Assembly (NCBI GenBank): GCA_027262695.1
Contig: GCA_027262695.1_4722.1
From: a phage
Strand: one strand, 5' to 3'
Length of the DNA: 64,000 nt
The notes beneath the pieces were generated by a model. It searched no databases and had not been told where the DNA came from. It was given only the letters and a program-made list of their open reading frames with translations. The stretch's first letter is position 1. The number at the start of each line of letters is the position of its first letter. This document shows, one piece after another, positions 1 to 64,000 of the stretch. Both the position numbers and the translations under genes were made by a program.

Positions 1-500
1 ACGTCGTATTGTCTTAACGCTTCTGACACGGTACGATGCGGAACCACACGCGACTGCTTAAAGCTGGCTAACCGCCACGTCTCGAACAGACAACGCAGTT
101 TAAACACATCCGTCGGAACAGCGTTGGCCCCCTCTTCGATAACCTTAACACGATCAGCCTCAGGATATCCGACGGCAACAGCTCCAAAGTGACGCACGCC
201 ATCATGGAAAGCATCGACGGACGTTTCCGCATACTTACACACGGTACCCGAAACCACCATGACCTTCGCTAACCCACGGTAATTGATGGTTAACGGAATA
301 CGGAATACACGGAACGCATGTTCTGGTGTTAATGCGGTATCATTGACCTTTGTTGCAGTCAGTTTACCGCGTTCATAACGCGCCTCGAACGTAAGCCCAT
401 CGTAAACAGGATTGATAACAACGCCCCCAGGGGAGGCGTTAGCGTTGAGATGGGTGTTAAGCCAATCCGATACTTCCTGTTTGGTGGTCACGATTAACAT
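1..500 (-). CDS. hypothetical protein, 5' part (gene runs off the window start)
   Basis: Open minus-strand frame from ATG at 500..498 (GGAGG 8 nt upstream) to position 1 with no stop; absent from ORF track because truncated by window edge. Confidence 0.5.
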   Translation of the reverse strand, partial: MLIVTTKQEVSDWLNTHLNANASPGGVVINPVYDGLTFEARYERGKLTATKVNDTALTPEHAFRVFRIPLTINYRGLAKVMVVSGTVCKYAETSVDAFHDGVRHFGAVAVGYPEADRVKVIEEGANAVPTDVFKLRCLFETWRLASFKQSRVVPHRTVSEALRQYD

Positions 501-525
501 AAAACGGTCCTCCATTTCTGTTCCT

Positions 526-1176
526 TTATTGTTGAACGGTTTCTTCCAAACCATCTTTCTGTTTTGTTAATTCTGATTGCTTGCGATACACCGTCCACGA
601 GTCGTATAACCCGGTAAACGTCAAATGACGGGCATTTAAGTTCACGGTGAATTCCGTCACGTTGACGAAATCCGAACGAAGCATCCGATGAAAGTTATCA
701 TCTCCGGTACAGCCTCCGTTTCCTTCGCCCTGATAAATCAGAAGCTGATGCGGTTGAATCCGCGTTGCAACCAATGTGGCTTGTGGTTCGTTGTAAGGCG
801 GCCACGACAATAAAATGACATCGTATTGCGAAAGGTCGACGTTCGTGTAGTCAGCCTGCTGAATGTCCTCAATAAACGGATGGGGATGTATTGTCGTATC
901 GTAAGCGGTAACGTCCTCAACACCAAGTTTACGCAGTACGTGAGTCAGGTAACCTGTCCCACAACCCAGGTCAGCAACACGCCGTCCGTAACAGATGTTC
1001 GCTAACTGAAGCGCGGTTTCCATGGTTAACAGCGACCATCCAACGTGTTGGGTGTATTCTTCACGTGTGTCCCATTGTTGTTGAAATGACATCGGTTCGA
1101 TGATACCGGCAAGCCGTGGATAGGGCAACGGCATCTTGTTTTCACCCTGAGTGAGTAACGCAATAACATCGTTCAT
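526..1176 (-). CDS. class I SAM-dependent methyltransferase
   Basis: SAM-binding motif I VADLGCGTGYLT, later WPPY (xPPY-like) motif; AAGGAAAAG RBS. Confidence 0.7.
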   Translation of the reverse strand: MNDVIALLTQGENKMPLPYPRLAGIIEPMSFQQQWDTREEYTQHVGWSLLTMETALQLANICYGRRVADLGCGTGYLTHVLRKLGVEDVTAYDTTIHPHPFIEDIQQADYTNVDLSQYDVILLSWPPYNEPQATLVATRIQPHQLLIYQGEGNGGCTGDDNFHRMLRSDFVNVTEFTVNLNARHLTFTGLYDSWTVYRKQSELTKQKDGLEETVQQ

Positions 1177-1193
1177 TTCTTTTCCTTCTTATC

Positions 1194-1220
1194 GGCATAA
1201 ACCCTCCCATACCGGGAGGG
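1194..1220 (-). terminator. GC hairpin (CCCTCCC/GGGAGGG) followed by TTTATGCCG box
   Basis: Minus strand CCCTCCCGGTATGGGAGGG TTTATGCCGATA. Confidence 0.55.
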
Positions 1221-1225
1221 TACAA

Positions 1226-1669
1226 TCATTCATTATCAATAACCCTGAGATTCGGTGCACCAAGTTCTCTTTTGGCTATCGCACTAAGTAACCGTTCTTC
1301 AACGAAACAGGTTTCTTTGCTGCCATCGATTGTACGCATATCACCTCGGAAATTGTTAAGAACCATGAACAGTTCGCAACCTTCGATCGGGATAGCGATA
1401 TCGTAATTAACCTGGGATGCTGTGAAGCGAATACCTACCACGATACCAGGAACGTAGATGACGGGTGCGGTCGGTATCTGGGCGGCTTCATTATCTGGAT
1501 CTGCCTCCATTATAAGCTCAACCCGGTCACCAATATGGAATTGCGAGTACCCGTTCACTTCGCGTAAATAAGCAGATTGCTGCATATTGACAAACTTCTC
1601 TTTGCTTGAGTCGCAAGGTAAATCCAGGACTTCTTCCAACGTTAAGAATTTGCGATCGAACCAACTCAT
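1226..1669 (-). CDS. hypothetical protein
   Basis: 147-aa ORF tightly packed between neighbours, same strand. Confidence 0.5.
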   Translation of the reverse strand: MSWFDRKFLTLEEVLDLPCDSSKEKFVNMQQSAYLREVNGYSQFHIGDRVELIMEADPDNEAAQIPTAPVIYVPGIVVGIRFTASQVNYDIAIPIEGCELFMVLNNFRGDMRTIDGSKETCFVEERLLSAIAKRELGAPNLRVIDNE

Positions 1670-1670
1670 C

Positions 1671-2210
1671 TTAAGCTCCTTTATGCTTTGTTTTGATTGA
1701 TGATGTTAACCAGGATGATCTTACCGTAAAGCCTTCGGATTCATAGAACGCTTGGGCTTCAGCGTTATCGGCACGAACATCCAAACCGATGGCGTGCCCA
1801 CCGCAATGGTACGCGACGTTACGGGCTTCGTTCATCAAGGCATGACCAATTCCGCGTCCGCGATACTCTTGCTTTACGATAATCGACGTCACGTCATGAA
1901 TACCCATATGGCTCTCGGTGTTCACTTCCAGGAGTCCTACCGGTATTGAGGCAATAGCATCGATCATGACAATCAACATCGCGCCAGCTGGGAGACGGTC
2001 TTCCAATTCCAGGGAAGCGTACTCGTCTTTTAAACTAGGGATACGTTCTGGTAGGAAGGTATCTATCCAGGCTTCCGATTCTGCATCATCGAGAATACGA
2101 TACAGTTCACGAATCCGCTGTTTATGTGGATAGAGGTGTGGGTCAGCCGCCGTTGAAGCGATAATGCAGTGGAACGGCCGTTCATTGATGACCAATGATT
2201 TAATACTCAC
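1671..2210 (-). CDS. GNAT-family N-acetyltransferase
   Basis: Acetyl-CoA binding motif QEYRGRGIGHALM and C-terminal AQAFYESEGF. Confidence 0.7.
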   Translation of the reverse strand: MSIKSLVINERPFHCIIASTAADPHLYPHKQRIRELYRILDDAESEAWIDTFLPERIPSLKDEYASLELEDRLPAGAMLIVMIDAIASIPVGLLEVNTESHMGIHDVTSIIVKQEYRGRGIGHALMNEARNVAYHCGGHAIGLDVRADNAEAQAFYESEGFTVRSSWLTSSIKTKHKGA

Positions 2211-2713
2211 GCTAAGTTTTCCTCGTTTTCTAAGAGTCGATTACGATGACGTTTATACATTTGATGTAACGCTGTGATCTGATAAAATTTCTTATAGCGT
2301 CTTTCAATCCGCTTCTGCACCTCTTTCCATGGGAGTTTATCGTATTGACGATAACGATGGATTTCATTTAACATGCGGAGTCGATCAGGGTCTGTGTTCT
2401 GTATCGTCCTGAGTTTGATACGCTGGTAACCGCGTTGTAACCCCGATTCAGAATACGTCACACCGAATTCATCTTGAATTAAGGTGATGATCTCCCGCCA
2501 ACGTCGTTTCTCACCGTCGCGCAAATGCACGACCCGCGATAAAATATCGTTACGATTACGATGACTCAGCTTGATATTAAGCATTGAAGCGATCGCGCTT
2601 ATCCCTCTCTGACTCCGTCCTAACGCTTCACCGATCTCCTTTGATGTCATGACGCCAGCGTTTCGGCGTATGAATGCGATTTCGGTTGTTGTGTATTCTT
2701 TACCTGCTGCCAT
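2207..2713 (-). CDS. HTH DNA-binding protein, paralog 1 of six-gene tandem array (most diverged)
   Basis: HTH-like TTTEIAFIRRNAGVMTSKEIGEALGRS; C-terminal W-x2-I-x5-EF-x-TY region shared with paralogs 2-6. Confidence 0.5.
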   Translation of the reverse strand: MAAGKEYTTTEIAFIRRNAGVMTSKEIGEALGRSQRGISAIASMLNIKLSHRNRNDILSRVVHLRDGEKRRWREIITLIQDEFGVTYSESGLQRGYQRIKLRTIQNTDPDRLRMLNEIHRYRQYDKLPWKEVQKRIERRYKKFYQITALHQMYKRHRNRLLENEENLA

Positions 2714-3177
2714 TTCTTACCACGTGTGTTATAATAGTAACGCTGACAAAGATGTGTGTGGTGATACTCCCGTTTGAACTCGATGCTGATAACGCGAGCA
2801 ACTTCTCTCCAGCTAACTCCTTCACGTCGAAGTACCGCAATACGACCTGAAATTTTGCACCATTCGCCCGGGTCATATCGCCGTAGCTTATGTCGTCGTA
2901 TTACAGAGGCGACACTCGCTTTCGACCGGCCAAGATGATTCGACATTTGTTTAACCGAGTATCTGTGGATATTGTTACGGATATAGGAAAGCTCATCGTC
3001 AGTATATGCCGCGTTGGTTCTCGGTGAAGGAAATAAAATATATAACTTATTCTTAATCGCGCTTTCTGTGCGTTGAAATACAGTAGCCAGATCACTAATC
3101 GGTGGTCTGGGTATTTGGTATGCGTAATTCTCGAGGCGGGAGAGTTCCTCATCTGTCCAGCGACGACACTTGCGCAT
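2647..3177 (-). CDS. double Myb/SANT-like HTH protein, paralog 2
   Basis: RWTDEELSRL and YTDDELSYI repeats; start moved to ATG 3177 with AAGGAG RBS (ORF track uses TTG at 3183). Confidence 0.55.
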   Translation of the reverse strand: MRKCRRWTDEELSRLENYAYQIPRPPISDLATVFQRTESAIKNKLYILFPSPRTNAAYTDDELSYIRNNIHRYSVKQMSNHLGRSKASVASVIRRHKLRRYDPGEWCKISGRIAVLRREGVSWREVARVISIEFKREYHHTHLCQRYYYNTRGKKWQQVKNTQQPKSHSYAETLAS

Positions 3178-3646
3178 GGGCAACTCCTTTATTTTTCATG
3201 TGGTAATACCAGCGCTGATATAACGCATGTTTGTTCGTTACAACACCAAATTTGACGACAACGTCGTACGTAATCTCATCCCAGCTTTTCGTGACCTTAA
3301 GTCGTTCGTTAATGAAATCGAGCACACGCTGTCGTTCTTGTCGGGTTGGTGAGCGACGTATTCCGTTAAGGCGGACGAACTGACGGACCGAATCATAGGA
3401 CCGATTCAAATCAACCGCGATCTCACGTAACGTCTTCTGTTTTATTACCGACTCGATGTACGTACGTTCTTTGTTGGTATAAGGTCGATAGTTTTGACGA
3501 CGTTGTAATCCTAAACGTCTCAAACGTGTGTCGATACTCGCCTTGGTTCGATTCATCTGTTGTGCGATTTCATCGATCGATAACGTCGTGTTAGTGTAAA
3601 GATGCGCAACCGCTTCGAGATCTTTATTGCGCCACGGTCGTACCAT
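3149..3646 (-). CDS. double Myb/SANT-like HTH protein, paralog 3
   Basis: Two HTH repeats (IDEIAQQMNRTKASIDTRLRRL; LREIAVDLNRSYDSVRQF); GAGG RBS. Confidence 0.55.
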   Translation of the reverse strand: MVRPWRNKDLEAVAHLYTNTTLSIDEIAQQMNRTKASIDTRLRRLGLQRRQNYRPYTNKERTYIESVIKQKTLREIAVDLNRSYDSVRQFVRLNGIRRSPTRQERQRVLDFINERLKVTKSWDEITYDVVVKFGVVTNKHALYQRWYYHMKNKGVAHAQVSSLDR

Positions 3647-4124
3647 CCTGGAGTCCTCTCTTCTTCTGATGATGCCACCATCGTTGATAGATAGCTTGTT
3701 TCGTACGCATTATACCAAAATGCGCATTAACCTGTTCGGCAATGCGATACCAATCATTCGTCTCTTTCAACAACGTGTCAACGAAGATCAGAAAGGCTTC
3801 GGTATCGTCATTGGTTAACCGTTTGAAACCGTAGCGGTGCGCGGTTACCCTAAGACTGTTTGGATCTCGGTTGAGGTCACGAGCAAGCTGTTTGTAGCTC
3901 TTACGTTTACAGTTCGCCTTGATATACTCCAATTCACGATGTGTAAAACGGTTGTGTGCTTTACGACGTTCGACGTTTAAATAGCGAAGCCGTGCTTCGA
4001 CTGCACCGAACGTCGTCTCCATGATTTCCGCAATTTCGCGAATCTTTAATCGCGGTTGCCGAAAATATAGTTCTAACAACTGATTATCGGACTTACGATT
4101 CCATCGTCGTATCGTTGGTTTCAC
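3624..4124 (-). CDS. double Myb/SANT-like HTH protein, paralog 4
   Basis: Two HTH repeats; GTG start preceded by AGGAGA; C-terminal W-x-RIAEQVNAHF motif. Confidence 0.5.
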   Translation of the reverse strand: MKPTIRRWNRKSDNQLLELYFRQPRLKIREIAEIMETTFGAVEARLRYLNVERRKAHNRFTHRELEYIKANCKRKSYKQLARDLNRDPNSLRVTAHRYGFKRLTNDDTEAFLIFVDTLLKETNDWYRIAEQVNAHFGIMRTKQAIYQRWWHHQKKRGLQDGTTVAQ

Positions 4125-4137
4125 AACGAGGTTTCTC

Positions 4138-4605
4138 CTATTCTCCGCGTCTTAGTACCTGAGTGTAGTAGAGGGCATAGACACCGCTTAACGTGTAATG
4201 GGTGTTAAATTCGTTATTGATGATATTCTGTATTTTCTCCCAGGTTCTCTTCTCTTTTCTAAGCGTGTGTATTCGGTGATAAATCATCTCTCGACGTTGC
4301 GCTTTACAGGCGACAATACCGTAACGGTAGCAGAGTTTAGCGATTGCTTCTGCGCTACGATTGAACATTACGGCAGCTTCTTTTACGCTATGTGTCTTGA
4401 GATAATCGGCTAACATCACGCGTTCATCAAAACAGCAGTAGCGATGACGTGACGCGAGTTTCCAGCGCTTGCGATTGCGGTTAATTCGACCTTGAACCGA
4501 ACCTTCCGTTCTGCCAAGCCGCTCTGCAATCTCTTGCATCGGTATACCGTTTCGATACAGGGTAATCAGCATCGCATCCTCTTCAGGTGTCCAGTCCTTG
4601 ACCAT
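4138..4605 (-). CDS. double Myb/SANT-like HTH protein, paralog 5
   Basis: WTPEEDAMLITLY...EIAERLGRTEGSVQGRINRNRKRW is a canonical Myb-repeat pattern; GAGG RBS. Confidence 0.6.
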   Translation of the reverse strand: MVKDWTPEEDAMLITLYRNGIPMQEIAERLGRTEGSVQGRINRNRKRWKLASRHRYCCFDERVMLADYLKTHSVKEAAVMFNRSAEAIAKLCYRYGIVACKAQRREMIYHRIHTLRKEKRTWEKIQNIINNEFNTHYTLSGVYALYYTQVLRRGE

Positions 4606-4615
4606 CGTATCTACC

Positions 4616-7414
<2,799 letters not shown>

Positions 7415-7461
7415 TAAAAGGTTTCCTCCATACGAAACCAAAAAGTTGTCAAAACGTACAT

Positions 7462-7504
7462 CGGCATAACGCCTGTGTCCACCCATGTTGGGAGGGACAC
7501 AGGC
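7462..7504 (-). terminator. GC hairpin followed by GTTATGCCG box
   Basis: Minus strand GCCTGTGTCC...GGACACAGGC GTTATGCCGATG. Confidence 0.5.
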
Positions 7505-7512
7505 GAATCACC

Positions 7513-8145
7513 TTACGATTTCACAACACATTCGACTTCGTCGTTCATGTACGCGTCGTATAAAGACAAGACTTCTTTCATTTTGATTTCAGGTAACGCA
7601 ACGGAACGTATCGCTTTCAAGATGTTCCGCGTTTGATGATGTTTTGCTGTGGCCTCACGTGCTTTACAGAACCGACGGATACAGGTATTAACTTTACCGC
7701 CTTCAGCACGTTCGAGAGCAACATGCAGCTTCAAATCAAGCAATACATCGGTAAGTTCCTGAGTAGCCGGATCGTTACGAATGAGTCGTACGGTATGTTC
7801 ATCAGGATTCAGCATCGTGAGGAACTGAAGTTTGATGTGCTCTGGTACCGGTTTCGTGTTCACCATGATGGCATCAAGCTGTTCTTTAACGTCCAACTCG
7901 TTGAACACATAACGTTCGACGTGTACAACATGTGCTTTTCCTGATTCACCGTAAATCGCCATCGCACGATAATCATCAAACAACACGACGTACATCAGAT
8001 CTTGTTCTGGTCCTAGGGTACCATCGATGAGTTTCGGGGCATGTTTCTTGAAGAAACCGTAACGAACAGCTTCATCCGGCTGGAGCGTCCACGCATTAAC
8101 AGGCTGTTTTACGAGTTCCATGTAACACCTCATCAAGATCATCAC
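7513..8145 (-). CDS. hypothetical protein
   Basis: 210-aa ORF, same strand, tight spacing. Confidence 0.5.
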   Translation of the reverse strand: MMILMRCYMELVKQPVNAWTLQPDEAVRYGFFKKHAPKLIDGTLGPEQDLMYVVLFDDYRAMAIYGESGKAHVVHVERYVFNELDVKEQLDAIMVNTKPVPEHIKLQFLTMLNPDEHTVRLIRNDPATQELTDVLLDLKLHVALERAEGGKVNTCIRRFCKAREATAKHHQTRNILKAIRSVALPEIKMKEVLSLYDAYMNDEVECVVKS

Positions 8146-8410
8146 TTACACCAGACGGCACAACCACACCAGTACGAATCACTGCTGCGATTTCCTGCAT
8201 CGCTTTGCCTTTCAACGCAAAGGTTTCGTATACAACAGCACGTCGGGTTGTTAAACCCACAAACTTACAGACGACCATGTTGTCTTCTGAAAGATAAGCG
8301 GTTTCCAATTCACCATGTAACAGTTCTTTTTCTCGAGTATCAATGCCCATTAAGGCAATTTGATAGGCAGATAGTTTCCAATAACGCATATTCATCCTAC
8401 TTGTAAACAA
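8096..8410 (-). CDS. hypothetical protein
   Basis: 104-aa ORF; start uncertain (overlaps downstream gene by 50 nt). Confidence 0.4.
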   Translation of the reverse strand: MFTSRMNMRYWKLSAYQIALMGIDTREKELLHGELETAYLSEDNMVVCKFVGLTTRRAVVYETFALKGKAMQEIAAVIRTGVVVPSGVSDDLDEVLHGTRKTAC

Positions 8411-9223
8411 TCAAATATTCCGAAACCGAGTTCCTCGTTTCTACTTTAGCCGAGATCATTCTCCTTACCGTAATCGGATGAAATTCTGATGCGGTACTAT
8501 AGATTTCTTCAACCAATGGGCACGTACTATTACTGATTACGGTAGGGATACCCTGCCTACGAAGTTTGTCGGCCGTTTCTGCAAGGTATCGGTGGTCATC
8601 CAACGTGAATCCTTCCTTGGTATAACCTGTAAAAGAGGCTGTGGTCGAAATAGGGATATACGGCGGGTCGCAATATACGACATCGCCCGATCTCACGTTT
8701 TCGAGGTGTCGTCTAAACCCACCACGTACAATTTCCACCCCCCCCCCCTCTCGACGGTGGTACGAAGATGGTTAGCAGCCGCCCGTAATTCGTATTTCGG
8801 ACAATAGATCGTCTTGTATCGTCCGTGTGCGACGTTAAATAATCCGTTTTGGTTATAGCGACACAAACCATTGAATCCGTAACGGTTCAGGTATATGAAA
8901 CACACCGCACGTTCCCAAGGATCGTTGCTTTGATTAAAACGGTCGCGCACCTCGTAATAACGTTTAACGTCTTCCGGCGCAATTTGGAATAAACGTTCAA
9001 CACCCTCAATGAATTGTTTCGGACATGTCACCAACGCTCTCCAAACATTAAGGATATCCTCGTTAGCATCCCCAATGGAATAACTAGGATATTTCAGTGA
9101 AAGCGTCACCGCACCAGAGCCGACGAACGGTTCAACCAAACGCTTTCCATCCGGCAACACATTCCTAATTTCAGGGATAAGTTTGGTTTTGTTACCCAAC
9201 CATTTAAGAAACGTTTTATTCAT
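8397..9223 (-). pseudogene. dam: Dam-family DNA N6-adenine methyltransferase, interrupted by frameshift in poly-G tract
   Basis: N-part has FLKWLGNK, LVEPFVGSGAV, FIYLNRYGFNGLCRYN; C-part has catalytic VVYCDPPY; the two frames meet at an 11-G run. Confidence 0.75.
8738..8748 (-). repeat. homopolymeric G11 tract (C11 on plus strand) inside dam
   Basis: 11 consecutive C on plus strand at 8738-8748; 12 G would restore a single dam reading frame. Confidence 0.9.
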
Positions 9224-9644
9224 CGAGAGACCCCTGCGACCCGATGAACTCGATGCTTATTTCCGTTCGAATCGGGTTGATAAGAATTTCACGTACACGC
9301 TCCAACCATTCGGGATTATCCGTCAGAACAACATCGGCGTATTTCAACGGTGTATGTTCGAACGTATCGGTTGTGCTTACCATCAATACACCGTTAAGTT
9401 CTACGTACAGCGGTATACGTCCACGAATACGTTGCCATGTGTCATGGGTCAGATCTTCGCATTCAAGCGCAATCGCGATGATGGGGCTGATGTTAAGTGG
9501 GAAGCTAGGATGCAACGTGCGGCGAAAGGTCACCCAGTTCTCAACATGAGAAACCGCAAGTTCTATCGAACAACATTTTGGTGGTATCTGAATATGAATT
9601 TGTTGGACAAGTTTATTGGGGTTTTGTACAGACTTATCGGCCAT
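9216..9644 (-). CDS. hypothetical protein
   Basis: 142-aa ORF. Confidence 0.4.
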   Translation of the reverse strand: MADKSVQNPNKLVQQIHIQIPPKCCSIELAVSHVENWVTFRRTLHPSFPLNISPIIAIALECEDLTHDTWQRIRGRIPLYVELNGVLMVSTTDTFEHTPLKYADVVLTDNPEWLERVREILINPIRTEISIEFIGSQGSLDE

Positions 9645-10613
9645 TTACTTTTTCCTGAAAATCAGCGTCGGTAATCCATTTCTTACAGCGTAGTATAACA
9701 CCAATAAGTTAATCTTACCGGCCGATACCGTCAGGGTCTTCTTACGACGCGGTAAACTGATCGGGATCTCGGTGGCGATTTCGCTGACGTTATGGAACGA
9801 TTGAGCATATCGACGCAGTGACGCTTCACCGAGGATCGGTAAGAAGAGATCTTCAGTAAAGGTACTATCGCAAATATACTGGATGTTAATAAGCGGGGGA
9901 TTAAACTCATCCAGGAAATCGAAGAGTTCATCAACGATTTTCAACAGGTTCGCGGGTAATGGAACTTCACGAACATATTTCTGATTCCCTTTCTCAAGTA
10001 GAATCATCGTCATGCAGTAATCCTGGATGATATCAACAACGTCTTGCTGGGTGGTTGCCGCATTTAACAACGTGCAGGCTTCCGACCAGGAGAGTTGTCG
10101 GCGTGTCTCGTAGTAAGACGGTTGTAATACCGCGTAGAACTCACGGAGTAAACGACCAACATCACCACGGGTACGTATCGCTAACTCAACAGCATAACCT
10201 GTCTTTTCAGCATCGCTCAGAATGTCGTTACGCCACAAAACGTAATCGTCAAGCATGCTGCGGTATTTCTCGGTCCAATCAGATGAAAGATAATAACCGA
10301 TTTCTTCAATAAGGACATTTACCTTACCGCCCAATGCCTCGCGACGAGGATCGACCGAAGGCTCGAATGTAAACGGTAATTTAGGTATGCCGAAACCATC
10401 AGCCACGATAACGTCGCTAAGGAAGGTCCCTAATGGCGACCAAGGACCCAGAAGATCCTGATACAGCATGGGGTGCATGCTATTAATCAAGGTGAATCGA
10501 TCATCAAAGAAACGAACGCTTGGGTGCTCGGCGAGCGCAAGTTCCGCGTAGACTTTCTCAAGCTGTATTTTTATTGCGTCCCGTGTTTTATCGATAGGGC
10601 CTATAGAAGCCAT
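9645..10613 (-). CDS. hypothetical protein
   Basis: 322-aa ORF, no recognised motif. Confidence 0.55.
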   Translation of the reverse strand: MASIGPIDKTRDAIKIQLEKVYAELALAEHPSVRFFDDRFTLINSMHPMLYQDLLGPWSPLGTFLSDVIVADGFGIPKLPFTFEPSVDPRREALGGKVNVLIEEIGYYLSSDWTEKYRSMLDDYVLWRNDILSDAEKTGYAVELAIRTRGDVGRLLREFYAVLQPSYYETRRQLSWSEACTLLNAATTQQDVVDIIQDYCMTMILLEKGNQKYVREVPLPANLLKIVDELFDFLDEFNPPLINIQYICDSTFTEDLFLPILGEASLRRYAQSFHNVSEIATEIPISLPRRKKTLTVSAGKINLLVLYYAVRNGLPTLIFRKK

Positions 10614-10627
10614 GTCGTATATCCTCG

Positions 10628-10894
10628 TTAAAATGTGCCCATGATAGACAGGGCAACGTGATCTTTACTCGCACGTGCTTGTAAGGACATATCCAGATTG
10701 CCTTTCTTAACACGCCAACGTGCGATCAGTTCTGGCTGCTCGACGGAATATAACCCTTCCCGGTGTTTATTCAACCATTTCGCGATCGGATGCAATTTAT
10801 CGGGATCGACGACACCCAATTCCAATCCGCCTGCCGTCAGTGGTTTAGAATAAAAGTCAAGCGCGTTCCGTAAAAAGTCATCCTCGATACTCAT
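10628..10894 (-). CDS. hypothetical protein
   Basis: 88-aa ORF. Confidence 0.45.
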   Translation of the reverse strand: MSIEDDFLRNALDFYSKPLTAGGLELGVVDPDKLHPIAKWLNKHREGLYSVEQPELIARWRVKKGNLDMSLQARASKDHVALSIMGTF

Positions 10895-11007
10895 CGCAGC
10901 ATACCTACCATGCCGATAACCGCAAACAGTACGCCAACAGCGCTATACGCCAGCAGGACTTTTGCAGCCCACGATTTTATTTCTACGTACTCTTCATTAT
11001 TTACCAT
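10891..11007 (-). CDS. putative 38-aa single-pass membrane peptide
   Basis: ATG 11007 after GGGGTG; hydrophobic AAKVLLAYSAVGVLFAVIGMVGM; stop TGA overlaps ATG of next gene (ATGA coupling). Confidence 0.3.
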   Translation of the reverse strand: MVNNEEYVEIKSWAAKVLLAYSAVGVLFAVIGMVGMLR

Positions 11008-11083
11008 ATTTCACCCCGTTAGGTTATTGTCTGATCTCATACCTTTACCGAAGCGCATCCCCGCCATTAAGACGGGGTGTTTA

Positions 11084-11458
11084 TTACCAGAGACGATTAC
11101 CTTCCTCGTCCCACCAAGCAATCGCTTGCGTCGACTCAAATGAGTGAGGACGTAATGCCATGCCTTTGCGGTCAACGACTAACCGTAATTCGGTACCGAA
11201 CCATTCAATCGAGATAAACAAACCCTTCCGAATGATGGCCTGGTAACCCGATAACCGTTCAAAGAGCCGTTGAAAGATCGTATCGTGTTCACACGACGTT
11301 AACGCTTCTGAATAACGCTGCAGGGATCTTGCATCAACAGGTAACCGTGTTTTACAGTTCCACCACAATACCGCGTACATCAATGCCGCATTACGCAAAC
11401 GTAACGATTGAACCGGTGTGAGTTGTCGTCCTTCAACATCATCAATAATAACATACAT
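11084..11458 (-). CDS. hypothetical protein
   Basis: 124-aa ORF. Confidence 0.45.
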   Translation of the reverse strand: MYVIIDDVEGRQLTPVQSLRLRNAALMYAVLWWNCKTRLPVDARSLQRYSEALTSCEHDTIFQRLFERLSGYQAIIRKGLFISIEWFGTELRLVVDRKGMALRPHSFESTQAIAWWDEEGNRLW

Positions 11459-11464
11459 TGCGTT

Positions 11465-11719
11465 TTATTCCGCGCTTGTTTCCTTAACATGGACACATTC
11501 CGCATCGATAGTCACACCGGTAGAACGATGGGTCTCGCTGGTAGAATCAAATCCGCTGTTGAACAACATGGCGAACGTGTTATTATCCATACGAGCAAAG
11601 GTCTCCGCAATACGATCGGGATGAAAATCGGTGCGGTTGATGGTCGATTTCACAAAAACTCCTATAAACAATTTAATTATTGGTATTAAGATTAAAGCAG
11701 GATCTGCGGACAGCAGCAT
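11465..11719 (-). CDS. hypothetical protein
   Basis: 84-aa ORF filling gap; start uncertain. Confidence 0.35.
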   Translation of the reverse strand: MLLSADPALILIPIIKLFIGVFVKSTINRTDFHPDRIAETFARMDNNTFAMLFNSGFDSTSETHRSTGVTIDAECVHVKETSAE

Positions 11720-12171
11720 GATTCGTAACCACCTTCATGGGGTAACGTATTGCTGGTGTCAGGCCAAACAAGTTGAATACCCGCAACCTTACCATAACGG
11801 ACAACAGCGGTTGTCGCATATTCTTGATTGAAAGCGTCGATATCTTCGATTTCACGTACATCCAAACGAAGGGTTTCACCGGTACCTTTCAGGGTCAGGT
11901 TACCATCAAAAGCACCTAACGGAACGGTCTTTGTTTTGACCATGAAATTACCCAGTTTGTTAATCGCATTACCTAACGCCGGACAATAACCAGATACGAA
12001 GATTTCCGGCATTCCATGTTCGGTTAAACCAACGGTATACATAAAGCCAGGCTCATCGCTTCCTTCATCAGGAGCGACGCCGATGATAGCCCAATGCTTT
12101 TTCTCGATATGTTCTTCAACGAAATCATTCAGTTTGGAGAAATTATTATTAAGTTTAACAACGTTACTCAT
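11692..12171 (-). CDS. hypothetical protein, DUF4262-like
   Basis: Motif FMYTVGLTEHGMPEIFVSG resembles the DUF4262 signature recalled from memory. Confidence 0.4.
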   Translation of the reverse strand: MSNVVKLNNNFSKLNDFVEEHIEKKHWAIIGVAPDEGSDEPGFMYTVGLTEHGMPEIFVSGYCPALGNAINKLGNFMVKTKTVPLGAFDGNLTLKGTGETLRLDVREIEDIDAFNQEYATTAVVRYGKVAGIQLVWPDTSNTLPHEGGYESCCCPQILL

Positions 12172-12457
12172 GTTCTTTTTCCTTTAATGCGTTTTCTAAC
12201 CAACGGACGTAGCTTTCACGATAGATGTGAATATGTCTTTTCCCGTCCCGGAAGTTAGGGTCAATGAGGTGGACAGCGGCGCATGTCGACGTCACCGCGT
12301 GCTGAAGATGTTTTCGTGTTAATCGCCCAAGTTTTACCCAGCGTTGAATATACCGTGCGTCTGCCGCTAAACAGGTACGTTCATCGATGAAAGGTACCAA
12401 TACCTGAACGATACTACCGTAATACACCATCGAACTGTTGAACATCTGCGTCTCCAT
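12164..12457 (-). CDS. hypothetical protein
   Basis: 97-aa ORF. Confidence 0.45.
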   Translation of the reverse strand: METQMFNSSMVYYGSIVQVLVPFIDERTCLAADARYIQRWVKLGRLTRKHLQHAVTSTCAAVHLIDPNFRDGKRHIHIYRESYVRWLENALKEKEHE

Positions 12458-12475
12458 GCAAATGGATGGGGCGGA

Positions 12476-12784
12476 TTAGTGAAGAATTACTGTTTGCGAC
12501 CCTTTCTCGTATTCGGTAAGTAACTCGTCGTACCGACGATCAACTACCATGATCGCATTATCGATCTCTGTCATGTCTGATGCAACAGATCGTTTCGCTT
12601 CCAGTCGATATACTAACGCATCACGCATACCCTCAGCTGCAGCGAGTTCGCAAGTTGCTTGATGTTTATTATCCGAAAAGACGAAGAATGGTTTGTTTTC
12701 TTCATCAGCCAAGAAGTAGTCACGAATCGCAACCAACCTTTCTTCTGGAACCAGTTCACAATTGTTTTCGTTCATTTTCATCAT
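12476..12784 (-). CDS. hypothetical protein
   Basis: 102-aa ORF. Confidence 0.45.
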   Translation of the reverse strand: MMKMNENNCELVPEERLVAIRDYFLADEENKPFFVFSDNKHQATCELAAAEGMRDALVYRLEAKRSVASDMTEIDNAIMVVDRRYDELLTEYEKGSQTVILH

Positions 12785-12789
12785 CTCTC

Positions 12790-13122
12790 TTAAAGTTTTA
12801 ACGTATTGACGCCGCTTATAAAGGCGTTGATTTCATTGTCGATGTTACCGGTTTGCTCGATAATCTTCTCCACCATCAATCTTGGTTTGTTATAAGCAAT
12901 ACTTACAGCATCGGGACCATTCCCATACATGCTCGCCACGTAAATTCGAAGTTCTTTTAAACGATCGAGTAACAACTGTGTGATATCCAGAACTTCTTCT
13001 GTAGCGGTCTGTACGTTGCATTCGCGTAACTTGTGCTCTAACAGCGAAGTCGCAGCATCGAGCATGGATGTGTATTTACGGTAGTTATAAATATCAATTA
13101 TAGCTGTCTGATTCATATACAC
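12790..13122 (-). CDS. hypothetical protein
   Basis: 110-aa ORF. Confidence 0.45.
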   Translation of the reverse strand: MYMNQTAIIDIYNYRKYTSMLDAATSLLEHKLRECNVQTATEEVLDITQLLLDRLKELRIYVASMYGNGPDAVSIAYNKPRLMVEKIIEQTGNIDNEINAFISGVNTLKL

Positions 13123-13127
13123 GTTGT

Positions 13128-13496
13128 TTATTTATCGGGGTCTGGAAAATAGTAAAATCGCCAATGCAACATAGAAATCGCATTTCTTATTCGATTCGCA
13201 CGAACACGACGTCCGAGAAAGGACTTGTAGCAAGAATCGCAATCCATAAACAACTCATGGCTCGATTTCATCAGAACCACGATATCTCTTATATACGAAT
13301 TGCAGTACTCGATAAACGGGTCTGTATCGTACGTATATTTCCTCGCACTACCTATCCCCAACTCTCTATTTAACTCACGACAATTTATCATAAGCTTCAC
13401 ATAACGGATAAGCCGAACGAAGTCACGTAAATTACGATTAAACCAATATCGATACCAAAATGACTGTATACTCCGAACAGTTCTATTTAACTTCAT
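13128..13496 (-). CDS. hypothetical protein
   Basis: 122-aa ORF. Confidence 0.45.
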   Translation of the reverse strand: MKLNRTVRSIQSFWYRYWFNRNLRDFVRLIRYVKLMINCRELNRELGIGSARKYTYDTDPFIEYCNSYIRDIVVLMKSSHELFMDCDSCYKSFLGRRVRANRIRNAISMLHWRFYYFPDPDK

Positions 13497-14124
13497 TGAT
13501 ACCTTCTATTAGTTGTACAGCAACTTCTTTTTCGGTGTTATAAAAGAACTTGCGGTGGAACTGAACAAGAAGCTTTTCGAATTTACATTGAACGATCTTT
13601 TTGCGTTCGATGTGACCCAGGGAGAGCAAAGCACCCATGCAACGTACTGCTTGTTCGAGAACTTGTTTCGCGGTATCGTGATCGTCAGGCAACGGTAAAT
13701 CTTCCTCATCATCTTTAGCGATAAGGCGTCTGATGATGTTATCAATACGTATCTCATCACCGTTAATAAAAGCCCCCTTCTCCCAGTCATCGAATCGTTG
13801 ATGGATTCGACGTTGTAAGTTGGCCCTGTCTTCCATTAACTCTTTCAATTGGTTTTCTAAGTTGAATACGGTACGGCGATCTGTTTCAGTGAATCTTTCC
13901 GATTCTTTGTACCACCAATCATTACGCGCTTGTAAGTCATTAATGCGAGATATTGTCCGACGACACTCACTAACAAGCCCATCACCATTCGGTAGCTCTG
14001 TACCGAAATAGCTTTTGTATTTATAACGCATAACGCGGATTAAACGTTTCGCTAGAAAACCTTGTTTTTCCAGTTTCTTCTTCAGCTGTGTATATTTCTC
14101 TTCTTTTGTTTCCATTAATTCCAT
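13483..14124 (-). CDS. hypothetical protein (charged, coiled-coil-like)
   Basis: 213-aa ORF rich in K/E/R. Confidence 0.45.
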   Translation of the reverse strand: MELMETKEEKYTQLKKKLEKQGFLAKRLIRVMRYKYKSYFGTELPNGDGLVSECRRTISRINDLQARNDWWYKESERFTETDRRTVFNLENQLKELMEDRANLQRRIHQRFDDWEKGAFINGDEIRIDNIIRRLIAKDDEEDLPLPDDHDTAKQVLEQAVRCMGALLSLGHIERKKIVQCKFEKLLVQFHRKFFYNTEKEVAVQLIEGINEVK

Positions 14125-14513
14125 GATGTTGTACCTCGTTCAGCAATCAGGAGAGTCGTGGTTGTGCTTTTCACTAATCTATTAAAGTCTTGATATATCC
14201 GCCTGAGGGATTGTTTTAGATCGCAATAACGGCTGAAATAAACCTTCAAGTCATCTTTTGTCACTGTCTCCGTATTTATTTTCGTAGAAACACCGAGATC
14301 GATAAACTCTTTTCTTAATTGGGATAATTCATCAAGAAGTCGATGGTGGCTTAGATAAATAACAGATTTATCGGATAACAACTCGCCGGTTATCCGGCTC
14401 TGGCGTTCATCGAAATATTGGAGCCGCCATTCAATTCGCTTACGTAATTTATCAAGTAAATCAACAAAAGCGGTATAGCTGTTAACGGCTAGGTTAACTT
14501 GACTCGTTATCAT
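14115..14513 (-). CDS. hypothetical protein
   Basis: 132-aa ORF. Confidence 0.45.
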   Translation of the reverse strand: MITSQVNLAVNSYTAFVDLLDKLRKRIEWRLQYFDERQSRITGELLSDKSVIYLSHHRLLDELSQLRKEFIDLGVSTKINTETVTKDDLKVYFSRYCDLKQSLRRIYQDFNRLVKSTTTTLLIAERGTTSWN

Positions 14514-14860
14514 TCCACTTTCTCCGTTATATGCTTTAAACTGTTACGTATGCTTTTCAATCGATGGTTAAATCCGGAACGATAACATTTCCGTACATCC
14601 CGTGCGGCTCGCGCTTTATTCGCCTGATGAAGCTGTTCATTCACCTGCGACGCTATACGTAAACGCTCTAATAAAGACCTCAACCGAACGACAACCAACG
14701 GCTGTTCTTTCACCTTCTCTAGTTTGAGTAAATAGTCAATATGAAACTTTATTTCGATAATCTGATTCCTGTTTTTGCGGTACTGATGAATATACCAACA
14801 TCGACGAAAATAGGCGATGTTTAGCATCGGGTAGATCCTTTTCAACGCTACCTCCAACAA
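14510..14860 (-). CDS. hypothetical protein
   Basis: 116-aa ORF. Confidence 0.45.
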   Translation of the reverse strand: MLEVALKRIYPMLNIAYFRRCWYIHQYRKNRNQIIEIKFHIDYLLKLEKVKEQPLVVVRLRSLLERLRIASQVNEQLHQANKARAARDVRKCYRSGFNHRLKSIRNSLKHITEKVE

Positions 14861-15045
14861 TACATCGGATTAGGCGCTTTATGGTATTTATAGATACCTA
14901 CTTTCTTCTGTTTGTCTTTACCAGGTCCTCGCTTAACGCGTTTGTTGAAAACACGATCCAAATATCGAGTAGCTATAAATCTGGACAAATACACCGGATC
15001 GATATAATCCATGGTACCTGCTTCTGTTTCTTCGAGACACTGCAT
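14848..15045 (-). CDS. hypothetical protein
   Basis: 65-aa ORF. Confidence 0.3.
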   Translation of the reverse strand: MQCLEETEAGTMDYIDPVYLSRFIATRYLDRVFNKRVKRGPGKDKQKKVGIYKYHKAPNPMYCWR

Positions 15046-15071
15046 CCGTAACTCCTCTTTCCTCTAAGAAA

Positions 15072-15275
15072 TCAATCCAACATAAGCCACGGCATCGCTT
15101 TCACGAGAGAATCCAATGCAACGTCCATGATTCTTCGTTCCGACGTTTGTGTGATGCGTGCCGTAAATCGCTTTCCTTTATTACAACCCTTCTTGTATTT
15201 CCCTTTGATATAACGAACACCAATCGTGTCACGAATAACAAGTTTGGCTACGTCGTAGGGCGATATCTTAGTCAC
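15072..15275 (-). CDS. hypothetical protein
   Basis: 67-aa basic ORF. Confidence 0.3.
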   Translation of the reverse strand: MTKISPYDVAKLVIRDTIGVRYIKGKYKKGCNKGKRFTARITQTSERRIMDVALDSLVKAMPWLMLD

Positions 15276-15450
15276 CGTGTTTACCTCAAGTAGAGAAGGT
15301 TATCGGCTTTATTTCTACCTGTCCGTACATCCAGGTGTATCTCGATTTTCCTTTACGAGGACCTTTCTTAAATTTGGTGCTTATCGAAATACGATAACAG
15401 TACGACCAGGTCGCATGATTTATAGTGATCTTGTCCGCCATGCCTTACCC

Positions 15451-15744
15451 TCAGTGCAATTGTTTCTTAAACCCAGCATTAAGGAGCTGGGTTCTTTCAT
15501 CGATAGTATCCAACGTGGTCAATAACAACCTGCGTTGTTCTTTCGTCAACATCTCTCCTTTAAGACGCTGTTCTATTTCTATCTTCAGTAGCATCGGCAT
15601 CGTTTGCGATAGCACGCTATCCGCTTCTATCTCGTAATTATCTTCCGGCGTGGGTAATACATCACTAACACCGACAAGATAATGGCCGATAACGGTCCGT
15701 CGTCTTTCCATTGCCTCCAGCAGTTCGCTGCTCACTTCATCCAC
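15451..15744 (-). CDS. hypothetical protein
   Basis: 97-aa ORF; AAAGGAGG RBS after palindromic hairpin. Confidence 0.45.
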   Translation of the reverse strand: MDEVSSELLEAMERRRTVIGHYLVGVSDVLPTPEDNYEIEADSVLSQTMPMLLKIEIEQRLKGEMLTKEQRRLLLTTLDTIDERTQLLNAGFKKQLH

Positions 15745-15759
15745 GATTATCCTCCTTTA

Positions 15760-15781
15760 AGGGCGAGGTACCTCGCCCTTA
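15760..15781 (-). terminator. palindromic hairpin after thyA
   Basis: TTAAGGGCGAGGTACCTCGCCCTTAA. Confidence 0.4.
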
Positions 15782-15787
15782 AGATCT

Positions 15788-16084
15788 TTATACCGCTACT
15801 TGTGCTTTAATAGCAGGGTGTGATTGATATCCGACGAACACGAAGTCTTCGTAACGGTAATCCGTGATACTCTCTGGTTTCCGCACAATTTTCAGTTTTG
15901 GTAACGGATACGGCTCACGACTAAGTTGTTCTTTAACCTGTTCGAAGTGGTTATGGTAGATGTGACAATCTCCACCTGTCCACACGAACTCCCCAACGTC
16001 CATATTCAGCTGTTGGGCGATCATGTGTGTCAACAGCGAATATGATGCGATGTTGAACGGAACACCTAAAAATACGTCAGCACT
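15788..16084 (-). CDS. thyA: thymidylate synthase, exon 2
   Basis: [25 protein letters not shown]...[10 protein letters not shown] matches ThyA C-terminal region. Confidence 0.85.
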
Positions 16085-17191
16085 CATTCTGTTCAGATAA
16101 GGTCGTTAGTCTTATCCCGTTATGTTAACCGCTGTAGATTATCTCTACAGTTCGGACTATATCACGATCTCCTTCCCTGGAGACCCCTCCCGTTTCACAC
16201 CCACTTGGGCGTTACGCTACTCATCACTATTTTCATTCATCCGTTTAGTGCTTTCGCTAGTCTCTGGGCATTCTTCTACAAGTCTGTACGATTCAAATTT
16301 GGGATTTTTACTGCCTAATCGATAAAGTATCGTTGCCGGAACAACGCCTAACTGCCGAGCCGCTTCAGTTAGAGAGACGTACTCGATTCCATCGATTTCC
16401 ACTTTACGTGCGTTAAGTGGAATATTCCCTCTATTCCTTTCGGCGATGAGACGGCGCGTTTCTTCGCTATGATGTCGACCATAGAACGGATTCCTTTCTC
16501 CGGTTCTGGTTTTCGCAAACTCCGACATCTTTCGACGTGTTTCGTCACTGACTTTTACCCCTAAACGTCTCGCTCTGGATGCAGCAATATTCTCAGGAGT
16601 ACACACTTTTTGTCGAATGAGTTCACGTGTTTCAGGCGTATGTGTTCGACCATACATCCCGTTACGTTCACCGGGTTTTCCGTACACTATACGACGCTCC
16701 TCTGCTGTTAAGGATGCGTTTCTTTTGTTAACAGCATAAGCTATCTTATCGATTATTTTGTCACGGTCTGGGTTTCTGGTGAGGTTGTCTCCGCCTACGA
16801 CACCCAACCCAATATTAAGCAAAGCTTCATTCGGTAGACAGTCAATGAACTTCTGCTCTAAAGCATATGCTTCTTCACGAGAAGCGCATTCATCGACCGT
16901 AACCGAGATAAAGCAGCCCTTATTATAGGCATTTTGTAATCGACTGTTTCGATGAACACCGCGACGCAAATTCGATTTGTGATCCACTAAGCGTTGCTTT
17001 AAATTGTTGGTACTACCAACATAGACATCACCATCTTGGGTACATAACCGATATACTACTGGTTTTTTCATACTGCCTCCTTTATAAGAGAGACAGACAT
17101 GTAGAAGGTTAGCAACGGATTAGCCCGTAGGCTTTCCCGTTTTAAGGAGGTTATTCGACGTAGCTCACGCTACGAAGGCGCAGTTGCATTT
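16085..17191 (-). mobile_element. group I intron (td-type) in thyA
   Basis: Minus-strand P-like AAAACGGGAAAGCC (17143-17130), R-like CAGAGACTAGCG (16266-16257), S-like GATATAGTCCG (16164-16154); exon 1 ends CGT, IGS GCGC; ORF after QR is read-through (KCNCAFVA). Confidence 0.75.
16217..17071 (-). CDS. GIY-YIG homing endonuclease (intron-encoded)
   Basis: N-terminal VYRLCTQDGDVYVGSTNNLKQRLVDH (GIY-YIG), repeated RNGMYGRTHTPETR / RNPFYGRHHSEETR NUMOD-like motifs; AAAGGAGG RBS. Confidence 0.8.
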   Translation of the reverse strand: MKKPVVYRLCTQDGDVYVGSTNNLKQRLVDHKSNLRRGVHRNSRLQNAYNKGCFISVTVDECASREEAYALEQKFIDCLPNEALLNIGLGVVGGDNLTRNPDRDKIIDKIAYAVNKRNASLTAEERRIVYGKPGERNGMYGRTHTPETRELIRQKVCTPENIAASRARRLGVKVSDETRRKMSEFAKTRTGERNPFYGRHHSEETRRLIAERNRGNIPLNARKVEIDGIEYVSLTEAARQLGVVPATILYRLGSKNPKFESYRLVEECPETSESTKRMNENSDE

Positions 17192-17914
17192 ACGCTGATA
17201 AAGCTGACACGACAGTGCGCGCGTAGGTACGTTATGCGCATTCAACCAGAGTTCGGTTTCGCTCTGTTTAACGTCGTCAGTAACCCATCGTGCCCTTAGC
17301 GCATCGTTACGGTGGACGTAATAAACACGTTCGTCGATGGTGAGCTCGTGAGTGTAGAACTGATAGAAACTATGGCATGCGGGAAGCGCCATATCGTCTA
17401 AATCGCCTACGTTCCATGCACTAACGATAATCCGCCGAGAATCAGGATCTTCTTTGAGTTGACGCATCACGTTTGCAATTTGGTCATGGTGTTTAACATA
17501 CAAGAGATGTTTGACCATACCGTCGTTAACAATACCGCAATACTCATAACCACGTTGCATCAAAGTACGGGTACGTTCTGTATCATGCGGAACAACCACT
17601 TTGTAGTCAATCCATTCTCGCCATTGTCTGCCGTAAATCGGTCCTAGATTCCCTTCCTTATCAGCCCACTCATTCCAGATGCGAACACCATTATCCTGAA
17701 GATAAGCAACGTTTGTGTCGCCGTTAAGAAACCAGAGCAGTTCGTGGATAACGCTCTTAAGGTGAATCTTCTTAGTGGTTACCAGCGGGAATCCTTTCTT
17801 CAAGTCAAAACGCATTTGACGCCCGAATACCGAACGGGTACCGGTACCTGTACGATCGGCCTTATCGCGACCGTTATCCATGATGTCTTGCAAAAGGTCC
17901 AAATACTGTTTCAT
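17192..17914 (-). CDS. thyA: thymidylate synthase, exon 1
   Basis: [61 protein letters not shown] match ThyA. Confidence 0.85.
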
Positions 17915-18187
17915 TTTAATCCTCTAAGTGTTTCAAGTAGTTCCTGAAATTTGTAACGATATTTAGGATCGCTTAACGTGCAGCAGCAACCATGTAACAC
18001 GTTATACGCGTAATCGGCTTGTAAACCACGAACCTTAGGATCCAATGATAGATTCAATGACGCACCATCAAAAATCCACGCTTCAATGTTCTTCTTGGAT
18101 TCCTTCGTTAACGTCGTTTTTCACCTCGTCGTAAAAGTAAATAGAGTTTTGTCGAGACGCCCTAATTACATACAACGTCGGTTATCC

Positions 18188-19069
18188 TCAGTAACAGTTA
18201 TAATGGGTTCCAAGCCGCTCCGGTTTTCTCAGAAGACTATCTTTAAGCGGTACGACGTCGATATCAACGTTTTCTGAATAATAACCATTAGAACTACCAT
18301 ACCAACGAATAACAACACATCCTTTTGCTGTACGAATATGGTAAAATGTCCATCGCGTACGTTTGCAAAAGTCGTCATCCTCGTCTCTTTCCTCGGTTCT
18401 TTCTTCAGCGCTAAGTATCTTCTCACCAATAATGTCGTTAAGATCGCCATCGATGTCTTCAAGGTACACTTTTTCACAGCAATCTTGCTTATGGCAGAAT
18501 TCAACAACGTTCCCATCGCCCCGATAGAAAAGAAGGGCAATGCTGTATTGTAGCTGTTCGGCCGTTAAGTCTGTCGCGCAATACAAACTTTGATCTTCGG
18601 TTATCACCAAGACATTGTTGATTACGTGTCCGGCAAGCGCTCCGATCTTATTTACCGTGATAATCGGACGAACCGGTTCAGGTTGAACGATAGGGATACG
18701 AACACAGCCAATTAAAGCCATCCGTCCTTTCTTTGGTCTAACCGCAAGGTAAGGTGATTTTCTTGGGTGGTTATGTAGTCGTATTTCTACCTCGTTGAAT
18801 TTAATCCCGTATATACCCAAAAACCGATCGAACAGTTTATGAAATTCCTCGGTTGCCTCTTGCAGTGTGATGTTATTTACTGTGAGTTTATGTCCCCTGA
18901 ACACCCGGGTTAAATCGATAACATCCAGTGTTTTGAAATATATTTCCGTAAGGGGATGACCCGTGTTTTCCAGGTAAGTAATTGTTCTTTGAACCACGAT
19001 TTTAGGTGGTGTGCCTTTAAAACGTTTCAGATATTTAACACGATAACGGGTATGATCCGATGTTAACAT
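18188..19069 (-). CDS. hypothetical protein
   Basis: Start set to ATG 19069 after GGAGAGGAG RBS (ORF track start 19168 lies in a hairpin). Confidence 0.5.
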   Translation of the reverse strand: MLTSDHTRYRVKYLKRFKGTPPKIVVQRTITYLENTGHPLTEIYFKTLDVIDLTRVFRGHKLTVNNITLQEATEEFHKLFDRFLGIYGIKFNEVEIRLHNHPRKSPYLAVRPKKGRMALIGCVRIPIVQPEPVRPIITVNKIGALAGHVINNVLVITEDQSLYCATDLTAEQLQYSIALLFYRGDGNVVEFCHKQDCCEKVYLEDIDGDLNDIIGEKILSAEERTEERDEDDDFCKRTRWTFYHIRTAKGCVVIRWYGSSNGYYSENVDIDVVPLKDSLLRKPERLGTHYNCY

Positions 19070-19135
19070 TTTAATCTCCTCTCCTGGCTTCAGAGAATTC
19101 TTAAAATCCGTTAGTTTTGATAGATAGGGTAAGAC

Positions 19136-19164
19136 GGCATAAAAGCCTCCCATTACGGGAGGCT
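19136..19164 (-). terminator. GC hairpin followed by TTTTATGCCG box
   Basis: Minus strand GCCTCCCGTAATGGGAGGC TTTTATGCCGTC. Confidence 0.55.
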
Positions 19165-19176
19165 TCATTAATCAGC

Positions 19177-19725
19177 TTATTTCACAAGAACAGCGAATTC
19201 GAGAACGTAAATAGCTTCATCGTCCATCGGATTTGTTGTGGTATAACCAACGAAGCAATAGCCCATAACCGCGATAAACTCGCTAAGTTTATCGATGACT
19301 GATGCCCCGATACGATCGTCAACAGACAGACGACATTTACGGGTTATGTTTTGCCCGCGAGGAACACCAGCCAACACGGATAGAAAATGTACGATCCGGT
19401 TATTGGTTGTGAACTGTACGTAATCATCGTAGTGCTTAAGGTCTTTCATCGCAGACTCTACAGTCATCCGACGACCAGGTGACACATACTCAGAATAAGA
19501 ATAAGCTGCAATCGTGCGGCGGTCTTCAGTGAGGTAAGTATTCCCTTCGGGATGATAGCTCTCGATTGTTCCGTCTTCATAGGCGACGGTTACAACAGGT
19601 GCGCCGTACTCGTCGCGACCAAAATCAATTTTACATTTATTTGAAAGCGGTAGAACCGTACAAGGCTTTGCATTGTTCTCATCAGGGAGATCGTAACCAC
19701 TCATCATTTTCAAGAACATAGACAT
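19177..19725 (-). CDS. hypothetical protein, member 1 of three-gene tandem paralog family
   Basis: N-terminal MSMFLKMMSGYDLPDENNAKP...GNTYLTEDRRTIAAYSYSEY shared with next two genes. Confidence 0.55.
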   Translation of the reverse strand: MSMFLKMMSGYDLPDENNAKPCTVLPLSNKCKIDFGRDEYGAPVVTVAYEDGTIESYHPEGNTYLTEDRRTIAAYSYSEYVSPGRRMTVESAMKDLKHYDDYVQFTTNNRIVHFLSVLAGVPRGQNITRKCRLSVDDRIGASVIDKLSEFIAVMGYCFVGYTTTNPMDDEAIYVLEFAVLVK

Positions 19726-19777
19726 AATAGAACCTCATGATAATAAATAATAGAAATGATAGATAGTACAACAAATT

Positions 19778-19801
19778 GAGGGGGTATTATCCCACCCCCT
19801 C
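19778..19801 (-). terminator. GC hairpin
   Basis: GAGGGGGT..ACCCCCTC between paralog genes. Confidence 0.45.
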
Positions 19802-19811
19802 GCAGGGATTA

Positions 19812-20345
19812 CTACTTAACGATCGCGATGATTTTTCCGCCAGCACCGGCGTAATATGCCGTTAACTTACCAGTAAACAACTCTTGTAAAAGACGATTTA
19901 CATGACTAACAAAGTTAGGATTGTCTGATTTTACAAACTCGATGTGGCGCGTTTGTTTTATATCACGATCGATTAAGCGGATTTCCAACAACGCATGAAT
20001 AAGGTTATCGTCAAGTTCACCGTTCGCATCCAGCACTCCCCCGTACGTCGTAGCACGGGCGTCTGCATACATACGGTCAACATCATCCTTCCCAAAACAA
20101 CTGGAATAGGTATACGTTGCGATGGTATTACCATTATCCATCACGTAAACGTTACCGCCTGGGTAATCGATAAATCGTTGAGACTTATCGCCGTGAGCTA
20201 CGAACTCCAACATCGGTTTACCCAACGAATTACGGTTGAATTCAATTGTGGTCAAGCGATCTGGTACCACATGCAACGTAAATGGTTTTGCATTGTTCCG
20301 ATCGCTAGTATCACAGTTACCCATTACTTTAATAACAACACTCAT
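19812..20345 (-). CDS. hypothetical protein, member 2 of three-gene tandem paralog family
   Basis: MSVVIKVMGNCDTSDRNNAKP...GNVYVMDNGNTIATYTYSS. Confidence 0.55.
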   Translation of the reverse strand: MSVVIKVMGNCDTSDRNNAKPFTLHVVPDRLTTIEFNRNSLGKPMLEFVAHGDKSQRFIDYPGGNVYVMDNGNTIATYTYSSCFGKDDVDRMYADARATTYGGVLDANGELDDNLIHALLEIRLIDRDIKQTRHIEFVKSDNPNFVSHVNRLLQELFTGKLTAYYAGAGGKIIAIVK

Positions 20346-20378
20346 GTTTTATTCCTTAGTAGTCCTAGTAGTAGTAAT

Positions 20379-20402
20379 GAAGGGGATTTAACCCTCCCCT
20401 TC
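20379..20402 (-). terminator. GC hairpin
   Basis: GAAGGGGA...TCCCCTTC between paralog genes. Confidence 0.45.
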
Positions 20403-20417
20403 AAGGGTTAACATGTA

Positions 20418-21017
20418 TCACCAAACCGATTGGTTATTTTCCACTGAAGGTAAAACAACAATATACATTACCGTTCTTTCGGTCGATGTATTTTCCGGTT
20501 CTGGATAAATAAACTTAATGTTGGGATAACCACAATCGCCGAACAGTTTTTTCAGCAATGGAGTTTGACTCTCCGTCACTTTAACTGGACCCACGCTATA
20601 TCTCGACAGACGGATATTAAACGCGCGAATTGGTTCATCTAAACATTTAGGAGGCGTATGTTTCAATGCTAGAAGCATATGTTCAATGTGTAGACATTTA
20701 ATATCCGCCGGTAAATTCTGGTATGAATCCAAGCCTTGGAGAAAATCAAGCGTCGCTTTACAATCTTCGGCGCTAAATTTTTCTTCGAACTCAAACTTAG
20801 ATACCGTCGTTTTACCATCGACAACATAAGTATTACCTGTCGGAGAAAACGATCTTTTTGTTTTATCATTCATGACAACGTTAATGAATGGATTCCCTGT
20901 AGGATCGCGACTGAATTCAATACAAGCTCCGTCGGGAACGGGATATAAATTGAAAGGACGATTAGCATCGGCAATTTCGTTAGAATGTCCGTTAATCATT
21001 TTCAAATAAATAGTCAT
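20418..21017 (-). CDS. hypothetical protein, member 3 of three-gene tandem paralog family
   Basis: MTIYLKMINGHSNEIADANRP...GNTYVVDGKTTVSKFEFEE. Confidence 0.55.
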   Translation of the reverse strand: MTIYLKMINGHSNEIADANRPFNLYPVPDGACIEFSRDPTGNPFINVVMNDKTKRSFSPTGNTYVVDGKTTVSKFEFEEKFSAEDCKATLDFLQGLDSYQNLPADIKCLHIEHMLLALKHTPPKCLDEPIRAFNIRLSRYSVGPVKVTESQTPLLKKLFGDCGYPNIKFIYPEPENTSTERTVMYIVVLPSVENNQSVW

Positions 21018-21098
21018 TTGATACCTCGGTAAATAAGTAGTTAAAGTAAGTAGTATTGAGGAATTTCACCTCATTAGATAATCTATTTTGGTAATGTT

Positions 21099-21410
21099 TT
21101 ACTGAAACAAGACATTAAATTCGACAAGATACCCATCGGATCTATCGCCACGATACCTGTTACAGAAAACGCCGAATTTCATCAAGAACTCACATAACTC
21201 TTCGGCTTTGTATAACGGAATACGATTTTCGTCGAGCAGAGGACACATATGGCTAACCCGCTCTGACGAATCAACGCAACACAAATAAAGAAGGAATCGA
21301 ACAATAGCTCGGTTCTTAGTGAAGCTCTCGAATTCACCCGCAGCTCTGAACTCATCGAGGAGCTTTGTCGTTTTCTTCAATCGTTCACGATCAAGCATGT
21401 TAACCTCCAT
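21099..21410 (-). CDS. hypothetical protein
   Basis: 103-aa ORF. Confidence 0.45.
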   Translation of the reverse strand: MEVNMLDRERLKKTTKLLDEFRAAGEFESFTKNRAIVRFLLYLCCVDSSERVSHMCPLLDENRIPLYKAEELCEFLMKFGVFCNRYRGDRSDGYLVEFNVLFQ

Positions 21411-21420
21411 ACAAACATAA

Positions 21421-21453
21421 CCCTCCTCCTTCCCTTACGGGTTGGAGGAGGGG
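21421..21453 (-). terminator. GC hairpin followed by TTATG
   Basis: CCCTCCTCC...GGAGGAGGG; near-identical to hairpin at 60683. Confidence 0.5.
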
Positions 21454-21462
21454 ATTATGCTG

Positions 21463-21777
21463 TTATTCTGTTTTAGGTGACGAACCGTTCTTCTTGAAGT
21501 CGGATTCGTATTTCACATTAGAATCGAGAACCTCACGAACGGTTTTATCTGTACAACCGCGGGCGATATACGCGTTCAAATCGTCACGCAATTTACGCAT
21601 CGTTGTTTTATCCACATCAGAAACATCTGACTTGGTAAGACGGAATGCAATCGCATCACGAATTTTATTCAACGTTGCTGGATTATTACGCTGCTCTGCA
21701 AATACCGCTTTGATGAAGGTACCGCTGTCTTTCGAAGCAACGGCAGCATCAAGAATCTCAATATGCTTTTCAGACAT
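21463..21777 (-). CDS. hypothetical protein
   Basis: 104-aa ORF. Confidence 0.45.
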   Translation of the reverse strand: MSEKHIEILDAAVASKDSGTFIKAVFAEQRNNPATLNKIRDAIAFRLTKSDVSDVDKTTMRKLRDDLNAYIARGCTDKTVREVLDSNVKYESDFKKNGSSPKTE

Positions 21778-21828
21778 TTTCTTTCCTTTAATAAACGATC
21801 ATCGTCATATTCATTGTGCAGGATACCG

Positions 21829-23142
21829 TCACTTAGACACCGCCATGCTTCGCGCTAACGCAACGTCGTACGCATCCATGATTGCGTCGCCGATAGCAGT
21901 ATGACGAATCAACGGAATACCTACGTCTGGATACTCTTTGGTACCCATGATCGATACCGGTTTGTCCTGATAGGCTGCGATCATCGAACGAATGTCCTGA
22001 ACCTGGTTGTATCGGCAGATGGGTTTAAAGCCTGCTTTACGGAACCAATACTCTAATTGAGGCCAATCGGTTTCACCGCGGGCAAGATAATAGAAGGTAT
22101 CTTTACCGTAGTATTCTGTCATTTTGTCACGAATATTGTTAACGAACGCATTGACTTCAGCAATGGCTTCTTTATAGCCCATTACCTTACCATGCTGGAA
22201 ACAATAATCACGTGCTTCTTTCGGTGCTTTGGTTTGCCACCACTCTACCGTTGATTCGCTGATACGACCACCGTCAGCGATTTGACCGTGCACGTCAGGG
22301 AAGACATCAATACGCGGACCGTTAACGATGGATTCTGGATTAGCCAGATCGAAGAACACGATACCGATTTCTAACAACACCCCGTTCTTTTCCAGACTAA
22401 GGTTCTCAACATCCAAACAGAATGCAGGCTTCTCTACCGCTAATGGCTCGAATGAATGGTTGCTGGTATCCGACTCAGCTTCGAGTTCGGTGGCGTCCAG
22501 ATCGGTATCCGCAGGTTTCAGTTCTATTGCGGCATTATCGAGTCCCGATAACGAAAAATAGTCTTCGAAGAAATCAGGTACCGTCATACCACGCAAGTCG
22601 ATATCACAATCTTCCATCCATTGTTTAAACTGGCGCTCATCAACATGGATCGCTAAACGGCATGGTCTGGAACGATTATCCAACACTTCGTCGATCCAGA
22701 AGAAAGTGCGTATAAGTAAGTAAGGATTATGCTCCGCGATGATTTCTTGGCTAGCGTGAGCATCATACACCATTACCTGTATTATTTCCTTACGTGTGTT
22801 ATACGGATCAACCATCAATCGCCGCACGACTTCTCCCAGGTATTCCAGCGCACGTGTGTACACGGTAGATCCAACTTGTCCGTACGCGCTTATACCCGTC
22901 AATAGTTCCTTATAAGACGCGTCTGAAAGCGAAGACGATAGCACACGCGCCAGCTCGGCATTGTATATACTGCATGATTTCTTCGGGGCGATAGCATCAT
23001 GTAACGCTTCAATAAACGCTGGTCCATCAATATCAAACAACCATCCTTGGCGTCGGTGGGCGGTATATCGTAATAACGCACCGATAGCTGCCTGGGGTGG
23101 TGTATATTCTTTTTCGTTAATTTCAAACAGTAGTTCGCTCAT
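21829..23142 (-). CDS. protein with C-terminal DEDDh-type 3'-5' exonuclease domain
   Basis: Exo motifs CLDVENLSL (D-x-E), YYLARGETDWPQLEY, HTAIGDAIMDAYD (H-x4-D); N-terminal ~230 aa unassigned. Confidence 0.55.
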   Translation of the reverse strand: MSELLFEINEKEYTPPQAAIGALLRYTAHRRQGWLFDIDGPAFIEALHDAIAPKKSCSIYNAELARVLSSSLSDASYKELLTGISAYGQVGSTVYTRALEYLGEVVRRLMVDPYNTRKEIIQVMVYDAHASQEIIAEHNPYLLIRTFFWIDEVLDNRSRPCRLAIHVDERQFKQWMEDCDIDLRGMTVPDFFEDYFSLSGLDNAAIELKPADTDLDATELEAESDTSNHSFEPLAVEKPAFCLDVENLSLEKNGVLLEIGIVFFDLANPESIVNGPRIDVFPDVHGQIADGGRISESTVEWWQTKAPKEARDYCFQHGKVMGYKEAIAEVNAFVNNIRDKMTEYYGKDTFYYLARGETDWPQLEYWFRKAGFKPICRYNQVQDIRSMIAAYQDKPVSIMGTKEYPDVGIPLIRHTAIGDAIMDAYDVALARSMAVSK

Positions 23143-23158
23143 TTTAACACCTTTTTTG

Positions 23159-23494
23159 TTATTCTGGTTTATCTGCTGACAGACCGAGACCCGCCAGTAT
23201 TACGTAGTCGTACCACGCTTTTACTTTTGCTTTCGCGTCATCTAAACTGAATTCGGTGACGTAAGGAAATTCGCCGTTGACTTGGAAAGGCAGCTCGCAG
23301 GTGTAGCCGGTATGATCCTTCCAACCTTTCCATTCGATAATCAGAAGACCAAAAACAGTCTCAGCGGTAACATGATTGTAGCGGCACGCTTCGTTTGGCG
23401 GATATTCTTCCGACCAGGTAATCTCCTGCTGTGCTAAAAGCTGTTGTACGACCGCTAACGGTTGTTCCTCATTAAGTTCGATACTATCGATCAT
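23159..23494 (-). CDS. hypothetical protein
   Basis: 111-aa ORF. Confidence 0.45.
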   Translation of the reverse strand: MIDSIELNEEQPLAVVQQLLAQQEITWSEEYPPNEACRYNHVTAETVFGLLIIEWKGWKDHTGYTCELPFQVNGEFPYVTEFSLDDAKAKVKAWYDYVILAGLGLSADKPE

Positions 23495-24087
23495 CGGATA
23501 CCCTCTTTCTCTTTATCGTAATCACTGCAAACATTAACGAATGCGGTATTGCTGGATAGTGCGCTTACCATCTTACGGATTGCATCCAGCGGTTCAAGTT
23601 TAGGATCAATTAACGCACCGGTCAACACGCTGATTGCTCGTGCGATCTCAGCCAAATTAACATTTGGGTCTTTGTCGTCAATAATGAGCAAACTCTTTGC
23701 TGACTTCCGGCGACGCTTGACGATCAACAAGAACGTAATCAGGTTCTCACGCCACGCATCAGAATCCAGATTACGTATCAGGGTTAATGCCCGACGTTCT
23801 TCTGCCCAGGATGGTTTCTCACGGATCACCGGCATGTAAGCTAATTGTTCGGCAAGTCCTTTCAGACTGACGCGGTTGGTCCCACCAGGATGTTCGCTGA
23901 TCCTCAACATCTCGGTTAATATACGCACATATGCGGTTGTTGTTGATACGCCACGTAGCGGCAAGAACAAATTATGTCCTGGAACACCATCATGGCTCAA
24001 CGGTGCGATATAAGTCATGAACCAGCGAATATCATCGTCGGTTTGTTCTCCAACGACGAATGTAAACGCCTCACGTAAAACACTCAC
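23491..24087 (-). CDS. hypothetical protein
   Basis: 198-aa ORF. Confidence 0.45.
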   Translation of the reverse strand: MSVLREAFTFVVGEQTDDDIRWFMTYIAPLSHDGVPGHNLFLPLRGVSTTTAYVRILTEMLRISEHPGGTNRVSLKGLAEQLAYMPVIREKPSWAEERRALTLIRNLDSDAWRENLITFLLIVKRRRKSAKSLLIIDDKDPNVNLAEIARAISVLTGALIDPKLEPLDAIRKMVSALSSNTAFVNVCSDYDKEKEGIR

Positions 24088-24373
24088 GATGAAATCTCCT
24101 TAACGCTTCTTGTATACGTAATCTCTTCGGTAGGTACAGACGTTTGTACAAATCGATTAACAGATAACGCAACACTGACGCGACCACCAGGTACTCACCC
24201 TCGGATTCGGAATAGCGGATCATGTTAATCGGGTAATTCAAATAAGAATAAGAAAAGAGATCATCGTTAGTAAGGCGATGATCCTCAAGATACTGACGAA
24301 ATATGTTTGCTAAGGCATCGTACTCCATTCCGTAGTAACGCAACGACACCTGTCTTGCAGACAGTCGTTTCAT
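24071..24373 (-). CDS. hypothetical protein
   Basis: 100-aa ORF. Confidence 0.4.
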   Translation of the reverse strand: MKRLSARQVSLRYYGMEYDALANIFRQYLEDHRLTNDDLFSYSYLNYPINMIRYSESEGEYLVVASVLRYLLIDLYKRLYLPKRLRIQEALRRFHRECFT

Positions 24374-25212
24374 GCTGGGTTACCTTTTAGTTTTTCGCGT
24401 ATCGCTTCAACAACGCTTGAAGGATCAGTAATAATGGCCGCGATAAGATAATCGATAGGTATGTCAAGAATGATTTTCTTCAATTGAAAGGTCGTATCTT
24501 TACGACGTACACCGTAAAACACACCATCCTTAAACACGACTTCGTATGAAATTGGGAGCTGGCTAATGATGGTATTGGCGTAATCCCCTAACCACATCGA
24601 CCCCGCCATCAGGTGCGCACAAATTGCATGACTGATACGCACATCCTTGTTCTTCTGACTGACATCTTTGATTTTAGCCATGGAGACCAGAAGTTCACCA
24701 ACCTTATTCAGCATGTCGTCGTATACCCCGAAGAACTTAATCAACTGCCGTGTCCCTAACGACATATACGTCTCTCGAGGTAACACACAACACACCTGTG
24801 GTAACGTACCGACACCATAGACGCAACTGTGGGGTGATAACGGAAGCAGGTCAGCAACCGCATTTTTGATGTTGTTGTAAGCCGTGATATCGTTGAATGG
24901 CGAAAGACCTTTTGTCATCGGCTTATCGATCGCCACATCGAACTCAGCGAACGTCCATGCGGCTTTACGATGTTGACCCTTATGGTAAGGCGGAGCCAAT
25001 ACAGCAACAACACGAAGACGGTATTCATGGGTATCACGCAATGTGAGTTGAATGCCTTCATCATCCCCTTTACGTACAAGCAGATAACGACTCGCACAGC
25101 CATCACACACCACCGTGGGTTCATGTTGACCATACGCGGCAAGGATTGGTTTACTAAGATCTTTATCGCAGTGTTTACATCGATGATCTTGTTCCTGATA
25201 ACAGATTTTCAC
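24370..25212 (-). CDS. hypothetical protein with N-terminal Cys-rich (zinc-ribbon-like) segment
   Basis: CKHCDK...CDGC near N-terminus. Confidence 0.45.
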   Translation of the reverse strand: MKICYQEQDHRCKHCDKDLSKPILAAYGQHEPTVVCDGCASRYLLVRKGDDEGIQLTLRDTHEYRLRVVAVLAPPYHKGQHRKAAWTFAEFDVAIDKPMTKGLSPFNDITAYNNIKNAVADLLPLSPHSCVYGVGTLPQVCCVLPRETYMSLGTRQLIKFFGVYDDMLNKVGELLVSMAKIKDVSQKNKDVRISHAICAHLMAGSMWLGDYANTIISQLPISYEVVFKDGVFYGVRRKDTTFQLKKIILDIPIDYLIAAIITDPSSVVEAIREKLKGNPA

Positions 25213-25226
25213 GATTAACCCCTCTA

Positions 25227-26246
25227 TTAATGTAAAACACGATTTGCTGGAACTACAACGGCGTTATCCATTGACAGATTCGTTGCTTTACGATCTGGAC
25301 TGAATCGACGTGCGTTTTCTTCGTGATGGTTAACAGGGTTATCTTGTCCCATCAGTTCCTCTGCCTCACTGAACGAGAGTTCTCGAAATCCTTTCGGATA
25401 CAAGAACAGCGGCCCATCAACATCCAACCCTTCGACAAATCCATGCGATAACCAGACACTACCATCTGCACTGTAAAGAATCGGTTCGATATCGTAATCC
25501 AGAACGTACTGATACCAGTAGTTAAACAACTGAGCGATCCAACGGTTACGTAATAAGTAATCAATGACCACCGCGCTACGTACGCTATGACACCAGCCGA
25601 TCTTACCGTCAACTTTCTGTAGCAAGGTGCCGTCATTTGCTTGTTGGATAACCGCATTAAACAGCCACACGAGATCGGTTGCGAAGCTTGCTGCTTCTCG
25701 GATGTCAGGGATGTAACGCATGGGTATCGTCAGATGAGAACGGTATTTAGCCAATGCTTCTTCGCCGTTGTCCCCTTCGACGCAGAGAATACCATTTGCC
25801 GATAGATGGCCTTGATTCAACGACTGGGCGATGTAAAGCTCGCCAATTTCGTCAATATGTTCGACTGTCCCCAAGGTTAACTCGGACATAAAACGGTCGA
25901 GATCGATAGGCATCGTCGTGCTTGCAATAAACGGATTCATAGGTCGGTTCTTATCCGAGAAAACAATCGACCAAACAGCTTCAAATTTCTCATCGGTTGG
26001 AACAAACGAAACATGTCGTTCCTTACGTTTATTCACCACAGACATTTTCGATGCTTTCCAGCAACGCGTACAAACATAACCGGTGTCCTGCAATGGCGTA
26101 TCCGAAAACACATCGTAACGAATCGATGCAATTGAGATATCATACCCGCAATGAGGACAGGTGGTATCAATAAGCGTTTTCATTTTGTTAAATTCCTTTT
26201 GATAAAAATACGTGGATGTCTGTAAGCTGTTCTTCGGGGATATCAT
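25227..26246 (-). CDS. hypothetical protein with N-terminal zinc-ribbon-like segment
   Basis: CPHCG...CTRCW. Confidence 0.45.
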   Translation of the reverse strand: MISPKNSLQTSTYFYQKEFNKMKTLIDTTCPHCGYDISIASIRYDVFSDTPLQDTGYVCTRCWKASKMSVVNKRKERHVSFVPTDEKFEAVWSIVFSDKNRPMNPFIASTTMPIDLDRFMSELTLGTVEHIDEIGELYIAQSLNQGHLSANGILCVEGDNGEEALAKYRSHLTIPMRYIPDIREAASFATDLVWLFNAVIQQANDGTLLQKVDGKIGWCHSVRSAVVIDYLLRNRWIAQLFNYWYQYVLDYDIEPILYSADGSVWLSHGFVEGLDVDGPLFLYPKGFRELSFSEAEELMGQDNPVNHHEENARRFSPDRKATNLSMDNAVVVPANRVLH

Positions 26247-26448
26247 CAGCTGCTGTTAGAACCTTGGGACCATGTTCGTTGAGGTAGGCTTCCCGCTGAA
26301 GCTGATGGAATCGATTGGCTTCTTGGAACTCGGTGTCCGTCATGTAAACCAACTTGTACTTCGAACGTTTATTCGGATTATATCTCTTATTACGTTTCTT
26401 TGGTTTCTTCGCCATAATAGCCTCGTGAAGGTGGATGGTACGCGCCAT
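26188..26448 (-). CDS. hypothetical basic protein
   Basis: 86-aa ORF, KKPKKRNKRYNPNKRSK stretch. Confidence 0.35.
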   Translation of the reverse strand: MARTIHLHEAIMAKKPKKRNKRYNPNKRSKYKLVYMTDTEFQEANRFHQLQREAYLNEHGPKVLTAADDIPEEQLTDIHVFLSKGI

Positions 26449-26463
26449 CCACCTTCCTCCATG

Positions 26464-26994
26464 TTAAAGTGCGTTCAATTCTTCAGGTGTACGTACGGTA
26501 CGGGTGTTAGGATCAACCATTGCCGGTGTGCCAGCAGGACATTTGCGAACATCGATCCGCATCTCAGGTTCGATCGGACGAATACGGTATGTTTTACCGT
26601 CATCGGTTAATACCGAAATCGTCAACGCCTGGTTCAGTTCATTAACGAAGTTCACCAAACGTTGTTGACCTCCTTTCGCCCAGAAGTTAAGATCGGTTTC
26701 TCCATTAAAATAGCTGATCCCTTCAGCGGTGCCAATCGTGATCTTAACGATGCCAGGATAATCACGAAGAAGAGGTGCTTGATAACCTTCGTCCTCTGTA
26801 TCCAGTTTTACCCACGCACCACCTGTGGACAAGCAATTAACTTCTAACGCGGTTGGTGCACTAACCTCCGCTGATGACCAGGTATACATGGTACCTAGTT
26901 TTGCGTGTCCGGTTTCCAGTTCGCTGTAATCCCAAGCCTGTGCTGACGCGGTAATAAAGAAAGCAGCAAGAAACAACTTTTTCATTCTTTTCAA
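26464..26994 (-). CDS. secreted/periplasmic protein (signal peptide)
   Basis: N-terminal MKRMKKLFLAAFFITASAQA is a typical Sec signal peptide. Confidence 0.55.
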   Translation of the reverse strand: MKRMKKLFLAAFFITASAQAWDYSELETGHAKLGTMYTWSSAEVSAPTALEVNCLSTGGAWVKLDTEDEGYQAPLLRDYPGIVKITIGTAEGISYFNGETDLNFWAKGGQQRLVNFVNELNQALTISVLTDDGKTYRIRPIEPEMRIDVRKCPAGTPAMVDPNTRTVRTPEELNAL

Positions 26995-27039
26995 TTCCTA
27001 TTAGAGTGACCGATTATAGTGGTCGAGATTGCTAATAAC

Positions 27040-27474
27040 TTAATTCTGGTATTGTTTTCGTAATGCGCGATTACGTTTGCGTTCTTGGTTTTTAACGGTA
27101 CCAAGAAACAGCTTCAATTCTGACGGTTTAAGCGTACCCTCACGTACCGCACCGTTTTGTTCGATGTGATACGTCCAATGATCGACTTCCGCGGTTAAGA
27201 CTAACGTGGTGGGTTGTTCATCAGGTAACGATCGGGGTGAGAAAATAAAGAGTAATTCAAAAGGCGTTTCTCGGCTGATGATAGGACGGATACTAACATC
27301 AAGGCCCTCCCATCGCTGAGGTTTAAATATTCCTCCAGCCGCGACGATTGTCTCCGAGCGTTGTTCTACAAGCTGGGCTAATTCACGATCGTCATTGAAA
27401 TAAATATCGTGAAGGATATCTGTATCGATAAAAAATCCGCGCTCCGAATCGTGATGAACAATTGAATTCTTCAT
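27040..27474 (-). CDS. hypothetical protein
   Basis: 144-aa ORF. Confidence 0.45.
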   Translation of the reverse strand: MKNSIVHHDSERGFFIDTDILHDIYFNDDRELAQLVEQRSETIVAAGGIFKPQRWEGLDVSIRPIISRETPFELLFIFSPRSLPDEQPTTLVLTAEVDHWTYHIEQNGAVREGTLKPSELKLFLGTVKNQERKRNRALRKQYQN

Positions 27475-27526
27475 TTTAACGCCTTTTGTTGTTTGCTATC
27501 ATGTCCTATACGAACATGAAAAATCG

Positions 27527-27802
27527 TTAATCTTTACCGTTGAACGTAACGCCACGGCCGGTTACCGACGAAGGAACCTTGAGATAATAGAAGTAAATGT
27601 AATTGTCGCGATGGCTAAAATGGTTTTTGCAAGCATAGTACTCTCCAGCTCCAATGAATGATTTAATACGTGTAATTTGAGGGTGTCGTGCAAGCAACGC
27701 ACGTATCACGATTTCCATCTGATGGTCATTCAAACCCGGTCGTGCGTCGACGTGGAAATGAAGGTCCTTGAGGAACCGTTTCCAGGGATCAGGCTTTGAC
27801 AT
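27527..27802 (-). CDS. hypothetical protein
   Basis: Start at ATG 27802 after AAAGGAGGTGACG (ORF track start 27838 is the ATG of the TTCTATGCCG box). Confidence 0.45.
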   Translation of the reverse strand: MSKPDPWKRFLKDLHFHVDARPGLNDHQMEIVIRALLARHPQITRIKSFIGAGEYYACKNHFSHRDNYIYFYYLKVPSSVTGRGVTFNGKD

Positions 27803-27833
27803 CGTCACCTCCTTTAATAAGTAGCAGGAATGC

Positions 27834-27860
27834 GGCATAGAACCCTCCCCGGAGGGAGGG
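27834..27860 (-). terminator. GC hairpin followed by TTCTATGCCG box
   Basis: Minus strand CCCTCCCTCCGGGGAGGG TTCTATGCCGC. Confidence 0.55.
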
Positions 27861-27869
27861 TATGTAATG

Positions 27870-28427
27870 TTATTCCATCCAGACTTCTTCGTCGTAATGG
27901 TTCTCTATTGCGTTGCGCCAGAAGCGAACGGTATCCAAACTGATCGGCGTATAGAAATGTTGGTCAACACCGACGTTGAGTCCGTTTGCTTTCGCTAACA
28001 TACAACGATGGATATGTCCAAACAGATTGAAATACCCTGGGTTTCTTTCACTGGGTTTATGGCATAACCAATAAGACTCGTCGTTATTGATCGGCAATAC
28101 CAACGGATGTTCATAAACCGCAGCAAATCCCATATCAAGGAGCTTGTCGCGGAAAGCATCAAAACTCAACCCGCTCGCCTTGCAGGCGTCCTCGTCCCAA
28201 TTCCCGAGTACTAACTGAACCTGGATATCAGAACGAATGGCTTCAATGAACTCGAACTTGCCCCAATCGCCCAGATGCCACAACACGCTGTTCTTAGGGA
28301 GATTGTTGATGGCTTTCAGCATGTGTTGGTTCATGTCAGCCACGCTTGCAAACGGACGACGTGAATACACCCGGGTGCGTTCGCTGTCAAAATGCGTATC
28401 TGAAGTAAAGAAGATAGATGGGATCAT
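27870..28427 (-). CDS. calcineurin-like metallophosphoesterase
   Basis: Motifs SDTHFD, HLGDWG, GNWDED, GHIHR. Confidence 0.7.
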   Translation of the reverse strand: MIPSIFFTSDTHFDSERTRVYSRRPFASVADMNQHMLKAINNLPKNSVLWHLGDWGKFEFIEAIRSDIQVQLVLGNWDEDACKASGLSFDAFRDKLLDMGFAAVYEHPLVLPINNDESYWLCHKPSERNPGYFNLFGHIHRCMLAKANGLNVGVDQHFYTPISLDTVRFWRNAIENHYDEEVWME

Positions 28428-28906
28428 CGATCTAATTGCTCCAGAAATGCACGCCCTGATTTACTTGCACGCAAATGTTGTTCTGCGGAAGTCAGCAGCA
28501 CGTCGGTTGGCGTATAGGCTACACTGCCTTTCCACTCCGTCTTCAGCTTACCCTCTTCGATGCTGAACTGAATCAGTTGTTGGGTGCCAAAATTAAGCGT
28601 GTTGGTTGCTGCGCTGAATACACCACCCATCATGCTGTAACCAAAGACTTTCGCATCTTCTGCATAGAAGTCGTTGTCGATCAATTTGTTCTGTAGTTCC
28701 AGCTGATCGGACGGCAGCAGTCCACCATCAAAGACACTTAGAATACCGGCTAAGCGATAAATACTCACCTTTCCTGAAACACCCACCACGTAATTGCCGT
28801 ATGGTGTTTCCTCAAGCTTCGCGACGACGGTGCGATCATCGGAGGTTTTCATTGAAACCTCAATGCCATCATCGATTTCCGTTAATGTTAAATCAACAAT
28901 ACTCAT
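28424..28906 (-). CDS. hypothetical protein
   Basis: 160-aa ORF. Confidence 0.45.
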   Translation of the reverse strand: MSIVDLTLTEIDDGIEVSMKTSDDRTVVAKLEETPYGNYVVGVSGKVSIYRLAGILSVFDGGLLPSDQLELQNKLIDNDFYAEDAKVFGYSMMGGVFSAATNTLNFGTQQLIQFSIEEGKLKTEWKGSVAYTPTDVLLTSAEQHLRASKSGRAFLEQLDR

Positions 28907-28927
28907 TTGTTTTCTCCGCGTTCATGT

Positions 28928-29614
28928 TTAACACATGATTTCACCATGTTTCTTTTCAACATACGTATAAACATCATCCAAATAAGCGATGAGTTTATCA
29001 CGATTCGCACAAAGCGATTTGATCGTTGCAATCTCTTTCGTATAAAGCTGCTGGCCCAGGGCTGGATAAGTAATCCAAGCATAACCATCAGGTGCGAATT
29101 TAGAGATAAGGTAATCGGCGGTTTCCTGTAATGCGAACTCCTTGCTCATCTGGCCGTAGCGGTGTTCGATAGCACGAATACCAAAACGTTCACTATCAAG
29201 ACGACCCATATCCGCCAAACGAAGAACCTGAGAAGCCACAGAACTACGTGGACCGGAATACGAGGCGCGATGTTCAGCAATGAGTACGCGTATCTCCTCG
29301 ATATCTTCCGGTGTGAAAATATGTTGCTCATTACGAAGTAAGATAATCGACGCGCGAATACCGCCAATAAGGTGGTGGTATGTTCTGTTCTCATGACAAG
29401 CGATATCATGCATGAACGCTGCGGTTAACAGACGACGGCGTTCAACCGGTCGAATGATACCAACCACATCAGCAAGTTCATTTGCCAGTTCGACAACAGC
29501 AAGGACATGTTCTTCTTGATGGGCAAGATCGTTCTTTTTAATGTTATCAATAACTTCAGTGCGTGTTTCCTGAGATAAGAAATTTAAGCAGTCTAACGAA
29601 AATAAAGATTTCAT
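28928..29614 (-). CDS. HD-domain phosphohydrolase
   Basis: H...HD pattern (EEHVLAVVELANEL; AAFMHDIACH); TATATTAC-type promoter box 49 nt upstream. Confidence 0.55.
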   Translation of the reverse strand: MKSLFSLDCLNFLSQETRTEVIDNIKKNDLAHQEEHVLAVVELANELADVVGIIRPVERRRLLTAAFMHDIACHENRTYHHLIGGIRASIILLRNEQHIFTPEDIEEIRVLIAEHRASYSGPRSSVASQVLRLADMGRLDSERFGIRAIEHRYGQMSKEFALQETADYLISKFAPDGYAWITYPALGQQLYTKEIATIKSLCANRDKLIAYLDDVYTYVEKKHGEIMC

Positions 29615-29660
29615 CGTACGTACCTCTTTGACTGTATTAATAAATCGTGTTTACTCACGT

Positions 29661-29679
29661 AAGTAATATAGCCGTGAAA
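29661..29679 (-). promoter_or_regulatory. candidate early promoter box (minus strand TTTCACGGCTATATTACTT)
   Basis: One of four near-identical boxes, each 23-71 nt upstream of a minus-strand start codon. Confidence 0.5.
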
Positions 29680-29757
29680 GGATTTGTATTGGCACGTTCG
29701 ACGTTCATCGTATTTTATGGATTGTCGAATGACGTCATTTTAAGGGACATCCCCGGC

Positions 29758-29786
29758 CTCCTCCCCAGGAAAGGTGTGGGGAGGAG
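29758..29786 (+). terminator. GC hairpin with 3' T-run upstream of SNF2 gene
   Basis: CTCCTCCCC...GGGGAGGAG TTTTTA on plus strand. Confidence 0.4.
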
Positions 29787-29820
29787 TTTTTACCAGACTT
29801 TTATTAATTCGAGTGCGAGT

Positions 29821-31902
29821 ATGTTAGATAGAATAAATCGCCTAATGAACCGGATAACGGTTAAAAATCAAAGCAACAATACCGTGCATGTTGGGGGTAT
29901 CGATGCCTGGCGTCTTTCGGACGATATCCAGCGAATCTGGGGTACCTCTCGGTTTATGAAATATATGTTTCGTAACTTCTCTTCCAGCGGTCTTAGCATT
30001 CACAACTTCTATCTGCCTGATTTCGTTTATATTCTTGAAACGATCATTGATGCAAAGAACACCCGCAGCAACAAGCGGATGCTAAAACGCCTTGTTGAAG
30101 TCTTGTTAGAAGAAACCTGGCTGCAAAATACCACCATCGAACAGCCAGCCATTCTTGATAAAGCGCGCATGAAGAAAATGATGACGCTTTCTTTGTTCGA
30201 TTATCAAGATGAGTATCTCGACATTTATAACCGCAACGTTCCGAAATATCGATTAAAAGGCCATGTGTGTGCGATGGGTGCCGGGGCGGGTAAAACAATT
30301 ACCGCGTTGGCGTTAAGCGCTGCCTTGGGTGTTGACGTCTTCGTGGCATGCTGTCCTAAGAACACCATGCGTTCGGCATGGCAATCAGATTTACATAAAG
30401 CGCTTGTGGATCCTGCAACCGAATCCGCATTCTGGTCTGATGTGATGCCCCCAACCCAGTTACAGAAAAGCGATAAATATTACTTCCTGCATTACGAGCA
30501 GATGGGATTGTTAAACGAGATCATGCTCAAGCATAAACGCACAGCAAAACGTGTGTTGATCGTTGTCGATGAAAGCCATAACTTCAACGATAAGAACAGT
30601 CAACGTTCTCAGCGTTTGGTTGATCTGGTACAGACGATGCGTCAAACCATGAATGCGGACATACATGTCTTATTTATGTCGGGTACGCCTGTTAAACAGA
30701 TGGGTTCTGAAATGATCCCATGTTTAGGTTGCATTGACCCGATGTTCCAAGGCCAGGTGGTTGATAGCTTCAAGTCGATTTACGGTTTAACCAGCAGTCG
30801 TGCTAATGATATCTTAAGGCATCGTCTTGGATTCATGATGCATGTCGTACCCAAAGAAGCTTACCGTAAGACACGGCCTGAGGTTCAGGACGTATACGTG
30901 AAACTGCCTAACGGTAGTGATTACACCATCTCAAGTATCCGTGACGATATGGCGGTGTTTGTGCGTGACCGTGCAAAATACTACAAAGATAACTGGGGGC
31001 ATTACCGGAAGATTTTCGATGATGCGCTGGATTTCTATCGTCGGACCATACGGACGGAAGGTGAGCGTAAAGAACTGTCTCGTTATGAATCCATCGTCGC
31101 CCGCTTTCAGAAAGGTTACGATCCTGTCAGGGATAAAGAAGACGCCATGTTCTGCAACGTGTTCGAGAAACGAGCGATCATGCCGATTCTTCCTCCCGAT
31201 TTACGGATTGCGTTCAAAGACGCCAAAAGCGTCATCAAGTACGTCGGATTGAAGATTCAAGGGGAAGCCTTGGCAAGGGTTCTTGGCGCAGCGCGCATTC
31301 AATGCCACGTTGATATGGTCGAGTATATCGATTTTGAAGGGTATATCAACAATGCTGAAGCCAAAGTGCTGATCTTCACGTCATACGTTCAGGTAGTTGA
31401 ACGCGTTGATAACCTGCTTCGCGATGCGGGCTTCTTACCAGAACCGATCTACGGGAAGACCAACAAGAACATTAACCAGATCCTCGCGCGATTACGCGAT
31501 GATCCTGACAGCGGTCCCGCTATCGCAACCTTTGATAGTTTAGCGGAAGGGGTTCCTATGTTAATGTGTAACGTCGGCCTTTTCTTAAATAACCCCTGGC
31601 GTTCCTCCGATGAGATCCAAGCCATCAGTCGTCTCGACCGTGTTGGTCAAACCCAACCTGTTCGTATCTATCGTTTCATGCTGGATACTGGCAGCGAAGG
31701 TAACGTTTCAACACGAAGCCAAGAGATCATGGAGTTAAGTCGTCAGCTGGTTGAAGAAATCACAGGTGTTAAATACAATGTGAATAAACAAGCCGACGTT
31801 AACCTACAAGAAACGCTGGCTATGGAAGGGTACGATAGATACTTGACGATTAATACCCCTGGGTTTGAAATCAAACCGCGTTCCACGTTCTTAGAATGGT
31901 AA
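29821..31902 (+). CDS. SNF2-family (SF2) helicase/ATPase
   Basis: LFDYQ, Walker A MGAGAGKT, DExH VVDESHN, MSGTP, motif VI QAISRLDRVGQT; start ATG 29821 or 29845 uncertain (ORF track GTG at 29647). Confidence 0.75.
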   Translation: MLDRINRLMNRITVKNQSNNTVHVGGIDAWRLSDDIQRIWGTSRFMKYMFRNFSSSGLSIHNFYLPDFVYILETIIDAKNTRSNKRMLKRLVEVLLEETWLQNTTIEQPAILDKARMKKMMTLSLFDYQDEYLDIYNRNVPKYRLKGHVCAMGAGAGKTITALALSAALGVDVFVACCPKNTMRSAWQSDLHKALVDPATESAFWSDVMPPTQLQKSDKYYFLHYEQMGLLNEIMLKHKRTAKRVLIVVDESHNFNDKNSQRSQRLVDLVQTMRQTMNADIHVLFMSGTPVKQMGSEMIPCLGCIDPMFQGQVVDSFKSIYGLTSSRANDILRHRLGFMMHVVPKEAYRKTRPEVQDVYVKLPNGSDYTISSIRDDMAVFVRDRAKYYKDNWGHYRKIFDDALDFYRRTIRTEGERKELSRYESIVARFQKGYDPVRDKEDAMFCNVFEKRAIMPILPPDLRIAFKDAKSVIKYVGLKIQGEALARVLGAARIQCHVDMVEYIDFEGYINNAEAKVLIFTSYVQVVERVDNLLRDAGFLPEPIYGKTNKNINQILARLRDDPDSGPAIATFDSLAEGVPMLMCNVGLFLNNPWRSSDEIQAISRLDRVGQTQPVRIYRFMLDTGSEGNVSTRSQEIMELSRQLVEEITGVKYNVNKQADVNLQETLAMEGYDRYLTINTPGFEIKPRSTFLEW

Positions 31903-31996
31903 TTAAGAAGCTCTGCCCGAAGGCAGAGCTTTATGCCGGATTTACCACGAAATCGTATGACGCGATATGCGTCTTTAATTAAAGGAAAAGCGCGAA

Positions 31997-33451
31997 ATGA
32001 AAATCAAACAAAGCTGGAAAGACGAATTACTTGCATTAGTTAACAGCAAAAACAGTTTACAACTGACATTAGACGACGTAAAGTTTGAATTAACCGAACC
32101 GGTAAGCGAAGTGCCCGGAACGGTCGTTGTTACAATCAAACCGAACGATAATAGTCGCTACTTTAACGAGCAGTCTCTGACCTACGTCCGTCGAGACATT
32201 GCTAAAAACTTCACCGGGATTCCGTTACGGGTTATCGTTAAGCAAGATACCGCTGTAAGGGATATCATCAATACGATTGCTGAACGTTACGGATTGGTAT
32301 TTGACACAACCGTCGACTTCCTCGAATCAGAGCTGAATAAACAAATTACTTTCGCAGACACCGGTATTAAAGACGTTACTGTTCCGGTTGCAAACACGTC
32401 TTATGTTTGGGCTGGTAATCTTCAGTTCAATATTGCGAACGATACGTTAAGCTTGATTACTATCATCAAGAAAACCAATCTTACGAATCTGGTTTATCTG
32501 GATGGTGTTGAAGCTGACACATCGGGGTCGTTACTGTTAGCCACCACAGCACTTGTTAACGATAGCGTAAATAAGCCGATGGTTGAAAACGAAGATATCG
32601 TCGATGAATTCTACAACGTTCTTAATGCTCTAGCCAAATATGGTGACATAACTGGCGATGAATTAAATGCCGCCTTACATGCGTACGATGCAGCAGAAAA
32701 CAGGAATAAAACCACGGTAATAACTCTTGGTGATATCCAGTGTGTTGCAACAGAAAAAGACGATTGGGAAATTGGACGTTTACGCGGTCAGATGGTTCTC
32801 GCGCTCAAATCCGATAAACAACCTGAGCGCGAGAACACGTTAAGGTTGTTTACGAATGGCGGTGACGTCTCACTAACGTTAAACACAATGAAAGATATCA
32901 GTATCGATTGGGGTGATGGGAATAAAGTAACGTTGGATGCTGAAGAAAGATACGCGCACCACACATACGCCGACAATAACCAGTACCAAATCGAAATTGT
33001 GTCTCGTACGGACCCAGATGTGCTGCGACCAAATTATATTTCTGGGAGTGAGATAACCGAAGTAATTCACTGGGCTACTACTTCAACAATAGCTCTGAAT
33101 TTTGTTGGATGCGATAATTTAGCGACTGTTCCAGATGAGATCCCAACTTCGTGGACAACGTTGGACAGCATGTTTGAAAGTTGTACGAATTTGAATGATC
33201 CGTCTATCTCTAACTGGAATACAAGTAACATCACATCAATGAATGGTATGTTCGGCGGATGCACTAAATTTAACCAACCTTTAGCTGCCTGGGATGTCAG
33301 CTCAGTAACTGACATTGGTGGTATGTTTGTCGGATGTGACAGTTTTAACCAAGATTTAAGTGGGTGGCGATTACCGTCAGGAGTAAACCACACCAATTAC
33401 GATGATGGTGCTTTCTCGTGGCAGACGGAACATAAACCGACATTCCAGTAA
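31997..33451 (+). CDS. DUF285/BspA-like repeat protein
   Basis: C-terminal repeats FESCTNLNDPSISNWNTSNITSMNGMF / GGCTKFNQPLAAWDVSSVTDIGGMF / VGCDSFNQDLSGW. Confidence 0.6.
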   Translation: MKIKQSWKDELLALVNSKNSLQLTLDDVKFELTEPVSEVPGTVVVTIKPNDNSRYFNEQSLTYVRRDIAKNFTGIPLRVIVKQDTAVRDIINTIAERYGLVFDTTVDFLESELNKQITFADTGIKDVTVPVANTSYVWAGNLQFNIANDTLSLITIIKKTNLTNLVYLDGVEADTSGSLLLATTALVNDSVNKPMVENEDIVDEFYNVLNALAKYGDITGDELNAALHAYDAAENRNKTTVITLGDIQCVATEKDDWEIGRLRGQMVLALKSDKQPERENTLRLFTNGGDVSLTLNTMKDISIDWGDGNKVTLDAEERYAHHTYADNNQYQIEIVSRTDPDVLRPNYISGSEITEVIHWATTSTIALNFVGCDNLATVPDEIPTSWTTLDSMFESCTNLNDPSISNWNTSNITSMNGMFGGCTKFNQPLAAWDVSSVTDIGGMFVGCDSFNQDLSGWRLPSGVNHTNYDDGAFSWQTEHKPTFQ

Positions 33452-33470
33452 AAAAAAATAGTTAGCATAA

Positions 33471-33503
33471 CTTCCTCCCTACCCATAACGGGCGGGGAGG
33501 AAG
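33471..33503. terminator. bidirectional terminator hairpin between convergent genes
   Basis: CTTCCTCCC...GGGAGGAAG flanked by A9 run (33451-33459) and GTTTATG. Confidence 0.6.
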
Positions 33504-33520
33504 GTTTATGTGGTTATGAC

Positions 33521-33859
33521 TTAGAACCAGAGTTCTTTCATGAAGTAGGCTTCCATATCGTAAATAAGCCACTCATCTGGGATTTCTAAAGGATCGTCTT
33601 CGGTTAAGGTGAGCATGTGCAGGGCGAACGCACGCTTAATATCTTCCAACAGCTTATCATCACCGTAACCTTCGGGTAGTTTACGGTCAACCAGCTGGGT
33701 TTGTTTATAGACATCGCGGAACGCTTCAGGATTATGTTTATCCATCGGGAATTGTTCAGCAGCCTGAACCATCGAAAGCGTCCAGCTTACAACATTGTAA
33801 CGCTCACCGTTAATTTCACTGAACTTATCATCGATTAAACAGATTTGTTGTATATTCAT
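33521..33859 (-). CDS. hypothetical protein
   Basis: 112-aa ORF. Confidence 0.45.
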   Translation of the reverse strand: MNIQQICLIDDKFSEINGERYNVVSWTLSMVQAAEQFPMDKHNPEAFRDVYKQTQLVDRKLPEGYGDDKLLEDIKRAFALHMLTLTEDDPLEIPDEWLIYDMEAYFMKELWF

Positions 33860-34749
33860 ACATTTTCTCCATTCTTATCTTGGCCGCAATCACACTCTTC
33901 GGTGTCTTTCTTACTTAAACGTAAGACACCGAGTGCGGCATGCTTGAGTTCTTGCAAAGCGCTTTTCAGCTGACCTTCTTCATCGAAATCAAAATACTTC
34001 TCGTTGTAGCTTAATGCTGGAATCATATTTACGAGAGGTTCGATGGCAGGCATCAGCATCTCAATCACAACCTTAGGATCAACGAAACGTTCGAACCCTT
34101 CAGGAAGTTTACTGGTGATAACTTTGTCGTTCTTGATGAAGAATTTATTCTTGAACAGATCGTCAAGGATAGCATTCTCTTCATCGGTACGTTCAGCGTA
34201 AGGCCGATCGATCATCTGTACGAAAACACCGTTAAGGGCTTCAGGCATTGCGGGGTTCTCACGAAGGTTAAACCCTGCTGGGATTTCGATATCGATCTTC
34301 GCCCAGTCGATAACCTGATGGTCTCGCGTATAGATGACGTCAACCTCCCACGCCAAGCCATCGGTACCTTCTACGGTATAACGTGTTTTAGCTTGACCTT
34401 CTGGTGCCATACGCTCGATAGCATCGAACATCTCGACCGGAATTTCCACTTCGCTTTCCATGGCATCCCCTGGACCGCGATAAACCTTCGTGGTCATGAA
34501 GTACTTCGGTTCTTCGTTGTCGATCTGGATTGCTCGAGCACGTACCTGGCCTTTAACACCACCCACCGACGTGTTATCGTACAACCACTGGTGTTGCACC
34601 ATGTGTTCAATTTTCGTGGCGTTCTGACGTAGGATATCTACACCGTCTTCAGCCAGTTTACCAAAGAAGACCAGCTCACGTTCCTGCTGTGTCTCTCCGC
34701 TCAACATCATTAAATTGGCGATTTGTCTCACGCCTTTTACTTTCGACAT
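33856..34749 (-). CDS. hypothetical protein
   Basis: 297-aa ORF. Confidence 0.5.
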   Translation of the reverse strand: MSKVKGVRQIANLMMLSGETQQERELVFFGKLAEDGVDILRQNATKIEHMVQHQWLYDNTSVGGVKGQVRARAIQIDNEEPKYFMTTKVYRGPGDAMESEVEIPVEMFDAIERMAPEGQAKTRYTVEGTDGLAWEVDVIYTRDHQVIDWAKIDIEIPAGFNLRENPAMPEALNGVFVQMIDRPYAERTDEENAILDDLFKNKFFIKNDKVITSKLPEGFERFVDPKVVIEMLMPAIEPLVNMIPALSYNEKYFDFDEEGQLKSALQELKHAALGVLRLSKKDTEECDCGQDKNGENV

Positions 34750-34797
34750 ACATGCTCCGGTTACAAGGGCTTCATCGGAAGCCCTTCTGCTTTAATA

Positions 34798-37059
34798 TTA
34801 CAATTCGAAATCTTCATCGATAACGCGTTGGGTTAGCACCTTGTCGCTGAAGAACTCCACCTTACGTTGATGGTATTTCCGATGTGCTTCAATCGACGTA
34901 CACACCAGATACCAGAACGTGGGTGTCATACCCTCGAACTTCCCTTTCAGCTGACGTAGTCGACCTAACACCTGAATGTTACCAGTTCTCGACCCCATCG
35001 CTAACGTCATGAACGTCATCACCAAGTCAGGAAGATCGATTCCTGTACCAGCCGATTTCACCGTTGTCACACTGATATCATTATCCAGTAACACCATGAA
35101 ATCTTCTTCAGCGGTATAAGGACCTATCTCCAACTCAGGGATACGTTCACTTAAGTAATGCGATAACGACTTGCACATATCAACGGTTGCACAATACACC
35201 AACATCTTCATGCCTTCCTGATATTGGTTCATGAAACCTTTGATAATAACCGTATAGATAAAGTTGAAATAGGCGAGTTTGAGTTGCTTATTCTTCATGA
35301 TAGACTGTTCGAATACCGTGTGAGAATAAGAACCTCCAAAGCCTTTGTATCGGACTTTATCCGTACTGCGTAGTCGATACGTCACCGCATTTACCGCGAT
35401 GTATTTCTTGTATTCACATTTCGCATAACGTGCTTCTTTCGGATACATCAAATACAGCATCCGCTCGATGAACGGATCGTCAGACACCGCCGTTGCCGAC
35501 AGATAAATGATTTCCGGAATATTCGCGTAACACTTCACTTTGAACAAGAAATGCAGAGCTTCGTGACATTCATCGTGGATTAACAATCCAATGCCTGTTT
35601 TCTCCCAGAACTCGACTGGATGGAAAACATAAGGTGCGACACAGTTGTTCTTTTCATAATCGGTTATATAACGCTGAAACATGTTCAGTGAGAATAACGC
35701 AATTTTGAAATCCAACTCACCTTGTTCTACCAGCGTCTGAAATTCCAACATGCTGTAACGAGGAATGTCGGGATGCGGTGGGTCAGACTGGGCTGTACCA
35801 CGTATCTCGATAACATCACCTGGTTCCATACCGAAGAAACTTAGCAGTGAGCTACGCCATCCAGGCATGTACCTCGGTGACAGAATGATGCCCGTCCGTA
35901 CACCACGTCGGAAGGTGATCTCCTGCGACATTGCGGTGTTGTGCGTGACGATATGGTCTTTAATAACATAAAGGCTTTCGTCGTTGTCCACCGTGATGCA
36001 ACGTGCCTTCGCTTTCACCGTCGGCACGATGCCGCCAATCGCTAAACCAGGAAGCGTGTTAACGGGAAGATCATCTGGAATCTCAATGCCGTCAGGAATA
36101 AGCTTAAGCAAATCGGAATGGTAAATTAATGTCTCCATCGTGTAACTATTGATGGGGCATTTATACGCGATTCCCCCTAACCGATAAGCCAACTCCCAGA
36201 CCTCGGTCATTATCTGCGAATCGGTGGTTCTGACCGCAAGGTGAGCCCACCCTTCTTCAACACGCAGTACGCAACGATCTTTGATGAGTTCTCTGAAACG
36301 ATCAAGACCCACGAGTTCTTTCGGTTCGTAAAGTCGGATTCTTACCGGACGAGATCGTGACGATCTGTCATTAAGACGTTCCATGATTTCACTCGTGCTG
36401 AGCACCTTGTCAGGATCCGTGCATTGCCAGAGATGATCACCACACGCTTCAACCATTCGTCCATCTTCAAAGAAGACAGCGTAAAGCTGAATATCGTCAT
36501 GATCAAAGATAGCAGTTACGTTCGTCGGTAAACCATCCGCGCCGATGACCTCATCACCCACCTGGAGCTCACCAATCGGCTTCCAACCGCTTGGAACCTT
36601 AACGGGTGTATGGAGAGCCAATGCTTTCCCAGACCCCGTGCCTGCGGTGTTTAGGCTCATTCTGAAAGGGGTATCCTTACCCCCATCCATGTACTCCAAC
36701 CATTCTTGCTGATCTTCACGCCACGGAAACTTCCAGTTCTTCACAAACTCCACTTCCTTACCTGGAACCGGATCGTGGTAAACGATTTCCAACCACTCCT
36801 TTCGAATTCCTCGAGAAAAGATAAAATCCAAAAACGACTTCAGCTGTTCACGAAGTAAGTAGACCTCGCTATAATCGCTTCTTGCTGCGGCGTAGGTGTT
36901 GATGGTATCGGTGACCATTCTCCGTGTACGAGGGTCGCGTCGTTTCCGTAGATGCAAACAACGGTCTCGAAGGTAATGGCCAATCAAATGGGCAAATCGA
37001 AGTCCGTATCCGCTCAGCTTCATGCCATGCGAGAAGACGTCGATACGAGCTAACTTCAT
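34798..37059 (-). CDS. SF2 DExH helicase interrupted by an intein in motif I
   Basis: Motif I TAGTGSGK|...|T, motif II LIHDECHEA, motif VI TVKSAGTGIDLPDL; 229-aa insert between K145 and T375. Confidence 0.75.
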   Translation of the reverse strand: MKLARIDVFSHGMKLSGYGLRFAHLIGHYLRDRCLHLRKRRDPRTRRMVTDTINTYAAARSDYSEVYLLREQLKSFLDFIFSRGIRKEWLEIVYHDPVPGKEVEFVKNWKFPWREDQQEWLEYMDGGKDTPFRMSLNTAGTGSGKALALHTPVKVPSGWKPIGELQVGDEVIGADGLPTNVTAIFDHDDIQLYAVFFEDGRMVEACGDHLWQCTDPDKVLSTSEIMERLNDRSSRSRPVRIRLYEPKELVGLDRFRELIKDRCVLRVEEGWAHLAVRTTDSQIMTEVWELAYRLGGIAYKCPINSYTMETLIYHSDLLKLIPDGIEIPDDLPVNTLPGLAIGGIVPTVKAKARCITVDNDESLYVIKDHIVTHNTAMSQEITFRRGVRTGIILSPRYMPGWRSSLLSFFGMEPGDVIEIRGTAQSDPPHPDIPRYSMLEFQTLVEQGELDFKIALFSLNMFQRYITDYEKNNCVAPYVFHPVEFWEKTGIGLLIHDECHEALHFLFKVKCYANIPEIIYLSATAVSDDPFIERMLYLMYPKEARYAKCEYKKYIAVNAVTYRLRSTDKVRYKGFGGSYSHTVFEQSIMKNKQLKLAYFNFIYTVIIKGFMNQYQEGMKMLVYCATVDMCKSLSHYLSERIPELEIGPYTAEEDFMVLLDNDISVTTVKSAGTGIDLPDLVMTFMTLAMGSRTGNIQVLGRLRQLKGKFEGMTPTFWYLVCTSIEAHRKYHQRKVEFFSDKVLTQRVIDEDFEL
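35938..36624 (-). mobile_element. mini-intein (class-3-like: Ala1, W-C-T motif)
   Basis: Starts ALALHTPVKV...VGDEVIGADG, block B GRMVEACGDHLW (W at B:12), block F RCITVDN, ends IVTHN followed by Thr; removal restores GSGKT. Confidence 0.7.
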
Positions 37060-39095
37060 AACGTGATTACATCCTCCGGTTTAGGTTCTTTACGCGGTAG
37101 AAGCATGTAGTCGATCGGATGATCTGGCTTCATGGTTGGGATATAACTGTTCGGGTTTTGGAACGCATCCAGTTGCTCTTGGTGAGCGAACTTCATACTC
37201 AAGGAGCGCATGTTCATGTTCTTCTTGAAGGTACTGAAATAACGAGTCGTTCCCTGTTTCGGCATGCGGTAATCTTTCGTGTGTGGTGAACGAATCATAC
37301 TCGCGTAGAGAATAACGTCCAGATGCGATAGATTCATTCGTAAACGTTGCGCACACAGACGATGCCAATAATACAGTACGTTGGCTACTTCTTCTGGTGT
37401 CGCTTCATCTTCCGAAAGGAATCCTGCACTGAACGAACCTTTCCCGAATTTGAATTCACGTTCGATTTCTTTTGCGTATTCCATCATGTTTTTATGGATG
37501 AGTGGCATCTGGAATAGCGTCCGTGAATTGTCCCAATGTTTCAAGTCGAAGATCACAATCCCGTCTGCTGTTACTTCCCAGCTATGGCGTTTGAGATAAC
37601 GGATAAACGCTTTGCTTGGTACAACAGGACGTCCACAGAAATCGAAATTGACTTTGAGTTTACGGTAGCTCTCATCTTTCCTGTCGTAAATCTCCATATC
37701 GCAAAGCGTCATGTTGAACAGACGTTGCGGGATAAGCGAACTGATCTCTTCCGCTTCAGCTACATCGTACAACATGTTCGCCAGACCGAGTTTCATCTTA
37801 ATCAGCACGTGTTTGCCTTTCAGCTCACGGGCTAATTTGATGTCGTTCATGTTCTGGCTGTAACGAAGGATATGTTGATATTCCGGCGGGATTGGTGACG
37901 TAGACACGGTGGACGAACCATCGTGATGTTTGGTCGAAAGAATGTTCTGGGTAACCTGTTGTGAACCTGTACGTGCTGAGCAGTCTCCGATGTTGTCGGT
38001 CAATGCAAAGTTATGGCTTAATTCACCATAGCACGTTGTACAGACACCAGCAGGATCAGAATGATGACAGTAACAAACGGAACGCATGTTCACAATGGTA
38101 CCGATCAATTCTTTCATGTGAGGCTGTATCGACAACAGCGAACCATCTTCACGTAAGATGAATCGACCGTGGAAACCTTTAAGATCGGTTTCATCACGTA
38201 TCGGCATCGGAATGGTTTCTCTGCTTCCACAGTCACCAGGGTGCAGACGCTGTACAACCGCCGTTGCGATTTGCAGCTCACGTCCGAAATATTCTGACTT
38301 CTTAATCTGCTCCTTGTTGAACAACAATGATTTTGCCGCAGAGCGACTTTCTTTCAAACTGTCTGGAAGCGAGATCAAGCCTGCTGCATACGACCGCATC
38401 ACTGGGTCACGGAAGATCTCCGAGTTGATATCGGTTAAGAAGCCACGCATCCCAATACACTGCAATACCTGTCCGATCGATACGTGTTCGGTTCTTACCG
38501 CACGTGCGATAGGGTTGGCATGCAATGTTTTATCGGTACTTAAAACTTTTGTTAGTTTCTTGTATGCGCTCTCAATACCTTCGCGGGTGGGTTCCGCTTC
38601 AGCGATGATTTTCTTCACTTCGGGATGTACGGTAATCTGATAAAAATCATCCGCACAGATGGTCGTTACGTATTCCTCCAACGCATACGTAAAGAAGTTA
38701 TAAACGTGGTTAAACATATCGAACAACGCTTTCCAGAGAACCTCACGATTCTCTTGCGGATACGCATACATGCATTGACGATAGGCTGCGCTTTGTAATG
38801 CAACGGAAGAACCTGCCGTAAACTTGCGTTTATCCACCAGGTTCTCTTTCGTTAACGGTGTCTCAGGATACATGCGATGTAAAGACCAATGCATGTAGCT
38901 AAAGAAAATGCGTCGCGCACGCAATTCATGAACACCATCGTCCATCTCGATATACACACGGTCATTAGGCTGTGCCCACTCGAACACCTCATCAACCGGC
39001 CAATGCATAAGCTCTCGCGCCCGTACACGGCGTTTCGTGGTGATCGTCTGTACTGTATTCATTATTTTTACTTTCCGATTAAGTGGTTTTATCAT
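37056..39095 (-). CDS. RNA polymerase beta-prime-like subunit, C-terminal part
   Basis: SVCYCHHSDPAGVCTTCYG...IGDCSARTGSQQVTQNILSTKHHDG aligns with beta-prime zinc site and trigger loop (CDTDFGVCAHCYG...SIGEPGTQLTMRTFHIGG). Confidence 0.55.
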   Translation of the reverse strand: MIKPLNRKVKIMNTVQTITTKRRVRARELMHWPVDEVFEWAQPNDRVYIEMDDGVHELRARRIFFSYMHWSLHRMYPETPLTKENLVDKRKFTAGSSVALQSAAYRQCMYAYPQENREVLWKALFDMFNHVYNFFTYALEEYVTTICADDFYQITVHPEVKKIIAEAEPTREGIESAYKKLTKVLSTDKTLHANPIARAVRTEHVSIGQVLQCIGMRGFLTDINSEIFRDPVMRSYAAGLISLPDSLKESRSAAKSLLFNKEQIKKSEYFGRELQIATAVVQRLHPGDCGSRETIPMPIRDETDLKGFHGRFILREDGSLLSIQPHMKELIGTIVNMRSVCYCHHSDPAGVCTTCYGELSHNFALTDNIGDCSARTGSQQVTQNILSTKHHDGSSTVSTSPIPPEYQHILRYSQNMNDIKLARELKGKHVLIKMKLGLANMLYDVAEAEEISSLIPQRLFNMTLCDMEIYDRKDESYRKLKVNFDFCGRPVVPSKAFIRYLKRHSWEVTADGIVIFDLKHWDNSRTLFQMPLIHKNMMEYAKEIEREFKFGKGSFSAGFLSEDEATPEEVANVLYYWHRLCAQRLRMNLSHLDVILYASMIRSPHTKDYRMPKQGTTRYFSTFKKNMNMRSLSMKFAHQEQLDAFQNPNSYIPTMKPDHPIDYMLLPRKEPKPEDVITL

Positions 39096-39170
39096 ACAGT
39101 GTATTCATTCCGTTGGAATTTACTCCGGGAGTCCCTTCCCTTAGGTTATATAGGTGTTAATATATCTCGG

Positions 39171-39656
39171 TTATCCTGCTTTCTTCTGAAGGCTATAAGG
39201 ATCCATCGCATCGGAGCGGTCGGCAACGATGGTAAGAATGAAGCCTTTTATCTGTCTCACTTCGGTAACCCGGAGTCCCCTATCGTTACGATAAACATTT
39301 TCTTCGCCGACCAGTTTTGGTCGAATAACATAAACCCCATCAACGAACGGAAACGTTGAATACGGATAAATACCAATACGAATAATATTCGGATGATCAC
39401 CTCGAGGGTCACGTCCAAACACATCAACTCTACCGTAAATCGTGCCGTCCGCACCTTCCACTTCAATAAGGTCGTTGCGAATATCCTGAAACAGTTGTTC
39501 TAAGGTCTCTGCGGGATATGTATAAGCGACGCCTAATGCAACATCCTCAATGGTCTTAACGCTAAATCCGTTAAGCCAAATAATCCGATCATCTGTCCAT
39601 GTTTCTTCATACGCTGTTAATCCGTCGCCGTATATGTTGGCGTGTGCTATCTCCAT
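39171..39656 (-). CDS. hypothetical protein
   Basis: 161-aa ORF. Confidence 0.45.
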   Translation of the reverse strand: MEIAHANIYGDGLTAYEETWTDDRIIWLNGFSVKTIEDVALGVAYTYPAETLEQLFQDIRNDLIEVEGADGTIYGRVDVFGRDPRGDHPNIIRIGIYPYSTFPFVDGVYVIRPKLVGEENVYRNDRGLRVTEVRQIKGFILTIVADRSDAMDPYSLQKKAG

Positions 39657-39760
39657 AATCTCATTTCCTCTTCTCTGTTAGGATAAATGACATGCTGGAT
39701 AACGTTGCCTTTGCATATATTGCTTTATTTCCGTCAGAAATAACGGAAAATAAAAACAAC

Positions 39761-39798
39761 GGCATAAACCCCTCCCACCACCACATGGGAGAGGGAGG
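39761..39798 (-). terminator. GC hairpin followed by GTTTATGCCG box
   Basis: Minus strand CCCTCCC...GGGAGGGG TTTATGCCGTTG. Confidence 0.55.
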
Positions 39799-39805
39799 GT
39801 GTATG

Positions 39806-40168
39806 TTATTCTACATTATCTTCTACGGCTTCGGATTCATCCGCTTCTGCGAAGCTTTCCTGAACCGCAGTGGTATCCCAGTTCGCTGCGTAATCAGCCA
39901 TGGCTTCGCGCAGCGCTTCTTCACCCGCATCACCAGCCAGGTCAAGTACAACCAACCCTTGTGCGACGTTCTGCGCTACGGTATCGATAACCGTTGCATC
40001 CTCTTCAAAGCTACGTACCGGTTCAATGGTACCAACATCAACAGCGTAGTTCGTGGTTGCGGTAAGGACAGCAACCTGTAATGCGTTGCTGTCTTCGTCA
40101 TGAAGTGCTGCTTCAATACCGATTGGACGGGCCAGTTCTTGCAGTGTCAATTTACGAATTAAGTTCAT
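39806..40168 (-). CDS. highly acidic small protein
   Basis: 120 aa, many D/E versus few K/R; shares GLVVLDLAGDAGEEAL-type motif with 40661..41098. Confidence 0.5.
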   Translation of the reverse strand: MNLIRKLTLQELARPIGIEAALHDEDSNALQVAVLTATTNYAVDVGTIEPVRSFEEDATVIDTVAQNVAQGLVVLDLAGDAGEEALREAMADYAANWDTTAVQESFAEADESEAVEDNVE

Positions 40169-40191
40169 TATGTCTTTTCCTCAGGTGAATG

Positions 40192-40542
40192 TTAGCAATC
40201 GTTTAAAACTTTTTCGATACGATGGTTGACAAGCTCATTGAACGACTCTTCTGCTTGTTCGATAATTTCATCAACGTCAATATCTAATCGTTGGGGTTGG
40301 ATGACGTGCTCTTTCATGGTTTCCAGCCAGTATTCGGCTTTAATCATGACGTTAACAACATGTTCAACCTGACTGCGTAGGTCGATAATCTGGCAATCAG
40401 GATTATTAATATCGATGACGTGTCCGTGGTGGTTGATAAACCCAAGCTTATTCGATGCTTTTACGGCATCGCGAGTAAGTTCTTGCAGGATTAACGCATT
40501 TACGTAATTCACTGCGACGGAACGATTTTCTTTATCACTCAT
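40192..40542 (-). CDS. hypothetical protein
   Basis: Start at ATG 40542 after AAAGAGGA (ORF track start 40620 abuts hairpin). Confidence 0.4.
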   Translation of the reverse strand: MSDKENRSVAVNYVNALILQELTRDAVKASNKLGFINHHGHVIDINNPDCQIIDLRSQVEHVVNVMIKAEYWLETMKEHVIQPQRLDIDVDEIIEQAEESFNELVNHRIEKVLNDC

Positions 40543-40610
40543 ACCAGGGATCCTCTTTAAGTGTTCACATTCTAGTGTTAAGCAGTTAAAATAAACCGTT
40601 CCTTTAATCA

Positions 40611-40649
40611 GCATAAACATCCTCCTCCCACCACACGGGCAGGAGGAGG
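40611..40649 (-). terminator. GC hairpin followed by GTTTATGCTG
   Basis: CCTCCTCCC...GGGAGGAGG then TGTTTATGC. Confidence 0.5.
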
Positions 40650-40660
40650 CGTAATATGCA

Positions 40661-41098
40661 TCAGAAAGGAGTACGGTTCTTATATTCGAATAGTGTCTGG
40701 AGGACGCATCGCGTTAACGCGTTTTGTAATTCGATACGTCCTTGTTCCCCTAACAGATCCAACACCATCATCCCTTTTGCTGTTTTCTCTGCCACTTCTT
40801 CACAAATCCGTAAATTGTACACATCATCGTCGTCAAGCTCCTTACGACGGTCAGAGCTGAAACGCATCAGCTCACCTTGACTATCACGAACATCAGCGAA
40901 TGCTTCATAGGCTGCATCAATGTTCGCAGAACGCGTCAAACCCTCCGCTTCGCGCCATTCTCGGTATGTACCATCAAGCGTTTGTTCCTCGCCTGAGGTT
41001 GTTGATTCACTGTTGGTGGTTGGGCGAATTAAATGGGGTGTTATCATCGCTATTACGCTATCGTAATGCTCCATCGTATACCTCGTTAGCTTTCGCAA
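40661..41098 (-). CDS. hypothetical acidic protein (paralog-like to 39806..40168)
   Basis: GMMVLDLLGEQGRIEL motif shared with 39806..40168. Confidence 0.45.
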   Translation of the reverse strand: MRKLTRYTMEHYDSVIAMITPHLIRPTTNSESTTSGEEQTLDGTYREWREAEGLTRSANIDAAYEAFADVRDSQGELMRFSSDRRKELDDDDVYNLRICEEVAEKTAKGMMVLDLLGEQGRIELQNALTRCVLQTLFEYKNRTPF

Positions 41099-43419
41099 TC
41101 ATCAGCATCGATGATCTGACCACCAGCAACGTTCAACTGATGATACAGAATCCTCAACGCACGGTTACCCCCAATGGGATACTTCTCGAAGTTGGTCGCA
41201 ATCGGAATCGCAGAGGGTTTGTCGGTTGCATAGATGCTTTCCGTGATGCTATCCACCTGTTTCGGGTTGTTCGCGTAATCCATGAATACGCTTGCGAACC
41301 ATCCACCGGCAAAGGCGGTGACTTCGCGATGCTCGGATTCACCACAATAACGTGTCGGTTGCTCTTTACCCGGCGAACTGTACTTATCACTGTTGCTGAG
41401 TTTCGACGGCAAACCGTGTGCTTGCAGTTTAGGAATACCCACCGCAGACCAATCGTTCGCTGTCTTCTCCAACATCATGATGTATGTATCACCAATCGCA
41501 ATATCGTTCTTGGTGGTTCGCCATTGGCCAGAACGTCCACGATAGCGTACTGGACCTTTCTTCAACGGGAACTCTCGGATTAGGTTCTCCATACGTTCCG
41601 AACCTGCTGCGATACTGTCTGTCGGAATATAGACTTCCGTACCGTGGCGTTGTACGTAACGGAGATGATCCCATTTATCTTCGTCTGTGATACAGTGCTT
41701 CTCAACAACCTGTTCCACAAACTCAGGACTAACAATATAGTAGTAACGCATCAATGTGTTCCATGCGGTTTCCAGATCGCCTGCATCCATTACTGGTTTC
41801 AGTTCACGCATAATCTGATCACCAACACCGTTGATATAAGGTGCGTTAACACGGCTTAAACTCATCCTTTTAATTACCGTGCTGTCGTCGAACATAAAGT
41901 CCGCGACATTCCCCCATTGGTCTACGGGCATCTCGTCATCTTCCATGATATCCGTTACGACGAATTTATCACCTGCCATACCGGTAAATTTAAATCCGAT
42001 ACCCGGGACTACATCGTAGGTATACGTGATAGTCACACGCCAGTCGTCAAGATTCTCCTTACGGTAATCACGGGTTGGCAACACATGACGTAGCTGACCG
42101 TTCGGATTGCGAATATCGATACCGTGCTCAGCATCAGCGAGGTTCAACCACCACATCACCGTCTGATGATGTCTGATGGGTGTACCAGCACGTTCACGTT
42201 CGTATTTACGCACCGCATCCTGAATACGGGTATACAGCAGACCGATGGCGTTCTCATATTTCAGGAATTGACGATACGGCGGACGCATCTTCTCTTCCAT
42301 CATAATCGCACGCTCACGGGCTTGACGTCCAGAACGACGATGGCGATCACTAACCACATCGATATCCGTCACACGCGCATTCGGTTCTGCGTAGGTAAGG
42401 TCATCGTAAACGTAGTCGACACGCTGCAGGTTGCAGGTCATCATGTCGACGACGCTCAGAATCGGATCGATTTCACGGGTTGCTGCTAACAGACCATCTT
42501 TACGAATACGTTCACCGTTCTCCGGGATTGCCTGATAGACCTCATCGTCGCCGTAGAGATTAATCGGATACCTCGACTTACCTGACGTGATCGTCCGTTT
42601 CTCGATACCGGTACTGGTGAAGTGTTTCAGTACGCCACGACGGGCAACACCCCCATCCTCAATACATTGATAGAAACTCCCAAAACACACCTTGCAATCA
42701 CGTCCGTAGCCCCACTCACGCGTTTCTTGATTGATCGCCGGGCTTTCCATCAAACGAGAGTATCGAGGTACGATCTGGCCTCGACGAAGGGAATGGAACA
42801 AATTGGTGGGTCGAAAACGGAAACCGTACTGCTGATGCATGATGTGATGCTCGGGCACTTCAAGCAAGCGCAGCTCATGGCGGTTACCATCTTCTTGGTT
42901 TTCATACAGCACGTAATGCATCGTGTTTGTCTTGATGCTATTCGCGGTATGCCCAGGTTGAAAACGTGGGATGATATCTATGACGCGAGATTCAACGGGG
43001 AATTCTACCGACCATGTATTCTGACCATACTGGTATTCAATCCCCGTCGTTAATCGGGACGGCTTCGCATCTTTGATAACCAACGCTTGGCTAAGATGTC
43101 CACCAAACATCGCAGCGCGCTGTGCTGAGTTATAATGCAATAGCCCGTTAAGTCCAGTCCCTACACCCGTATACTCCTGTTTAATGGGAATGATTTTACC
43201 TTCAGCGATTGCCTGCTTCACAGATTCATAAAGAGGTTTTTCTTTATAATGCATAGGACTTCCTATTATCGAATTGAGGTACGTCATGTCTAATACGCCC
43301 CTGAACGACTTCCTTAAAACAAACCCAGAAGACCTCATCCACAACCTTGATTTCAGGAACGTTGTTGAGATGCATCTGGAATATTTCAAAAATGCCGGTT
43401 TGGTTTCTACGATAGACAT
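41086..43419 (-). CDS. RNA polymerase beta-like subunit, C-terminal part
   Basis: GMAGDKFVVTDIMEDDEMPVDQWGN...RMSLSRV aligns with beta GRHGNKGV...EDMP...NPLGVPSRMN; GDTYIMMLEK ~ GYMYMLKL; RYCGESEHREVTAFAGGW ~ QRFGEMEVWALEAYGA. Confidence 0.7.
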   Translation of the reverse strand: MSIVETKPAFLKYSRCISTTFLKSRLWMRSSGFVLRKSFRGVLDMTYLNSIIGSPMHYKEKPLYESVKQAIAEGKIIPIKQEYTGVGTGLNGLLHYNSAQRAAMFGGHLSQALVIKDAKPSRLTTGIEYQYGQNTWSVEFPVESRVIDIIPRFQPGHTANSIKTNTMHYVLYENQEDGNRHELRLLEVPEHHIMHQQYGFRFRPTNLFHSLRRGQIVPRYSRLMESPAINQETREWGYGRDCKVCFGSFYQCIEDGGVARRGVLKHFTSTGIEKRTITSGKSRYPINLYGDDEVYQAIPENGERIRKDGLLAATREIDPILSVVDMMTCNLQRVDYVYDDLTYAEPNARVTDIDVVSDRHRRSGRQARERAIMMEEKMRPPYRQFLKYENAIGLLYTRIQDAVRKYERERAGTPIRHHQTVMWWLNLADAEHGIDIRNPNGQLRHVLPTRDYRKENLDDWRVTITYTYDVVPGIGFKFTGMAGDKFVVTDIMEDDEMPVDQWGNVADFMFDDSTVIKRMSLSRVNAPYINGVGDQIMRELKPVMDAGDLETAWNTLMRYYYIVSPEFVEQVVEKHCITDEDKWDHLRYVQRHGTEVYIPTDSIAAGSERMENLIREFPLKKGPVRYRGRSGQWRTTKNDIAIGDTYIMMLEKTANDWSAVGIPKLQAHGLPSKLSNSDKYSSPGKEQPTRYCGESEHREVTAFAGGWFASVFMDYANNPKQVDSITESIYATDKPSAIPIATNFEKYPIGGNRALRILYHQLNVAGGQIIDADDCES

Positions 43420-43639
43420 ACCACCCGAACGCGCCTACGAATTCGATGGTAACTTTTATGGATTATGTCGGGTTATGCTTGGCGAAGGCAGTGAACCTAT
43501 GCACTGGGTTACCCTAAGAATCAACGGTTATCGTGATCCTACGGAATACACCGCCGATGTCCTAACGATGAAGATTGTCGATTCAAGCGCCATCAACACG
43601 TTAAAACAGCAATATCGCACAATCCACTACAGCGCTTAA
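43286..43639 (+). CDS. hypothetical protein
   Basis: Plus-strand ORF with GAGG RBS, followed by plus-oriented hairpin. Confidence 0.45.
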   Translation: MSNTPLNDFLKTNPEDLIHNLDFRNVVEMHLEYFKNAGLVSTIDIPPERAYEFDGNFYGLCRVMLGEGSEPMHWVTLRINGYRDPTEYTADVLTMKIVDSSAINTLKQQYRTIHYSA

Positions 43640-43644
43640 GATAA

Positions 43645-43685
43645 CCCTCCCACGGCGTAAAGCGGCGGGAGGGCATTTATGCCGT
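43645..43685 (+). terminator. GC hairpin followed by TTTATGCCG box, plus orientation
   Basis: CCCTCCC...GGGAGGG CATTTATGCCGTCG after the plus-strand gene. Confidence 0.55.
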
Positions 43686-43705
43686 CGTTCGATGCCTTTA
43701 GTGCA

Positions 43706-44986
43706 TCAGAAGCGATTGACGGGACGACCTGTCCACGCGTTCAGGATAGTGTTACGTTCCATCTCAGCGCGACGACGCAGCCCGTTCGGCGTCTGCGGTG
43801 CTGGTGGCATCCCCCATCCTGCAGGTTGCGCACCCATGCCTGGCCAAGCCCCAGTATTGAACATCGTACCGTTACGTTCCGCTACACGGTTCATCAGCAT
43901 ATCGAACGTACTATTACCTCCTGGTTGGTTAGCACCTCCTTCCCACGGATTAGGTTGAACCGGCGCGGTCTTACCTAACAGGTTATCGATGACATTACCT
44001 GATGCAGTAGGACGTGGTTGCATACCTTCATGTGCGGCGGCTGATGGATTTGGCTTAACCGTAGGTTGCGGTCGACTGTTGAGCGTTACACCCATGTTGT
44101 ATTTCGCTGGAGGAATCTGTCCGCGATGCTGATTAATCGGTTCAAAGTCCTCAACCCAGGTAACGTCGCAATACCCATTCTCTTTACCGTCGTACTTATC
44201 ACCAAACAGTTTGATGAGGTTATTCAACGGCTCCATCAGCTTAGCGAAGCTGTGGATAAGGCAATCGAAATACGGTGCATGCGGATCGCTTGACCCAGCG
44301 TTATACGTTTCACTGACTTCGCTTGCGTGCGGGATAACATACTCAACCAGGTTTCTCAGCATGTTAAGATCTTTCTTGGAGATCTCAACACCACACCAGT
44401 ACGTTTTCTTATCTTTCGTGCTGATGTGTTCTTCTTCCATGAACGGGAAAGTAACAACGGCAACACGGGTCATCTTCTTACCCATGTAGGTTGCACCAGT
44501 ACGACGAAGATAGATTTTAGACAGCGTATACGGTGTATCACGTTTCAGCCAAACGGTAACCAGTTTACCCAGGGTCGTTAACGTCTTATCGCTGGCGTCC
44601 GCAAGGATGTTGAAGAACTCTTTCTGCTTCGGACCGAAACGTTTTGCTTCTTTCGGGTTGATCGCGGTTTCAACCATCCAAATCAGCATGGAGCACAGCG
44701 TAGCGTTAAAACGGACAACCATCGCACGACGCAGGAACTGCAGCACTTCCGATTCGCCGTTCATCACGTCTTCACTTAACGGATGGAACAGCACACGTTC
44801 GGCAAGATGGCTTCCTGTACGCACTTCGGTAACCGGCATCAGCAACGGCATGCTTTCCACGGTAGCGGCAACTGCAACAACCTTACCATCACCATCTGTA
44901 AAGCGGTACTCTAACTCATGAGCATCGTTTTCAAAATAGTTAACGCTTTGTAGCGCTTTACGATAAGCTTCAATAAGCTTCGACAT
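43706..44986 (-). CDS. hypothetical protein with Gly/Pro/Asn-rich C-terminal region
   Basis: 426-aa ORF; low-complexity tail. Confidence 0.5.
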   Translation of the reverse strand: MSKLIEAYRKALQSVNYFENDAHELEYRFTDGDGKVVAVAATVESMPLLMPVTEVRTGSHLAERVLFHPLSEDVMNGESEVLQFLRRAMVVRFNATLCSMLIWMVETAINPKEAKRFGPKQKEFFNILADASDKTLTTLGKLVTVWLKRDTPYTLSKIYLRRTGATYMGKKMTRVAVVTFPFMEEEHISTKDKKTYWCGVEISKKDLNMLRNLVEYVIPHASEVSETYNAGSSDPHAPYFDCLIHSFAKLMEPLNNLIKLFGDKYDGKENGYCDVTWVEDFEPINQHRGQIPPAKYNMGVTLNSRPQPTVKPNPSAAAHEGMQPRPTASGNVIDNLLGKTAPVQPNPWEGGANQPGGNSTFDMLMNRVAERNGTMFNTGAWPGMGAQPAGWGMPPAPQTPNGLRRRAEMERNTILNAWTGRPVNRF

Positions 44987-45014
44987 ATTGTATTTCCTTT
45001 TCTTTTACGACAAT

Positions 45015-45035
45015 GGTCCCCCATGACAGGGGACC
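45015..45035 (-). terminator. GC hairpin
   Basis: GGTCCCC CATGACA GGGGACC. Confidence 0.4.
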
Positions 45036-45041
45036 TATGGA

Positions 45042-46628
45042 TTAGAAGTTGCCTTTGGTGGTTACAGCATCAACCAGGTTGAACAAATCGATGCTCAGCT
45101 TATACACTTCCTGCTGGCTACGGTTGAGCAGCGGGCTATAAGCAGAAGGGTTGATGTTCGGCATGGTGTATGGAATCGGGGCAGAGCCATCAACGCTGAT
45201 CTTGAACTGGCTATCCAGGAACAGGTTAATTGCGCCACTTACCATAACCGCATTCGGGTTGTTCCCTAACATCGACGGTAAGATGTTGATGATCATATCG
45301 GAACGCATCTGCTCAGCAGCGCGGTTACAGTCGTAGCCTTTAATGAACGGTACCGCATCGGTAACCGCAACCGCCCACTGACCTGGCATGATACCCAGCT
45401 CTGGGTGACCGTGGTTGTCCGCAATGAAACGGAACGATTCCAGCATGCGGTACGTCATCGCCGCAGGCATCATGGACGCCAGCGAGGAGCAATAGATCGT
45501 TGGATAATCGATCACATCCCAGCTTTGGCTATCCGTTGGCATCCAACCGAATTCGGTGGTTGCTGATGTACCGCGACGGGCTTCCACATACGGGAACAGC
45601 GTCAGGACATCACGGATATGTTCACCGAAATGCCGTTTCATTTCACCCCAGCTCAGGCTACCGTTAAACGAAAAGCCCTCATCACGCATGATCTCATTGA
45701 ACATCGTGTGCGCAACCAGCGGTTGTTCACGGACGTATTGAGAAGCCTCAACGTAAACATCCTCGTTGTTGGCCTCGCCGGGATGAGAACCTAGCTCGAA
45801 GGTCTGACGAACGGTGCCCACGCTATCGAACGCTTTCTTCAGATAGATGGTTGGGATATTTGTATCGATGCTGGCGGGTTTTACCTTCTCTGTTGCAAAA
45901 CACAGCGCAGCATCCATCCCACGAACAACCGGTTCCTGTTGTGGTCGGTATGTTGAGTGGTTCACGACGTCCGCATACATCGGGTCGAACTGTTGCATCA
46001 CGTTCTGCATCGAAGGATCCATGAACTGATTGTCCATACCACCATTACCGAGCCAACGTGCAGTCGATGCGTAGGTCAGCGTATCCTGCACACGGGTACT
46101 GAACTGAACGTCGTTGTTCATTGGGTCATACGCCCCGGTAAGCAGATGGATAGCATCTTGAGGAGCTGCACGTACAACCTGTTTACCGAACATATCAACG
46201 GTGGTTGTTTCCAGCACGATAATGACGTTGGTGAAGAAGAACTGCAATTCGTTCGGCAGATCCTGTACGCGGGTTGTGTATGCATCCAACGGAACAGAAT
46301 AATCGGTGTATCCAGACACGTAATGAACACGTTTGCTTCCTGGAGCTAACGCAACCGATTCTTCTGCTGCCATCATGAAATGGAAACGACGGGTACCCCA
46401 ACCATTAGCAATCTCTGAAACCCCTTCCGGCTGTGCGGTTTGCTCTAACATCCCGGCAGCCAGTTTATTGATCGCTGATGGTGTTGTCGCGGTGCCGAAT
46501 CGCGTTGTGTTAATAAACTCTTCCAGGCTATGCATGCTGTCAGCGTGGAACTGAATTGGACGACGGTGCACATTGTTGTATGGTGCGGTTTCAACCATCA
46601 GGATTTCACGAACATTCATCGATACCAT
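45042..46628 (-). CDS. hypothetical protein
   Basis: 528-aa ORF. Confidence 0.55.
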   Translation of the reverse strand: MVSMNVREILMVETAPYNNVHRRPIQFHADSMHSLEEFINTTRFGTATTPSAINKLAAGMLEQTAQPEGVSEIANGWGTRRFHFMMAAEESVALAPGSKRVHYVSGYTDYSVPLDAYTTRVQDLPNELQFFFTNVIIVLETTTVDMFGKQVVRAAPQDAIHLLTGAYDPMNNDVQFSTRVQDTLTYASTARWLGNGGMDNQFMDPSMQNVMQQFDPMYADVVNHSTYRPQQEPVVRGMDAALCFATEKVKPASIDTNIPTIYLKKAFDSVGTVRQTFELGSHPGEANNEDVYVEASQYVREQPLVAHTMFNEIMRDEGFSFNGSLSWGEMKRHFGEHIRDVLTLFPYVEARRGTSATTEFGWMPTDSQSWDVIDYPTIYCSSLASMMPAAMTYRMLESFRFIADNHGHPELGIMPGQWAVAVTDAVPFIKGYDCNRAAEQMRSDMIINILPSMLGNNPNAVMVSGAINLFLDSQFKISVDGSAPIPYTMPNINPSAYSPLLNRSQQEVYKLSIDLFNLVDAVTTKGNF

Positions 46629-46629
46629 T

Positions 46630-48216
46630 TTATTTTTTTCCTCTTAAATTTACTACATGTTCATTTAATCGAACAACTAATTGCACAAGCTGCTGACGGA
46701 TATCTGCTGGGCAAAGCATCAATCCTTTACGATCAGCGGGGACTTTCTCAAGGATTTCAGGGCCTGCTGCTGAAACATCCCAATCCCATTCACAAAACGC
46801 ATCGGCTACCATGTTAATACCGACAACCGGTAAAGTTGTACGTTCATCTTCATACATGGCATGCGGATACAATTTATTGACGGTAATAATCTCCTGTGGT
46901 TTTAATTGGTGGATAATCTGATAAACATCATCACGTTTAACCTGGATGCCTACGGTTAATGCGGCCAGTTGAGGGAAACCCCAATGGTCTAACAAGCATG
47001 CCGCAATCGCTAACGCTTTTGCCTGATGCACGGCTTCAATCGGTGCCAGACTTCTCGCCGGAAGATGGCTGTCCAACAACCATTGCGCCAGTGCTCGGCA
47101 TCCGCGATTGATCGGTTTTAACTCAACGGTATCATCATGCTTCGCGTAAGTGTATCCATCGTAACGTTTTGCGATACGCGCATACATGTCTTCAACCTTA
47201 CCGTACGGTGCGGTTTCATCAACGTCGTGTAACACCCGTTCCATCTGGGTAAGATAAGCGATATCAAGAATGAGTACACGTGGTGAACGTTTATCTTTCA
47301 CCATCAGCGCATCAATCACACCTTGGCTATCTTCATCTTGCGCATTCCCTCGCGGAGTTTTCTCACGTATGGGTCCGCTGAAACGACGTTCCGTACAGAG
47401 GTTATTCACATAACTGAAAATCAGCGTCACCAGATGCGTACAACTGACCAACACCCCATCTTTAACGACGGGCTGCACGGCTTGGTCCAAATCACGTACC
47501 GCAAGGCGTCTGACGATGGCTTGCGAACGCAACCAACCCGGCACTTTTTCTGTTGACATGTAATCCACGGTCATCGACAACGTGATCTTTTTATCGCCTG
47601 TCTGTGCACGGATATAGTCTTCCAGTCGGTCATAAGCTGCGATATCATGAATGCGTGTTTTATACATCAGCGACATCGCCACTTCTTCTTTACGTACTGT
47701 CCCGTACGTTTTCCCCGCATCAATCAGGAACTCAGCCCAGATAGGCACCATCAAACGAACGTAAATCGCTAACGCGGTTAACTCAACATAATCGTTTCGT
47801 AAATAGGTTTTCTCTGGGATATCATCCTCGCCTAATGTCGTTTTCATGTCTGGCGGTAATTTTACCCAACCTGGGGTATTACACAACGCCAGAATCTCTT
47901 CGTATACAACGGGTTTGTAGATTTCGCCAACGGCGCGACTCAGCTCCTCCATTTGTTGTTGCGGTGCAATGTAATTATCCATCGCTTCACGTGCTTTAAC
48001 GAACCCTTCAAAGATATCATCGGTTCGACGTGGGTTCTTTTGCTCTATCCAGGCAAGATACTTGTTAATCTCTCGCATCTGATTGCTGGCCATATCCCCA
48101 TCGATCTTGATATAACCTTGGCCTGAAAATTCCACGGTCCGTCCATCACGATGTTTGATAAGATAATGGTCTAGCTTTTCTTTGCCTTGCGTCGTAATGA
48201 CGGGCACAATGTGCAT
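46630..48216 (-). CDS. hypothetical protein
   Basis: 528-aa ORF; TATATTAC-type box 56 nt upstream. Confidence 0.55.
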   Translation of the reverse strand: MHIVPVITTQGKEKLDHYLIKHRDGRTVEFSGQGYIKIDGDMASNQMREINKYLAWIEQKNPRRTDDIFEGFVKAREAMDNYIAPQQQMEELSRAVGEIYKPVVYEEILALCNTPGWVKLPPDMKTTLGEDDIPEKTYLRNDYVELTALAIYVRLMVPIWAEFLIDAGKTYGTVRKEEVAMSLMYKTRIHDIAAYDRLEDYIRAQTGDKKITLSMTVDYMSTEKVPGWLRSQAIVRRLAVRDLDQAVQPVVKDGVLVSCTHLVTLIFSYVNNLCTERRFSGPIREKTPRGNAQDEDSQGVIDALMVKDKRSPRVLILDIAYLTQMERVLHDVDETAPYGKVEDMYARIAKRYDGYTYAKHDDTVELKPINRGCRALAQWLLDSHLPARSLAPIEAVHQAKALAIAACLLDHWGFPQLAALTVGIQVKRDDVYQIIHQLKPQEIITVNKLYPHAMYEDERTTLPVVGINMVADAFCEWDWDVSAAGPEILEKVPADRKGLMLCPADIRQQLVQLVVRLNEHVVNLRGKK

Positions 48217-48269
48217 AACAACCTCTTTTCGCGGTTCCCTGTTAAACGTTTTCTATAACGCCATCAAGG

Positions 48270-48288
48270 AGGTAATATAAGCGTGAAT
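48270..48288 (-). promoter_or_regulatory. candidate early promoter box (minus strand ATTCACGCTTATATTACCT)
   Basis: Same box upstream of 46630..48216. Confidence 0.45.
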
Positions 48289-48302
48289 AATTTTGGATTC
48301 CT

Positions 48303-48354
48303 GCTGAGTCATCGCTCAGCATGCAAGGCATCCCGCCGAAGCGAGACACCTTGC
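48303..48354 (-). terminator. two adjacent hairpins downstream of 48419..49207
   Basis: GCTGAGTCATCGCTCAGC and GCAAGG...CCTTGC. Confidence 0.4.
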
Positions 48355-48418
48355 ACTAACGGAAAATACTCGCGTTACCTTCTGAATCGAAGACCCAGAA
48401 TGCGATACTAAAGCATCA

Positions 48419-49207
48419 TTAGAATGCTAAGCCATCAAAGGCGATTGACGGATCATCATCGTCATTTGCGCTAGGCGCGTCCCAACGCGTGTCAGGGGCT
48501 GCTGGAGCCGAACTTGAGGCATTAGAGTTACCGTTGTACTGGCCGTTACCAGCATTACGGTTACCGCCACCGTTGTTATTGTTACGATTGTAGCTGTTGT
48601 TACCATTACTTACGCTACGGCTTTCACCGTCAAAGTTGGTTGCGAGGATGCTTGGTAACACCGCACGATGAATACGTACGAATTCCAGCGCACAAAGCGG
48701 AGAAACAACACCGATCTGCAAAGGTTGTCCAGACTCATCAACCAAAGCGTGGAAACGCGGTGGTTTGAACACGAATTGGATGTTCGGTTTTTGGTATGCG
48801 GTTACCGCGATGTACACCGAACCATCGTCATTCTTACCGACCCACGTTGTGCTCTCGGTAATCTGCTTTTTCTTACCTGGGTTATTGCGATCATCGATAA
48901 CCTTTTCGTTCTTCATCGCAAAGCGTTGACCAGGTTTACCCTTAGCAACCTGCTCAAGGATCGCCAGTAGGTTATAGAACGCGTATGAACTCATGCGTGC
49001 CCAAATGCTTTCAGCACGACCCTGTTGGTCTTTACGTCCTGTATAAACCGTAATACGTGGTTGATTTTTAGCGACGCTAATTTTCAATGATGGAATTGAA
49101 TTACCGCCCTCAACCTTCTCGTCCGCCCACAGTTTCCAGTTGTTGTCGTCATAAGCCGTAGGAATGATATTTCCTTGTGGTTTACTGCCCGAATTCCAAT
49201 TGCTCAT
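48419..49207 (-). CDS. hypothetical protein with Gly/Asn-rich linker and acidic C-terminal tail (SSB-like tail architecture)
   Basis: C-terminus NGNNSYNRNNNNGGGNRNAGNGQYNGN...ANDDDDPSIAFDGLAF. Confidence 0.35.
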   Translation of the reverse strand: MSNWNSGSKPQGNIIPTAYDDNNWKLWADEKVEGGNSIPSLKISVAKNQPRITVYTGRKDQQGRAESIWARMSSYAFYNLLAILEQVAKGKPGQRFAMKNEKVIDDRNNPGKKKQITESTTWVGKNDDGSVYIAVTAYQKPNIQFVFKPPRFHALVDESGQPLQIGVVSPLCALEFVRIHRAVLPSILATNFDGESRSVSNGNNSYNRNNNNGGGNRNAGNGQYNGNSNASSSAPAAPDTRWDAPSANDDDDPSIAFDGLAF

Positions 49208-49281
49208 TTTCAGCCTCGTTACGTAGTGTGAATCAATTTCTGACTTCAGATGATAGTCAATATTAGTTAAAAATTACAGCC

Positions 49282-50070
49282 TCAACGAAACATGTCTAAC
49301 AGAAAACGTTTCGCAAACGGGTCTCGTAATTGGTTAACGCCGAAGCGGGTACGGTCTTCCGTGGTTAACGGATTCCATTGACTTTGTTTCGCAAGGTCTA
49401 ATAACATCCTTTTTACTTTCACCGGTCCGCTATTGAACTGTACCGCTTGGTCACCGAACGTACCCAGGGTCATTTTCGTAAAGGGGAGGTTCGCAACCTC
49501 TGGACGATCACCCCCCGTCAGTTTGGTTGACCATTGATGTTTTCGTTTCAAAGTTCCGGTATGGCTCTCTACCAAAATAAGTTCACCAAAACCGGTTCTT
49601 GCTAACAGGTCAGAAACATAATGGGTGGTGATATACGACGTCTTGGTTATCGTGGGTAATTTACAATCCATTGATTCGATATTCGGAAACTTCTCTACCG
49701 ACGATAGCAACCCATGGTAAAGTGCTGCAAGCCCTTTTTGTTTTTCGGTATGCGGCTCCTTGTGTATGGCATGCGGATAAACACGCTTGATCGATGCGTA
49801 GGTTGGCGCATAAATCCGTAAACGAATATGCGGGATAACTTCGTTAGCCAGTTGTCGTAATTGCATCAGTTCGTTATGGAAATCGCCGTCAATCATTGAC
49901 ACCGGTAATCGGTGCTGCTCAACATCCTCGTAGCTTTCAACGAAGTTACGTGCTAACGTACGCAGGTTAAAAAGCCAATCCATCGGCGTCTCCGGCTGTT
50001 GCTGTATTGCCGTGAGTGTTACCGACGTCCCTACCGATAACGGATAATCACCTAACGAGCGGGTGTACAT
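49282..50070 (-). CDS. hypothetical protein
   Basis: 262-aa ORF. Confidence 0.5.
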   Translation of the reverse strand: MYTRSLGDYPLSVGTSVTLTAIQQQPETPMDWLFNLRTLARNFVESYEDVEQHRLPVSMIDGDFHNELMQLRQLANEVIPHIRLRIYAPTYASIKRVYPHAIHKEPHTEKQKGLAALYHGLLSSVEKFPNIESMDCKLPTITKTSYITTHYVSDLLARTGFGELILVESHTGTLKRKHQWSTKLTGGDRPEVANLPFTKMTLGTFGDQAVQFNSGPVKVKRMLLDLAKQSQWNPLTTEDRTRFGVNQLRDPFAKRFLLDMFR

Positions 50071-50081
50071 ATCACTCCCTC

Positions 50082-51227
50082 TTATAGCGGTAACGTATCA
50101 AGCCATGCAGAAACCTTCAGGGCATCAACGTTCGGATATTTATTGCGTACACGTTCAACCAATAAACGCTTCACGTTGTCTTTTGTCAAGTCTCCACCTT
50201 TCTCGATAACATTGTTAACAAAACTGTTCTTTAATAACGATTGGTTATTTTTGGCATCGGTTTTAATCGACCAAATGAAACCTGGGTATAAAGCAGGAAT
50301 AGAACGGAACGTTTTCGCTGCATCATCTTCCTTATCGCAACGGATTCGGATATGATCCCCTTTTTTCAATGAAGCAAGTTCCCGTTCCAAAACCCGTACG
50401 ATTTCATCGCCAACAAGACCATGCAATTTTATCGTCTTGTAGACATCGGCTTTCTTGTTCTCAACGAACTCCCATTGGTCATTGAACGATTCGGTTAATG
50501 CGTATCGAAGATAACCTTTCGGACCTTCTTCTCCATGCGCAAGACGTCCGAACGAACCTCCCACCATGATACGCCCTTTCTGCGACTGTAAGTGAATATG
50601 TCCACTTACAATCCATCCTTGCGTTTTCTCCACCATCGCATTATACGCATCGCTACTATGCACACACGTTGCTTTTAACGCTTCTGGTGGTAGCTGATAT
50701 TCAAACGCACCATGCATCAGAATAAAGTCAGGTGATCCTTTCTCGTCAATGAGTTTGTTCACTGCTGCTAACGTGACGTCTGGGTCATGGCTGTAGTTAT
50801 CAGGAAGATAAAGCACTTTCAACCCGAAGTCTTCATCGACCATGCAGAGATCGTCATAGTAACGAACTTTCGCACCGATTTCCATGACTTCATTCTGTTC
50901 CACAAACCACTGGCTTTGCTTCTGATCGTGTAAGTTGGTGCCCTCAAGAAAGATCAACGTAATATCGTGTTTTCTTGCGTATCTTAACAGCCAGGTACCC
51001 CAGGCACGAACAGCAACCACATCGCTTGTTACAAAGGTCGTAATACGGTCGAAGACATCACCACTGAATGTAATCACGTCGAGTAACGCCGGGTCCTCTT
51101 TCGTGATGTAATAACGCAGCTGGCTAATCAGGTTTACCGTTGGCGTTTGACGATGGATAAAATGAATATCCGATAAATTGATTCCTCGTAATACCCCAGG
51201 CGTTTTATTTCGGCTGAAGTCTCGCAT
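50082..51227 (-). CDS. metallophosphoesterase (Mre11/SbcD-like nuclease fold)
   Basis: Motifs ITFSGDVFD, LEGTNLHD, MHGAFEY, SGHIHLQ. Confidence 0.6.
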   Translation of the reverse strand: MRDFSRNKTPGVLRGINLSDIHFIHRQTPTVNLISQLRYYITKEDPALLDVITFSGDVFDRITTFVTSDVVAVRAWGTWLLRYARKHDITLIFLEGTNLHDQKQSQWFVEQNEVMEIGAKVRYYDDLCMVDEDFGLKVLYLPDNYSHDPDVTLAAVNKLIDEKGSPDFILMHGAFEYQLPPEALKATCVHSSDAYNAMVEKTQGWIVSGHIHLQSQKGRIMVGGSFGRLAHGEEGPKGYLRYALTESFNDQWEFVENKKADVYKTIKLHGLVGDEIVRVLERELASLKKGDHIRIRCDKEDDAAKTFRSIPALYPGFIWSIKTDAKNNQSLLKNSFVNNVIEKGGDLTKDNVKRLLVERVRNKYPNVDALKVSAWLDTLPL

Positions 51228-52003
51228 TAGAATTCCTCTAAATCGTTGCTGCTGATCGTCCCGGTTGTCGACGGAATATTGCTACGACCTGCTGTTGTCG
51301 AAGCCGGTGCGGCCAGGTTCAGTCCGTTCAATAACCCACGCTCTTTTACCGTACGACGTGAGCCGTCACGAACATCATAAAGAGGTACGTTATAATGGTC
51401 GAAAATCCGAAGCCATTGTACGTAATCCGCAACCACATGTTCTTTGCTCTCGTTCGGTGCAAAACGATCGAGTTGGTGGTCAACGTAAGCTTTTGCGCTT
51501 TCAGGATTGAAATTGTACTGTCGGCGGGCCTTGTCCACCATCGCAAGAAAACAGGTGTTAGGGTCGCGGTTGATATACGAACGCGTTCTGATGAAAATCG
51601 CTGGGACCGTAAACAGAACCTTGTTGTTATTTCCATCAGCAACAATGTTAACAGCACGGTGTGGCTGACCGGCGATTTTACACCAGTCATGAACGATGGT
51701 GCTATTACTCAGCATCTCTGCGTATTCAGGGTCCTGCGAAAACATGCCTGCGAACGGATGCAGGAAATGTCTCACGAACAACGATTCAGGCAGGATGTTG
51801 GGACGCGTCATCTCCTGTAACCCTTTTCGTAGAAGCTCGCTGTTGTCGACTAACTCCTGCCATATGTCCGGTCGTGTTTTCGGAATCGAAGGATCCTGAG
51901 CGCGACGGATACGTTCTTCCTCGTTTACAACCACTACCCCAGCCGGATACCCTAGTAAATCCGTTCCTTCGTTAACGTTGCTGTTAGTTTGGCGCGCCTT
52001 CAT
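51227..52003 (-). CDS. hypothetical protein
   Basis: 258-aa ORF. Confidence 0.5.
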   Translation of the reverse strand: MKARQTNSNVNEGTDLLGYPAGVVVVNEEERIRRAQDPSIPKTRPDIWQELVDNSELLRKGLQEMTRPNILPESLFVRHFLHPFAGMFSQDPEYAEMLSNSTIVHDWCKIAGQPHRAVNIVADGNNNKVLFTVPAIFIRTRSYINRDPNTCFLAMVDKARRQYNFNPESAKAYVDHQLDRFAPNESKEHVVADYVQWLRIFDHYNVPLYDVRDGSRRTVKERGLLNGLNLAAPASTTAGRSNIPSTTGTISSNDLEEF

Positions 52004-52391
52004 TTACTTCCTCCTGCCATTTAACAAAGTTACCGCGTTCAGATCGCAAAACACCGCTTAAATCGTACGACATGCCTTTCTCTGTGACAATCCCTCCAAT
52101 CTGGAGATCGACACGTTCCGTCGTTGAATCAATATACTTAACACGGACTTTTAGTTCCACGCGATCATAATACCGCATTAAATAGTCGTACAACATTCGA
52201 TACGTCGCATCTTCTAATTTAGGTGCGCTGTATTGCGATGTTGCAATCAGGTACGGTAATGAAACGATGGAACCTTGGTAACAATACGATTGGGAGTAGT
52301 TCGATATTGCAAAATTGGTCATGAGTCCATCTAGCTTCTTACCTGACGCTGTTAAAAAGCTTGATAGTCCTGGTAATGGATTCGACGCCAT
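51984..52391 (-). CDS. hypothetical protein
   Basis: Start at ATG 52391 after GAGGAG RBS; longer ORF-track version overlaps next gene in another frame. Confidence 0.45.
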   Translation of the reverse strand: MASNPLPGLSSFLTASGKKLDGLMTNFAISNYSQSYCYQGSIVSLPYLIATSQYSAPKLEDATYRMLYDYLMRYYDRVELKVRVKYIDSTTERVDLQIGGIVTEKGMSYDLSGVLRSERGNFVKWQEEVNEGAPN

Positions 52392-52404
52392 GAGGAACTC
52401 CTCG

Positions 52405-52857
52405 TTATTTTCGGTTGAGCGCTGCCAGCGTTTCGTAATCAGGCATGTGCCCCAATTGAAGATCAACAGGAACAGATGTTTGTGCCGCTGGTCCGTGGAA
52501 TATTCGTTTATGCATATCGATATACCCGCATTCCAAACAAACAACATCAGCCAATTCCGACGGGTGATGTGGCGGGTCAATCCGTAAACGTTTATAATAT
52601 TCCAACTGCCACCAGGCATGGAAATAGTTGTTGTATGCTGCTGACTTCTGGTTCGCGCATTTAAGTCCGTAAAGCACCCAAAGCTCAGCCATGAATTTCT
52701 TCATGTTTTCAATCGCGGGTACATCAGGTTTCATCACGGTAGAAATAAAAAGCAACGGTGAGTTATTATCACCAAAACAACCTTGTAGTGTATTACCAAA
52801 ACGTTCAATATCCAGGCAAAGATACTCGCTTGATTTACCCTCAAAATGAACCGTCAT
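52405..52857 (-). CDS. hypothetical protein
   Basis: 150-aa ORF. Confidence 0.45.
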   Translation of the reverse strand: MTVHFEGKSSEYLCLDIERFGNTLQGCFGDNNSPLLFISTVMKPDVPAIENMKKFMAELWVLYGLKCANQKSAAYNNYFHAWWQLEYYKRLRIDPPHHPSELADVVCLECGYIDMHKRIFHGPAAQTSVPVDLQLGHMPDYETLAALNRK

Positions 52858-52981
52858 CGATATCTCCCATTAAAAACGTTTTCTATTTCATAGAGTGCTG
52901 GAAATTCGTAGAAAATTACAAAAAGAAAAAGAAGGGCGCGGCCCCTCCCCACCCGAGGGCAGGGAGAAACCGCAGATATAA

Positions 52982-53524
52982 TTAGACCAGCGCCGCGATA
53001 ACGTCGTTGACGTTGCGGCCGCGTAATTCAGCCGCTAAGCGAATCACTTCATCCAGGGAACGCGTTGTACGAATCTTGGCCACTTTCCAATTTTCAGGAT
53101 ACTGTTCGAAGTTCAGCAGCCAGGTCATGACTTTCGCTTGTTCCACACCGTTCAGCTTGATGGTCGTACGCGGATTGGCTTTAAACCACTTCTTGCTTAA
53201 CTGTGCCATACGGCGAACAGGGTAAGCATAAGCGCGAGTCCAGTCTTTGGACAGATTGTCGAGTAATTCACGATAGCTGCTGTCGTAGTCTTTGTTAATA
53301 CGACGTAACAGCCAGTTGGCGGTCATCTGGTAGAGTTTATCGTCTTCACGTAAACGCATACCTGCCATCGCTAAATAAACAATAAGGCCCGCACCCATAA
53401 TCAGAGACAGGATAAACAGAATTTGAGTTTCTTGAGCTAATGTCATTTTACTATCCTCGGATTTATTAGGATTTGATTTCCAATATAAGGACAACGCCTT
53501 ATACAGTCGATTGATGTTGTACAT
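52982..53524 (-). CDS. membrane-anchored protein
   Basis: Hydrophobic segment ILFILSLIMGAGLIVYLAMAG near N-terminus; TATATTAC-type box 23 nt upstream. Confidence 0.5.
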   Translation of the reverse strand: MYNINRLYKALSLYWKSNPNKSEDSKMTLAQETQILFILSLIMGAGLIVYLAMAGMRLREDDKLYQMTANWLLRRINKDYDSSYRELLDNLSKDWTRAYAYPVRRMAQLSKKWFKANPRTTIKLNGVEQAKVMTWLLNFEQYPENWKVAKIRTTRSLDEVIRLAAELRGRNVNDVIAALV

Positions 53525-53545
53525 CGCATCTGTGATGTATCACAG

Positions 53546-53564
53546 AAGTAATATAGCCGTGAAA
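53546..53564 (-). promoter_or_regulatory. candidate early promoter box (minus strand TTTCACGGCTATATTACTT)
   Basis: Identical over 17 nt to the 29661 copy; upstream of 52982..53524. Confidence 0.5.
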
Positions 53565-53573
53565 ATTATTGTA

Positions 53574-54413
53574 TTAACGTGTTCTCCTGTCACGATGGGT
53601 ATATGACTGTAATCCGATGTCCATATGCGGTAACGTCAATGTTTGCCAGATCTGTTGTGCGTAGCGATCGAGTGTATAGTCGTTGGTAACGCAGTCAACC
53701 GGTTCAATGAGATGCGTCGTGTATTGACTTTTCTCTGAAAACGGATCAACGTTAGCAGTATCTCCTAGTCCGCTTTTCACCGTGAAAACAAGACGAGTAA
53801 CCACCATCGCTTTACGTTGTTGCTCGTTATAACGAAGGCCACGATAAATCGCATAGCTCGCGCCTTTCAGGCTTCGGGTATAACGAAGGTCAGACGTCGT
53901 CCCGCCAATTTGATGCAACATCCAGTCTAATGTATCCCGCCAGTATTTATCATCCGTGTCAGGTACCTCGATACCGTAACGGGTAGGAAGCAGATCCAAA
54001 AGCAGTTTGTAGAGTCCACGACGCAAACCGTGTTCTTCTGTTTCTGATAATGTGTTTCCTCCAACATAACGAGAAATACGTGTTCGTAAATACGCACGAA
54101 TAAACATGCACGTCATTACTGTTTTCGAGTGGCTGGTGATGTCTTCAAAAGTATCAACACTGAAACTCGTTTCGATCAATCGTCCGTTAAAGTACAATGC
54201 AGCTACATACATCGCGCTACTGCTGTCTCGGTCGATGTTCAAACGACCGCAGATATTGGCTGCGTCGTTCATGGTAAATTCGAGTTTGTCGTGTTCAATA
54301 TGGTAGATAATATCTTCTTGGGTTGCCAGGCTCGCAATACGACGATAGCCTGGAGTAGTACGTTTAACGCTCATAATGGTCCTCGATTTCAATTTTAGGA
54401 TTACAGACGGCAT
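53574..54413 (-). CDS. hypothetical protein
   Basis: 279-aa ORF. Confidence 0.5.
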   Translation of the reverse strand: MPSVILKLKSRTIMSVKRTTPGYRRIASLATQEDIIYHIEHDKLEFTMNDAANICGRLNIDRDSSSAMYVAALYFNGRLIETSFSVDTFEDITSHSKTVMTCMFIRAYLRTRISRYVGGNTLSETEEHGLRRGLYKLLLDLLPTRYGIEVPDTDDKYWRDTLDWMLHQIGGTTSDLRYTRSLKGASYAIYRGLRYNEQQRKAMVVTRLVFTVKSGLGDTANVDPFSEKSQYTTHLIEPVDCVTNDYTLDRYAQQIWQTLTLPHMDIGLQSYTHRDRRTR

Positions 54414-54441
54414 AAACCCTCCCCGCGCTATGCAGGGAGGG
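54409..54441 (-). terminator. GC hairpin followed by GTTTATGCCG box
   Basis: Minus strand CCCTCCCTGCATAGCGCGGGGAGGG TTTATGCCGTC. Confidence 0.55.
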
Positions 54442-54464
54442 TAGCCATTGGTTGTCTTCGCCGG

Positions 54465-55103
54465 TTAGCCTAATTTACCTCCGGCGATGTTCGTGAAGTC
54501 TTCACCATCAGGGACCTGCAACAGAATACGTGCCATGTCCCAGTTGGTCAATGTGATTGCTTTATCATCGATACTCAGTTCTGGTAGGTCGAGCTCATGA
54601 TCATCGAACTCGTAGGAAATGCTCCATGTTTCATCAGTTTTAGGATCAGTTATCAGCACACCGTCTGTTACACGCATGTAATCAGGGTGCAGCTCATTAC
54701 TGAACGTGCTGAACGGATCGGTGTAACATTCAGCATAACCCTCGATCTGCTGACGCTGTGCCTTCGTACGTAACTCAGGACACGCCATGATCAGCTGTCG
54801 GGAAATGCCGTTCGCCGCTCGGAAATCTTCCACGGTGATACACGGCATCACCACGTCGTCATGGAAGATATTCTCCGACTGTCTCAACAAGGTCTTACGA
54901 AGTTCAGTATAGTTGATCTGATTGAACGTATCGAATGTTGCTAACGATTCCGCGTAAAAATGCTTTACGTGTTCGTTTGCGCCACCGAGACTGTTCATCA
55001 GCTTATGACCATACTCCATAAAGCTTTTATCGAGCCCAGTATTCATTTCTCCGAACCGTAGTGCACGATAGCTGTCTCGTCCACCTGTAAATATTTGCGC
55101 CAT
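54465..55103 (-). CDS. hypothetical protein
   Basis: 212-aa ORF. Confidence 0.5.
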   Translation of the reverse strand: MAQIFTGGRDSYRALRFGEMNTGLDKSFMEYGHKLMNSLGGANEHVKHFYAESLATFDTFNQINYTELRKTLLRQSENIFHDDVVMPCITVEDFRAANGISRQLIMACPELRTKAQRQQIEGYAECYTDPFSTFSNELHPDYMRVTDGVLITDPKTDETWSISYEFDDHELDLPELSIDDKAITLTNWDMARILLQVPDGEDFTNIAGGKLG

Positions 55104-55118
55104 TACAGGCGTCCTCCT

Positions 55119-55356
55119 TTAGCATTGGTTATTGATTGCTTCTATTTCATCGATATACGGTTCTACGTCATCGCCCTCCACGAATTCGTTGAACCAACAG
55201 TCAATCGTTGAGATAACCGGTGACTGATGTTCACATTTCTTAGATACCTTAAACGGAACGTTGTTATCCATCATACCGAGTTCGGGTCGGAATCGCCCGA
55301 AATGTTTCGCAGTCCAAATGTCTGGGACGATATGGTTGTTCATAGCGTCTCCGTCG
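55119..55356 (-). CDS. RNA polymerase beta-prime-like subunit N-terminal part, exon 3
   Basis: Begins C GAC GGA GAC GCT ATG (..DGDAMNNHIVP ~ DGDQMAVHVPL); ELGMMDNNVP ~ ALMMSTNNILSP. Confidence 0.7.
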
Positions 55357-55734
55357 CTGTTTGTCGACTATATCTTCATCTTCATTGCGAAGAGACTCTC
55401 GTTTGGGTTTGTGTTTAACAAAGCCTACTCTACTCAACATCGCGTCTTTCGATAGTCTGTGAGCACACATCTTAACGAATATTCGTGGGTTCCTACAGAC
55501 AGGTGAATATTCTTGTTGAGATGCTTCGCTGCGGATTATTCCCGTCCTACCTCTTTTACCATACCCAGTTCATTACGCTGGCCCTCATCGATGTCACCAT
55601 GATGAGTTGGTGTGTAGTCCGATTACAGAAACTTCCCGTCAATTAGAGAGTTTTAACTATGCTCCTGTTACCAGGAACCAGATCCCGACGGTATCAATAA
55701 ATCAACGTAAGTTATTGATTTAATTGAAAAAACT
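55357..55734 (-). mobile_element. group I intron 2 in beta-prime gene (no ORF)
   Basis: Minus-strand P AATTGACGGGAAG (55643-55631), Q AATCCGCAGCGAAG (55536-55523), R CACAGACTATCG (55460-55449), S AAGATATAGTC (55376-55366). Confidence 0.7.
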
Positions 55735-55747
55735 GAAATCTGCATTA
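55735..55747 (-). CDS. beta-prime micro-exon 2 (13 nt, encodes part of Y-N-A-D-F)
   Basis: Minus-strand ATAATGCAGATTT between the two introns; joined to flanking exons gives ...KGYNADFDGDAM... and a 1494-nt in-frame CDS. Confidence 0.6.
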
Positions 55748-56114
55748 TCTTAATCTTCGATATGGTTCGCTAAGCCATATCCGCACATACGTGCAGCTTA
55801 CGTCTTTCACGTAAGAAGAGACTATATCTTTCACCCTCAGCTTTACCTGTTAGGGGCTCCCATTTCGGCGGTCGTTTGACCGGTGGTTTCCCACGCCGCT
55901 TGGCCCTAACGCCCGTGAGCGATAGTCGTTGAGCACATCTCCGTTCTGGAGACTTCGCTGCGGATTCCTCAATCCTTACTGCTTTTACCGTACCTGAATG
56001 ATTAGTTCAGCCCCACGCTCTGTTCCCAGGCATGGTTGGTGAGCAAGGCTCTAAGTAGGTTCCCGCTATTAGAGAGTTCCTCGTGACAGCATTACTGTGT
56101 CACTGGGCCTAATG
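55748..56114 (-). mobile_element. group I intron 1 in beta-prime gene (no ORF)
   Basis: Minus-strand P AATAGCGGGAAC (56069-56058), Q AATCCGCAGCGAAG (55965-55952), R CAACGACTATCG (55930-55919), S AAGATATAGTC (55829-55819); exon ends GGGT, IGS GCCC. Confidence 0.7.
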
Positions 56115-57357
56115 ACCCTTTCAAGATCATCACGCTTAACCCGATGGTGTTATCCTGCGGGTCGCGTTTAACCTTGGTGATTTCAAGACATTGGTTACTG
56201 CTACGGTCAAGTGATGGATTTCGAACAAAGCCACACACAATCCCATCGAACGGTGTATCAGCAATAAGCTCGTCATGCAGCTCGCTCATCATCGGATGAT
56301 AATTGCGGACATGCTCTGCAACGAACGCACGGGCTGCTCTTGGTGAATAACCACGATGGAATAACTTGGATTGGATATGTTCTTTATTGGTTAGTGTAAA
56401 TGGTGCGTACGGAAAATGCAGATGATAATAACGATGGTTTGCTGTTATCGAACTGATGACCGTACGTGTGGTGAATGGATGTAATGTACCTAATATGTTC
56501 TTACGTGTGATCCCTTTCTTCTTACCAATGAACTCATCGAAAATCGCCGAGTGATACTGCAACAGCTTCAATTGCACTTTCGCCATCCAGTTTTCTTTCT
56601 TTCTGGCGCTTAGTGGCGTGGTTGGATGATAGATGCTATTCAATGTTCCGATGGCGTCTATCGCACCTTCCATTTTGCTGTCAGCGTAACGTCCTGTTGG
56701 CGTGTTCTCGATCACGAACATCATGGCTGCAGGAAAGCTGATGTACTGACTGAAGAATTTATCCCGATGAATACGGATGAATTCGCGTAGCGTATCAACC
56801 TTCTCCATGTTCTTCGGTCCACGTAGTGTGGGTCCTTTATACAAGATCTCCATGATACGATCGAAGTTCTGTATAAAGCTATTTATACCGCGTCGTATTC
56901 CGAATACATCGAATTGCTGTTCCAGATAGTTCTTAAGTTCGATCGGTCGTTTTACGTTCGGACGGTAACTGGCATCAATGAGCCACGTCATCGTTTCAAA
57001 GCTTTTGATATTCAACTCGCTTGCCAGCACGAGATGGACCAACGGGTTAATGAACGCATCGATACCTTCCGGTACGCGCGCCCAGACCGTTGAACGAATC
57101 TCTTGTTCTGCTGGATAAGTGACAACCGTTTTACAGTTCGGGCACACCGTCCCTAATAACTCACCGCGATTATAGAAACCACAACCGCATTGCGGGGTGA
57201 TATCCAAGGTATCGCTCGAGTAAACACGGGTGATGAAACTGTTTAATTTCTTCTTCTCTTCCACGACCTTCGTATCATAATCGTTCAACAATATCGGCGT
57301 AAAAGGAAGTTCTGCGAGCTGTCTATCGAAACTGACGATATCGAGCATGATGGCCAT
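56115..57357 (-). CDS. RNA polymerase beta-prime-like subunit N-terminal part, exon 1
   Basis: Zinc site TPQCGCGFYNRGELLGTVCPNCKTVV ~ beta-prime YECLCGKY...CEKCGVEV; RKNILG...RTVISS ~ RFRQNLLGKRVDYSGRSVI; VRNPSLDRS ~ LNRAPTLHR. Confidence 0.75.
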
Positions 57358-57399
57358 GGGGTATCTCCTGCAAATGAAAAAGAACGTTAGGACGTATAA

Positions 57400-57423
57400 G
57401 GGAGGGAGGTTGCCCTCCCTCCC
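57400..57423 (-). terminator. perfect 10-bp GC hairpin between the 632-aa gene and beta-prime
   Basis: GGGAGGGAGG TTGC CCTCCCTCCC. Confidence 0.55.
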
Positions 57424-57449
57424 GTCAGTTTACATCGAACGTTCTTCCA

Positions 57450-59348
57450 TTAGAACAGGTTGAATGCCCCGCCCATGCCGTTACCGCCCACATTCGGACG
57501 ATCGTTACGTGCGTAGATGTTGCCGCTGATGGTACCCAGACCGCGAGCACGTGCTGCCATGTTACCACGAACAGCGGTGCCTGCCAGATGCTGGATGTTC
57601 TCAGGACGGATGGTGAAGCCTGCTTCAGCAGCCGCTTCAATCAGTGCCTGCAACGCCAGCGGATCGAAATCATAACGCATCGCCCAGCCGGTTTGTTCCC
57701 AGCTACCAGACAGAACGCGGTCGATGATTTCGTGACGAGCAACCACACGCTGAGACATCGACATATCGGTACGGTCGAAGCTGTCTTCCCAAGCTTCTAC
57801 GGTATCCGGGTTGGTGATGTTCATCATGTACAGATCGTCCATATCACGAATATCGTGACGGTTACCGTCCTGGTGGTTGTAGTGACCCAGCGGGATACGG
57901 TTACCGGTCGCGTAGACCAGCGGTGAGCCGTACGGATATTTCTTGCTGAAGCAACCCAGGGTAACATCATCGAACGCACGGAAGAGGGCTTTGTAGCCTT
58001 CGGAGTATTCCTGTACGTCCCCTTCAACATTACCCGAGAAGATCTTCTCAGCCGCCGGGATCATACGCAGCAGCCAGCTGTACTCGCCTTCTTCTGGTAC
58101 ATCGATAGAGATCAGCAGAGACGGATACAGAACCTGTTGCAGGAACTTGTAAATCTGCTCGTTGGTTTGCGTAGACAGATCCAGCGGTGCAGTCACTTCA
58201 GGATCCAGCACCATCGCCAGAGCACCTGGGTTATGCGGACCAATACCACGAGCCGCGTTGCTGATTAAAGACTGTGCCCATGCCATGCCGCTGTTCAGCG
58301 TAGCGATGGTACCAATCAGACCCAGCACGAAGCTGTTCGGCGTGAACGCATCCAGTTCCAGCGGATACATGCTGGTCATTACGTAGCGCGGCTGGTACTG
58401 AACAGTTGGCGGTACCGGATAACCGTTAACCAGAACAGGACCTTGCTGGAAGGTCGGGTTCTGCGGGCTGTAGGTCAGATCGATATAACCGGTGGATGCA
58501 ACCAGACGCTGCTGGCTATCGTAATCGCCCATCGCTTGACGGATGCGGTTAGAGATAGTTACAGTAATGTCGGAGCGTACCGGGTTACCCGCGATATCAC
58601 TGTCCTGCATGCCGCTGGTGTTATACTGAACGCTGCTGATCGGCTGGTCGCTTGCCATCATACCCAGGTTGAACTGAGGCAGGCCCAGTCTGTCAGCAAA
58701 ACGCATTTCGGTTGCCGTCTGGATCGCGTTATCTGCTGCAGACAGCAGGGTGGTTGCCAGATGCGCAGATTCAGCAGTGATTTCATTGGTCACAACAGCC
58801 AGACCAGCGATACGTACCGTACCGTTGGCTTTACCACCGATAGCCGCATACATCGCTGCCATGACTTCGTTGATGAACGTGCCGTTCAGGTTATCCACCC
58901 AAGTACATGGTACCAGGATGTTACCGTGAGGACCACGTTCTTCACGACGTGGCAGCGGAGCCAGGCCAGCAACCAGCGGAAGGACGTAACCGAAGAAGTG
59001 GTTATGATCGCCCACTTTTACACCGCTCATCACAACCAGGGTCGGATACGGTACGCTGTACTGGTTCGGGTCAACCGCAACAAAGATGAAGTCGTCTTTG
59101 AACTGGGTATCTTCCAGATATTTCTCCATCAGACGACGGAGATTCAGTACCTGCTCGGAGCCGGTATTACGGCTGATACGACGGCTCAGTGTACGGTTGA
59201 TCGTACGCATCGTATGAGTTACTTTAGGACGGTCAGCAAAATCTGCAGCGGTTTCGACCGCTTCGTTAGCGCGCTGCGCCGCGCGGGTTTCAGCTACGCG
59301 GATGTCTACGTTATCGTTACCGTTATTGTTACGTACGTCTAAGCCCAT
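57450..59348 (-). CDS. large early protein, candidate nuclear-shell (chimallin-like) protein
   Basis: 632 aa, TATATTAC-type box 71 nt upstream, directly upstream of beta-prime gene (as recalled for phiKZ gp54/gp55); no diagnostic motif identified. Confidence 0.4.
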   Translation of the reverse strand: MGLDVRNNNGNDNVDIRVAETRAAQRANEAVETAADFADRPKVTHTMRTINRTLSRRISRNTGSEQVLNLRRLMEKYLEDTQFKDDFIFVAVDPNQYSVPYPTLVVMSGVKVGDHNHFFGYVLPLVAGLAPLPRREERGPHGNILVPCTWVDNLNGTFINEVMAAMYAAIGGKANGTVRIAGLAVVTNEITAESAHLATTLLSAADNAIQTATEMRFADRLGLPQFNLGMMASDQPISSVQYNTSGMQDSDIAGNPVRSDITVTISNRIRQAMGDYDSQQRLVASTGYIDLTYSPQNPTFQQGPVLVNGYPVPPTVQYQPRYVMTSMYPLELDAFTPNSFVLGLIGTIATLNSGMAWAQSLISNAARGIGPHNPGALAMVLDPEVTAPLDLSTQTNEQIYKFLQQVLYPSLLISIDVPEEGEYSWLLRMIPAAEKIFSGNVEGDVQEYSEGYKALFRAFDDVTLGCFSKKYPYGSPLVYATGNRIPLGHYNHQDGNRHDIRDMDDLYMMNITNPDTVEAWEDSFDRTDMSMSQRVVARHEIIDRVLSGSWEQTGWAMRYDFDPLALQALIEAAAEAGFTIRPENIQHLAGTAVRGNMAARARGLGTISGNIYARNDRPNVGGNGMGGAFNLF

Positions 59349-59416
59349 TTGGGAATCCTCTTTTTCTTAACTTTTAAATGACGTCATTGAATCAGCTTTT
59401 TCTCGCTCATTCACCT

Positions 59417-59435
59417 AGGTAATATAACCCTGAAA
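59417..59435 (-). promoter_or_regulatory. candidate early promoter box (minus strand TTTCAGGGTTATATTACCT)
   Basis: Same box upstream of 57450..59348. Confidence 0.5.
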
Positions 59436-59586
59436 TTTTTTTCAATATTGGTGTAACCGTATTGAACGATATAAACCCCCAGGTGAATGCTGCCGAGAAG
59501 CAACATTCTATCTACATATAATCAGGATATGTCTGTAAACTTTTACTTCTCGTCATATCCGTTTACTATCTTCTTACGGAGTTCGT

Positions 59587-60681
59587 ATGTTTCGTGTTTT
59601 AAATAACCTCCCGCGAACATCATCGGGTGTGCAACCCATCCCTCAGAAAGACTACCTAATACGCGAAGTGCAAAGAAACCTACAGACAATCCAGAACCAC
59701 TACCAAGGGTTTACCTTCGCGGTTCAGAGCGATCACATCCTTGCATTGCTGCTCGCACAGCTCCCTATGAGATACGACATCTCAGTACAAACTTACTACG
59801 ACATGATCGCTGACCTTACACCAGAATTGGGGAATCGCGTTAAACTAACAACAGCGCGATACGCGGGTAAGTTATTTAACGGTGCGTTCTATCCGGGATT
59901 GCATGAAGCGATCATTGCAACCAGTGAAAGCCGTCTTATATCGCGTGACGTTCTCGATAACTGGCGTAACTGGTCTCCGGTCAGAATCGTGACACACCCC
60001 TACGCGAATCTTCGCTATATCCCTCTACATCGAAAACCGGTTGAAGAAGGACGGGGTTTTGCGGTCATCATGATCGATGTACCTTTATTAGCGTTGCAGT
60101 ATCGCATGTGGTCATTAGTCATGGGTCACAACGTCGATGGTAAATGGGTGGTTAAAGAACCTGTTACAAGTTTCATTGCCAGTTTTCCTTTGGTCAATGC
60201 ATTATACACACACAACGACGTGGCTATCCGCAATCGTTGCTTATGGGTACCTCCGGCTAAGAATCCGCTCAAGTCACCGATTTACGTCAACGATCTGGAT
60301 AACGTTTTCAGTCAAGTGGTGCTGACCGTCCAACATCAGCTATTACGAAGAAAACGTAGTTACACCGATATGTTGAAACAGATACCGAGTTTATACGAGG
60401 ATCAATTTCAAGCAACACGCATGGGTTACACCATCGATCTTCGACAAACACGGTGGGCAAGGGATCTCGGATGTTTGTCTTTATGGCAACAGCTTGTTAC
60501 CTTGCAAAACGTTTCAGAAAGCGTCGGCTTCAGTAGTCAAACCGACAACGACTTATATCGTGCAGCCGATCGAAGTCTAAAAGAAGGGAATTGGGAATCG
60601 TCTCCTTTACCCGGTGATCTACGACGCGAGGTTATCGCACAGGTTGCTGATCTTTTAAAAATACTTCCCGCTGGTGCATAA
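59587..60681 (+). CDS. hypothetical protein
   Basis: 364-aa plus-strand ORF ending at bidirectional hairpin. Confidence 0.5.
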   Translation: MFRVLNNLPRTSSGVQPIPQKDYLIREVQRNLQTIQNHYQGFTFAVQSDHILALLLAQLPMRYDISVQTYYDMIADLTPELGNRVKLTTARYAGKLFNGAFYPGLHEAIIATSESRLISRDVLDNWRNWSPVRIVTHPYANLRYIPLHRKPVEEGRGFAVIMIDVPLLALQYRMWSLVMGHNVDGKWVVKEPVTSFIASFPLVNALYTHNDVAIRNRCLWVPPAKNPLKSPIYVNDLDNVFSQVVLTVQHQLLRRKRSYTDMLKQIPSLYEDQFQATRMGYTIDLRQTRWARDLGCLSLWQQLVTLQNVSESVGFSSQTDNDLYRAADRSLKEGNWESSPLPGDLRREVIAQVADLLKILPAGA

Positions 60682-60682
60682 T

Positions 60683-60715
60683 CCCCTCCTCCTTCCCTGA
60701 TGGGTTGGAGGAGGG
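60683..60715. terminator. bidirectional hairpin between convergent genes
   Basis: CCCCTCCTCC...GGAGGAGGG followed by TTATG. Confidence 0.55.
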
Positions 60716-60720
60716 TTATG

Positions 60721-62874
60721 TTACTCTGCGGTTTCTTTTTTCGGTTGGTAGCTTGCAGCGATATCTTGGGCTAACAGTGTGTTGTTCTTATTCGAAATGA
60801 AAATACCGTAACTTTCCATTAATGCGTAATACGAGCGAACGAGTGTAGAAATCAATCGACGAATATCCATACCTTGGATGAAAATATCGGGAAGCCCAGA
60901 GGCTTCGATCACCGGTAATGGTATCGTTAAATTGCTTATCGTTTTCTTATCGTTACGTACAATCCAATCACGGAAACGTTGTTGTAACCCTTTATCCTCC
61001 CAGGAATCAATCCAATCATTAAGAAGCGTTTTGTTCTTCGTTGCCAATGGTACACGAACCCCAACATAAGGCGGTTCAGGGCAATGGCCGTACGATTGCG
61101 CAAACACCTCTTCCCACATGTCGTACGACTGCTTGGTAACCGCAACATGTGGTTTTACTTTAACGCGTGTTAAGAAATCAGGATCGCCGCGTTTCATCGA
61201 TTCCACGATTTCGTTTTCTAACGCGATGATATCATCAAGTACTAATCTGATACTGATCTTCTCGTTACGTAACAGTTTATCCATGATACCGCACATCATG
61301 CGCTCAACACGTTGTACGATCATTTTTGGTGCTGATGCGTCACGCATAACGGGACCTTTCAATTCCAGTTTCGGCGGATTGATTGGAACCCCTTCACGCA
61401 TGGTCATGTAACCGTAATAGTTTTTACCCATTGAAGTCAACGACAGAATCAAGAACATATACTCGTTCTTCATTTCCATCACGTACATATGCTCTTTCGC
61501 GACGCCGATATTACCCGAACACATTGCCATCAGATGAACCGTAATCTGCGTAACCAGGTAGATAAGCGTATTCGCTAAGCGCGTTGAAATCGGATTGATC
61601 TCCATGTTGCCAAACCGCCACTGAACCCACTCCTGACAGGTAAATACCGTTGAGTCGGTATCGGACAACACACCCACTTCACGGATGGCTGACGGAAACG
61701 CATAAACACCCGCGGGTTGGTTCTCGGTGCGCCAGAACGCCATAATCAGGTCAGCGTAACTCTGGATACGTTGTAACATTAATTTTGTCGTGGCAGCGGT
61801 AAGACGATAACCCAGTTCGTTGCCTTTTTCTAACGCAACGTAAATCGCTTCACCATTTAAGAACTCGGTACACTGTGCTGTAATCCAGGCAACCGTGTTA
61901 TTATCCATGGAGGCGATAATGGCTTTCGCCTCTTCCATCGTTTCAACAGGTTCGGTGGCCAATTCACATAACGAATCAAGGAAACCACAAACAAACTCAG
62001 GATTCAGTTCACGCAACGAATACAAGTTGTTACTATACATGTAACAGGCGCGTTCCAACGGCGTTAAACCGTTAATCAACTCCTGAATAACCAGTTCTTT
62101 TTCCGGGTCGAAAATATAGCGATGCAGGCATTTTGATACATTAGCCCAAACCTCTTCCGGTGTAGGGTAATGTAGCTGGTATTTTACCATCACCTGCTCA
62201 ATGGCTTTACGATCGCTGTTACGGACAATGCTTACGATATTTTCAATCGCGATATCACAATCGTAATAATGAAAATTACCCGCCAGGAACCGCTCGTTAT
62301 TCGCATTCGCCGAACCGGAAGCGCATCGGCATGTCGTGGTTAAACTCGGATGTGCGATCGGGTTATAAAACGGATTGAATTTAGATGCCTGTGTTCCCGA
62401 CAAACTGTTGTTGTCTAACTTGGTGTTAGTCTGTCGTTTATCATGCAGTTCCGCTTCGTCTTTACGTCCATGTGCTTGTGCAATAGACATTTGTTTCTTT
62501 TGTTTCTTACGCAACTTACCGTTTTCAACCGCGAAGTCGCTTAACACACTGGAACGTGTTTCACGTGGATAACAGTTCGCCCATACCGGGGTAATGATTA
62601 AATTATTTTCTTTGATATCGTTGATATACTGACTGAACTTAATAACTTCTTTTTCTCGGTTTCCTTCGGTACGTTGTGTTAAAACAAGACAGTCAGGATC
62701 AACCATCCCGTGTGCACCACCTGGCTTGATAGTATCAAGTACGAACCGTAATGCTTCTTGTTGAGAAATACCACGCATGCGCATTAAGAACAGGGTATAA
62801 TCCTGCACCGCTTCTTTGGTCATATCCAACGTACGACCGTATCCGTTTTCATCGTAAAAGAACGGATTTTCCAT
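60721..62874 (-). CDS. RNA polymerase beta-like subunit, N-terminal part
   Basis: SYGHCPEPPYVGVRVPL resembles beta HYGRVCPIETPEGPNIGLI; size and context fit split-beta arrangement. Confidence 0.45.
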   Translation of the reverse strand: MENPFFYDENGYGRTLDMTKEAVQDYTLFLMRMRGISQQEALRFVLDTIKPGGAHGMVDPDCLVLTQRTEGNREKEVIKFSQYINDIKENNLIITPVWANCYPRETRSSVLSDFAVENGKLRKKQKKQMSIAQAHGRKDEAELHDKRQTNTKLDNNSLSGTQASKFNPFYNPIAHPSLTTTCRCASGSANANNERFLAGNFHYYDCDIAIENIVSIVRNSDRKAIEQVMVKYQLHYPTPEEVWANVSKCLHRYIFDPEKELVIQELINGLTPLERACYMYSNNLYSLRELNPEFVCGFLDSLCELATEPVETMEEAKAIIASMDNNTVAWITAQCTEFLNGEAIYVALEKGNELGYRLTAATTKLMLQRIQSYADLIMAFWRTENQPAGVYAFPSAIREVGVLSDTDSTVFTCQEWVQWRFGNMEINPISTRLANTLIYLVTQITVHLMAMCSGNIGVAKEHMYVMEMKNEYMFLILSLTSMGKNYYGYMTMREGVPINPPKLELKGPVMRDASAPKMIVQRVERMMCGIMDKLLRNEKISIRLVLDDIIALENEIVESMKRGDPDFLTRVKVKPHVAVTKQSYDMWEEVFAQSYGHCPEPPYVGVRVPLATKNKTLLNDWIDSWEDKGLQQRFRDWIVRNDKKTISNLTIPLPVIEASGLPDIFIQGMDIRRLISTLVRSYYALMESYGIFISNKNNTLLAQDIAASYQPKKETAE

Positions 62875-62937
62875 AAACCCTCCAAAAGTCGTATAGCCTA
62901 TCTACATCATCTCGTATATCTGTTAAAAAAGAAAGAC

Positions 62938-62977
62938 GGCATAAAAAAGAACCGATCCAGCCGAAGCCAGATCGGTT
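62938..62977 (-). terminator. hairpin followed by TTTTTTATGCCG box
   Basis: Minus strand AACCGATC...GATCGGTT CTTTTTTATGCCGTC. Confidence 0.55.
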
Positions 62978-63185
62978 GAAAGGATAATTAATAACAGGGA
63001 AATGAAAGTGTGACTGAAAGATATCGATGATGTTCGTGAAATAAGATCTTCTCGTCTACAGTGATGCCAGATCAGAGGGAGGTTGTAAACGAGAGACGGT
63101 TCACTAAAGGAGTAACAAACGCGAACCTATCTTATTTCACCGATGGCGCTAACCACTCAAAATATATAGTACCATATGTAAAAGT

Positions 63186-63599
63186 TTACTGATTAATCAA
63201 GTCGTTAGCAACGATCTTGGTGTAACCTGCTTGATTAAGAATCTGATTAATTTTCGTCACATCGGTTGCATCATCAATAACGATGCTGGGTTTATAAATC
63301 AACGTCTTGGTAACAACGATCGTACTCTCCTTAATCCAGGGAATCCCTAGGATCACATACTCGCCATCAGCGGTGATGACCTCAACGTAGTTATATTTCG
63401 TTGGATCATTCGGAACGCTAGACGGAAGCCGGGAATAGATCTGCTGATGGATAGCGTCAACATCACGGCCGTTACGTACAGCGGTACGGTAGTTGTATAC
63501 CGCACTAATTTCCACTCCGTTGAAGTTAACCCCAAGTTCTGAGGCGTACACATCAAAACTCACAACAGAGCCAATCTTTTCTAAATCAGAAGCTGGCAT
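63186..63599 (-). CDS. hypothetical protein
   Basis: 137-aa ORF. Confidence 0.45.
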   Translation of the reverse strand: MPASDLEKIGSVVSFDVYASELGVNFNGVEISAVYNYRTAVRNGRDVDAIHQQIYSRLPSSVPNDPTKYNYVEVITADGEYVILGIPWIKESTIVVTKTLIYKPSIVIDDATDVTKINQILNQAGYTKIVANDLINQ

Positions 63600-63610
63600 A
63601 ATAGCATCCT

Positions 63611-64000
63611 TTATTCAAAAATGTATTCATATCCGAACGTTGTCGCTGACCAAACTCGGATAGATGATAATGTTCCGCCACGATAAAACGTTTTTGTAAA
63701 CTCCATATCCTGGACAACACGATAGTAAACACGTGCGATGATACGTACGACAAGATTTCGTGATAACGATCTCTCTTCGCAGTATTCGTCGATAAAGTCA
63801 TCGTCGATATCCGATAAGACAACATCTGCGATTTCTTGCAGGAGATTCCTCATCAGCATCTGCTTTCCTTCGATACCCCATCCAGACAAACAGTAATCGT
63901 CTTCTGCCTGACTGTAGATGTCATAGACCGCCTGTTCAAGCAGTTGCTCAAGATAGTGATCATCGCGTTTTATAACGTGGCGACGGCGCTCAGAGGCGTA
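63611..64000 (-). CDS. hypothetical protein, 3' part (gene begins beyond window end)
   Basis: Minus-strand frame of ORF 63611..63889 stays open upstream to position 64000. Confidence 0.45.
   Translation of the reverse strand, partial: YASERRRHVIKRDDHYLEQLLEQAVYDIYSQAEDDYCLSGWGIEGKQMLMRNLLQEIADVVLSDIDDDFIDEYCEERSLSRNLVVRIIARVYYRVVQDMEFTKTFYRGGTLSSIRVWSATTFGYEYIFE

Follow-up and report, generated by a model that had tools for sequence, protein, structure and literature searches.

In the 64,000-nt stretch of phage DNA analysed here (the window), a GC-rich hairpin is followed at site after site by a short conserved box, TTATGCCG, and the question is whether this module ends transcripts, starts them, or, as a preliminary description had proposed, does both. 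The window shares 87% nucleotide identity with Goslar, a jumbo phage of E. coli that belongs to the chimalliviruses and carries genes for RNA polymerases of its own. By the Goslar annotation, the matching region holds genes for the nuclear-shell protein and for phage RNA polymerase beta and beta' fragments; from this identity and gene content, the window phage was taken to encode multisubunit RNA polymerases of both the virion and the non-virion type.

Occurrence and build of the module

Eight exact matches to TTATGCCG were found on the two strands of the window, against 1.98 expected, and this count was reached in 0 of 100 dinucleotide shuffles. Six copies lie on the minus strand (1193, 7462, 19135, 39760, 54408 and 62937) and two on the plus strand (31931 and 43677). 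All eight sit 0-6 nt 3' of a GC-rich inverted repeat, which confirms the recurrent module. The eight sites first listed stood for the most part, except that the 27834 site reads tcTATGCCG and the plus-strand copy at 31931 (m6) had been overlooked. The weaker variants were also real (TATGTTT at 21413-21419, TATGCTG at 40609-40615 and TATGTTA at 60717-60723), and instances beyond that list were found at 33463-33513, where a bidirectional hairpin has TTATG after it on each strand, and at 57392-57423 (TTATACG). With the weaker boxes included, the window contains 15 strand-specific modules at 14 loci.

Coordinates, strand, hairpin and box of each module are given below, with predicted folding energies in kcal/mol, flanking genes, and comparisons with Goslar or with the four genomes described in the next section.

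m1, 1193..1221, minus strand: hairpin 1221-1201 (ACCCTCCC-ggtat-GGGAGGGT), then TTATGCCG; -15.7; flanked by genes 1226..1669(-) and 526..1176(-); box kept in Goslar.
m2, 7462..7505, minus strand: 36-nt hairpin 7505-7470, then TTATGCCG; -27.5, z -5.2; in Goslar the box is TTATGCTG, with several G-U/G-C stem changes.
m3, 19135..19166, minus strand: hairpin AAGCCTCCC-gtaat-GGGAGGCTT, then TTATGCCGT; -17.9.
m4, 21413..21452, minus strand, weak box: hairpin CCCTCCTCCaaCCC-gtaa-GGGaaGGAGGAGGG, then TTATGTTTGT; -25.2; symmetric, the plus strand giving ATTATGCTG 3' of the same hairpin; inner part of the hairpin inverted between window and Goslar.
m5, 27833..27861, minus strand: hairpin ACCCTCCC-tccg-GGGAGGGT, then tcTATGCCG; -17.3.
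m6, 31908..31938, plus strand: hairpin AAGCTCTGCC-cgaa-GGCAGAGCTT, then TATGCCG; -19.0; helicase gene (gp160 homologue) before, gp161 homologue after; box TTCATGCTG in Goslar.
m7+, 33474..33513, plus strand: plus reading of a bidirectional hairpin that separates the convergent genes 31997..33451(+) and 33521..33859(-), then TTTATGTGG; -18.8.
m7-, 33463..33503, minus strand: minus reading of the m7+ hairpin, then TTATGCTAA; -24.5.
m8, 39760..39799, minus strand: hairpin CCCTCCC...GGGAGGG, then gTTTATGCCGT; -19.5; box CTATGTCGT in Goslar.
m9, 40609..40652, minus strand, weak box: hairpin CCTCCTCCTGCC-cgtgt-GGTGGGAGGAGG, then atgtTTATGCTG; -23.5; stems and box identical in Goslar, with a single loop base different.
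m10, 43645..43684, plus strand: hairpin CCCTCCC...GGGAGGG, then catTTATGCCGT; minus reading TTATCTTAAG; -20.6; 3' of the plus-strand Goslar gp172 homologue; box identical and stem different in Goslar.
m11, 54408..54442, minus strand: hairpin ACCCTCCCTGC-atagc-GCGGGGAGGGT, then TTATGCCGT; box kept in the four genomes.
m12, 57392..57423, minus strand, variant box: hairpin GGGAGGGAGG-gcaa-CCTCCCTCCC, then TTATACG; -23.8; flanked by the genes for the nuclear-shell protein (chimallin) and the RNA-polymerase beta' fragment; invariant in the four genomes.
m13, 60684..60723, plus strand, weak box: hairpin CCCTCCTCCttCCC-tgat-GGGttGGAGGAGGG, then TTATGTTAC; -26.9, z -5.1; 3' of 59587..60681(+) and convergent with the DNA polymerase gene (-); relatives have a different, longer hairpin here, with TTATG again 3' of it in the aligned sequences.
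m14, 62937..62977, minus strand: hairpin AACCGATCTGGC-ttcg-GCTGGATCGGTT, with a stem other than the CCCTCC type, then cttttTTATGCCGT; -18.4, z -5.3; upstream of the DNA polymerase gene 60721..62874(-); kept in the four genomes.

The predicted hairpins of all 15 modules fell between -15.7 and -27.5 kcal/mol (z-scores from -2.0 to -5.3). CCCTCC or CCTCC arms, the stem type first described, were present at 11 of the 14 loci; of the remaining three, m2 has a longer stem that includes CCCTCCC, and GC stems of another type are present in m6 and m14. The box was TTATGCCG in eight modules, cTATGCCG in one, TTATGCTG or TTATGCTA in two, TTATGTT in two, TTATGTG in one and TTATACG in one, so that TATG occurs in 14 of 15. 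The window has 12 TATGCCG heptamers, of which 9 lie inside modules, after hairpins. The general build is a GC-rich hairpin, mostly C-rich in its 5' arm and G-rich in its 3' arm, followed within a few nucleotides by a TTAT-K-Y-Y-G-T flank, in which TTATG-C-Y-G-(T) replaces a long U-tract. At most four T were counted in the 8 nt 3' of the stem in 12 of the 15 modules, the canonical five or more occurring only in m4, m13 and m14, and a canonical terminator scan of positions 1-20000 listed none of m1, m2 and m3. Hairpins with U-tracts are a minority in the window (52937-52974 and 29758-29786).

The modules lie 3' of a co-oriented gene, as first described, and this includes the plus-strand module at 43645-43684. 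Bidirectional forms lie between convergent genes, where some modules are symmetric and can be read on either strand. The unidirectional modules m1, m2, m3, m5, m6, m11 and m14 carry no complement of the box 5' of the hairpin, and the box is therefore a 3' flank and not an extension of the stem.

Conservation and association with gene ends

Orthologous sites were compared across four genomes: the window, Goslar and two relatives from IMG/VR. At these sites the box stays TATGCYG while stems and loops vary; with four genomes, all closely related, covariation support for the stems is thin. Terminators had been annotated independently by the Goslar depositors at four orthologous sites, namely m3 (132985-133005 in Goslar), m6, m14 and the U-tract hairpin at window position 29758.

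Across the whole Goslar genome, TATG followed 31 of 55 strong compact hairpins located 3' of a co-oriented gene versus 6 of 92 hairpins that were antisense or intragenic (Fisher p = 2.4e-11), with ORF-based gene sets and hairpin thresholds chosen by the analyst. Genome-wide position counts around the box read T-T-A-T-G-C-Y-G-T. A second hairpin finder gave TATG enrichment in Goslar (p = 8e-11) and in phiKZ (p = 1.6e-4), and with this finder no TATG enrichment after hairpins was seen in T4, which uses the host polymerase. The chimallivirus SPN3US likewise lacked TATG enrichment; most of its hairpins carry ordinary U-tracts, as in canonical terminators, and the signal is thus not family-wide.

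Termination or initiation at the box

The hairpin and TTATGCCG box very probably form an intrinsic transcription terminator of this Goslar-like chimallivirus. Most likely, the module is a further example of a signal known from phiKZ and 201phi2-1 and not a new promoter, since a hairpin with a TTAT motif has already been mapped at the RNA 3' ends of both phages. In phiKZ, 3' ends were determined by ONT-cappable-seq, and 61 terminators share BCCYCCCCHWWDGGGRRGGBYTTATKYYGT (Putzeys et al. 2024, microLife, PMC10914365); the listed terminators T034-T076 are like the window modules and have 3' ends in or directly after TTATG (PMC10914365). Motif A of the 201phi2-1 terminators (n = 59) "strongly resembles" the phiKZ motif (PMC11512511). 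The two phages and the window phage are alike in the C-rich/G-rich hairpin (CCYCCCC...GGGRRGG) followed by TTAT-K-YY-G-T, in the placement after genes with bidirectional versions between convergent genes, and in transcription by the phage's own two multisubunit polymerases. They differ in host and genus (here E. coli and Goslarvirus), and the box is tighter in the window (TTATGCCG) than in the phiKZ/201phi2-1 motif. Furthermore, phiKZ modules are mostly symmetric (CATAA-hairpin-TTATG), so that the phiKZ box can pair with its upstream complement, which the unidirectional window modules lack, and the phiKZ/201phi2-1 motif was defined from mapped RNA 3' ends, the window module from sequence. Canonical bacterial intrinsic terminators (a GC hairpin and a U-tract of 7-9 nt) share the stable GC-rich hairpin at gene ends, but most window modules have only 2-4 T, followed by a conserved GCYG.

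By analogy with phiKZ and 201phi2-1, transcription by the phage-encoded multisubunit RNA polymerases would halt in or directly after TTATG, and the modules would split the genome into transcription units. Gene order suggests that termination is probably partial at some sites, in which case m12, with its TTATACG box next to the chimallin and RNA-polymerase subunit genes, would be an attenuator. Speculatively, the box may be TTATGCYG rather than a run of U because the polymerase pauses there in a sequence-specific manner, the RNA then ending in U, with G as the following base and a GC-rich duplex directly beyond.

The preliminary description had also raised the possibility that the module combines a terminator with a TATG promoter. 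In such a composite, transcription from upstream would end at the hairpin and start again at the G of TATG through the non-virion RNA polymerase, as at phiKZ late promoters, with the conserved CCG as the transcript start. The likeness it drew was factually right: in phiKZ, a phage of the same family, the late promoter is T(-3)ATG(+1), recognised by the non-virion RNA polymerase (Yakunina 2015; de Martin Garrido 2024, 2026), and it shares the four bases TATG with the window box. Tandem intergenic gaps of 31-51 nt (m1, m5 and m11) also leave no room for another promoter, although read-through accounts for such short gaps equally well. TATG followed 12 of 19 convergent and 19 of 36 tandem hairpins in Goslar, and was thus equally frequent where no co-oriented gene follows, which argues that the box is part of the terminator and not a downstream promoter; the full TATGCYG box was somewhat commoner in tandem (10/36) than in convergent (2/19) contexts. 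In the window, the full box of m10 stands in a convergent context (43645-43684), where the gp172 homologue converges on gene 43706..44986(-) and no co-oriented gene comes after the module, and m7+ and m7- (33463-33513) and m13 (60684-60723) face convergent genes as well.

Mapped start sites of phiKZ also speak against re-initiation. Of the 34 hairpin and TATG sites located in 100 kb of phiKZ, none had a mapped TSS at the G of its own box, and three had a late TSS at a separate TATG 6-21 nt downstream. Among the phiKZ late promoters listed within P001-P126, only P049 and P075 have a hairpin 10 nt or less from the TSS, and in both cases this hairpin is part of a terminator upstream of a second TATG. 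Conversely, every window box abuts a strong hairpin. Late promoters of phiKZ are found mostly before structural genes, whereas the window box is always 3' of a hairpin, occurs between convergent genes too and tolerates TATA and CATG. The genes 3' of the modules serve replication and transcription and are not late structural genes (DNA polymerase, RNA-polymerase beta' fragment, small non-structural ORFs). Single substitutions in TATG cut phiKZ late promoter activity drastically, and by this rule the existing boxes TTATACG and TTCATG would be expected to be inactive.

Coupling of the two signals has bacterial precedent with sigma70 promoters. T4-like phages are reported to have promoter-stem-loop motifs (PeSLs). 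In bacterial promoter-coupled terminators, terminator and promoter signals can overlap in a compact module (Fletcher et al. 2026 preprint). Unlike the window module, these systems use the host sigma70 polymerase, with stem-loop DNA as the -35 element and a separate -10 element downstream, and no equivalents of this -35 stem-loop and -10 were seen in the window modules. We consider initiation at the box quite unlikely; of the combined proposal, the terminator part stands, on the sequence and placement of a motif known from mapped RNA 3' ends in phiKZ and 201phi2-1.

A repeated element with a mainly DNA-level role, either a recombination or module-shuffling site like the PeSLs or a REP-like repeat, is very improbable. 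A single hairpin family, CCTCCTCC-AA/TT-CCC...GGG-AA/TT-GGAGGAGG, does occur at least 10 times in Goslar, the m4 inversion and the replaced m13 hairpin would fit such a role, and gene content near some modules differs between the window phage and Goslar. However, the stems are mostly unrelated (e.g., m2, m6 and m14), with the box alone in common; the strand on which the box lies depends on gene direction, which indicates a transcript-level signal; and matching motifs lie at mapped phiKZ RNA 3' ends. Recombination could be a by-product of the repeats rather than their function.

It is scarcely credible that the G-rich arm (GGAGG), 4-6 nt 5' of the box ATG, and that ATG are a ribosome-binding site and start codon for a protein or a short leader peptide (Met-Pro...). 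The sequence resembles SD-N4-6-ATG, and ORF callers and the Goslar gp183 annotation begin genes at the box ATG, as had been observed correctly for ORFs 53574..54413, 27527..27838 and 43679..43978. In the relative L128, however, a 1-nt deletion at m11 lies between the box ATG and the in-frame ATG that follows it in the gp183 homologue, which shows that translation does not start at the box ATG. The box-initiated ORFs at m2 and m5 are longer than the orthologous Goslar ORFs, boxes with TTATA occur (and with TTATT in phiKZ), the SD would be locked in a hairpin of -16 to -27 kcal/mol, and the m10 box precedes antisense sequence only.

A possible common role of TATG at starts and stops

With the module read as a terminator, TATG would belong both to terminator boxes and to late promoters, and this may not be coincidental. 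The non-virion polymerase might read non-template TATG during elongation too, through the pocket beneath the beta-lobe in which TATG is bound at promoters, and the resulting sequence-specific pause (U at the RNA 3' end, G next) would, together with the hairpin, replace the U-tract. We regard this as doubtful, and the transcribing complex is reported to have an incomplete pocket. Consistent with the idea, the box is a one-sided, unpaired 3' flank in this lineage, it is conserved 3-4 nt past the 3' ends mapped in phiKZ, and it is absent from SPN3US, which uses U-tracts. The phiKZ pocket residues are somewhat better retained in the GP123 homologue of Goslar than in that of SPN3US, a weak difference from alignments at 22-27% identity. 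If the idea is true, one four-base word would mark both starts and stops of transcription, the outcome being set by the presence of a preceding hairpin.

Hairpin and box modules in the window

The box motif TTATGCCG has eight copies in the 64-kb window where 1.98 would be expected; 0 of 100 dinucleotide-preserving shuffles reached eight, and a GC-rich inverted repeat, mostly of the CCCTCCC/GGGAGGG type (sites printed in their own orientation), lies directly 5' of all eight copies. The recurring hairpin and box module proposed in the preliminary description is thus well founded, and its site coordinates were right to within 1 nt. A ninth full box, tcTATGCCG, was found at 27833-27839. The window's TATGCCG heptamers number 12, 9 of them within modules. 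Inclusion of weaker boxes gives 15 strand-specific modules, spread over 14 loci; the sites at 31931(+), 33463-33513 (bidirectional) and 57392 had not been listed previously.

Module loci in the window (handle, coordinates and strand, and the box where it is a weaker or variant form)
m1, 1193..1221(-), module
m2, 7462..7505(-), module
m3, 19135..19166(-), module
m4, 21413..21452(-), weaker box TTATGTTTG at 21413
m5, 27833..27861(-), module
m6, 31908..31938(+), module
m7, 33463-33513, bidirectional hairpin with TTATG on both strands (readings m7+ and m7-)
m8, 39760..39799(-), module
m9, 40609..40652(-), weaker box TTTATGCTG at 40609
m10, 43645..43684(+), module
m11, 54408..54442(-), module
m12, 57392..57423(-), variant box TTATACG at 57392
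m13, 60684..60723(+), weaker box TTATGTTAC at 60717
m14, 62937..62977(-), module

All 15 modules fold as single hairpins (-15.7 to -27.5 kcal/mol; z-scores -2.0 to -5.3 versus shuffles). As had been described, the modules are co-oriented with the upstream gene, including m10, whose 5' gene is on the plus strand and encodes a product nearly identical to Goslar gp172. Rfam and tRNA searches of the window gave no match.

A 12-kb stretch of the window aligned to Escherichia phage vB_EcoM_Goslar with 94% of the stretch covered and 87.1% identity. By Goslar annotation the window spans roughly gp112 to gp243, with genes for NAD-ligase, thymidylate synthase, helicases, the nuclear-shell protein, DNA polymerase and three RNA-polymerase beta/beta' fragments. 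This match and gene set assign the window to the chimalliviruses, jumbo phages that form a nucleus and rely for transcription of their genome on virion and non-virion multisubunit RNA polymerases of their own. No Goslar transcriptome was found in the published literature, and the ChmC RNA-binding paper holds no motif or terminator information on Goslar. Compared with Goslar, region 55104-56116 lacks ~1.4 kb with the HNH endonuclease gene gp186. The Goslar-annotated group I intron segment is kept at 55361-55748 (92% identity), the ~370 nt at 55749-56116 have no counterpart in the compared Goslar stretch, and the region gave no Rfam match at gathering score.

Correspondence with the phiKZ terminator

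Transcript ends of phiKZ were mapped by ONT-cappable-seq by Putzeys et al. 2024 (PMC10914365), and most of its predicted intrinsic terminators (61 regions) share 5'-BCCYCCCCHWWDGGGRRGGBYTTATKYYGT-3' (E = 1.7e-212), a stem-loop with a TTAT region behind it (PMC10914365). Motif A of 201phi2-1 (n = 59) "strongly resembles" it (PMC11512511). The supplement rows used (bioRxiv version, P001-P126 and T034-T076, PDF-derived text) include the terminators GGCCCTCCCTTCGGGGAGGGCTTTATGTTGT (T057) and TTGCCTCCCTAGGGGAGGCTTTTATGCTGA (T039), and in these rows, whose strings span -60..+40, the 3' end mapped at string position 60 lies in or just past TTATG. At the sequence level, the window consensus ACCCTCCC-loop-GGGAGGGT-TTATGCCG(T) fits this motif, and the module shows every defining feature of it that can be tested in sequence. 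The terminator reading in the preliminary description is therefore well supported by the match in sequence and placement to motifs derived from mapped ends in phiKZ and 201phi2-1. In the Goslar record, the depositors marked the m3, m6 and m14 orthologues as "putative transcriptional terminators". The hairpin and TTATG signal itself is already known and the Goslar-like lineage is a new example of it; our literature search found no paper on the signal in Goslar-like phages.

The module lacks the U-tract of canonical terminators. Because 12 of the 15 modules have at most 4 T within 8 nt 3' of the stem, and a canonical terminator scan of positions 1-20000 misses m1-m3, a U-tract mechanism alone is unlikely.

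Placement of the box was analyzed in the whole Goslar genome. An unfiltered scan of local RNA structures (≤-9 kcal/mol) returned ~1000 in the window, which swamped the signal, and was replaced by a list of compact, high-density strong hairpins and a stem-seeded finder; a first 4-mer control with anchored perfect stems was uninformative, as the perfect-stem criterion missed most modules. With ORF-based gene sets and analyst-chosen hairpin thresholds, TATG lay within ~12 nt of the stem in 31 of 55 Goslar hairpins after a co-oriented gene versus 6 of 92 antisense to the upstream gene or intragenic (Fisher p = 2.4e-11), and the box is therefore strand-specific relative to transcription. The second, independent finder gave 22/93 versus 31/906 in Goslar (p = 8e-11) and 19/60 versus 20/195 in phiKZ, the positive control (p = 1.6e-4), with no TATG enrichment in T4, a phage transcribed by the host polymerase. 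TATG was equally common after Goslar hairpins between convergent (12/19) and tandem (19/36) genes. Four readings in the window are convergent: m7+, m7-, m10 (with a full TTATGCCGT) and m13.

Alternative readings of the box

That the box is a promoter for the next gene, starting at the box G, is improbable in view of the phiKZ TSS data and the nature of the downstream genes. A promoter may still act at some tandem sites, where the intergenic space is only 31-51 nt, but read-through accounts for such spaces equally well, and the box is just as common between convergent genes, with nothing co-oriented downstream. The sequence of the phiKZ late promoter is T(-3)ATG(+1), in line with the preliminary description, yet two of the three promoter features tested are absent from the module. 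Within P001-P126 of the phiKZ TSS table, late promoters end in TATG without a preceding hairpin; a hairpin is found near a late TSS only at P049 and P075, where the TSS is a second TATG. When 34 hairpin and TATG sites located in phiKZ 50-150 kb were compared with the listed TSSs, none of their box G positions was itself a TSS. The sole coincidence within ±2 nt, at phiKZ 145658, is a second TATG downstream of a TTATA terminator, and two other modules are followed, at 6 and 21 nt, by another TATG that serves as a late TSS. Going by the listed TSSs, the terminator TATG is therefore not used as a start in phiKZ, the closest system with data. Genes downstream of the window modules are not late genes, and a beta' fragment gene sits behind the TTATACG box of m12. 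If this fragment is a non-virion subunit, it is needed before that polymerase exists, so its expression is more simply explained by read-through from the early-type promoter that precedes the chimallin gene. The combined terminator and promoter suggested previously is thus supported in its first part and improbable in its second.

Most phiKZ modules are symmetric, (R)CATAA-hairpin-TTATG(Y), and there the box could be read as the AU-rich lower part of an extended stem. In contrast, the unidirectional window modules m1, m2, m3, m5, m6, m11 and m14 have no box complement upstream; one is present only in the bidirectional or symmetric m4, m7 and m13, and partly in m10. A phiKZ-like stem extension, with TTATGCCG paired to an upstream CGGCATAA, is thereby ruled out for the unidirectional modules, and the box is a one-sided 3' flank. 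Among four closely related genomes (the window, Goslar and the IMG/VR relatives L127 and L128), the box is kept as TATGCYG. Stems change between G-U and G-C in m2 and m11, and inner stems differ in m10. The inner hairpin of m4 is inverted (window 21421-21452, AACCCGTAAGGGAA, versus Goslar 134586-134615, TTCCCTTACGGGTT), and the whole hairpin of m13 (60684-60715) is replaced by a longer composite one at Goslar ~174261-174301. A CCTCCTCC..GGAGGAGG hairpin family has at least 10 occurrences in Goslar, including both record ends.

The use of the box ATG as a start codon is ruled out by a frameshifting indel in L128 and by shorter Goslar orthologues. ORF calls at 53574-54413, 27527-27838 and 43679-43978 do start at the box ATG, as noted earlier, and so does the Goslar gp183 annotation (record 166088-166924). 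The G-rich arm and box ATG mimic a Shine-Dalgarno sequence and start codon, so gene callers and the gp183 record begin inside the terminator. The 1-nt deletion in L128 argues for a gp183 start at the next ATG, ~39 nt downstream. This flags an annotation trap and corrects gene starts for a model nucleus-forming phage.

Other signals were observed in the window. The motif TTTCAsGGyTATATTAC, at 29663-29672(-), 53548-57(-) and 59419-28(-) with variants at 48272-81(-) and 39157-66(-), is intergenic and upstream of minus-strand genes, among them chimallin and one for RNA-polymerase beta. Its sequence is similar to the AT-rich TATATTAC promoters of the early (virion-polymerase) class in the phiKZ list. 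GNTATATTAC has three exact matches, all intergenic. The perfect palindrome AATGACGTCATT, which may be a regulator binding site, has exactly two copies (29728-29739 and 59377-59388), one in each large divergent intergenic region (gp159/gp160 homologues; chimallin/gp245 homologues) and both near early-promoter-like motifs. Two hairpins, at 52937-52974(-) and 29758-29786(+), form a further terminator-like class: they carry genuine T-tracts, in the flanks CCCTTCTTTTTCTTTTT and TTTTTACC, and lack the TTATG box. The 29758 hairpin has no gene before it and lies in the divergent region upstream of a helicase gene, a placement like that of 5'-UTR attenuators reported in phiKZ. CTATCTATCA, at 19118-19127(-) and 19757-19766(-), lies 7-11 nt downstream of the m3 and 19778-19801 hairpins, and a third copy, at 3685, is intragenic. 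The recurrence may reflect chance or a different class of promoter element.

Probable mode of termination and spread of the signal among chimalliviruses

Sequence and signal homology show gene ends marked by a hairpin and, just 3' of it, a short conserved box, in a phage that encodes its own polymerases; the phiKZ mapping suggests that termination would occur in or just past UUAUG. Multisubunit polymerases have the elemental pause consensus G(-10) Y(-1) G(+1). A 3'-terminal U with G as the next base would favour pausing, given a G-rich arm ~10 nt before it and GC-rich duplex immediately in front. One possibility is that the polymerase re-reads TATG via a GP123-type pocket; this pocket has been described as incomplete in the transcribing complex. 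In an alignment of GP123 homologues at 22-27% identity, and hence only as a lead, Goslar retains somewhat more pocket residues than SPN3US.

With the modules, transcription-unit boundaries could be mapped, as predictions, for the first time in a Goslar-type phage, and Goslar is a main phage-nucleus model. In practical terms, they form a clean one-sided set for termination tests of jumbo-phage polymerases, with handy templates for termination without a U-tract and for any role of TATG recognition.

An IMG/VR scan for GGGAGGG-N0-5-TTATGYYGT placed about half of the matches on contigs of at least 200 kb. In the Salmonella chimallivirus SPN3US (NC_027402, 1-100000), hairpins after genes carry U-tracts (33 of 68 with T4+ runs), and TATG was not enriched in this interval (5/68 versus 28/591); its gene ends have ordinary A-tract/hairpin/T-tract terminators. 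The hairpin and TTATG terminator is thus common to distant chimalliviruses with different hosts, namely phiKZ, 201phi2-1 and the Goslar group, but not SPN3US, which implies that the stop signal has diverged within the family along with the polymerases.

Follow-up and report, generated by a model that had tools for sequence, protein, structure and literature searches.

The locus considered here raises a simple question: why is a DNA adenine methyltransferase (dam) gene of a phage interrupted by a run of 11 guanines, and is this gene decaying, misassembled, recoded or switched off? The DNA analyzed, hereinafter the window, is the whole stretch of 64 kb, which corresponds to ABJYRE010000004.1:32021-96020, within a 248,053-bp contig of the assembly GCA_027262755.1; this assembly bears the label E. 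coli O157. Over 19.2 kb, the window matches both ABJYRE010000004.1 and the Logan assembly of SRR22857735 with 100% identity. Judged by sequence comparison, the window is a contig of a Goslar-like nucleus-forming jumbo phage: its NAD-dependent ligase shows 79% DNA identity to that of Escherichia phage Goslar (a nucleus-forming jumbo phage, Goslarvirus), and the gene orders of the window and Goslar are colinear. The guanine tract is probably a hypermutable contingency (phase-variation) locus in an accessory dam of Goslar-like jumbo phages, with the window representing an OFF variant.

The earlier note had described, from the letters and the open reading frames, an 11-G run that splits dam so that the N-terminal part and the part with the catalytic DPPY lie in different frames; both observations hold (Table 1). 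A search against Pfam shows that the 176-aa ORF covers positions 1-157 of PF02086 (D12 N6-adenine MTase) and that the 113-codon frame, whose initial GTG takes the last G of the tract, covers positions 169-251. The single intact frame that an active enzyme requires is missing from the window dam, which is frameshifted at G11, and is present in the sister alleles G9 and G12. The further claim that 12 guanines would give one continuous protein is borne out as well: an in silico addition of one G (G12) yields a 275-aa product, ...TTVERGGGVEIVRGGF...DPPY, and the removal of two (G9) yields a continuous protein of 274 aa. The window allele, GAGA+G11, is accordingly one G short of the ON length G12 and two Gs over the ON length G9, both of which occur in nature.

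Table 1. The dam locus and its immediate neighbors in the 64-kb window
Feature	Position	Strand	Remark
Poly-G tract (C11 on the plus strand, G11 on the coding strand)	8738..8748	-	proposed hypermutable site; length out of frame (OFF)
GAGA directly 5' of the tract on the coding strand	8749..8752	-	
Whole dam gene, frameshift-interrupted; predicted orphan N6-adenine DNA methyltransferase of the Dam family	8397..9223	-	PF02086 on both halves
N-terminal ORF, 176 aa: Dam residues 1-162 plus a 14-aa out-of-frame tail WKLYVVGLDDTSKT	8693..9223	-	
C-terminal frame, 113 codons	8397..8738	-	contains DPPY; reaches the natural stop intact
AdoMet motif I (FxGxG), EPFVGSGAV	9107-9133		in the N-terminal part, as is the target-recognition region
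Catalytic motif IV, DPPY	8658-8669		in the C-terminal part
Upstream neighbor, 142 aa, Goslar gp125-like	9216..9644	-	8-nt overlap with the start of dam; the segment present or absent among relatives has its left edge here
Downstream neighbor, 97 aa, Goslar gp124-like	8096..8389	-	7 nt past the dam stop; right edge of the dam cassette

The protein encoded by the intact allele is a member of the Dam family (D12 class, alpha-group). An in-frame allele of 274 aa that is 99% identical to the window Dam (P0001) scores 257.4 bits against the NCBIfam profile TIGR00571, "dam", for which the cutoff is 114.85; taken separately, the N-terminal part from the window scores 162 bits and the C-terminal part 90 bits, the latter on profile positions 159-266. 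The alignment of the same allele with E. coli Dam (2g1p, 4gol; E = 3e-62) runs over the full length, and the order of motifs matches. At the positions that, following the literature on 2g1p, we take to be the DNA contacts of E. coli Dam (K9, Y119, N120, L122, R124, P134 and Y138), the alignment shows conservation of K9, N120, L122, R124 and Y138, along with replacement of Y119 by F and of P134 by A. The score against NF008152, the E. coli Dam equivalog, is 256 bits, under the 441-bit cutoff. GATC is the likely target of the Goslar-like phage Dam, and the window contains 292 potential substrate sites of this kind. The observed/expected ratio of GATC is 0.66 in the window versus 0.64 in Goslar, which lacks dam, so that GATC depletion is uninformative with respect to the use of the enzyme. 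Among the closest known enzymes, E. coli Dam (2g1p, 4gol) and the orphan phage enzyme T4 Dam (1yfj) share FxGxG and DPPY with the window Dam and most of the DNA-contact positions are kept, and the Dam proteins of the Vibrio jumbo phages pVa-21 and pVp-JHP1101 are about 41% identical to it. Compared with E. coli Dam, the window Dam contains an additional, clade-specific insertion of 7 residues that holds the glycine (poly-G) tract.

The run is exceptional in its own genome. No other G/C homopolymer in the 64-kb window reaches 7 nucleotides, and an 11-mer C or G run is found in none of 100 dinucleotide-preserving shuffles of the window. Besides the dam tract, the window has a single C6/G6 hexamer (C6 at 49511-49516), against about 10 expected from the shuffles, a scarcity that would fit selection in this genome against runs prone to slippage. 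Contingency loci are taken here to be homopolymers or short repeats within an ORF or promoter, of 7-8 or more units in the case of G/C, and the G11 run, located inside an ORF, is of that kind. The A at position 8749 breaks what is an uninterrupted G13 in a close relative (L091/L104, the same contig); the window allele equals this G13 in total length and differs from it by one G-to-A change.

Comparative evidence comes from the relatives. The exact protein sequences of the two genes flanking dam retrieve 17 loci whose identity to the window is 98.9% or higher; one of them (L114) stops short of dam and another (L110) has no dam gene. Seven forms of the tract are represented. Three of these are in frame, namely GAGA+G9 (L082, L098 and L099), GAGA+G12 (SRR22857591, that is, L106/L112, and SRR28154381) and GA+G11 (L103 and L113); the other four are out of frame, namely GAGA+G11 (the window and SRR27716070), GA+G10 (L107), GA+G12 (L100 and L102) and GA+G13 (L104). 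In total, the gene is in frame at 7 places and out of frame at 6. In the alignments of these relatives to the window, indels are confined to the tract. The closest case is SRR22857591, which shows zero mismatches to the window over 3029 and 2894 nt (about 4.1 kb in all) apart from the 12th G, and its dam product is the predicted 275-aa fusion, residue for residue.

The same variability is apparent at the protein level. A G14 allele is represented by the sequence EGGGGEIV (P0131), identical N-terminal haplotypes of 153 aa are followed by up to five different tails side by side, and the cluster listings contain full-length Dams next to many truncated ones that end just past the glycine tract. 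ON and OFF alleles interchange among near-identical genomes, which differ by 0-5 substitutions per 3 kb, and this implies frequent movement in both directions. In a more distant clade, with 77% identity to the window Dam, G11 is in frame (EGGGV, ON, in L088 and L094) and the OFF alleles end in the tails EGGGGRNCK..*, EGGG* and EGGGG*. Several lineages of this clade carry interrupted, stabilized tracts with GGA codons or the sequences EGEGV and EGRGV, and a +1 shift is found there even in an interrupted G6AG5 tract, in two runs. The on/off switching that the earlier note listed as one option therefore gains comparative support at the level of reading frames.

The locus from SRR27716070 (L097/L108), aligned with window positions 3988-9936, is a mosaic, 100% identical to the window from about 7550 to 9700, with the G11 OFF allele included, 93-95% identical across the ligase gene and 63-73% identical in patches beyond. 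This pattern indicates recent recombination between Goslar-like strains.

The same comparisons bear on the possibility that the true tract is in frame (G12, for example) and that the G11 reading stems from a homopolymer miscall. Illumina sequencing tends to make errors in long G runs, short-read chemistry struggles with long poly-G, and the sister run SRR22857591, from the same batch, reads G12. Several gene calls or contigs (P0153, P0154, P0155, P0146, P0147 and P0166) stop at or near the tract or have garbled tails, such as EGRGWGG, EGVGG and EGKGGG, and in one 243,103-bp contig, a partial dam halts 5 codons upstream of the tract. Assemblers seem to break or err at this site, as expected with heterogeneous or low-quality reads, and the partial gene calls hint at local assembly trouble or heteroplasmy. 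Given the susceptibility of G runs to such errors and the calls that end at the tract, a minority of the alleles could be technical. For the window allele itself, however, a miscall is improbable: the exact 176-aa product (P0121) is encoded on six contigs, among them GCA_027262755.1 and those of another two NCBI protein records (NCBI annotates this protein in three records named "E. coli O157"), and G11 is recovered as well from SRR22857735 as assembled independently by Logan and from the SRR27716070 mosaic. Moreover, other tract alleles recur in more than one sample, the assemblies differ by no other indel, and a frameshift is found also in the short G6AG5 tract, where miscalls are rare. The assembly error suggested as another option in the earlier note is accordingly unlikely.

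If the alleles are real, the gene might still be a mere relic. The dam gene is an accessory component of the genome. In Goslar, 35 bp between the gp124 and gp125 homologs (Goslar L001 11321-11355) take the place of window positions 8393-9249, so that dam can be described as an accessory cassette in a tightly packed array of minus-strand genes. The close relative L110 (SRR17646485), which is without dam (window 8411-9232 versus L110 1268-1279), has flanks that are 97.9-99.6% identical to those of the window and keeps the final 13 nt of the gene (TGTTTACAAGTAG), which looks like a deletion rather than a never-inserted state. Where the Goslar-like Dam family is present, a protein search finds its members to be 75-99% identical and to have the same two neighbors every time, on contigs of about 240-249 kb.

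A megablast search of the dam region finds no match in the collections of deposited phages, plasmids and complete E. coli genomes; tblastn of Dam against deposited phages detects only relatives with at most 41% identity, and a protein-pattern scan of IMG/VR only those with at most 43%. DNA-pattern scans of genome_contigs and viral_contigs give no match, and the scan of metagenomes finds four loci only. Near-complete Goslar-like genomes (about 237-249 kb) are found within NCBI isolate assemblies labelled E. coli O157, Salmonella enterica and Shigella flexneri, in the contigs behind P0121, P0123, P0136 and P0149-P0155, and none of these is in the deposited phage collection. The presence of such contigs in clinical and food isolates suggests carrier-state or pseudolysogenic persistence of virulent jumbo phages, or contamination.

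The main alternative to an adaptive switch is that the tract is merely a mutational hot spot in a pseudogene that is being lost, so that the switching is not adaptive; the mechanism at the DNA level is common to both readings. The absence of dam from Goslar and L110 is compatible with such decay, as is the share of OFF alleles, which make up about half or more of those with a pure tract. With the ON share near one half, the distribution does not clearly depart from what neutral drift of a dispensable gene would produce. Other lesions do occur, if rarely: P0164 has lost 18 aa by deletion and P0167 has a second frameshift. The +1 shift in the two runs with the G6AG5 tract points in the same direction. 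A precedent for decay is provided by Enterobacteria phage phi80 (JX871397, 26521-27310), in which "damL", 40% identical to the window Dam, is annotated as a frameshift-disrupted DNA adenine methylase pseudogene.

The pattern of selection nevertheless argues against simple decay. When the window clade is compared with the 77% clade, synonymous divergence has reached saturation (pS about 0.75). In the C-terminal half of the protein, pN is 0.11-0.12 with pS of 0.72-0.83; the pN of the N-terminal half is 0.16-0.18. For both halves, dN/dS is about 0.03-0.08 between the clades and 0.08-0.26 within the 77% clade. Since the C-terminal half is translated only in ON alleles and yet is under strong purifying selection, the full-length Dam has been subject to such selection in the long term. 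In addition, the 113-codon C-terminal frames of the OFF alleles are intact and free of further lesions, ON and OFF states alternate at the minimal distances given above, and a run made of a rare codon (see below) outlasts the saturation of synonymous divergence. Taken together, these observations make neutral decay unlikely. They indicate a gene that is functional when ON and a switch that, to judge from the distribution of ON and OFF states, would be reversible. Because interrupted tracts, the dam-less genomes and the P0164 and P0167 lesions show that both the homopolymer and the gene can be dispensed with, dam is suggested to be useful but conditionally dispensable, which would be the very setting where contingency loci are expected.

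The requirements of the protein do not explain the tract. GGG is the rarest glycine codon in the window (14.9%), and the hexamer GGGGGG is found at none of the approximately 57 other Gly-Gly sites in the window, but the poly-G run is kept across the clades despite the saturated synonymous divergence. The tract sits in the 7-residue insertion, which is restricted to the Goslar-like clade, being absent from all 33 of the nearest Dam homologs outside this clade and from E. coli Dam. The natural G9 allele was modelled with AlphaFold (pLDDT 88.3, pTM 0.88); in this structure, the tract forms a two-residue turn that joins the helix 143-159 and the strand 162-165; such a location suggests that the observed 2-4 glycines would be tolerated.

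The same region is relevant to the idea that the two ORFs are translated apart, with initiation at the GTG at 8738 and the G run as a Shine-Dalgarno mimic, and that the products assemble into a two-chain Dam. Split methyltransferases are known in principle, the GTG does follow a G-rich sequence, and the 113-aa ORF is annotated by NCBI. However, the junction codon in the 77% clade is GTA, which is not a start codon, the break would, according to the model, interrupt the tight turn that links a helix to a core beta-strand, and in-frame, single-chain alleles are common. A split enzyme is scarcely credible under these circumstances, and the idea was dropped given that the start codon at the junction is not conserved.

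Another reading takes G11 to be the designed state, with the full-length Dam made by RNA polymerase slippage on C11 or by -1 ribosomal frameshifting. RNA polymerases are known to slip on homopolymers of 9 or more nucleotides, and a G run permits perfect re-pairing of tRNA-Gly in the -1 frame. A degree of leaky rescue of OFF alleles, through slippage of the phage's own RNA polymerases or of the ribosome, is plausible. As a programmed event, such recoding is very unlikely because the out-of-frame layout lacks conservation: some relatives are in frame and others have a +1 or a -1 shift, which is incompatible with any single recoding event, and the -1 alleles of the 77% clade stop at once (EGGG*). 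In the systems where recoding of this type is established, such as Thermus dnaX (A9), Shigella mxiE and IS transposases, a homopolymer likewise lies where two overlapping frames of one protein meet, but the out-of-frame layout is fixed and conserved, whereas at the dam locus the DNA length itself varies and many relatives are in frame. The 131 nt around and downstream of the tract show no RNA structure beyond that of shuffled sequences (MFE of -42.8 versus a mean of -42.6 kcal/mol, z = -0.06). A frameshift stimulator was therefore rejected, the RNA at and 3' of the tract folding no better than shuffles. Slippage-dependent expression, the remaining option of the earlier note, is thus unsupported.

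The preferred reading, a contingency locus, implies the following chain of events. During phage replication, the polymerase would slip on the G:C homopolymer (slipped-strand mispairing) and change its length by one or more nucleotides in either direction, bringing the catalytic C-terminal half with DPPY into or out of frame. Tracts of 9 or 12 Gs after GAGA, and of 11 or 14 Gs after GA, are predicted to encode the full-length Dam, and all other lengths a protein truncated ahead of DPPY. The outcome would be heritable, reversible ON/OFF variation of a presumably GATC-specific Dam-type methyltransferase among sibling phages. Slippage is the presumed cause of the observed variation in tract length, and a fitness benefit of switching may likewise be postulated.

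The lifestyle of these phages could make the switch more consequential. Host factors are described as excluded by the phage nucleus in the account given in PMC9365700. If so, host mismatch repair and host Dam may miss the replicating genome; the tract would then be very unstable, with a switching rate presumably raised by the exclusion of mismatch repair, and the phage gene would be the sole determinant of GATC methylation in the virion. A more ambitious and tentative version of this scheme, which we consider possible although doubtful, is that the tract has evolved for bet-hedging, as a means by which a nucleus-forming phage switches its epigenetic state. Under this version, the protein shell in which Chimallivirus DNA replicates keeps host enzymes out, so that the DNA may never encounter host Dam, and a phase-variable phage Dam alone would set the GATC methylation of virion DNA. 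Every burst would then consist of methylated and unmethylated genomes and, as a mixture, could evade both methylation-sensitive and methylation-dependent nucleases, and without host mismatch repair in the shell, the switch would be unusually fast.

Contingency loci are already known in phages, and phase-variable methyltransferases are known as well; the dam locus joins the two in a nucleus-forming jumbo coliphage. Among phages, homopolymers in T2 agt and T4 rIIA have been characterized as contingency loci (Gomez, Barrick & Waters, bioRxiv 10.1101/2025.10.21.683753), and poly-G tracts have been described in the receptor-binding proteins of Campylobacter Fletchervirus phages (Sorensen et al. 2021, as cited in 10.1101/2025.10.21.683753). 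In Bordetella phage BPP-1, a poly-G run in a methylase gene was remarked upon without further study, according to the same preprint (Liu et al. 2004, as cited in 10.1101/2025.10.21.683753). What these T2, T4 and Fletchervirus systems have in common with the proposed dam switch is a homopolymer within a phage ORF, slippage, reversible frameshifts, mixed progeny and a gene that bears on the phage-host arms race; the Fletchervirus tracts (7-11 G) are also of similar length. The dam locus differs from them in that the gene encodes a Dam-type methyltransferase of a nucleus-forming jumbo coliphage and in that it is known comparatively, from natural alleles. BPP-1 likewise carries a poly-G run within a DNA methylase gene of its own, but the methylase is a different one, and the phage, temperate and podovirus-like, infects Bordetella.

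On the bacterial side, the counterparts are the phasevarions, exemplified by the Type III mod genes of Haemophilus, Neisseria, Helicobacter and Moraxella. Here, too, a simple-sequence repeat resides in a methyltransferase ORF, and it toggles expression and genome-wide methylation. The phasevarion genes, however, are chromosomal restriction-modification genes of bacteria with many such loci, in contrast to the orphan Type II-like Dam of a virulent phage. A phase-variable methyltransferase with a poly-G tract is the Type IIG enzyme cj0031 of C. jejuni (PMC4889913).

If the proposed switch is correct, dam would be a clear natural contingency locus of a coliphage, represented by many wild alleles rather than laboratory mutants, and the first such locus both in a nucleus-forming jumbo phage and in a Dam-type methyltransferase. 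The G11 and G12 sister phages in public samples provide a simple genetic handle, with which one can ask whether methylation is relevant under a protein nucleus, whether host Dam has access to the DNA there and how unstable homopolymers are in that compartment. There is also a consequence for annotation: pipelines split this gene into two "Dam" proteins or call it partial, and the tract length should be reported as a variable feature instead of being corrected or dismissed.

Two other features of the window merit mention. The longest A/T homopolymer is an A9 run (33450-33458, plus strand) that starts inside the TAA stop of a 484-aa DUF7941/DUF285 gene (31997-33451) and is followed by a terminator-like, GC-rich inverted repeat (cctccc...gggagg, approximately 33474-33501); the exact protein adjoining this run is carried by the same strain only. 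The second feature is a thymidylate synthase gene, thyA (15788-17914, minus strand), that is split by a GIY-YIG/NUMOD3 ORF, with the N-terminal part at 17165-17914, the ORF at 16217-17071 and the C-terminal part at 15788-16087; by annotation, the Goslar counterpart, gp141, is a single thyA of 1020 nt. An Rfam search detects sub-threshold matches to group I introns on the flanks of the ORF (17072-17141 and 16132-16425; 17 bits, E about 0.2), and the insertion is probably a td-like mobile group I intron, with a putative homing-endonuclease ORF.

Follow-up and report, generated by a model that had tools for sequence, protein, structure and literature searches.

Group I introns with homing enzymes in the thymidylate synthase gene (thyA, or td in phage T4) are well-known selfish elements, and to our knowledge none has been described before in the Goslar-like group of phages. 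Group I introns are defined by two guanosine-dependent transesterifications and share a border rule, with U at position -1 and G as the last intron base; subgroup IA is marked by two additional helices, P7.1 and P7.2, located between P7 (which binds guanosine) and the 3' strand of P3. The T4 td intron is an IA-type ribozyme with P7.1, P7.2 and P9.2, and its enzyme I-TevI combines a GIY-YIG catalytic domain with a C-terminal DNA-binding domain and a Cys4 zinc finger. Related thy introns occur in SPbeta/beta22-type Bacillus phages, the beta22 intron having reportedly been described by Bechhofer et al. 1994; they are represented here by SPbetaL1. In Bacillus mojavensis, the thyA intron encoding I-BmoI separates the CGU Arg codon from the Ser codon in the R|S-x-D motif (PMC3664794, PMC2853131), a position deduced from the I-BmoI substrate numbering (G-2, A+4/A+5, A+8/C+9; PMC3664794). 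Among nucleus-forming jumbo phages (chimalliviruses), PhiPA3 encodes the HNH endonuclease gp210 within an intron of an RNA polymerase gene, and this enzyme mediates competition between co-infecting phages (PMC11620839; Birkholz et al. 2024).

The window analysed here is a 64,000-nt stretch of DNA from a Goslar-like, nucleus-forming jumbo phage of E. coli (a chimallivirus; GenBank assembly GCA_027262695.1, contig GCA_027262695.1_4722.1). Its thyA gene very probably harbors a group I intron with a GIY-YIG/NUMOD3 homing endonuclease, for which we infer both splicing and homing. The insertion site is identical to that of the I-BmoI intron, and the window, B. mojavensis and SPbeta-type introns all have an internal guide of the GCGNC type. 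Both I-BmoI and the window enzyme contain GIY-YIG and NUMOD3 repeats and no zinc finger, a likeness at the level of domain architecture. The hosts differ, being Bacillus and its phages in one case and an E. coli chimallivirus in the other. In SPbetaL1, the ORF is situated in the P8 loop rather than in P6a as in the window, with RNA cores ~56% identical and ORFs ~39% identical (tblastn). T4 td and the window intron have in common the helices P7.2 and P9.2, and an enzyme with a GIY-YIG domain followed by a C-terminal DNA-binding domain; P7.1, present in td, is tentative in the window. However, the td intron sits 21 nt further downstream (...DVFLG|LPFN, as opposed to ...YQR|SAD), and the window enzyme lacks the Cys4 zinc finger and shares 29% identity with I-TevI.

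Introns at the same thyA site as in the window are also carried by further chimalliviruses and jumbo phages, namely Joad and RisingSun (Erwinia), SL2 and relatives (Pseudomonas), phiKT1028 (Vibrio) and JA29 (Dickeya). Their ribozyme cores are 58-64% and their endonucleases 36-47% identical to those of the window, and GenBank annotates these split genes as separate CDSs with no introns. In SL2, the core is contiguous and the endonuclease ORF follows it within a P9.1-type loop, in contrast to the P6a location in the window. Like PhiPA3 gp210, the window enzyme is a mobile group I intron endonuclease of a nucleus-forming jumbo phage that could act on co-infecting relatives; gp210, the enzyme for which the effect on competition was shown, differs in being an HNH nicking enzyme with another target gene.

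Gene organization and intron borders

The interrupted gene comprises the following features:

17914..17192, minus strand: thyA exon 1, 241 codons, last codons CAG CGU (Gln-Arg); from the ORF list, Pfam and the Goslar alignment
17191..16085, minus strand: group I intron, 1107 nt, starting AAAUGCAAC and ending ...CUGAACAGAAUG, position 16085 being the terminal (omega) G; missing from Goslar and from contig L008
16084..15788, minus strand: thyA exon 2, 98 codons and stop, first codons AGU GCU GAC (Ser-Ala-Asp); from the ORF list, Pfam and the Goslar alignment

The original prediction, a td-type intron with a GIY-YIG endonuclease in thyA at 16085-17191, holds for gene, element class and coordinates, with the minus strand as the coding strand. 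The N-terminal ThyA ORF (17914..17165, minus strand, 249 aa) ends in ...LSCQLYQR followed by KCNCAFVA*, a tail that had been taken for intron read-through and is confirmed as such by the ORF list. This ORF matches positions 1-171 of the 266 in the Pfam profile Thymidylat_synt (234 bits), and the C-terminal ORF (16087..15788, minus strand) matches positions 169-266 (143 bits), so that profile coverage runs unbroken over the exon junction. Removal of the intron yields a ThyA of 339 aa (1020 nt including the stop), collinear and gap-free with the uninterrupted 1020-nt thyA of Goslar. The junction of the fused exons reads QR|SADVFLG, restoring the conserved motif as anticipated, and the ligated junction predicted for the spliced RNA is ...UAUCAGCGU-AGUGCUGAC (...CAGCGU-AGUGCU).

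The 5' border reads ...CAGCGU|AAAUGC at 17192|17191, with U17192, the final base of exon 1, as the 5' splice-site U, and the 3' border reads ...AGAAUG|AGUGCU at 16085|16084. Intron and exon 2 both start with A, leaving an ambiguity of one base; the border is set as given, and not one base further along, because of the group I rule (U at -1, terminal G). The insertion thus separates the Arg codon (CGU) from the Ser codon in the ThyA active-site motif YQR|SxD. Seven other phages (Joad, SL2, phiKT1028, JA29, LY2, Bobb and SPbetaL1) have their thyA split at the same R|S site, the bases before the intron being C-3, G-2 and U-1 in all of these as well as in the window. At least seven annotated phage genomes and several other Goslar-like contigs have thyA interrupted at this codon by an element with homologous RNA and endonuclease, a recurrence that argues against a chance arrangement. 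The locus had also been likened to T4 td in gene and arrangement. The gene is indeed the same and the endonuclease ORF occupies the P6a loop in both, but the window intron is inserted 21 nt upstream of the td site; direct comparison of the insertion sites gave CGT|AGT in the window and GGT|CTA in T4.

Ribozyme core and intron-encoded endonuclease

The helices assigned to the intron, all on the minus strand, are:

17195..17101, minus strand: 5' half of the ribozyme; from RNAalifold and pair counts on nine introns and the MFE fold of the ORF-deleted core
17195..17191 with 17182..17178, minus strand: P1, exon GCGU plus A1 paired with the internal guide UGCGC; U17192•G17181 wobble
17174..17169 with 17164..17159, minus strand: P2, GUGA loop
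17150..17146 with 16190..16186, minus strand: P3 (5' strand and P3')
17141..17136 with 17119..17114, minus strand: P4
17132..17130 with 17125..17123, minus strand: P5
17113..17112 with 16269..16268, minus strand: P6 (5' strand and P6')
17107..17101 with 16279..16273, minus strand: P6a (5' strand and P6a')
16279..16085, minus strand: 3' half of the ribozyme; from a permissive Rfam scan, folds and pair counts on nine introns
16262..16258 with 16159..16155, minus strand: P7 (5' strand and P7')
16250..16246 with 16229..16225, minus strand: P7.1 (tentative)
16212..16207 with 16202..16197, minus strand: P7.2
16185..16179 with 16172..16166, minus strand: P8
16165..16160, minus strand: J8/7
16150..16144 with 16138..16132, minus strand: P9
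16116..16111 with 16101..16096, minus strand: P9.2

On sequence criteria, the element is identified as a group I intron by covarying helices P1-P9.2, by the U•G wobble where exon 1 ends and by G as its last base, in agreement with the core elements first noticed. RNAalifold applied to an unsupervised alignment of nine homologous, ORF-deleted introns recovered P1, P2, P4, P5, P7, P7.2, P8, P9 and P9.2, with compensatory changes at 39 of 52 pairs before P3 was added. The splice-site U•G and the last base G are each present in nine of the nine introns, in all of which P3, P6a and P7 are fully complementary despite differing sequences. With P3 included, 93.3% of cells are paired across the nine introns (35-44% with slid partners) and 42 of 58 pairs are compensatory, values reached by none of 500 shuffles. 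The ORF-deleted core of the window alone folds into the same helices (z = -4.0). The segment J8/7-P7' reads GUGAUAUAGUC.

The ribozyme is probably of the td type (IA, P7.1/P7.2), the last 34 nt matching T4 td at 31 positions and P7.2 (16212..16197) being compensatory at four of four pairs, with P7.1 tentative. P7.1 (CACUA/UAGUG) forms a 5-bp helix in the centroid fold and aligns poorly across relatives, and is a weak assignment; P9.1 and P10 received no confident assignment in the window intron, 3-4 bp being possible at most. An Rfam scan, proposed as a check on the intron, gave no match to it at the gathering threshold across the whole window, and its two halves scored 17.3 and 17.0 bits in a permissive scan against a gathering score of 50 for RF00028, a threshold that serves operationally and does not define the class. 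In a calibration set of T4 td, SL2 and SPbetaL1, the archetypal T4 td also fell below this score (40.3 bits), whereas the contiguous SL2 core exceeded it (69.9 bits). The low score of the window intron is attributable to the 821-nt ORF-bearing loop that interrupts P6a, which the model cannot bridge.

Once transcribed, the intron RNA would fold into this P1-P9.2 ribozyme, with the guide UGCGC pairing with the exon end GCGU to place the U•G wobble at the splice site. Predicted self-excision through the two transesterification steps would then yield an mRNA for intact ThyA.

The P6a loop encodes the endonuclease:

17100..17070, minus strand: RBS hairpin, covering the Shine-Dalgarno sequence GGAGG (17080..17076) and the AUG (17071..17069)
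17071..16217, minus strand: homing endonuclease ORF, 284 aa; domains from the N- to the C-terminus: GIY-YIG, NUMOD3 (two repeats), I-TevI-type DNA-binding helix-turn-helix

As originally proposed, the intron contains a GIY-YIG endonuclease ORF that has a Shine-Dalgarno sequence of its own, and the last 21 sense codons and stop of this ORF overlap P6a', P6', P7 and P7.1. [quoted passage not shown] Catalytic residues Y17, R27, H31, H40, E72 and N86 are invariant in an alignment with I-TevI and seven relatives. The dN/dS ratio is 0.11-0.25 relative to the variants of L029 and L030, and on this sequence comparison the intact ORF is considered to be under purifying selection. The four zinc-finger cysteines of I-TevI (FCKC…CSKC) have no counterpart in the aligned window protein, and the architecture is judged to be I-BmoI-like rather than I-TevI-like because NUMOD3 repeats take the place of the missing Cys4 finger. 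A search of viral contigs by peptide patterns returned no relatives of the endonuclease, whereas a protein database search did; nearly all of the closest relatives are within or adjoin thyA/td genes. Within the intron, scans for sigma-70 promoters and for terminators stayed at background level and are not meaningful here, as the phage uses its own RNA polymerases.

The RBS hairpin folds at -10.5 kcal/mol (z = -3.3) and has equivalents in Joad (-16.8) and T4 td (-12.6); translation of this putative member of the I-BmoI/I-TevI clade is probably restrained by it. Cleavage specificity and cleavage position are predicted by analogy with I-BmoI, the homing site of which spans -10 to +41. On an uninterrupted thyA target, the window enzyme would bind on the exon-2 side and cut beside the conserved G at -2, a few nucleotides upstream of where the intron is inserted. 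For such site-specific cleavage the evidence is indirect, consisting of the tract shared with related phages and the association of this endonuclease clade with thyA. Repair during co-infection, with the intron-bearing genome as template, would then transfer the intron to the cut allele together with short stretches of the flanking exons.

Shared tract and target sites in Goslar-like phages

One tract is common to the window and two loci of other Goslar-like phages:

17214..16037, minus strand: shared tract, from 23 nt before the intron (exon 1) through the intron to 48 nt after it (exon 2); common to loci L027 and L028

Relative to both loci, the intron has a single mismatch in 1107 nt (at window position 16982, the only one in the tract) and exon 1 has 78. 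The borders of identity are at -23 and +49, outside of which the exons differ by ~9-14%. The presence of a near-identical intron in diverged thyA backgrounds points to recent lateral transfer between related phages, and the shared tract is interpreted as the mark of intron homing in which the exon flanks were co-converted. General recombination, as opposed to endonuclease-driven homing, could account for part of the mosaic among Goslar-like phages.

All 20 intron-less Goslar-like alleles examined have a diverged, non-cognate site over the 21-residue target. These sites are of two types: CML[LT][AC]RSQD..LGT (type A, in Goslar …CTCGCAAGATCACAGGACACAGTTTTAGGGACT…) and CQLYQRSCDT.LG[WK][SP]FN (type B, in L008 …TATCAGCGTTCGTGCGACACGCTCTTGGGTTGG…). 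Around the target, ~60 nt fall to 47-65% identity between genes that are otherwise 93-100% identical. An origin of the L008 variant patch by copying from host thyA was considered and dropped, given that the only match was of 30 nt (90-93%) in a conserved coding stretch. In viral contigs, the search for an intron-less Goslar-like allele with the cognate fused-exon site gave no match; in metagenome contigs the site had 25 matches, all of them encoding ThyA of only 37-52% identity to the window protein and none a Goslar-like allele. The locus had no megablast match in complete E. coli genomes, which excludes a prophage of those genomes as the source.

Alternative explanations and significance

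That the element is the T4 td intron itself, an ortholog at the same site acquired from a T-even phage sharing the E. coli host, can practically be dismissed. The common host gene, the P6a-loop ORF, the near-identical 3' terminal nucleotides and the similarly sequestered RBS are what such an acquisition would give, but it is refuted by the 21-nt distance between the insertion sites. The internal guides differ accordingly (GCCUGAG in td, UGCGC here); in addition, core identity to td (56%) is below that to Joad (64%) and SL2 (62%), and the endonuclease, without a zinc finger, is closer to the SL2 enzyme (47%) than to I-TevI. Public annotations, which give the homologous loci as two 'thymidylate synthase' CDSs plus an endonuclease CDS and mark no intron, would also suit, as would the sub-threshold Rfam score, a free-standing endonuclease cassette that either divided thyA into two pieces translated separately or reduced it to a pseudogene. 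This reading is highly improbable: the ~250 non-coding nt around the ORF build a group I core with extensive compensatory changes and invariant U•G and terminal G, the exons are collinear with intact ThyA, and exon 2 has no independent in-frame start except the AUG at the intron/exon 2 border. Free-standing relatives are known beside td in Acinetobacter phages, but they leave that gene uninterrupted.

A splicing but immobile relic, comparable to the T4 nrdB intron, with an inactive or targetless endonuclease and vertical inheritance only, is unlikely, though somewhat less so than either of these. It would fit the lack of a cognate site in any of the 20 intron-less alleles and of a fused-exon Goslar-like allele in the viral and metagenome contig scans, and susceptible targets may be rare. 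On the other hand, the ORF is full-length, with every catalytic residue and signs of purifying selection, and a single mismatch across the intron in such diverged thyA backgrounds, with sharp identity borders near the insertion, argues for recent lateral transfer. A mobile group I intron with a homing endonuclease is the preferred reading.

By analogy with gp210, the endonuclease may serve as a weapon between co-infecting Goslar-like phages, to which intron-less lineages have responded by recoding the target, a proposal that is possible but less likely than not. If correct, it would imply an endonuclease-driven arms race on the essential catalytic motif of ThyA, an active-site loop that is normally near-invariant, and an endonuclease made in the cytoplasm would need to be imported into the phage nucleus. 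In other respects, the intron is typical of a kind that has long been known. Its recognition turns three separately called genes (two 'thymidylate synthase' pieces and a 'GIY-YIG nuclease') into one intron-containing gene, a correction that applies equally to Joad, RisingSun, SL2, phiKT1028 and JA29, and makes GIY-YIG introns in thyA the second class of mobile intron in nucleus-forming jumbo phages. The Goslar-like population constitutes a natural test set, with one intron in diverged backgrounds, mapped co-conversion borders, endonuclease variants and two altered targets, that could address homing, marker exclusion or target escape across the phage-nucleus barrier; crosses are feasible because Goslar is an established E. 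coli model. Several diverged endonuclease variants, with identities of 77-100%, are present within this population.

Split thyA gene and its group I ribozyme

Sequence comparison assigns the window to a Goslar-like, nucleus-forming jumbo phage. Escherichia phage Goslar is the sole close match to the thyA (thymidylate synthase) locus in a search of the phage collection, and a draft assembly filed under 'E. coli O157' contains an identical endonuclease protein (longest contig bearing it 248 kb). The relevant features are:

17914..17165, minus strand: thyA N-terminal ORF, 241 ThyA residues followed by KCNCAFVA and a stop (ORF list)
[quoted passage not shown]
16087..15788, minus strand: thyA C-terminal ORF (ORF list)
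57450..59348, minus strand: chimallin ORF (phage nuclear shell protein; PF25677, 90.5 bits)

The two ThyA pieces cover positions 1-171 and 169-266 of the Pfam Thymidylat_synt profile. Read from the minus strand, the 5' border (...CAGCGU|AAAUGC) lies at 17192|17191 and the 3' border (...AGAAUG|AGUGCU) at 16085|16084, in exact agreement with the intron originally predicted at 16085-17191; the KCNCAFVA tail, predicted to be intron read-through, indeed begins after residue 241, at the intron border. Removal of the 1107-nt intron yields a 1020-nt ORF; its alignment with the intron-less thyA of Goslar, also 1020 nt long, is gap-free (88.8% nucleotide identity).

Comparative structural analysis upholds the prediction that this insertion is a group I intron. 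An Rfam scan, proposed as a check, fell short: the thyA intron gives no match at the gathering score across the whole window, and a permissive scan gives only half-matches flanking the endonuclease ORF (17.3 and 17.0 bits). The archetypal T4 td intron also falls below this score (40.3 vs 50 bits), while the introns of two other phages with split thyA reach 69.9 bits (SL2, its core not interrupted by an ORF) and 50.7 bits (SPbetaL1). Nine homologous introns (window, T4 td, Joad, phiKT1028, JA29, LY2, Bobb, SL2 and SPbetaL1) were aligned without structural guidance, with ORF-bearing loops cut out. From these, RNAalifold recovered P1, P2, P4, P5, P7, P7.2, P8, P9 and P9.2, with compensatory changes in 39/52 pairs before P3 was included; each of the nine introns has the splice-site U•G. 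With P3 included, 93.3% of cells are paired, compared to 35-44% after sliding partners by 1-3 columns, and double changes affect 42/58 pairs; none of 500 shuffles attained the observed values. Despite differing sequences, P3, P6a and P7 show full complementarity in 9/9 introns. Folding the ORF-deleted core of the window intron by itself gives these helices again (z = -4.0), with P7.1 assigned tentatively.

Intron-encoded endonuclease

The endonuclease ORF is located in the P6a loop, and its end (the last 21 sense codons and stop codon) overlaps P6a', P6', P7 and P7.1. Because the ORF runs through these elements, its product carries a C-terminal extension missing in relatives. Its predicted identity as a GIY-YIG enzyme is supported: besides the Pfam domain, all catalytic positions of I-TevI, the T4 td endonuclease, are kept in alignment (Y17, R27, H31, H40, E72 and N86), and both solved I-TevI domains are matched in a structure database search. 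Unlike I-TevI, the protein is without a zinc finger, instead resembling the Bacillus mojavensis thyA endonuclease I-BmoI, which has NUMOD3 repeats and no zinc finger. Its nearest relatives in phage genomes lie nearly all within split thyA or beside td. Variants among Goslar-like phages show 100, 85-87, 77 and 58% identity, and dN/dS values of 0.11-0.25 indicate a functional protein.

A hairpin in the predicted fold (-10.5 kcal/mol) encloses the endonuclease Shine-Dalgarno sequence and start codon, as in Joad and T4 td. Gibb & Edgell, cited in PMC11878797, reportedly described delayed translation of I-TevI, and the hairpin probably regulates endonuclease translation here. Given that it encodes chimallin, the window phage separates transcription from translation; thyA mRNA would then need to leave through the shell, and the cytoplasm-made endonuclease to enter through it (for the nuclear-shell context, see PMC12908238).

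Insertion site and intron family

The T4 td intron interrupts ...GAT GTT TTC TTG GGT|CTA CCG... (DVFLG|LPFN), whereas the window intron, located 21 nt further upstream, separates the CGU Arg and Ser codons of YQR|SAD. The latter position is common to Joad, SL2, phiKT1028, JA29, LY2, Bobb and SPbetaL1, with exon end CGU in all; the guide contains GCGCC soon after the 5' splice site in seven R|S-site introns and GCGGC in SPbetaL1. The window intron therefore falls in the R|S-site thyA intron family, though of td-like ribozyme type and arrangement. Thus, the predicted likeness to T4 td extends to gene, ribozyme type and arrangement, but not to the insertion site. I-BmoI substrate numbering (critical G-2; A+4/A+5; A+8/C+9, then ATGGCC...; PMC3664794; PMC2853131) is compatible with CGT|AGTAACGA-C only, which equates the window site with the I-BmoI site in Bacillus mojavensis thyA.

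The GIY-YIG ORF occupies the P6a loop in the window, Joad, phiKT1028, JA29, LY2, Bobb and T4 td, a P9.1-type loop in SL2 (L002 2206..3400) and P8 in SPbetaL1 (L005 1748..2890). The presence of homologous ORFs in different loops at the same insertion site suggests that ORF and ribozyme moved independently.

Traces of mobility and related introns

Two other Goslar-like contigs, L027 and L028, carry an intron differing from that of the window at 1/1107 positions. In exon 1, both show 78 differences from the window, every one of which falls upstream of -23, and divergence in exon 2 of L028 starts at +49. Such a near-identical intron with short identical flanks in diverged genes is the footprint expected of homing with co-conversion, though general recombination among co-infecting phages could contribute. 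A second local divergence patch lies ~60-120 nt upstream of the intron (17255..17315, gene nt 600-660 in exon 1); it shows 63-70% identity to Goslar and is unlike all other Goslar-like alleles, including intron-bearing ones.

Goslar and the Goslar-like contig L008 have thyA without the intron. These genes share 93-100% identity over most of their length, but ~60 nt around the insertion site show only 47-65% identity, both to one another and to intron-bearing alleles. The 21-residue site sequence of all intron-bearing alleles occurs in 0/20 full-length intron-less Goslar-like ThyA proteins, which instead have two site types (CML[LT][AC]RSQD..LGT.. and CQLYQRSCDT.LG[WK][SP]FN..), and no intron-less Goslar-like allele in viral or metagenome contigs matches a degenerate fused-exon pattern. 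Variable columns number 9/21 in the site vs 51/318 elsewhere (Fisher p = 0.005), with another protein region still more variable. The variable thyA patch coincides with the homing site of I-BmoI, which spans -10 to +41 (PMC2853131). The canonical site may co-travel with the intron via co-conversion, or intron-less lineages may instead bear selected escape variants.

A second group of ThyA proteins (P0095, P0103 and P0113), likely from jumbo phages, is ~64% identical to window ThyA. In this group, too, the active-site loop, which is usually conserved, takes atypical forms (CFYMMRSNDVALGKPFN, CFYMMRSNDYLLGAPFN and CQLYQRSCDYFLGGSFN); such phages may generally have a variable loop. Their contigs span 127-226 kb, and several belong to assemblies filed as Salmonella, E. 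coli or Shigella. NZ_CP173450.1 (E. coli strain 98232, 221,873 bp, listed among the plasmids of a complete genome) has its own thyA, with a match at 192479..192519. The record is close in size to the ~220-226 kb contigs bearing many of the ~64%-identical proteins and may represent a jumbo phage whose genome was assembled as a plasmid.

Knowledge of thyA/td group I introns that carry GIY-YIG endonucleases goes back to the 1980s, the R|S insertion site is known from Bacillus, and homologous split thyA genes of other chimalliviruses are already in GenBank, annotated as separate CDSs; the window intron is therefore of a known kind. It is useful mainly for annotation correction and because competition mediated by introns could be studied conveniently with it in phages that form a nucleus. 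In the literature searched, chimallivirus introns are mentioned for the PhiPA3 RNA polymerase gene only. Further candidates in the window lie near the 3' end of an RNA polymerase beta'-like gene (ORF 57357..56092):

55361..56116 (approximate), minus strand: two tandem ORF-less candidate group I introns (Rfam RF00028; 49.2 bits at 55726..55357, 26.9 bits at 56135..55798)

The downstream candidate is the counterpart of an Intron_gpI annotated in Goslar, where a ~1.4 kb HNH endonuclease gene, absent from the window, follows the intron; the upstream segment (~368 nt, 56116..55749) has no Goslar counterpart.

Follow-up and report, generated by a model that had tools for sequence, protein, structure and literature searches.

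A hypervariable array of accessory-gene cassettes sharing a phage-restricted N-terminal domain in a Goslar-like jumbo phage

Introduction

Polymorphic toxin and effector loci with orphan C-terminal modules, such as CDI/CdiA-CT, Rhs and the MuF-toxins of temperate phages, combine a conserved N-terminal part with many unrelated C-terminal parts. Phage morons, as found in lambdoid phages, are insertions between conserved genes, each consisting of a gene and its own terminator. In nucleus-forming jumbo phages, most genes are functionally uncharacterised, and accessory islands are the usual seat of host-range and counter-defence determinants. In Goslar and other chimalliviruses, the proteins bearing a DUF7941 module share this N-terminal module and carry variable C-terminal domains (10.64898/2026.04.21.720040).

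Here, we describe an array of four genes, termed gA to gD, in a 64-kb stretch of DNA (the window) from a close relative of Goslar, a nucleus-forming jumbo phage of E. coli. Like the DUF7941 proteins, gA, gB and gC form a chimallivirus paralogue family with a common N-module and variable C-domains. However, the DUF7941 proteins are abundant virion or baseplate-filament components, whereas gp143 and gp144, the Goslar orthologues of gA and gB, occur at trace level; the DUF7941 and PF12699 chimallivirus virion families gave no Pfam HMM match in gA-gD, and the N-domain is found outside chimalliviruses, too. With the polymorphic toxin loci, the array has in common the conserved N part, the many C parts, a free-standing C-module and chimeras, a likeness of architecture. 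It differs from them in consisting of small cytoplasmic proteins of lytic phages, mostly lacking a C-terminal part, with no recognisable toxin or immunity domain. The gene-plus-hairpin cassettes, their presence/absence polymorphism between conserved flanks and their dispensability are reminiscent of morons and accessory islands, although the cassettes here are tandem paralogues of a virulent jumbo phage and no promoters were identified.

Results

Three paralogues and a free-standing C-terminal homologue

The initial annotation described three consecutive proteins of about 180-200 aa with a common N-terminal domain of about 80 aa and divergent C-termini, and the three ORFs lie exactly where it placed them (Table 1). 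Their N-terminal 80-120 residues or so are significantly similar in pairwise blastp (gA-gC, E 9e-15; gA-gB, E 3e-12; gB-gC, E 4e-11), the shared N-domain measuring about 82 aa, and all three proteins contain the motif hhhK.M...NAKP...GN.Y. The family profile built here matched them at E 1e-22 to 1e-27 (gB, 2e-22; gC, 4.5e-24). A tblastn search located copies of the N-domain only in gA, gB and gC in the whole 64-kb window, in agreement with the HMM scan. As had been claimed, the C-halves diverge: profile-profile comparison by hhalign detected no similarity among the three (E 0.09-0.27). A MAFFT alignment hinted at very diverged homologues, which these E-values leave unproven.

The three-gene family is not the whole unit, as a fourth gene, gD, had been overlooked. 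The C-half of gA is homologous to gD (E 1e-6 to 1e-4; 5e-7 to 9e-7 in blastp of aa 93-182 against gD). The gD gene probably starts at the ATG at 21398, which is preceded by GGAGG; its homologues P0131 and P0133 begin with MLDRERL, and Goslar carries an intact, unannotated copy. In one Goslar-like genome, the chimera P0134 joins gD to a gA-type C-half.

Table 1. Features of the array and its flanks (positions in the window)
Feature	Position	Strand	Remarks
DUF7448 protein, neighbouring variable cassette	18188-19051	minus	287 aa from likely start; Pfam E 1e-23
Four-gene array gA-gD	19143-21453	minus	includes hairpins at both ends
Hairpin downstream of gA	19143-19165	minus	AAGCCUCCC-GUAAU-GGGAGGCUU then UUUAUGCC; -18.4 kcal/mol, z -4.3
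gA	19177-19725	minus	ORF of 182 aa; orthologue of Goslar gp143 (95.6% aa identity)
gA N-domain	19480-19725	minus	aa 1-82; C-terminal alpha/beta domain, aa 83-182
Hairpin between gB and gA	19778-19801	minus	GAGGGGGUG-GGAUAA-UACCCCCUC then AAUUUGUUGU; -18.0 kcal/mol
gB	19812-20345	minus	ORF of 177 aa; orthologue of Goslar gp144 (88.8% aa identity)
gB N-domain	20088-20345	minus	aa 1-86; C-half unrelated
Hairpin downstream of gC	20378-20403	minus	-15.8 kcal/mol; no U-tract (AUUACUAC)
gC	20418-21017	minus	ORF of 199 aa; absent from Goslar
gC N-domain	20772-21017	minus	aa 1-82; C-half a third unrelated sequence
gD	21099-21398	minus	99 aa; free-standing homologue of the gA C-terminal domain, no N-domain
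Hairpin between latch gene and gD, upstream array edge	21421-21453	minus	-29.5 kcal/mol, z -6.4
Capsid latch gene, orthologue of Goslar gp146	21463-21777	minus	104 aa; 96% aa identity

An AlphaFold 2 model of gA from a 56-row alignment reached a pLDDT of 91 and a pTM of 0.81, as opposed to a pLDDT of 35 from the single sequence. The proteins gA, gB and gC are soluble and consist of two domains, the common all-beta N-domain of about 80 residues and a differing C-domain of about 100 residues. Sequence comparison supported the paralogy of the N-domains. The confident gA model had no significant match among solved structures, in a search with a two-domain query in which a weak N-domain-only match could be hidden. 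Anti-defence proteins of solved structure showed no sequence or fold similarity.

An N-terminal domain restricted to phages

Exhaustive HMMER searching revealed a family of 128 clusters (18 with E<=1e-10), whereas word-indexed searches returned only near-identical Goslar-like or unnamed hypothetical proteins. Seven multi-repeat giants (P0040, P0054, P0081, P0083, P0114, P0124 and P0129) were left out as probable repeat-driven matches. The N-domain always extends from residues 1-4 to about residue 80. It stands alone, in proteins of about 80 aa, in 72 of the 121 cluster representatives analysed (~60%), among them the 80-aa P0009, and the C-terminal parts of the 49 multidomain members group into at least 27 unrelated clusters. 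The residues K6/D15/K20/N62/Y64/T71 form a conserved cluster. No transmembrane segments were found in the 121 clusters.

The GenBank matches come from chimalliviruses (Goslar, Agricanvirus, 201phi2-1, Phabio, SA002 and Viktualia), Obolenskvirus and one Vibrio phage. The family also occurs in phages of 40-45 kb, which form no nucleus. Of two scans across 185,579 species genomes, one yielded no match and the other a single MAG contig, and gC had no tblastn match in 50,697 phage records. Pfam scans assigned no family at E<=1e-3 to any of the 49 multidomain members and, at E<=1, nothing but two sub-threshold, chance-level matches to gA, gB, gC and gD. NCBIfam and PHROG scans of the 49 members, run in search of a telling C-terminal domain, found no function. 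The family is restricted to phages, previously undescribed and without a Pfam or NCBIfam entry. Homology to a characterised structural or enzymatic family, which would have contradicted the initial annotation, was found neither in these databases nor among solved structures. No homology links the family to a host target or a defence system.

Two PHROG families of "unknown function" have the N-domain in common: PHROG 10337, a stand-alone profile of about 99 columns, and PHROG 10807, of the Agricanvirus gp198 type (379 aa). Stand-alone members matched phrog_10337 at E 2e-11, and the RAY-type P0105 matched phrog_10807 at E 1e-252 and phrog_10337 at 2e-8. The matches of gB and gA to 10337 and 10807 were weak (1.5e-6 and 2.4e-4, respectively, for gB; 4.5e-3 and 5.2e-3 for gA), and gC had no direct match to either. 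All C-halves and gC fall outside these two PHROGs, where the architecture of a domain plus variable extension is not described, apart from a single weak match of the gB C-half to phrog_25629 (E 0.015). No functional data on Goslar gp143/gp144 or 201phi2-1 gp34 emerged from the literature, where the text matches concern phiKZ gene numbers.

Turnover of cassettes between conserved flanks

The distribution in related phages, which had been proposed as a check, varies from zero to three N-domain copies among near-identical, syntenic Goslar-like genomes: none in L021, one in L024, two in Goslar, L018 and L019, and three in the window and L022/L023. The flanks of the array, the latch gene and thyA, are constant in these genomes, and the latch gene adjoins the array in all seven loci. 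The Goslar orthologue gp146 of the latter was identified as the capsid "latch" protein in a cryo-EM preprint (10.64898/2026.04.21.720040). Relative to Goslar, gC lies on an insertion spanning 20377-21035, and its orthologue in L022/L023, P0004, is 91% identical in the N half and 66% in the C half. The neighbouring DUF7448 gene is found in L022-L024, and Goslar, L018 and L021 lack it. Gain, loss and recombination of cassettes thus set apart genomes that are otherwise syntenic, so that the core lytic cycle can do without these genes. The locus is a hypervariable array of accessory-gene cassettes between conserved flanks.

We also considered a conserved gene neighbourhood as a functional clue and rejected it: the contexts differ, with only a partial terminase/head association, about 6 of 15 loci in small phages having the stand-alone N-domain gene next to a gene for terminase, portal or head morphogenesis. 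Differing neighbours, as in the small phages, are typical of accessory genes.

Selection and expression

Across several orthologue pairs, dN/dS was 0.03-0.12 for N halves and 0.11-0.36 for C halves (0.03 and 0.23, respectively, for gA). Comparison with the Goslar counterparts gave 0.16 for gB and 0.06 for gD. Synonymous divergence forms a mosaic between N and C halves. Both halves are under purifying selection; an arms-race role would have been supported more strongly by positive selection, with dN/dS exceeding 1.

Goslar gp143 and gp144 are translated: their peptides were detected by LC-MS, with agreeing masses. Their estimated copies per CsCl-purified virion are about 7 (4.5-10.5) for gp143 and about 2 (1.1-2.6) for gp144, numbers which would suit a head-associated role equally well. 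Neither protein is one of the 28 Goslar proteins that the preprint text (10.64898/2026.04.21.720040) names as modelled.

Hairpins at the gene junctions

The initial annotation reported a strong stem-loop between each gene and the next, at 19778, 20379 and 21421. This holds for the first two, which separate gA from gB and gB from gC, and fails for the third: gD lies between it and gC, so that gC is unbracketed on its upstream side, and the gC-gD spacer (21018-21098) contains no structure beyond chance (folding z -0.2). Likewise, bracketing by hairpins could not be upheld as a trait of the family, since comparable hairpins occur at 24-29 of the 85 gene junctions in the window (~30%). The 64 kb contain 13 hairpins with a perfect stem of 8 bp or more, compared with about 1.6 in shuffled sequences. 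With a hairpin at four of its five junctions, the array has a mild local excess (binomial P ~0.03). The hairpins are the phage's ordinary, genome-wide, terminator-like punctuation.

In the hairpin downstream of gA, UUUAU follows the closing U-A pairs as a terminator-like U-rich tract; it is kept in Goslar, where it is annotated as a putative terminator, and in L018, L019, L022, L024 and L021. The hairpin between gB and gA was listed by the terminator scan, with AAUUUGUUGU as its U-rich tract, and is kept in Goslar, L018 and L022 and missing from L019. The hairpin downstream of gC moves with the gC cassette, being located inside the insertion relative to Goslar and also after the gC orthologue of L022. 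The one at the upstream edge, with a partial U-rich tract (UUAUGUUUGU), is kept in all relatives. The interval 15000-22000 contains no RNA family known to Rfam, and a sigma-70 promoter scan performed no better than on shuffled sequences.

Discussion

The proteins gA-gC are best read as dispensable, moron-like accessory proteins, for which we infer a probable part in host interaction or counter-defence. The initial annotation had seen in the variable C-termini on a common scaffold a frequent pattern of host-interaction or anti-defence families. The at least 27 unrelated extensions bear out and extend the structural claim, and the zero to three copies fit an accessory, host-interaction type of gene, but no anti-defence activity or target is indicated, and the N-domain mostly stands alone. 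For the latter reason, the N-domain is probably not just a scaffold and more likely forms the functional core, being usually the complete protein and always located at the extreme N-terminus. Most likely, it would be a module that binds some partner conserved across hosts or phages, with exchangeable C-domains that could add specificity or change it. Judging from the architecture and the population pattern, the most likely role would be one played where phage and host meet, in host takeover or counter-defence. The number of paralogues may be tuned by recombination, both between homologous domains and in the repeated spacers, and the hairpins, as predicted intrinsic terminators or 3'-stabilising elements, could make each cassette its own transcription unit. 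Taken as a whole, a hypervariable accessory array with binding-module N-domains and a role in host takeover or counter-defence is the reading we prefer, if tentatively.

A different picture, unlikely but deserving to be weighed, is that of low-copy head-associated or injected proteins, in which the N-domain docks on the capsid, portal or inner body, by which the protein is packaged, and the C-domains are cargo entering the host together with the DNA. The genomic positions are suggestive: the array adjoins the capsid latch gene in the window, 201phi2-1 gp34 is located among virion genes, and the stand-alone gene is found between a MuF-like head-morphogenesis gene and the scaffold gene in L003, directly after the terminase-portal-head protein in Obolenskvirus and just upstream of TerS/TerL in L002, L005, L008 and L033. 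However, it is also found in non-head contexts, namely beside nrd genes in L035 and in L010 and L012, and gp34, unlike its neighbours, carries no flag as a virion protein identified by mass spectrometry. The presence of gp143 and gp144 in purified Goslar virions points the same way as the positions, but the non-structural PhuZ and chimallin were estimated at more than 100 copies in the same preparation, so that trace detection is unspecific. Moreover, deposited phage virion proteins of solved structure, phiKZ included, gave no fold match, and L021 lacks the family wholly.

Purifying selection on both halves speaks for another phage-internal role, for example as an assembly chaperone, a transcription/translation regulator or a nucleus-related factor, with redundant paralogues. 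Its presence in the 40-45-kb phages without a nucleus and its complete loss from a close relative speak against such a role for the family, which we regard as rather improbable.

The combination of one conserved N-domain with many unrelated C-domains, the free-standing C-domain homologue inside the array, the natural recombinant chimera through it and the mosaic of synonymous divergence recall a polymorphic effector or toxin-like system, having the N-domain as a delivery or targeting handle, the C-domains as effectors and gD as an orphan module for recombinational switching. Yet about 60% of the members would be delivery handles lacking any cargo, which is hardly plausible. Among the 49 C-extensions, there is no match to a toxin, enzyme or immunity family, and nothing points to machinery for secretion or delivery. 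No immunity gene lies directly downstream, the genes being separated only by hairpin-containing spacers of 72-86 nt and the sole extra small gene, gD, being the homologue of the gA C-domain; having its own ribosome-binding site and a low dN/dS, gD is an expressed gene and not a silent cassette. We thus consider an effector system very unlikely. Decaying duplicates or mis-called ORFs without function, for which nothing beyond the missing annotation speaks, can practically be discounted, having been refuted by the dN/dS of 0.03-0.36, the Goslar peptides, the confident fold prediction and the 128 homologue clusters.

A bolder extension, which we think improbable, is that the N-domain is a universal phage adaptor of new fold, docking on a bacterial hub or defence protein or on the capsid interior, with C-modules swapped via orphans such as gD. 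If true, a model phage open to genetics would hold an intracellular, viral equivalent of the polymorphic effector systems.

Returning to the accessory array, the outcome is a compact, confidently foldable, phage-only domain, missing from Pfam and used modularly across unrelated phages, for which the natural Goslar-like variants with zero, one, two or three copies provide ready-made genetic controls. Even if its partner proves to be another, the annotation of Goslar is corrected and the locus is marked as dispensable for engineering. Should the partner of the N-domain be a conserved component of the host or of a defence system, the domain would represent a new inhibitor family and an example of diversification by domain swapping in a lytic phage.

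Array genes and their domains

The nucleotide sequence at 19000-21500 matches at 93% identity that of vB_EcoM_Goslar, an E. coli jumbo phage of the Chimalliviridae that forms a nucleus. The three consecutive ORFs of ~180-200 aa placed at 19177-21017 by the initial annotation (gA, gB and gC; 182, 177 and 199 aa) were confirmed with exact coordinates, and all array genes lie on the minus strand. As had been proposed, they share an N-terminal domain, with significant similarity over ~80-120 residues (blastp E 9e-15, 3e-12 and 4e-11) and 13 invariant alignment columns, among them K6, P21, G61, N62 and Y64, while the C-terminal halves, rightly described as divergent, have no significant relationship even in profile-profile comparison (E 0.09-0.27). 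The whole 64-kb window holds no fourth copy of the N-domain. A fourth gene, gD, is homologous to the C-half of gA (E 1e-6 to 1e-4), and the locus is thus a four-cassette array in which one C-domain also occurs free-standing.

Features of the array and its surroundings
Feature	Coordinates	Strand	Remarks
Thymidylate synthase, piece	15788-16087	-
Insertion	16072-17216		absent from Goslar
Insertion ORF	16217-17071		284 aa; GIY-YIG-type N-terminus
Thymidylate synthase, piece	17165-17914	-	ending ...SCQLYQR
DUF7448 protein gene	18188-19051	-	287 aa from likely start behind GGAGAGGAG; adjoins array
Hairpin with U-tract	19143-19165	-	3' of gA
gA	19177-19725	-	182 aa
Hairpin	19778-19801		between gA and gB
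gB	19812-20345	-	177 aa
TACTAC-rich spacer	20346-20377	-	upstream of gB; AUUACUACUACUAGGACUACUAAGGA
Hairpin	20378-20403		between gB and gC
gC	20418-21017	-	199 aa
TACTAC-rich spacer	21018-21060	-	upstream of gC; CAAUACUACUUACUUUAACUACUUA
gD	21099-21398	-	99 aa; between gC and next hairpin
Hairpin	21421-21453
Capsid 'latch' gene	21463-21777	-	104 aa; directly upstream of array; 96% aa identity to Goslar gp146
Exonuclease-like gene	21829-23142	-	437 aa; relatives with PF16473 Rv2179c-like

Against Goslar, dN/dS was 0.13 for gA, 0.16 for gB and 0.06 for gD. Across six orthologue pairs it was 0.03-0.12 in the N-domain and 0.11-0.36 in the C-domain; both halves are under constraint, which is two- to seven-fold weaker in the C-half. 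In gB and gC, synonymous divergence is sharply unequal between the halves, which suggests that recombination may have occurred at the domain boundary. Label-free LC-MS of CsCl-purified Goslar virions detected the orthologues of gA (gp143; 3 peptides, estimated 4.5-10.5 copies) and gB (gp144; 2 peptides, 1.1-2.6 copies), and the masses that we calculated for them are those in the published table (10.64898/2026.04.21.720040, Table S4). Since PhuZ and chimallin exceed 100 copies in the same table, this detection shows translation rather than specific packaging. Goslar also has an intact gD orthologue (L001, GenBank MK327938, 6343-6642, minus strand; 97% aa identity, dN/dS 0.06) that is absent from its annotation; the 75-aa ORF (gp145) annotated there in GenBank on the opposite strand is probably a mis-annotation.

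Intergenic hairpins

Each gene had been described as set off by a hairpin. This was borne out between gA and gB and between gB and gC, but the 21421-21453 hairpin does not adjoin gC, as gD intervenes, and the gC-gD spacer has no structure beyond chance (folding z -0.2). Hairpins folding at -14 to -15 kcal/mol or lower occur at 24-29 of the window's 85 gene junctions, perfect ones with a stem of 8 bp or more number 13 in 64 kb (~1.6 in shuffles), and many share polypurine/polypyrimidine arms; a hairpin at four of five array junctions is only a mild excess. The array hairpins are kept in relatives, two are called terminators in the Goslar annotation, and the tails of the four are U-rich in two, partial in one and absent in one. 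They are conserved but generic gene punctuation, putative terminators.

In the 21421-21453 hairpin, the outer stem is conserved. The inner stem-loop AACCCGUAAGGGAA corresponds in reverse complement to that of Goslar and two related contigs, L018 and L021 (UUCCCUUACGGGUU); the palindrome centre appears to have been flipped. The TACTAC-rich sequence shared by the spacers upstream of gB and gC could be a candidate phage promoter element or a recombination substrate for cassette insertion.

Variation of the locus among relatives

All related contigs share the order exonuclease-like gene, capsid 'latch' gene, array and thyA.

Array composition in Goslar-like genomes
Genome or contig	Array	N-domain genes
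L021	one 81-aa gene only	0
L024	one gA-like gene (34% identity) + DUF7448 gene	1
Goslar, L018, L019	gD-gB-gA	2
L022, L023	gC-gB-gA-DUF7448, without gD	3
The window	gD-gC-gB-gA-DUF7448	3

In the metagenomic contig L021, the whole array is replaced by P0134 (5001-5246, 81 aa), a chimera whose first ~28 residues come from gD and the remainder from a gA-type C-domain, which looks like the product of a deletion by recombination between two homologous domains. Relative to Goslar, gC and its downstream hairpin (20377-21035) form one clean insertion, also present in L022. Cassettes have thus been gained, lost and recombined among close relatives; in its behaviour, the array is a collection of mobile units that are dispensable.

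As for the neighbours, gp146 has been assigned as the 'latch' protein stabilising the penton, with 55 copies in the capsid model (2026 cryo-EM preprint 10.64898/2026.04.21.720040). The DUF7448 gene, whose mechanical ORF (326 aa) extends into the gA terminator, is a presence/absence cassette, found in L022-L024 and absent from Goslar, L018 and L021. The N-terminal ~235 residues of the exonuclease-like gene (22440-23154) have no nucleotide similarity to the Goslar version (409 aa; 417-aa mechanical ORF), and L022, too, has a form of 437 aa; the gene is one more mosaic next to the array. The insertion separating the thymidylate synthase pieces by ~1.1 kb resembles a T4 td-style intron carrying a homing endonuclease; Rfam returned no group I intron at E<=0.1.

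The N-domain family

Word-indexed searches found no matches beyond Goslar-like sequences. When 1.84 billion representatives were searched exhaustively by HMMER, using a profile of the three N-domain sequences, 128 clusters matched at E<=1e-3, of which 18 reached <=1e-10. All true members have the domain beginning at residue 1-4 except P0056 and P0067, which have longer predicted N-terminal leaders. The domain motif is hhhK[MI]MSGEDhPDSD..K.F ... F.R ... G.P ... GN.YVMN..GKTIA.F, with K6, M8, D15, K20, G61, N62, Y64 and T71 near-invariant, and it is mildly acidic (median pI 4.9). Among 121 usable representatives, 72 consist of nothing but the domain (<=115 aa), 35 have 116-260 aa and 14 exceed this; the search for membrane segments in them gave only one borderline hydrophobic stretch (P0008). 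The 49 multidomain members carry at least 27 unrelated C-terminal clusters, and none matches Pfam; the members tested had no NCBIfam match. Only PHROGs 10337 and 10807, both unnamed and of unknown function, were matched, and the array proteins belong to these.

In GenBank, the domain occurs in the chimalliviruses Goslar, Erwinia Agricanvirus (e.g. RAY gp198), 201phi2-1 (gp34), Phabio, SA002 and Viktualia, and in Proteus phage 10 (223 kb, unclassified in its record), 45-kb Acinetobacter Obolenskvirus phages and one Vibrio phage, always annotated as hypothetical. Two pattern scans of one genome per species (185,579 bacterial and archaeal species) gave zero matches and a single 38-kb MAG contig, respectively. 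As far as pattern-based scans can show, this is essentially a phage family.

The AlphaFold2 model of gA (mean pLDDT 91, pTM 0.81; 56-row alignment) predicts an all-beta N-domain of seven strands (residues 3-75), joined to an alpha/beta C-domain (83-181) with three helices followed by beta-alpha-beta-beta. Foldseek against the PDB reached a best E of 0.057 with this two-domain query, in which a weak match to the N-domain only could be masked. BFVD matches were uncharacterised proteins only (Goslar, MadMel, 201phi2-1, Phabio and a few other phages), and profile searches of PDB sequences gave none. Hence homology to a characterised family, which the initial annotation had named as evidence against its host-interaction reading, was not found in PDB, BFVD, Pfam or PHROG.

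Discussion

The N-terminal domain is new and phage-only, and the C-termini joined to it are modular. Since most family members consist of the N-domain alone and it otherwise always heads the protein, it is probably the active core, a binding module that the C-domains would modify. The dispensability of the cassettes, their turnover and their structure suggest a role at the phage-host interface, such as host takeover or counter-defence, which we favour tentatively.

A low-copy head-associated or injected protein seems less likely. Such a head-related role is kept alive by gene context: the stand-alone N-domain gene (X) has no fixed neighbours in small phages and often lies at or near the packaging/head module, as in TerL-portal-MuF-like-X-scaffold (L003), TerS-TerL-portal-head protein-X (Obolenskvirus), X-TerS-TerL (L008) or one to three genes upstream of TerS/TerL (L002, L005, L033). 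At other small-phage loci it stands beside lysis, nrd or methylase genes, and these positions are compatible with accessory slots at module junctions. Another phage-internal function is somewhat less likely still. More improbable is a polymorphic system of the effector type in which gD would be an orphan module: the architecture is similar, but the array departs from such loci in three defining respects, having neither toxin domains nor immunity genes and the N-domain being commonly alone. Non-functional ORFs are effectively refuted, since purifying selection and the translation of gp143 and gp144 show that the array genes are real.

The cassette form resembles that of morons, and the DUF7941 module family known from Goslar is a parallel but unrelated case. 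The domain family is new and uncharacterised, whereas its use in a variable accessory island is familiar, and it matters mainly through the experimental tractability of Goslar and the natural copy-number variants.
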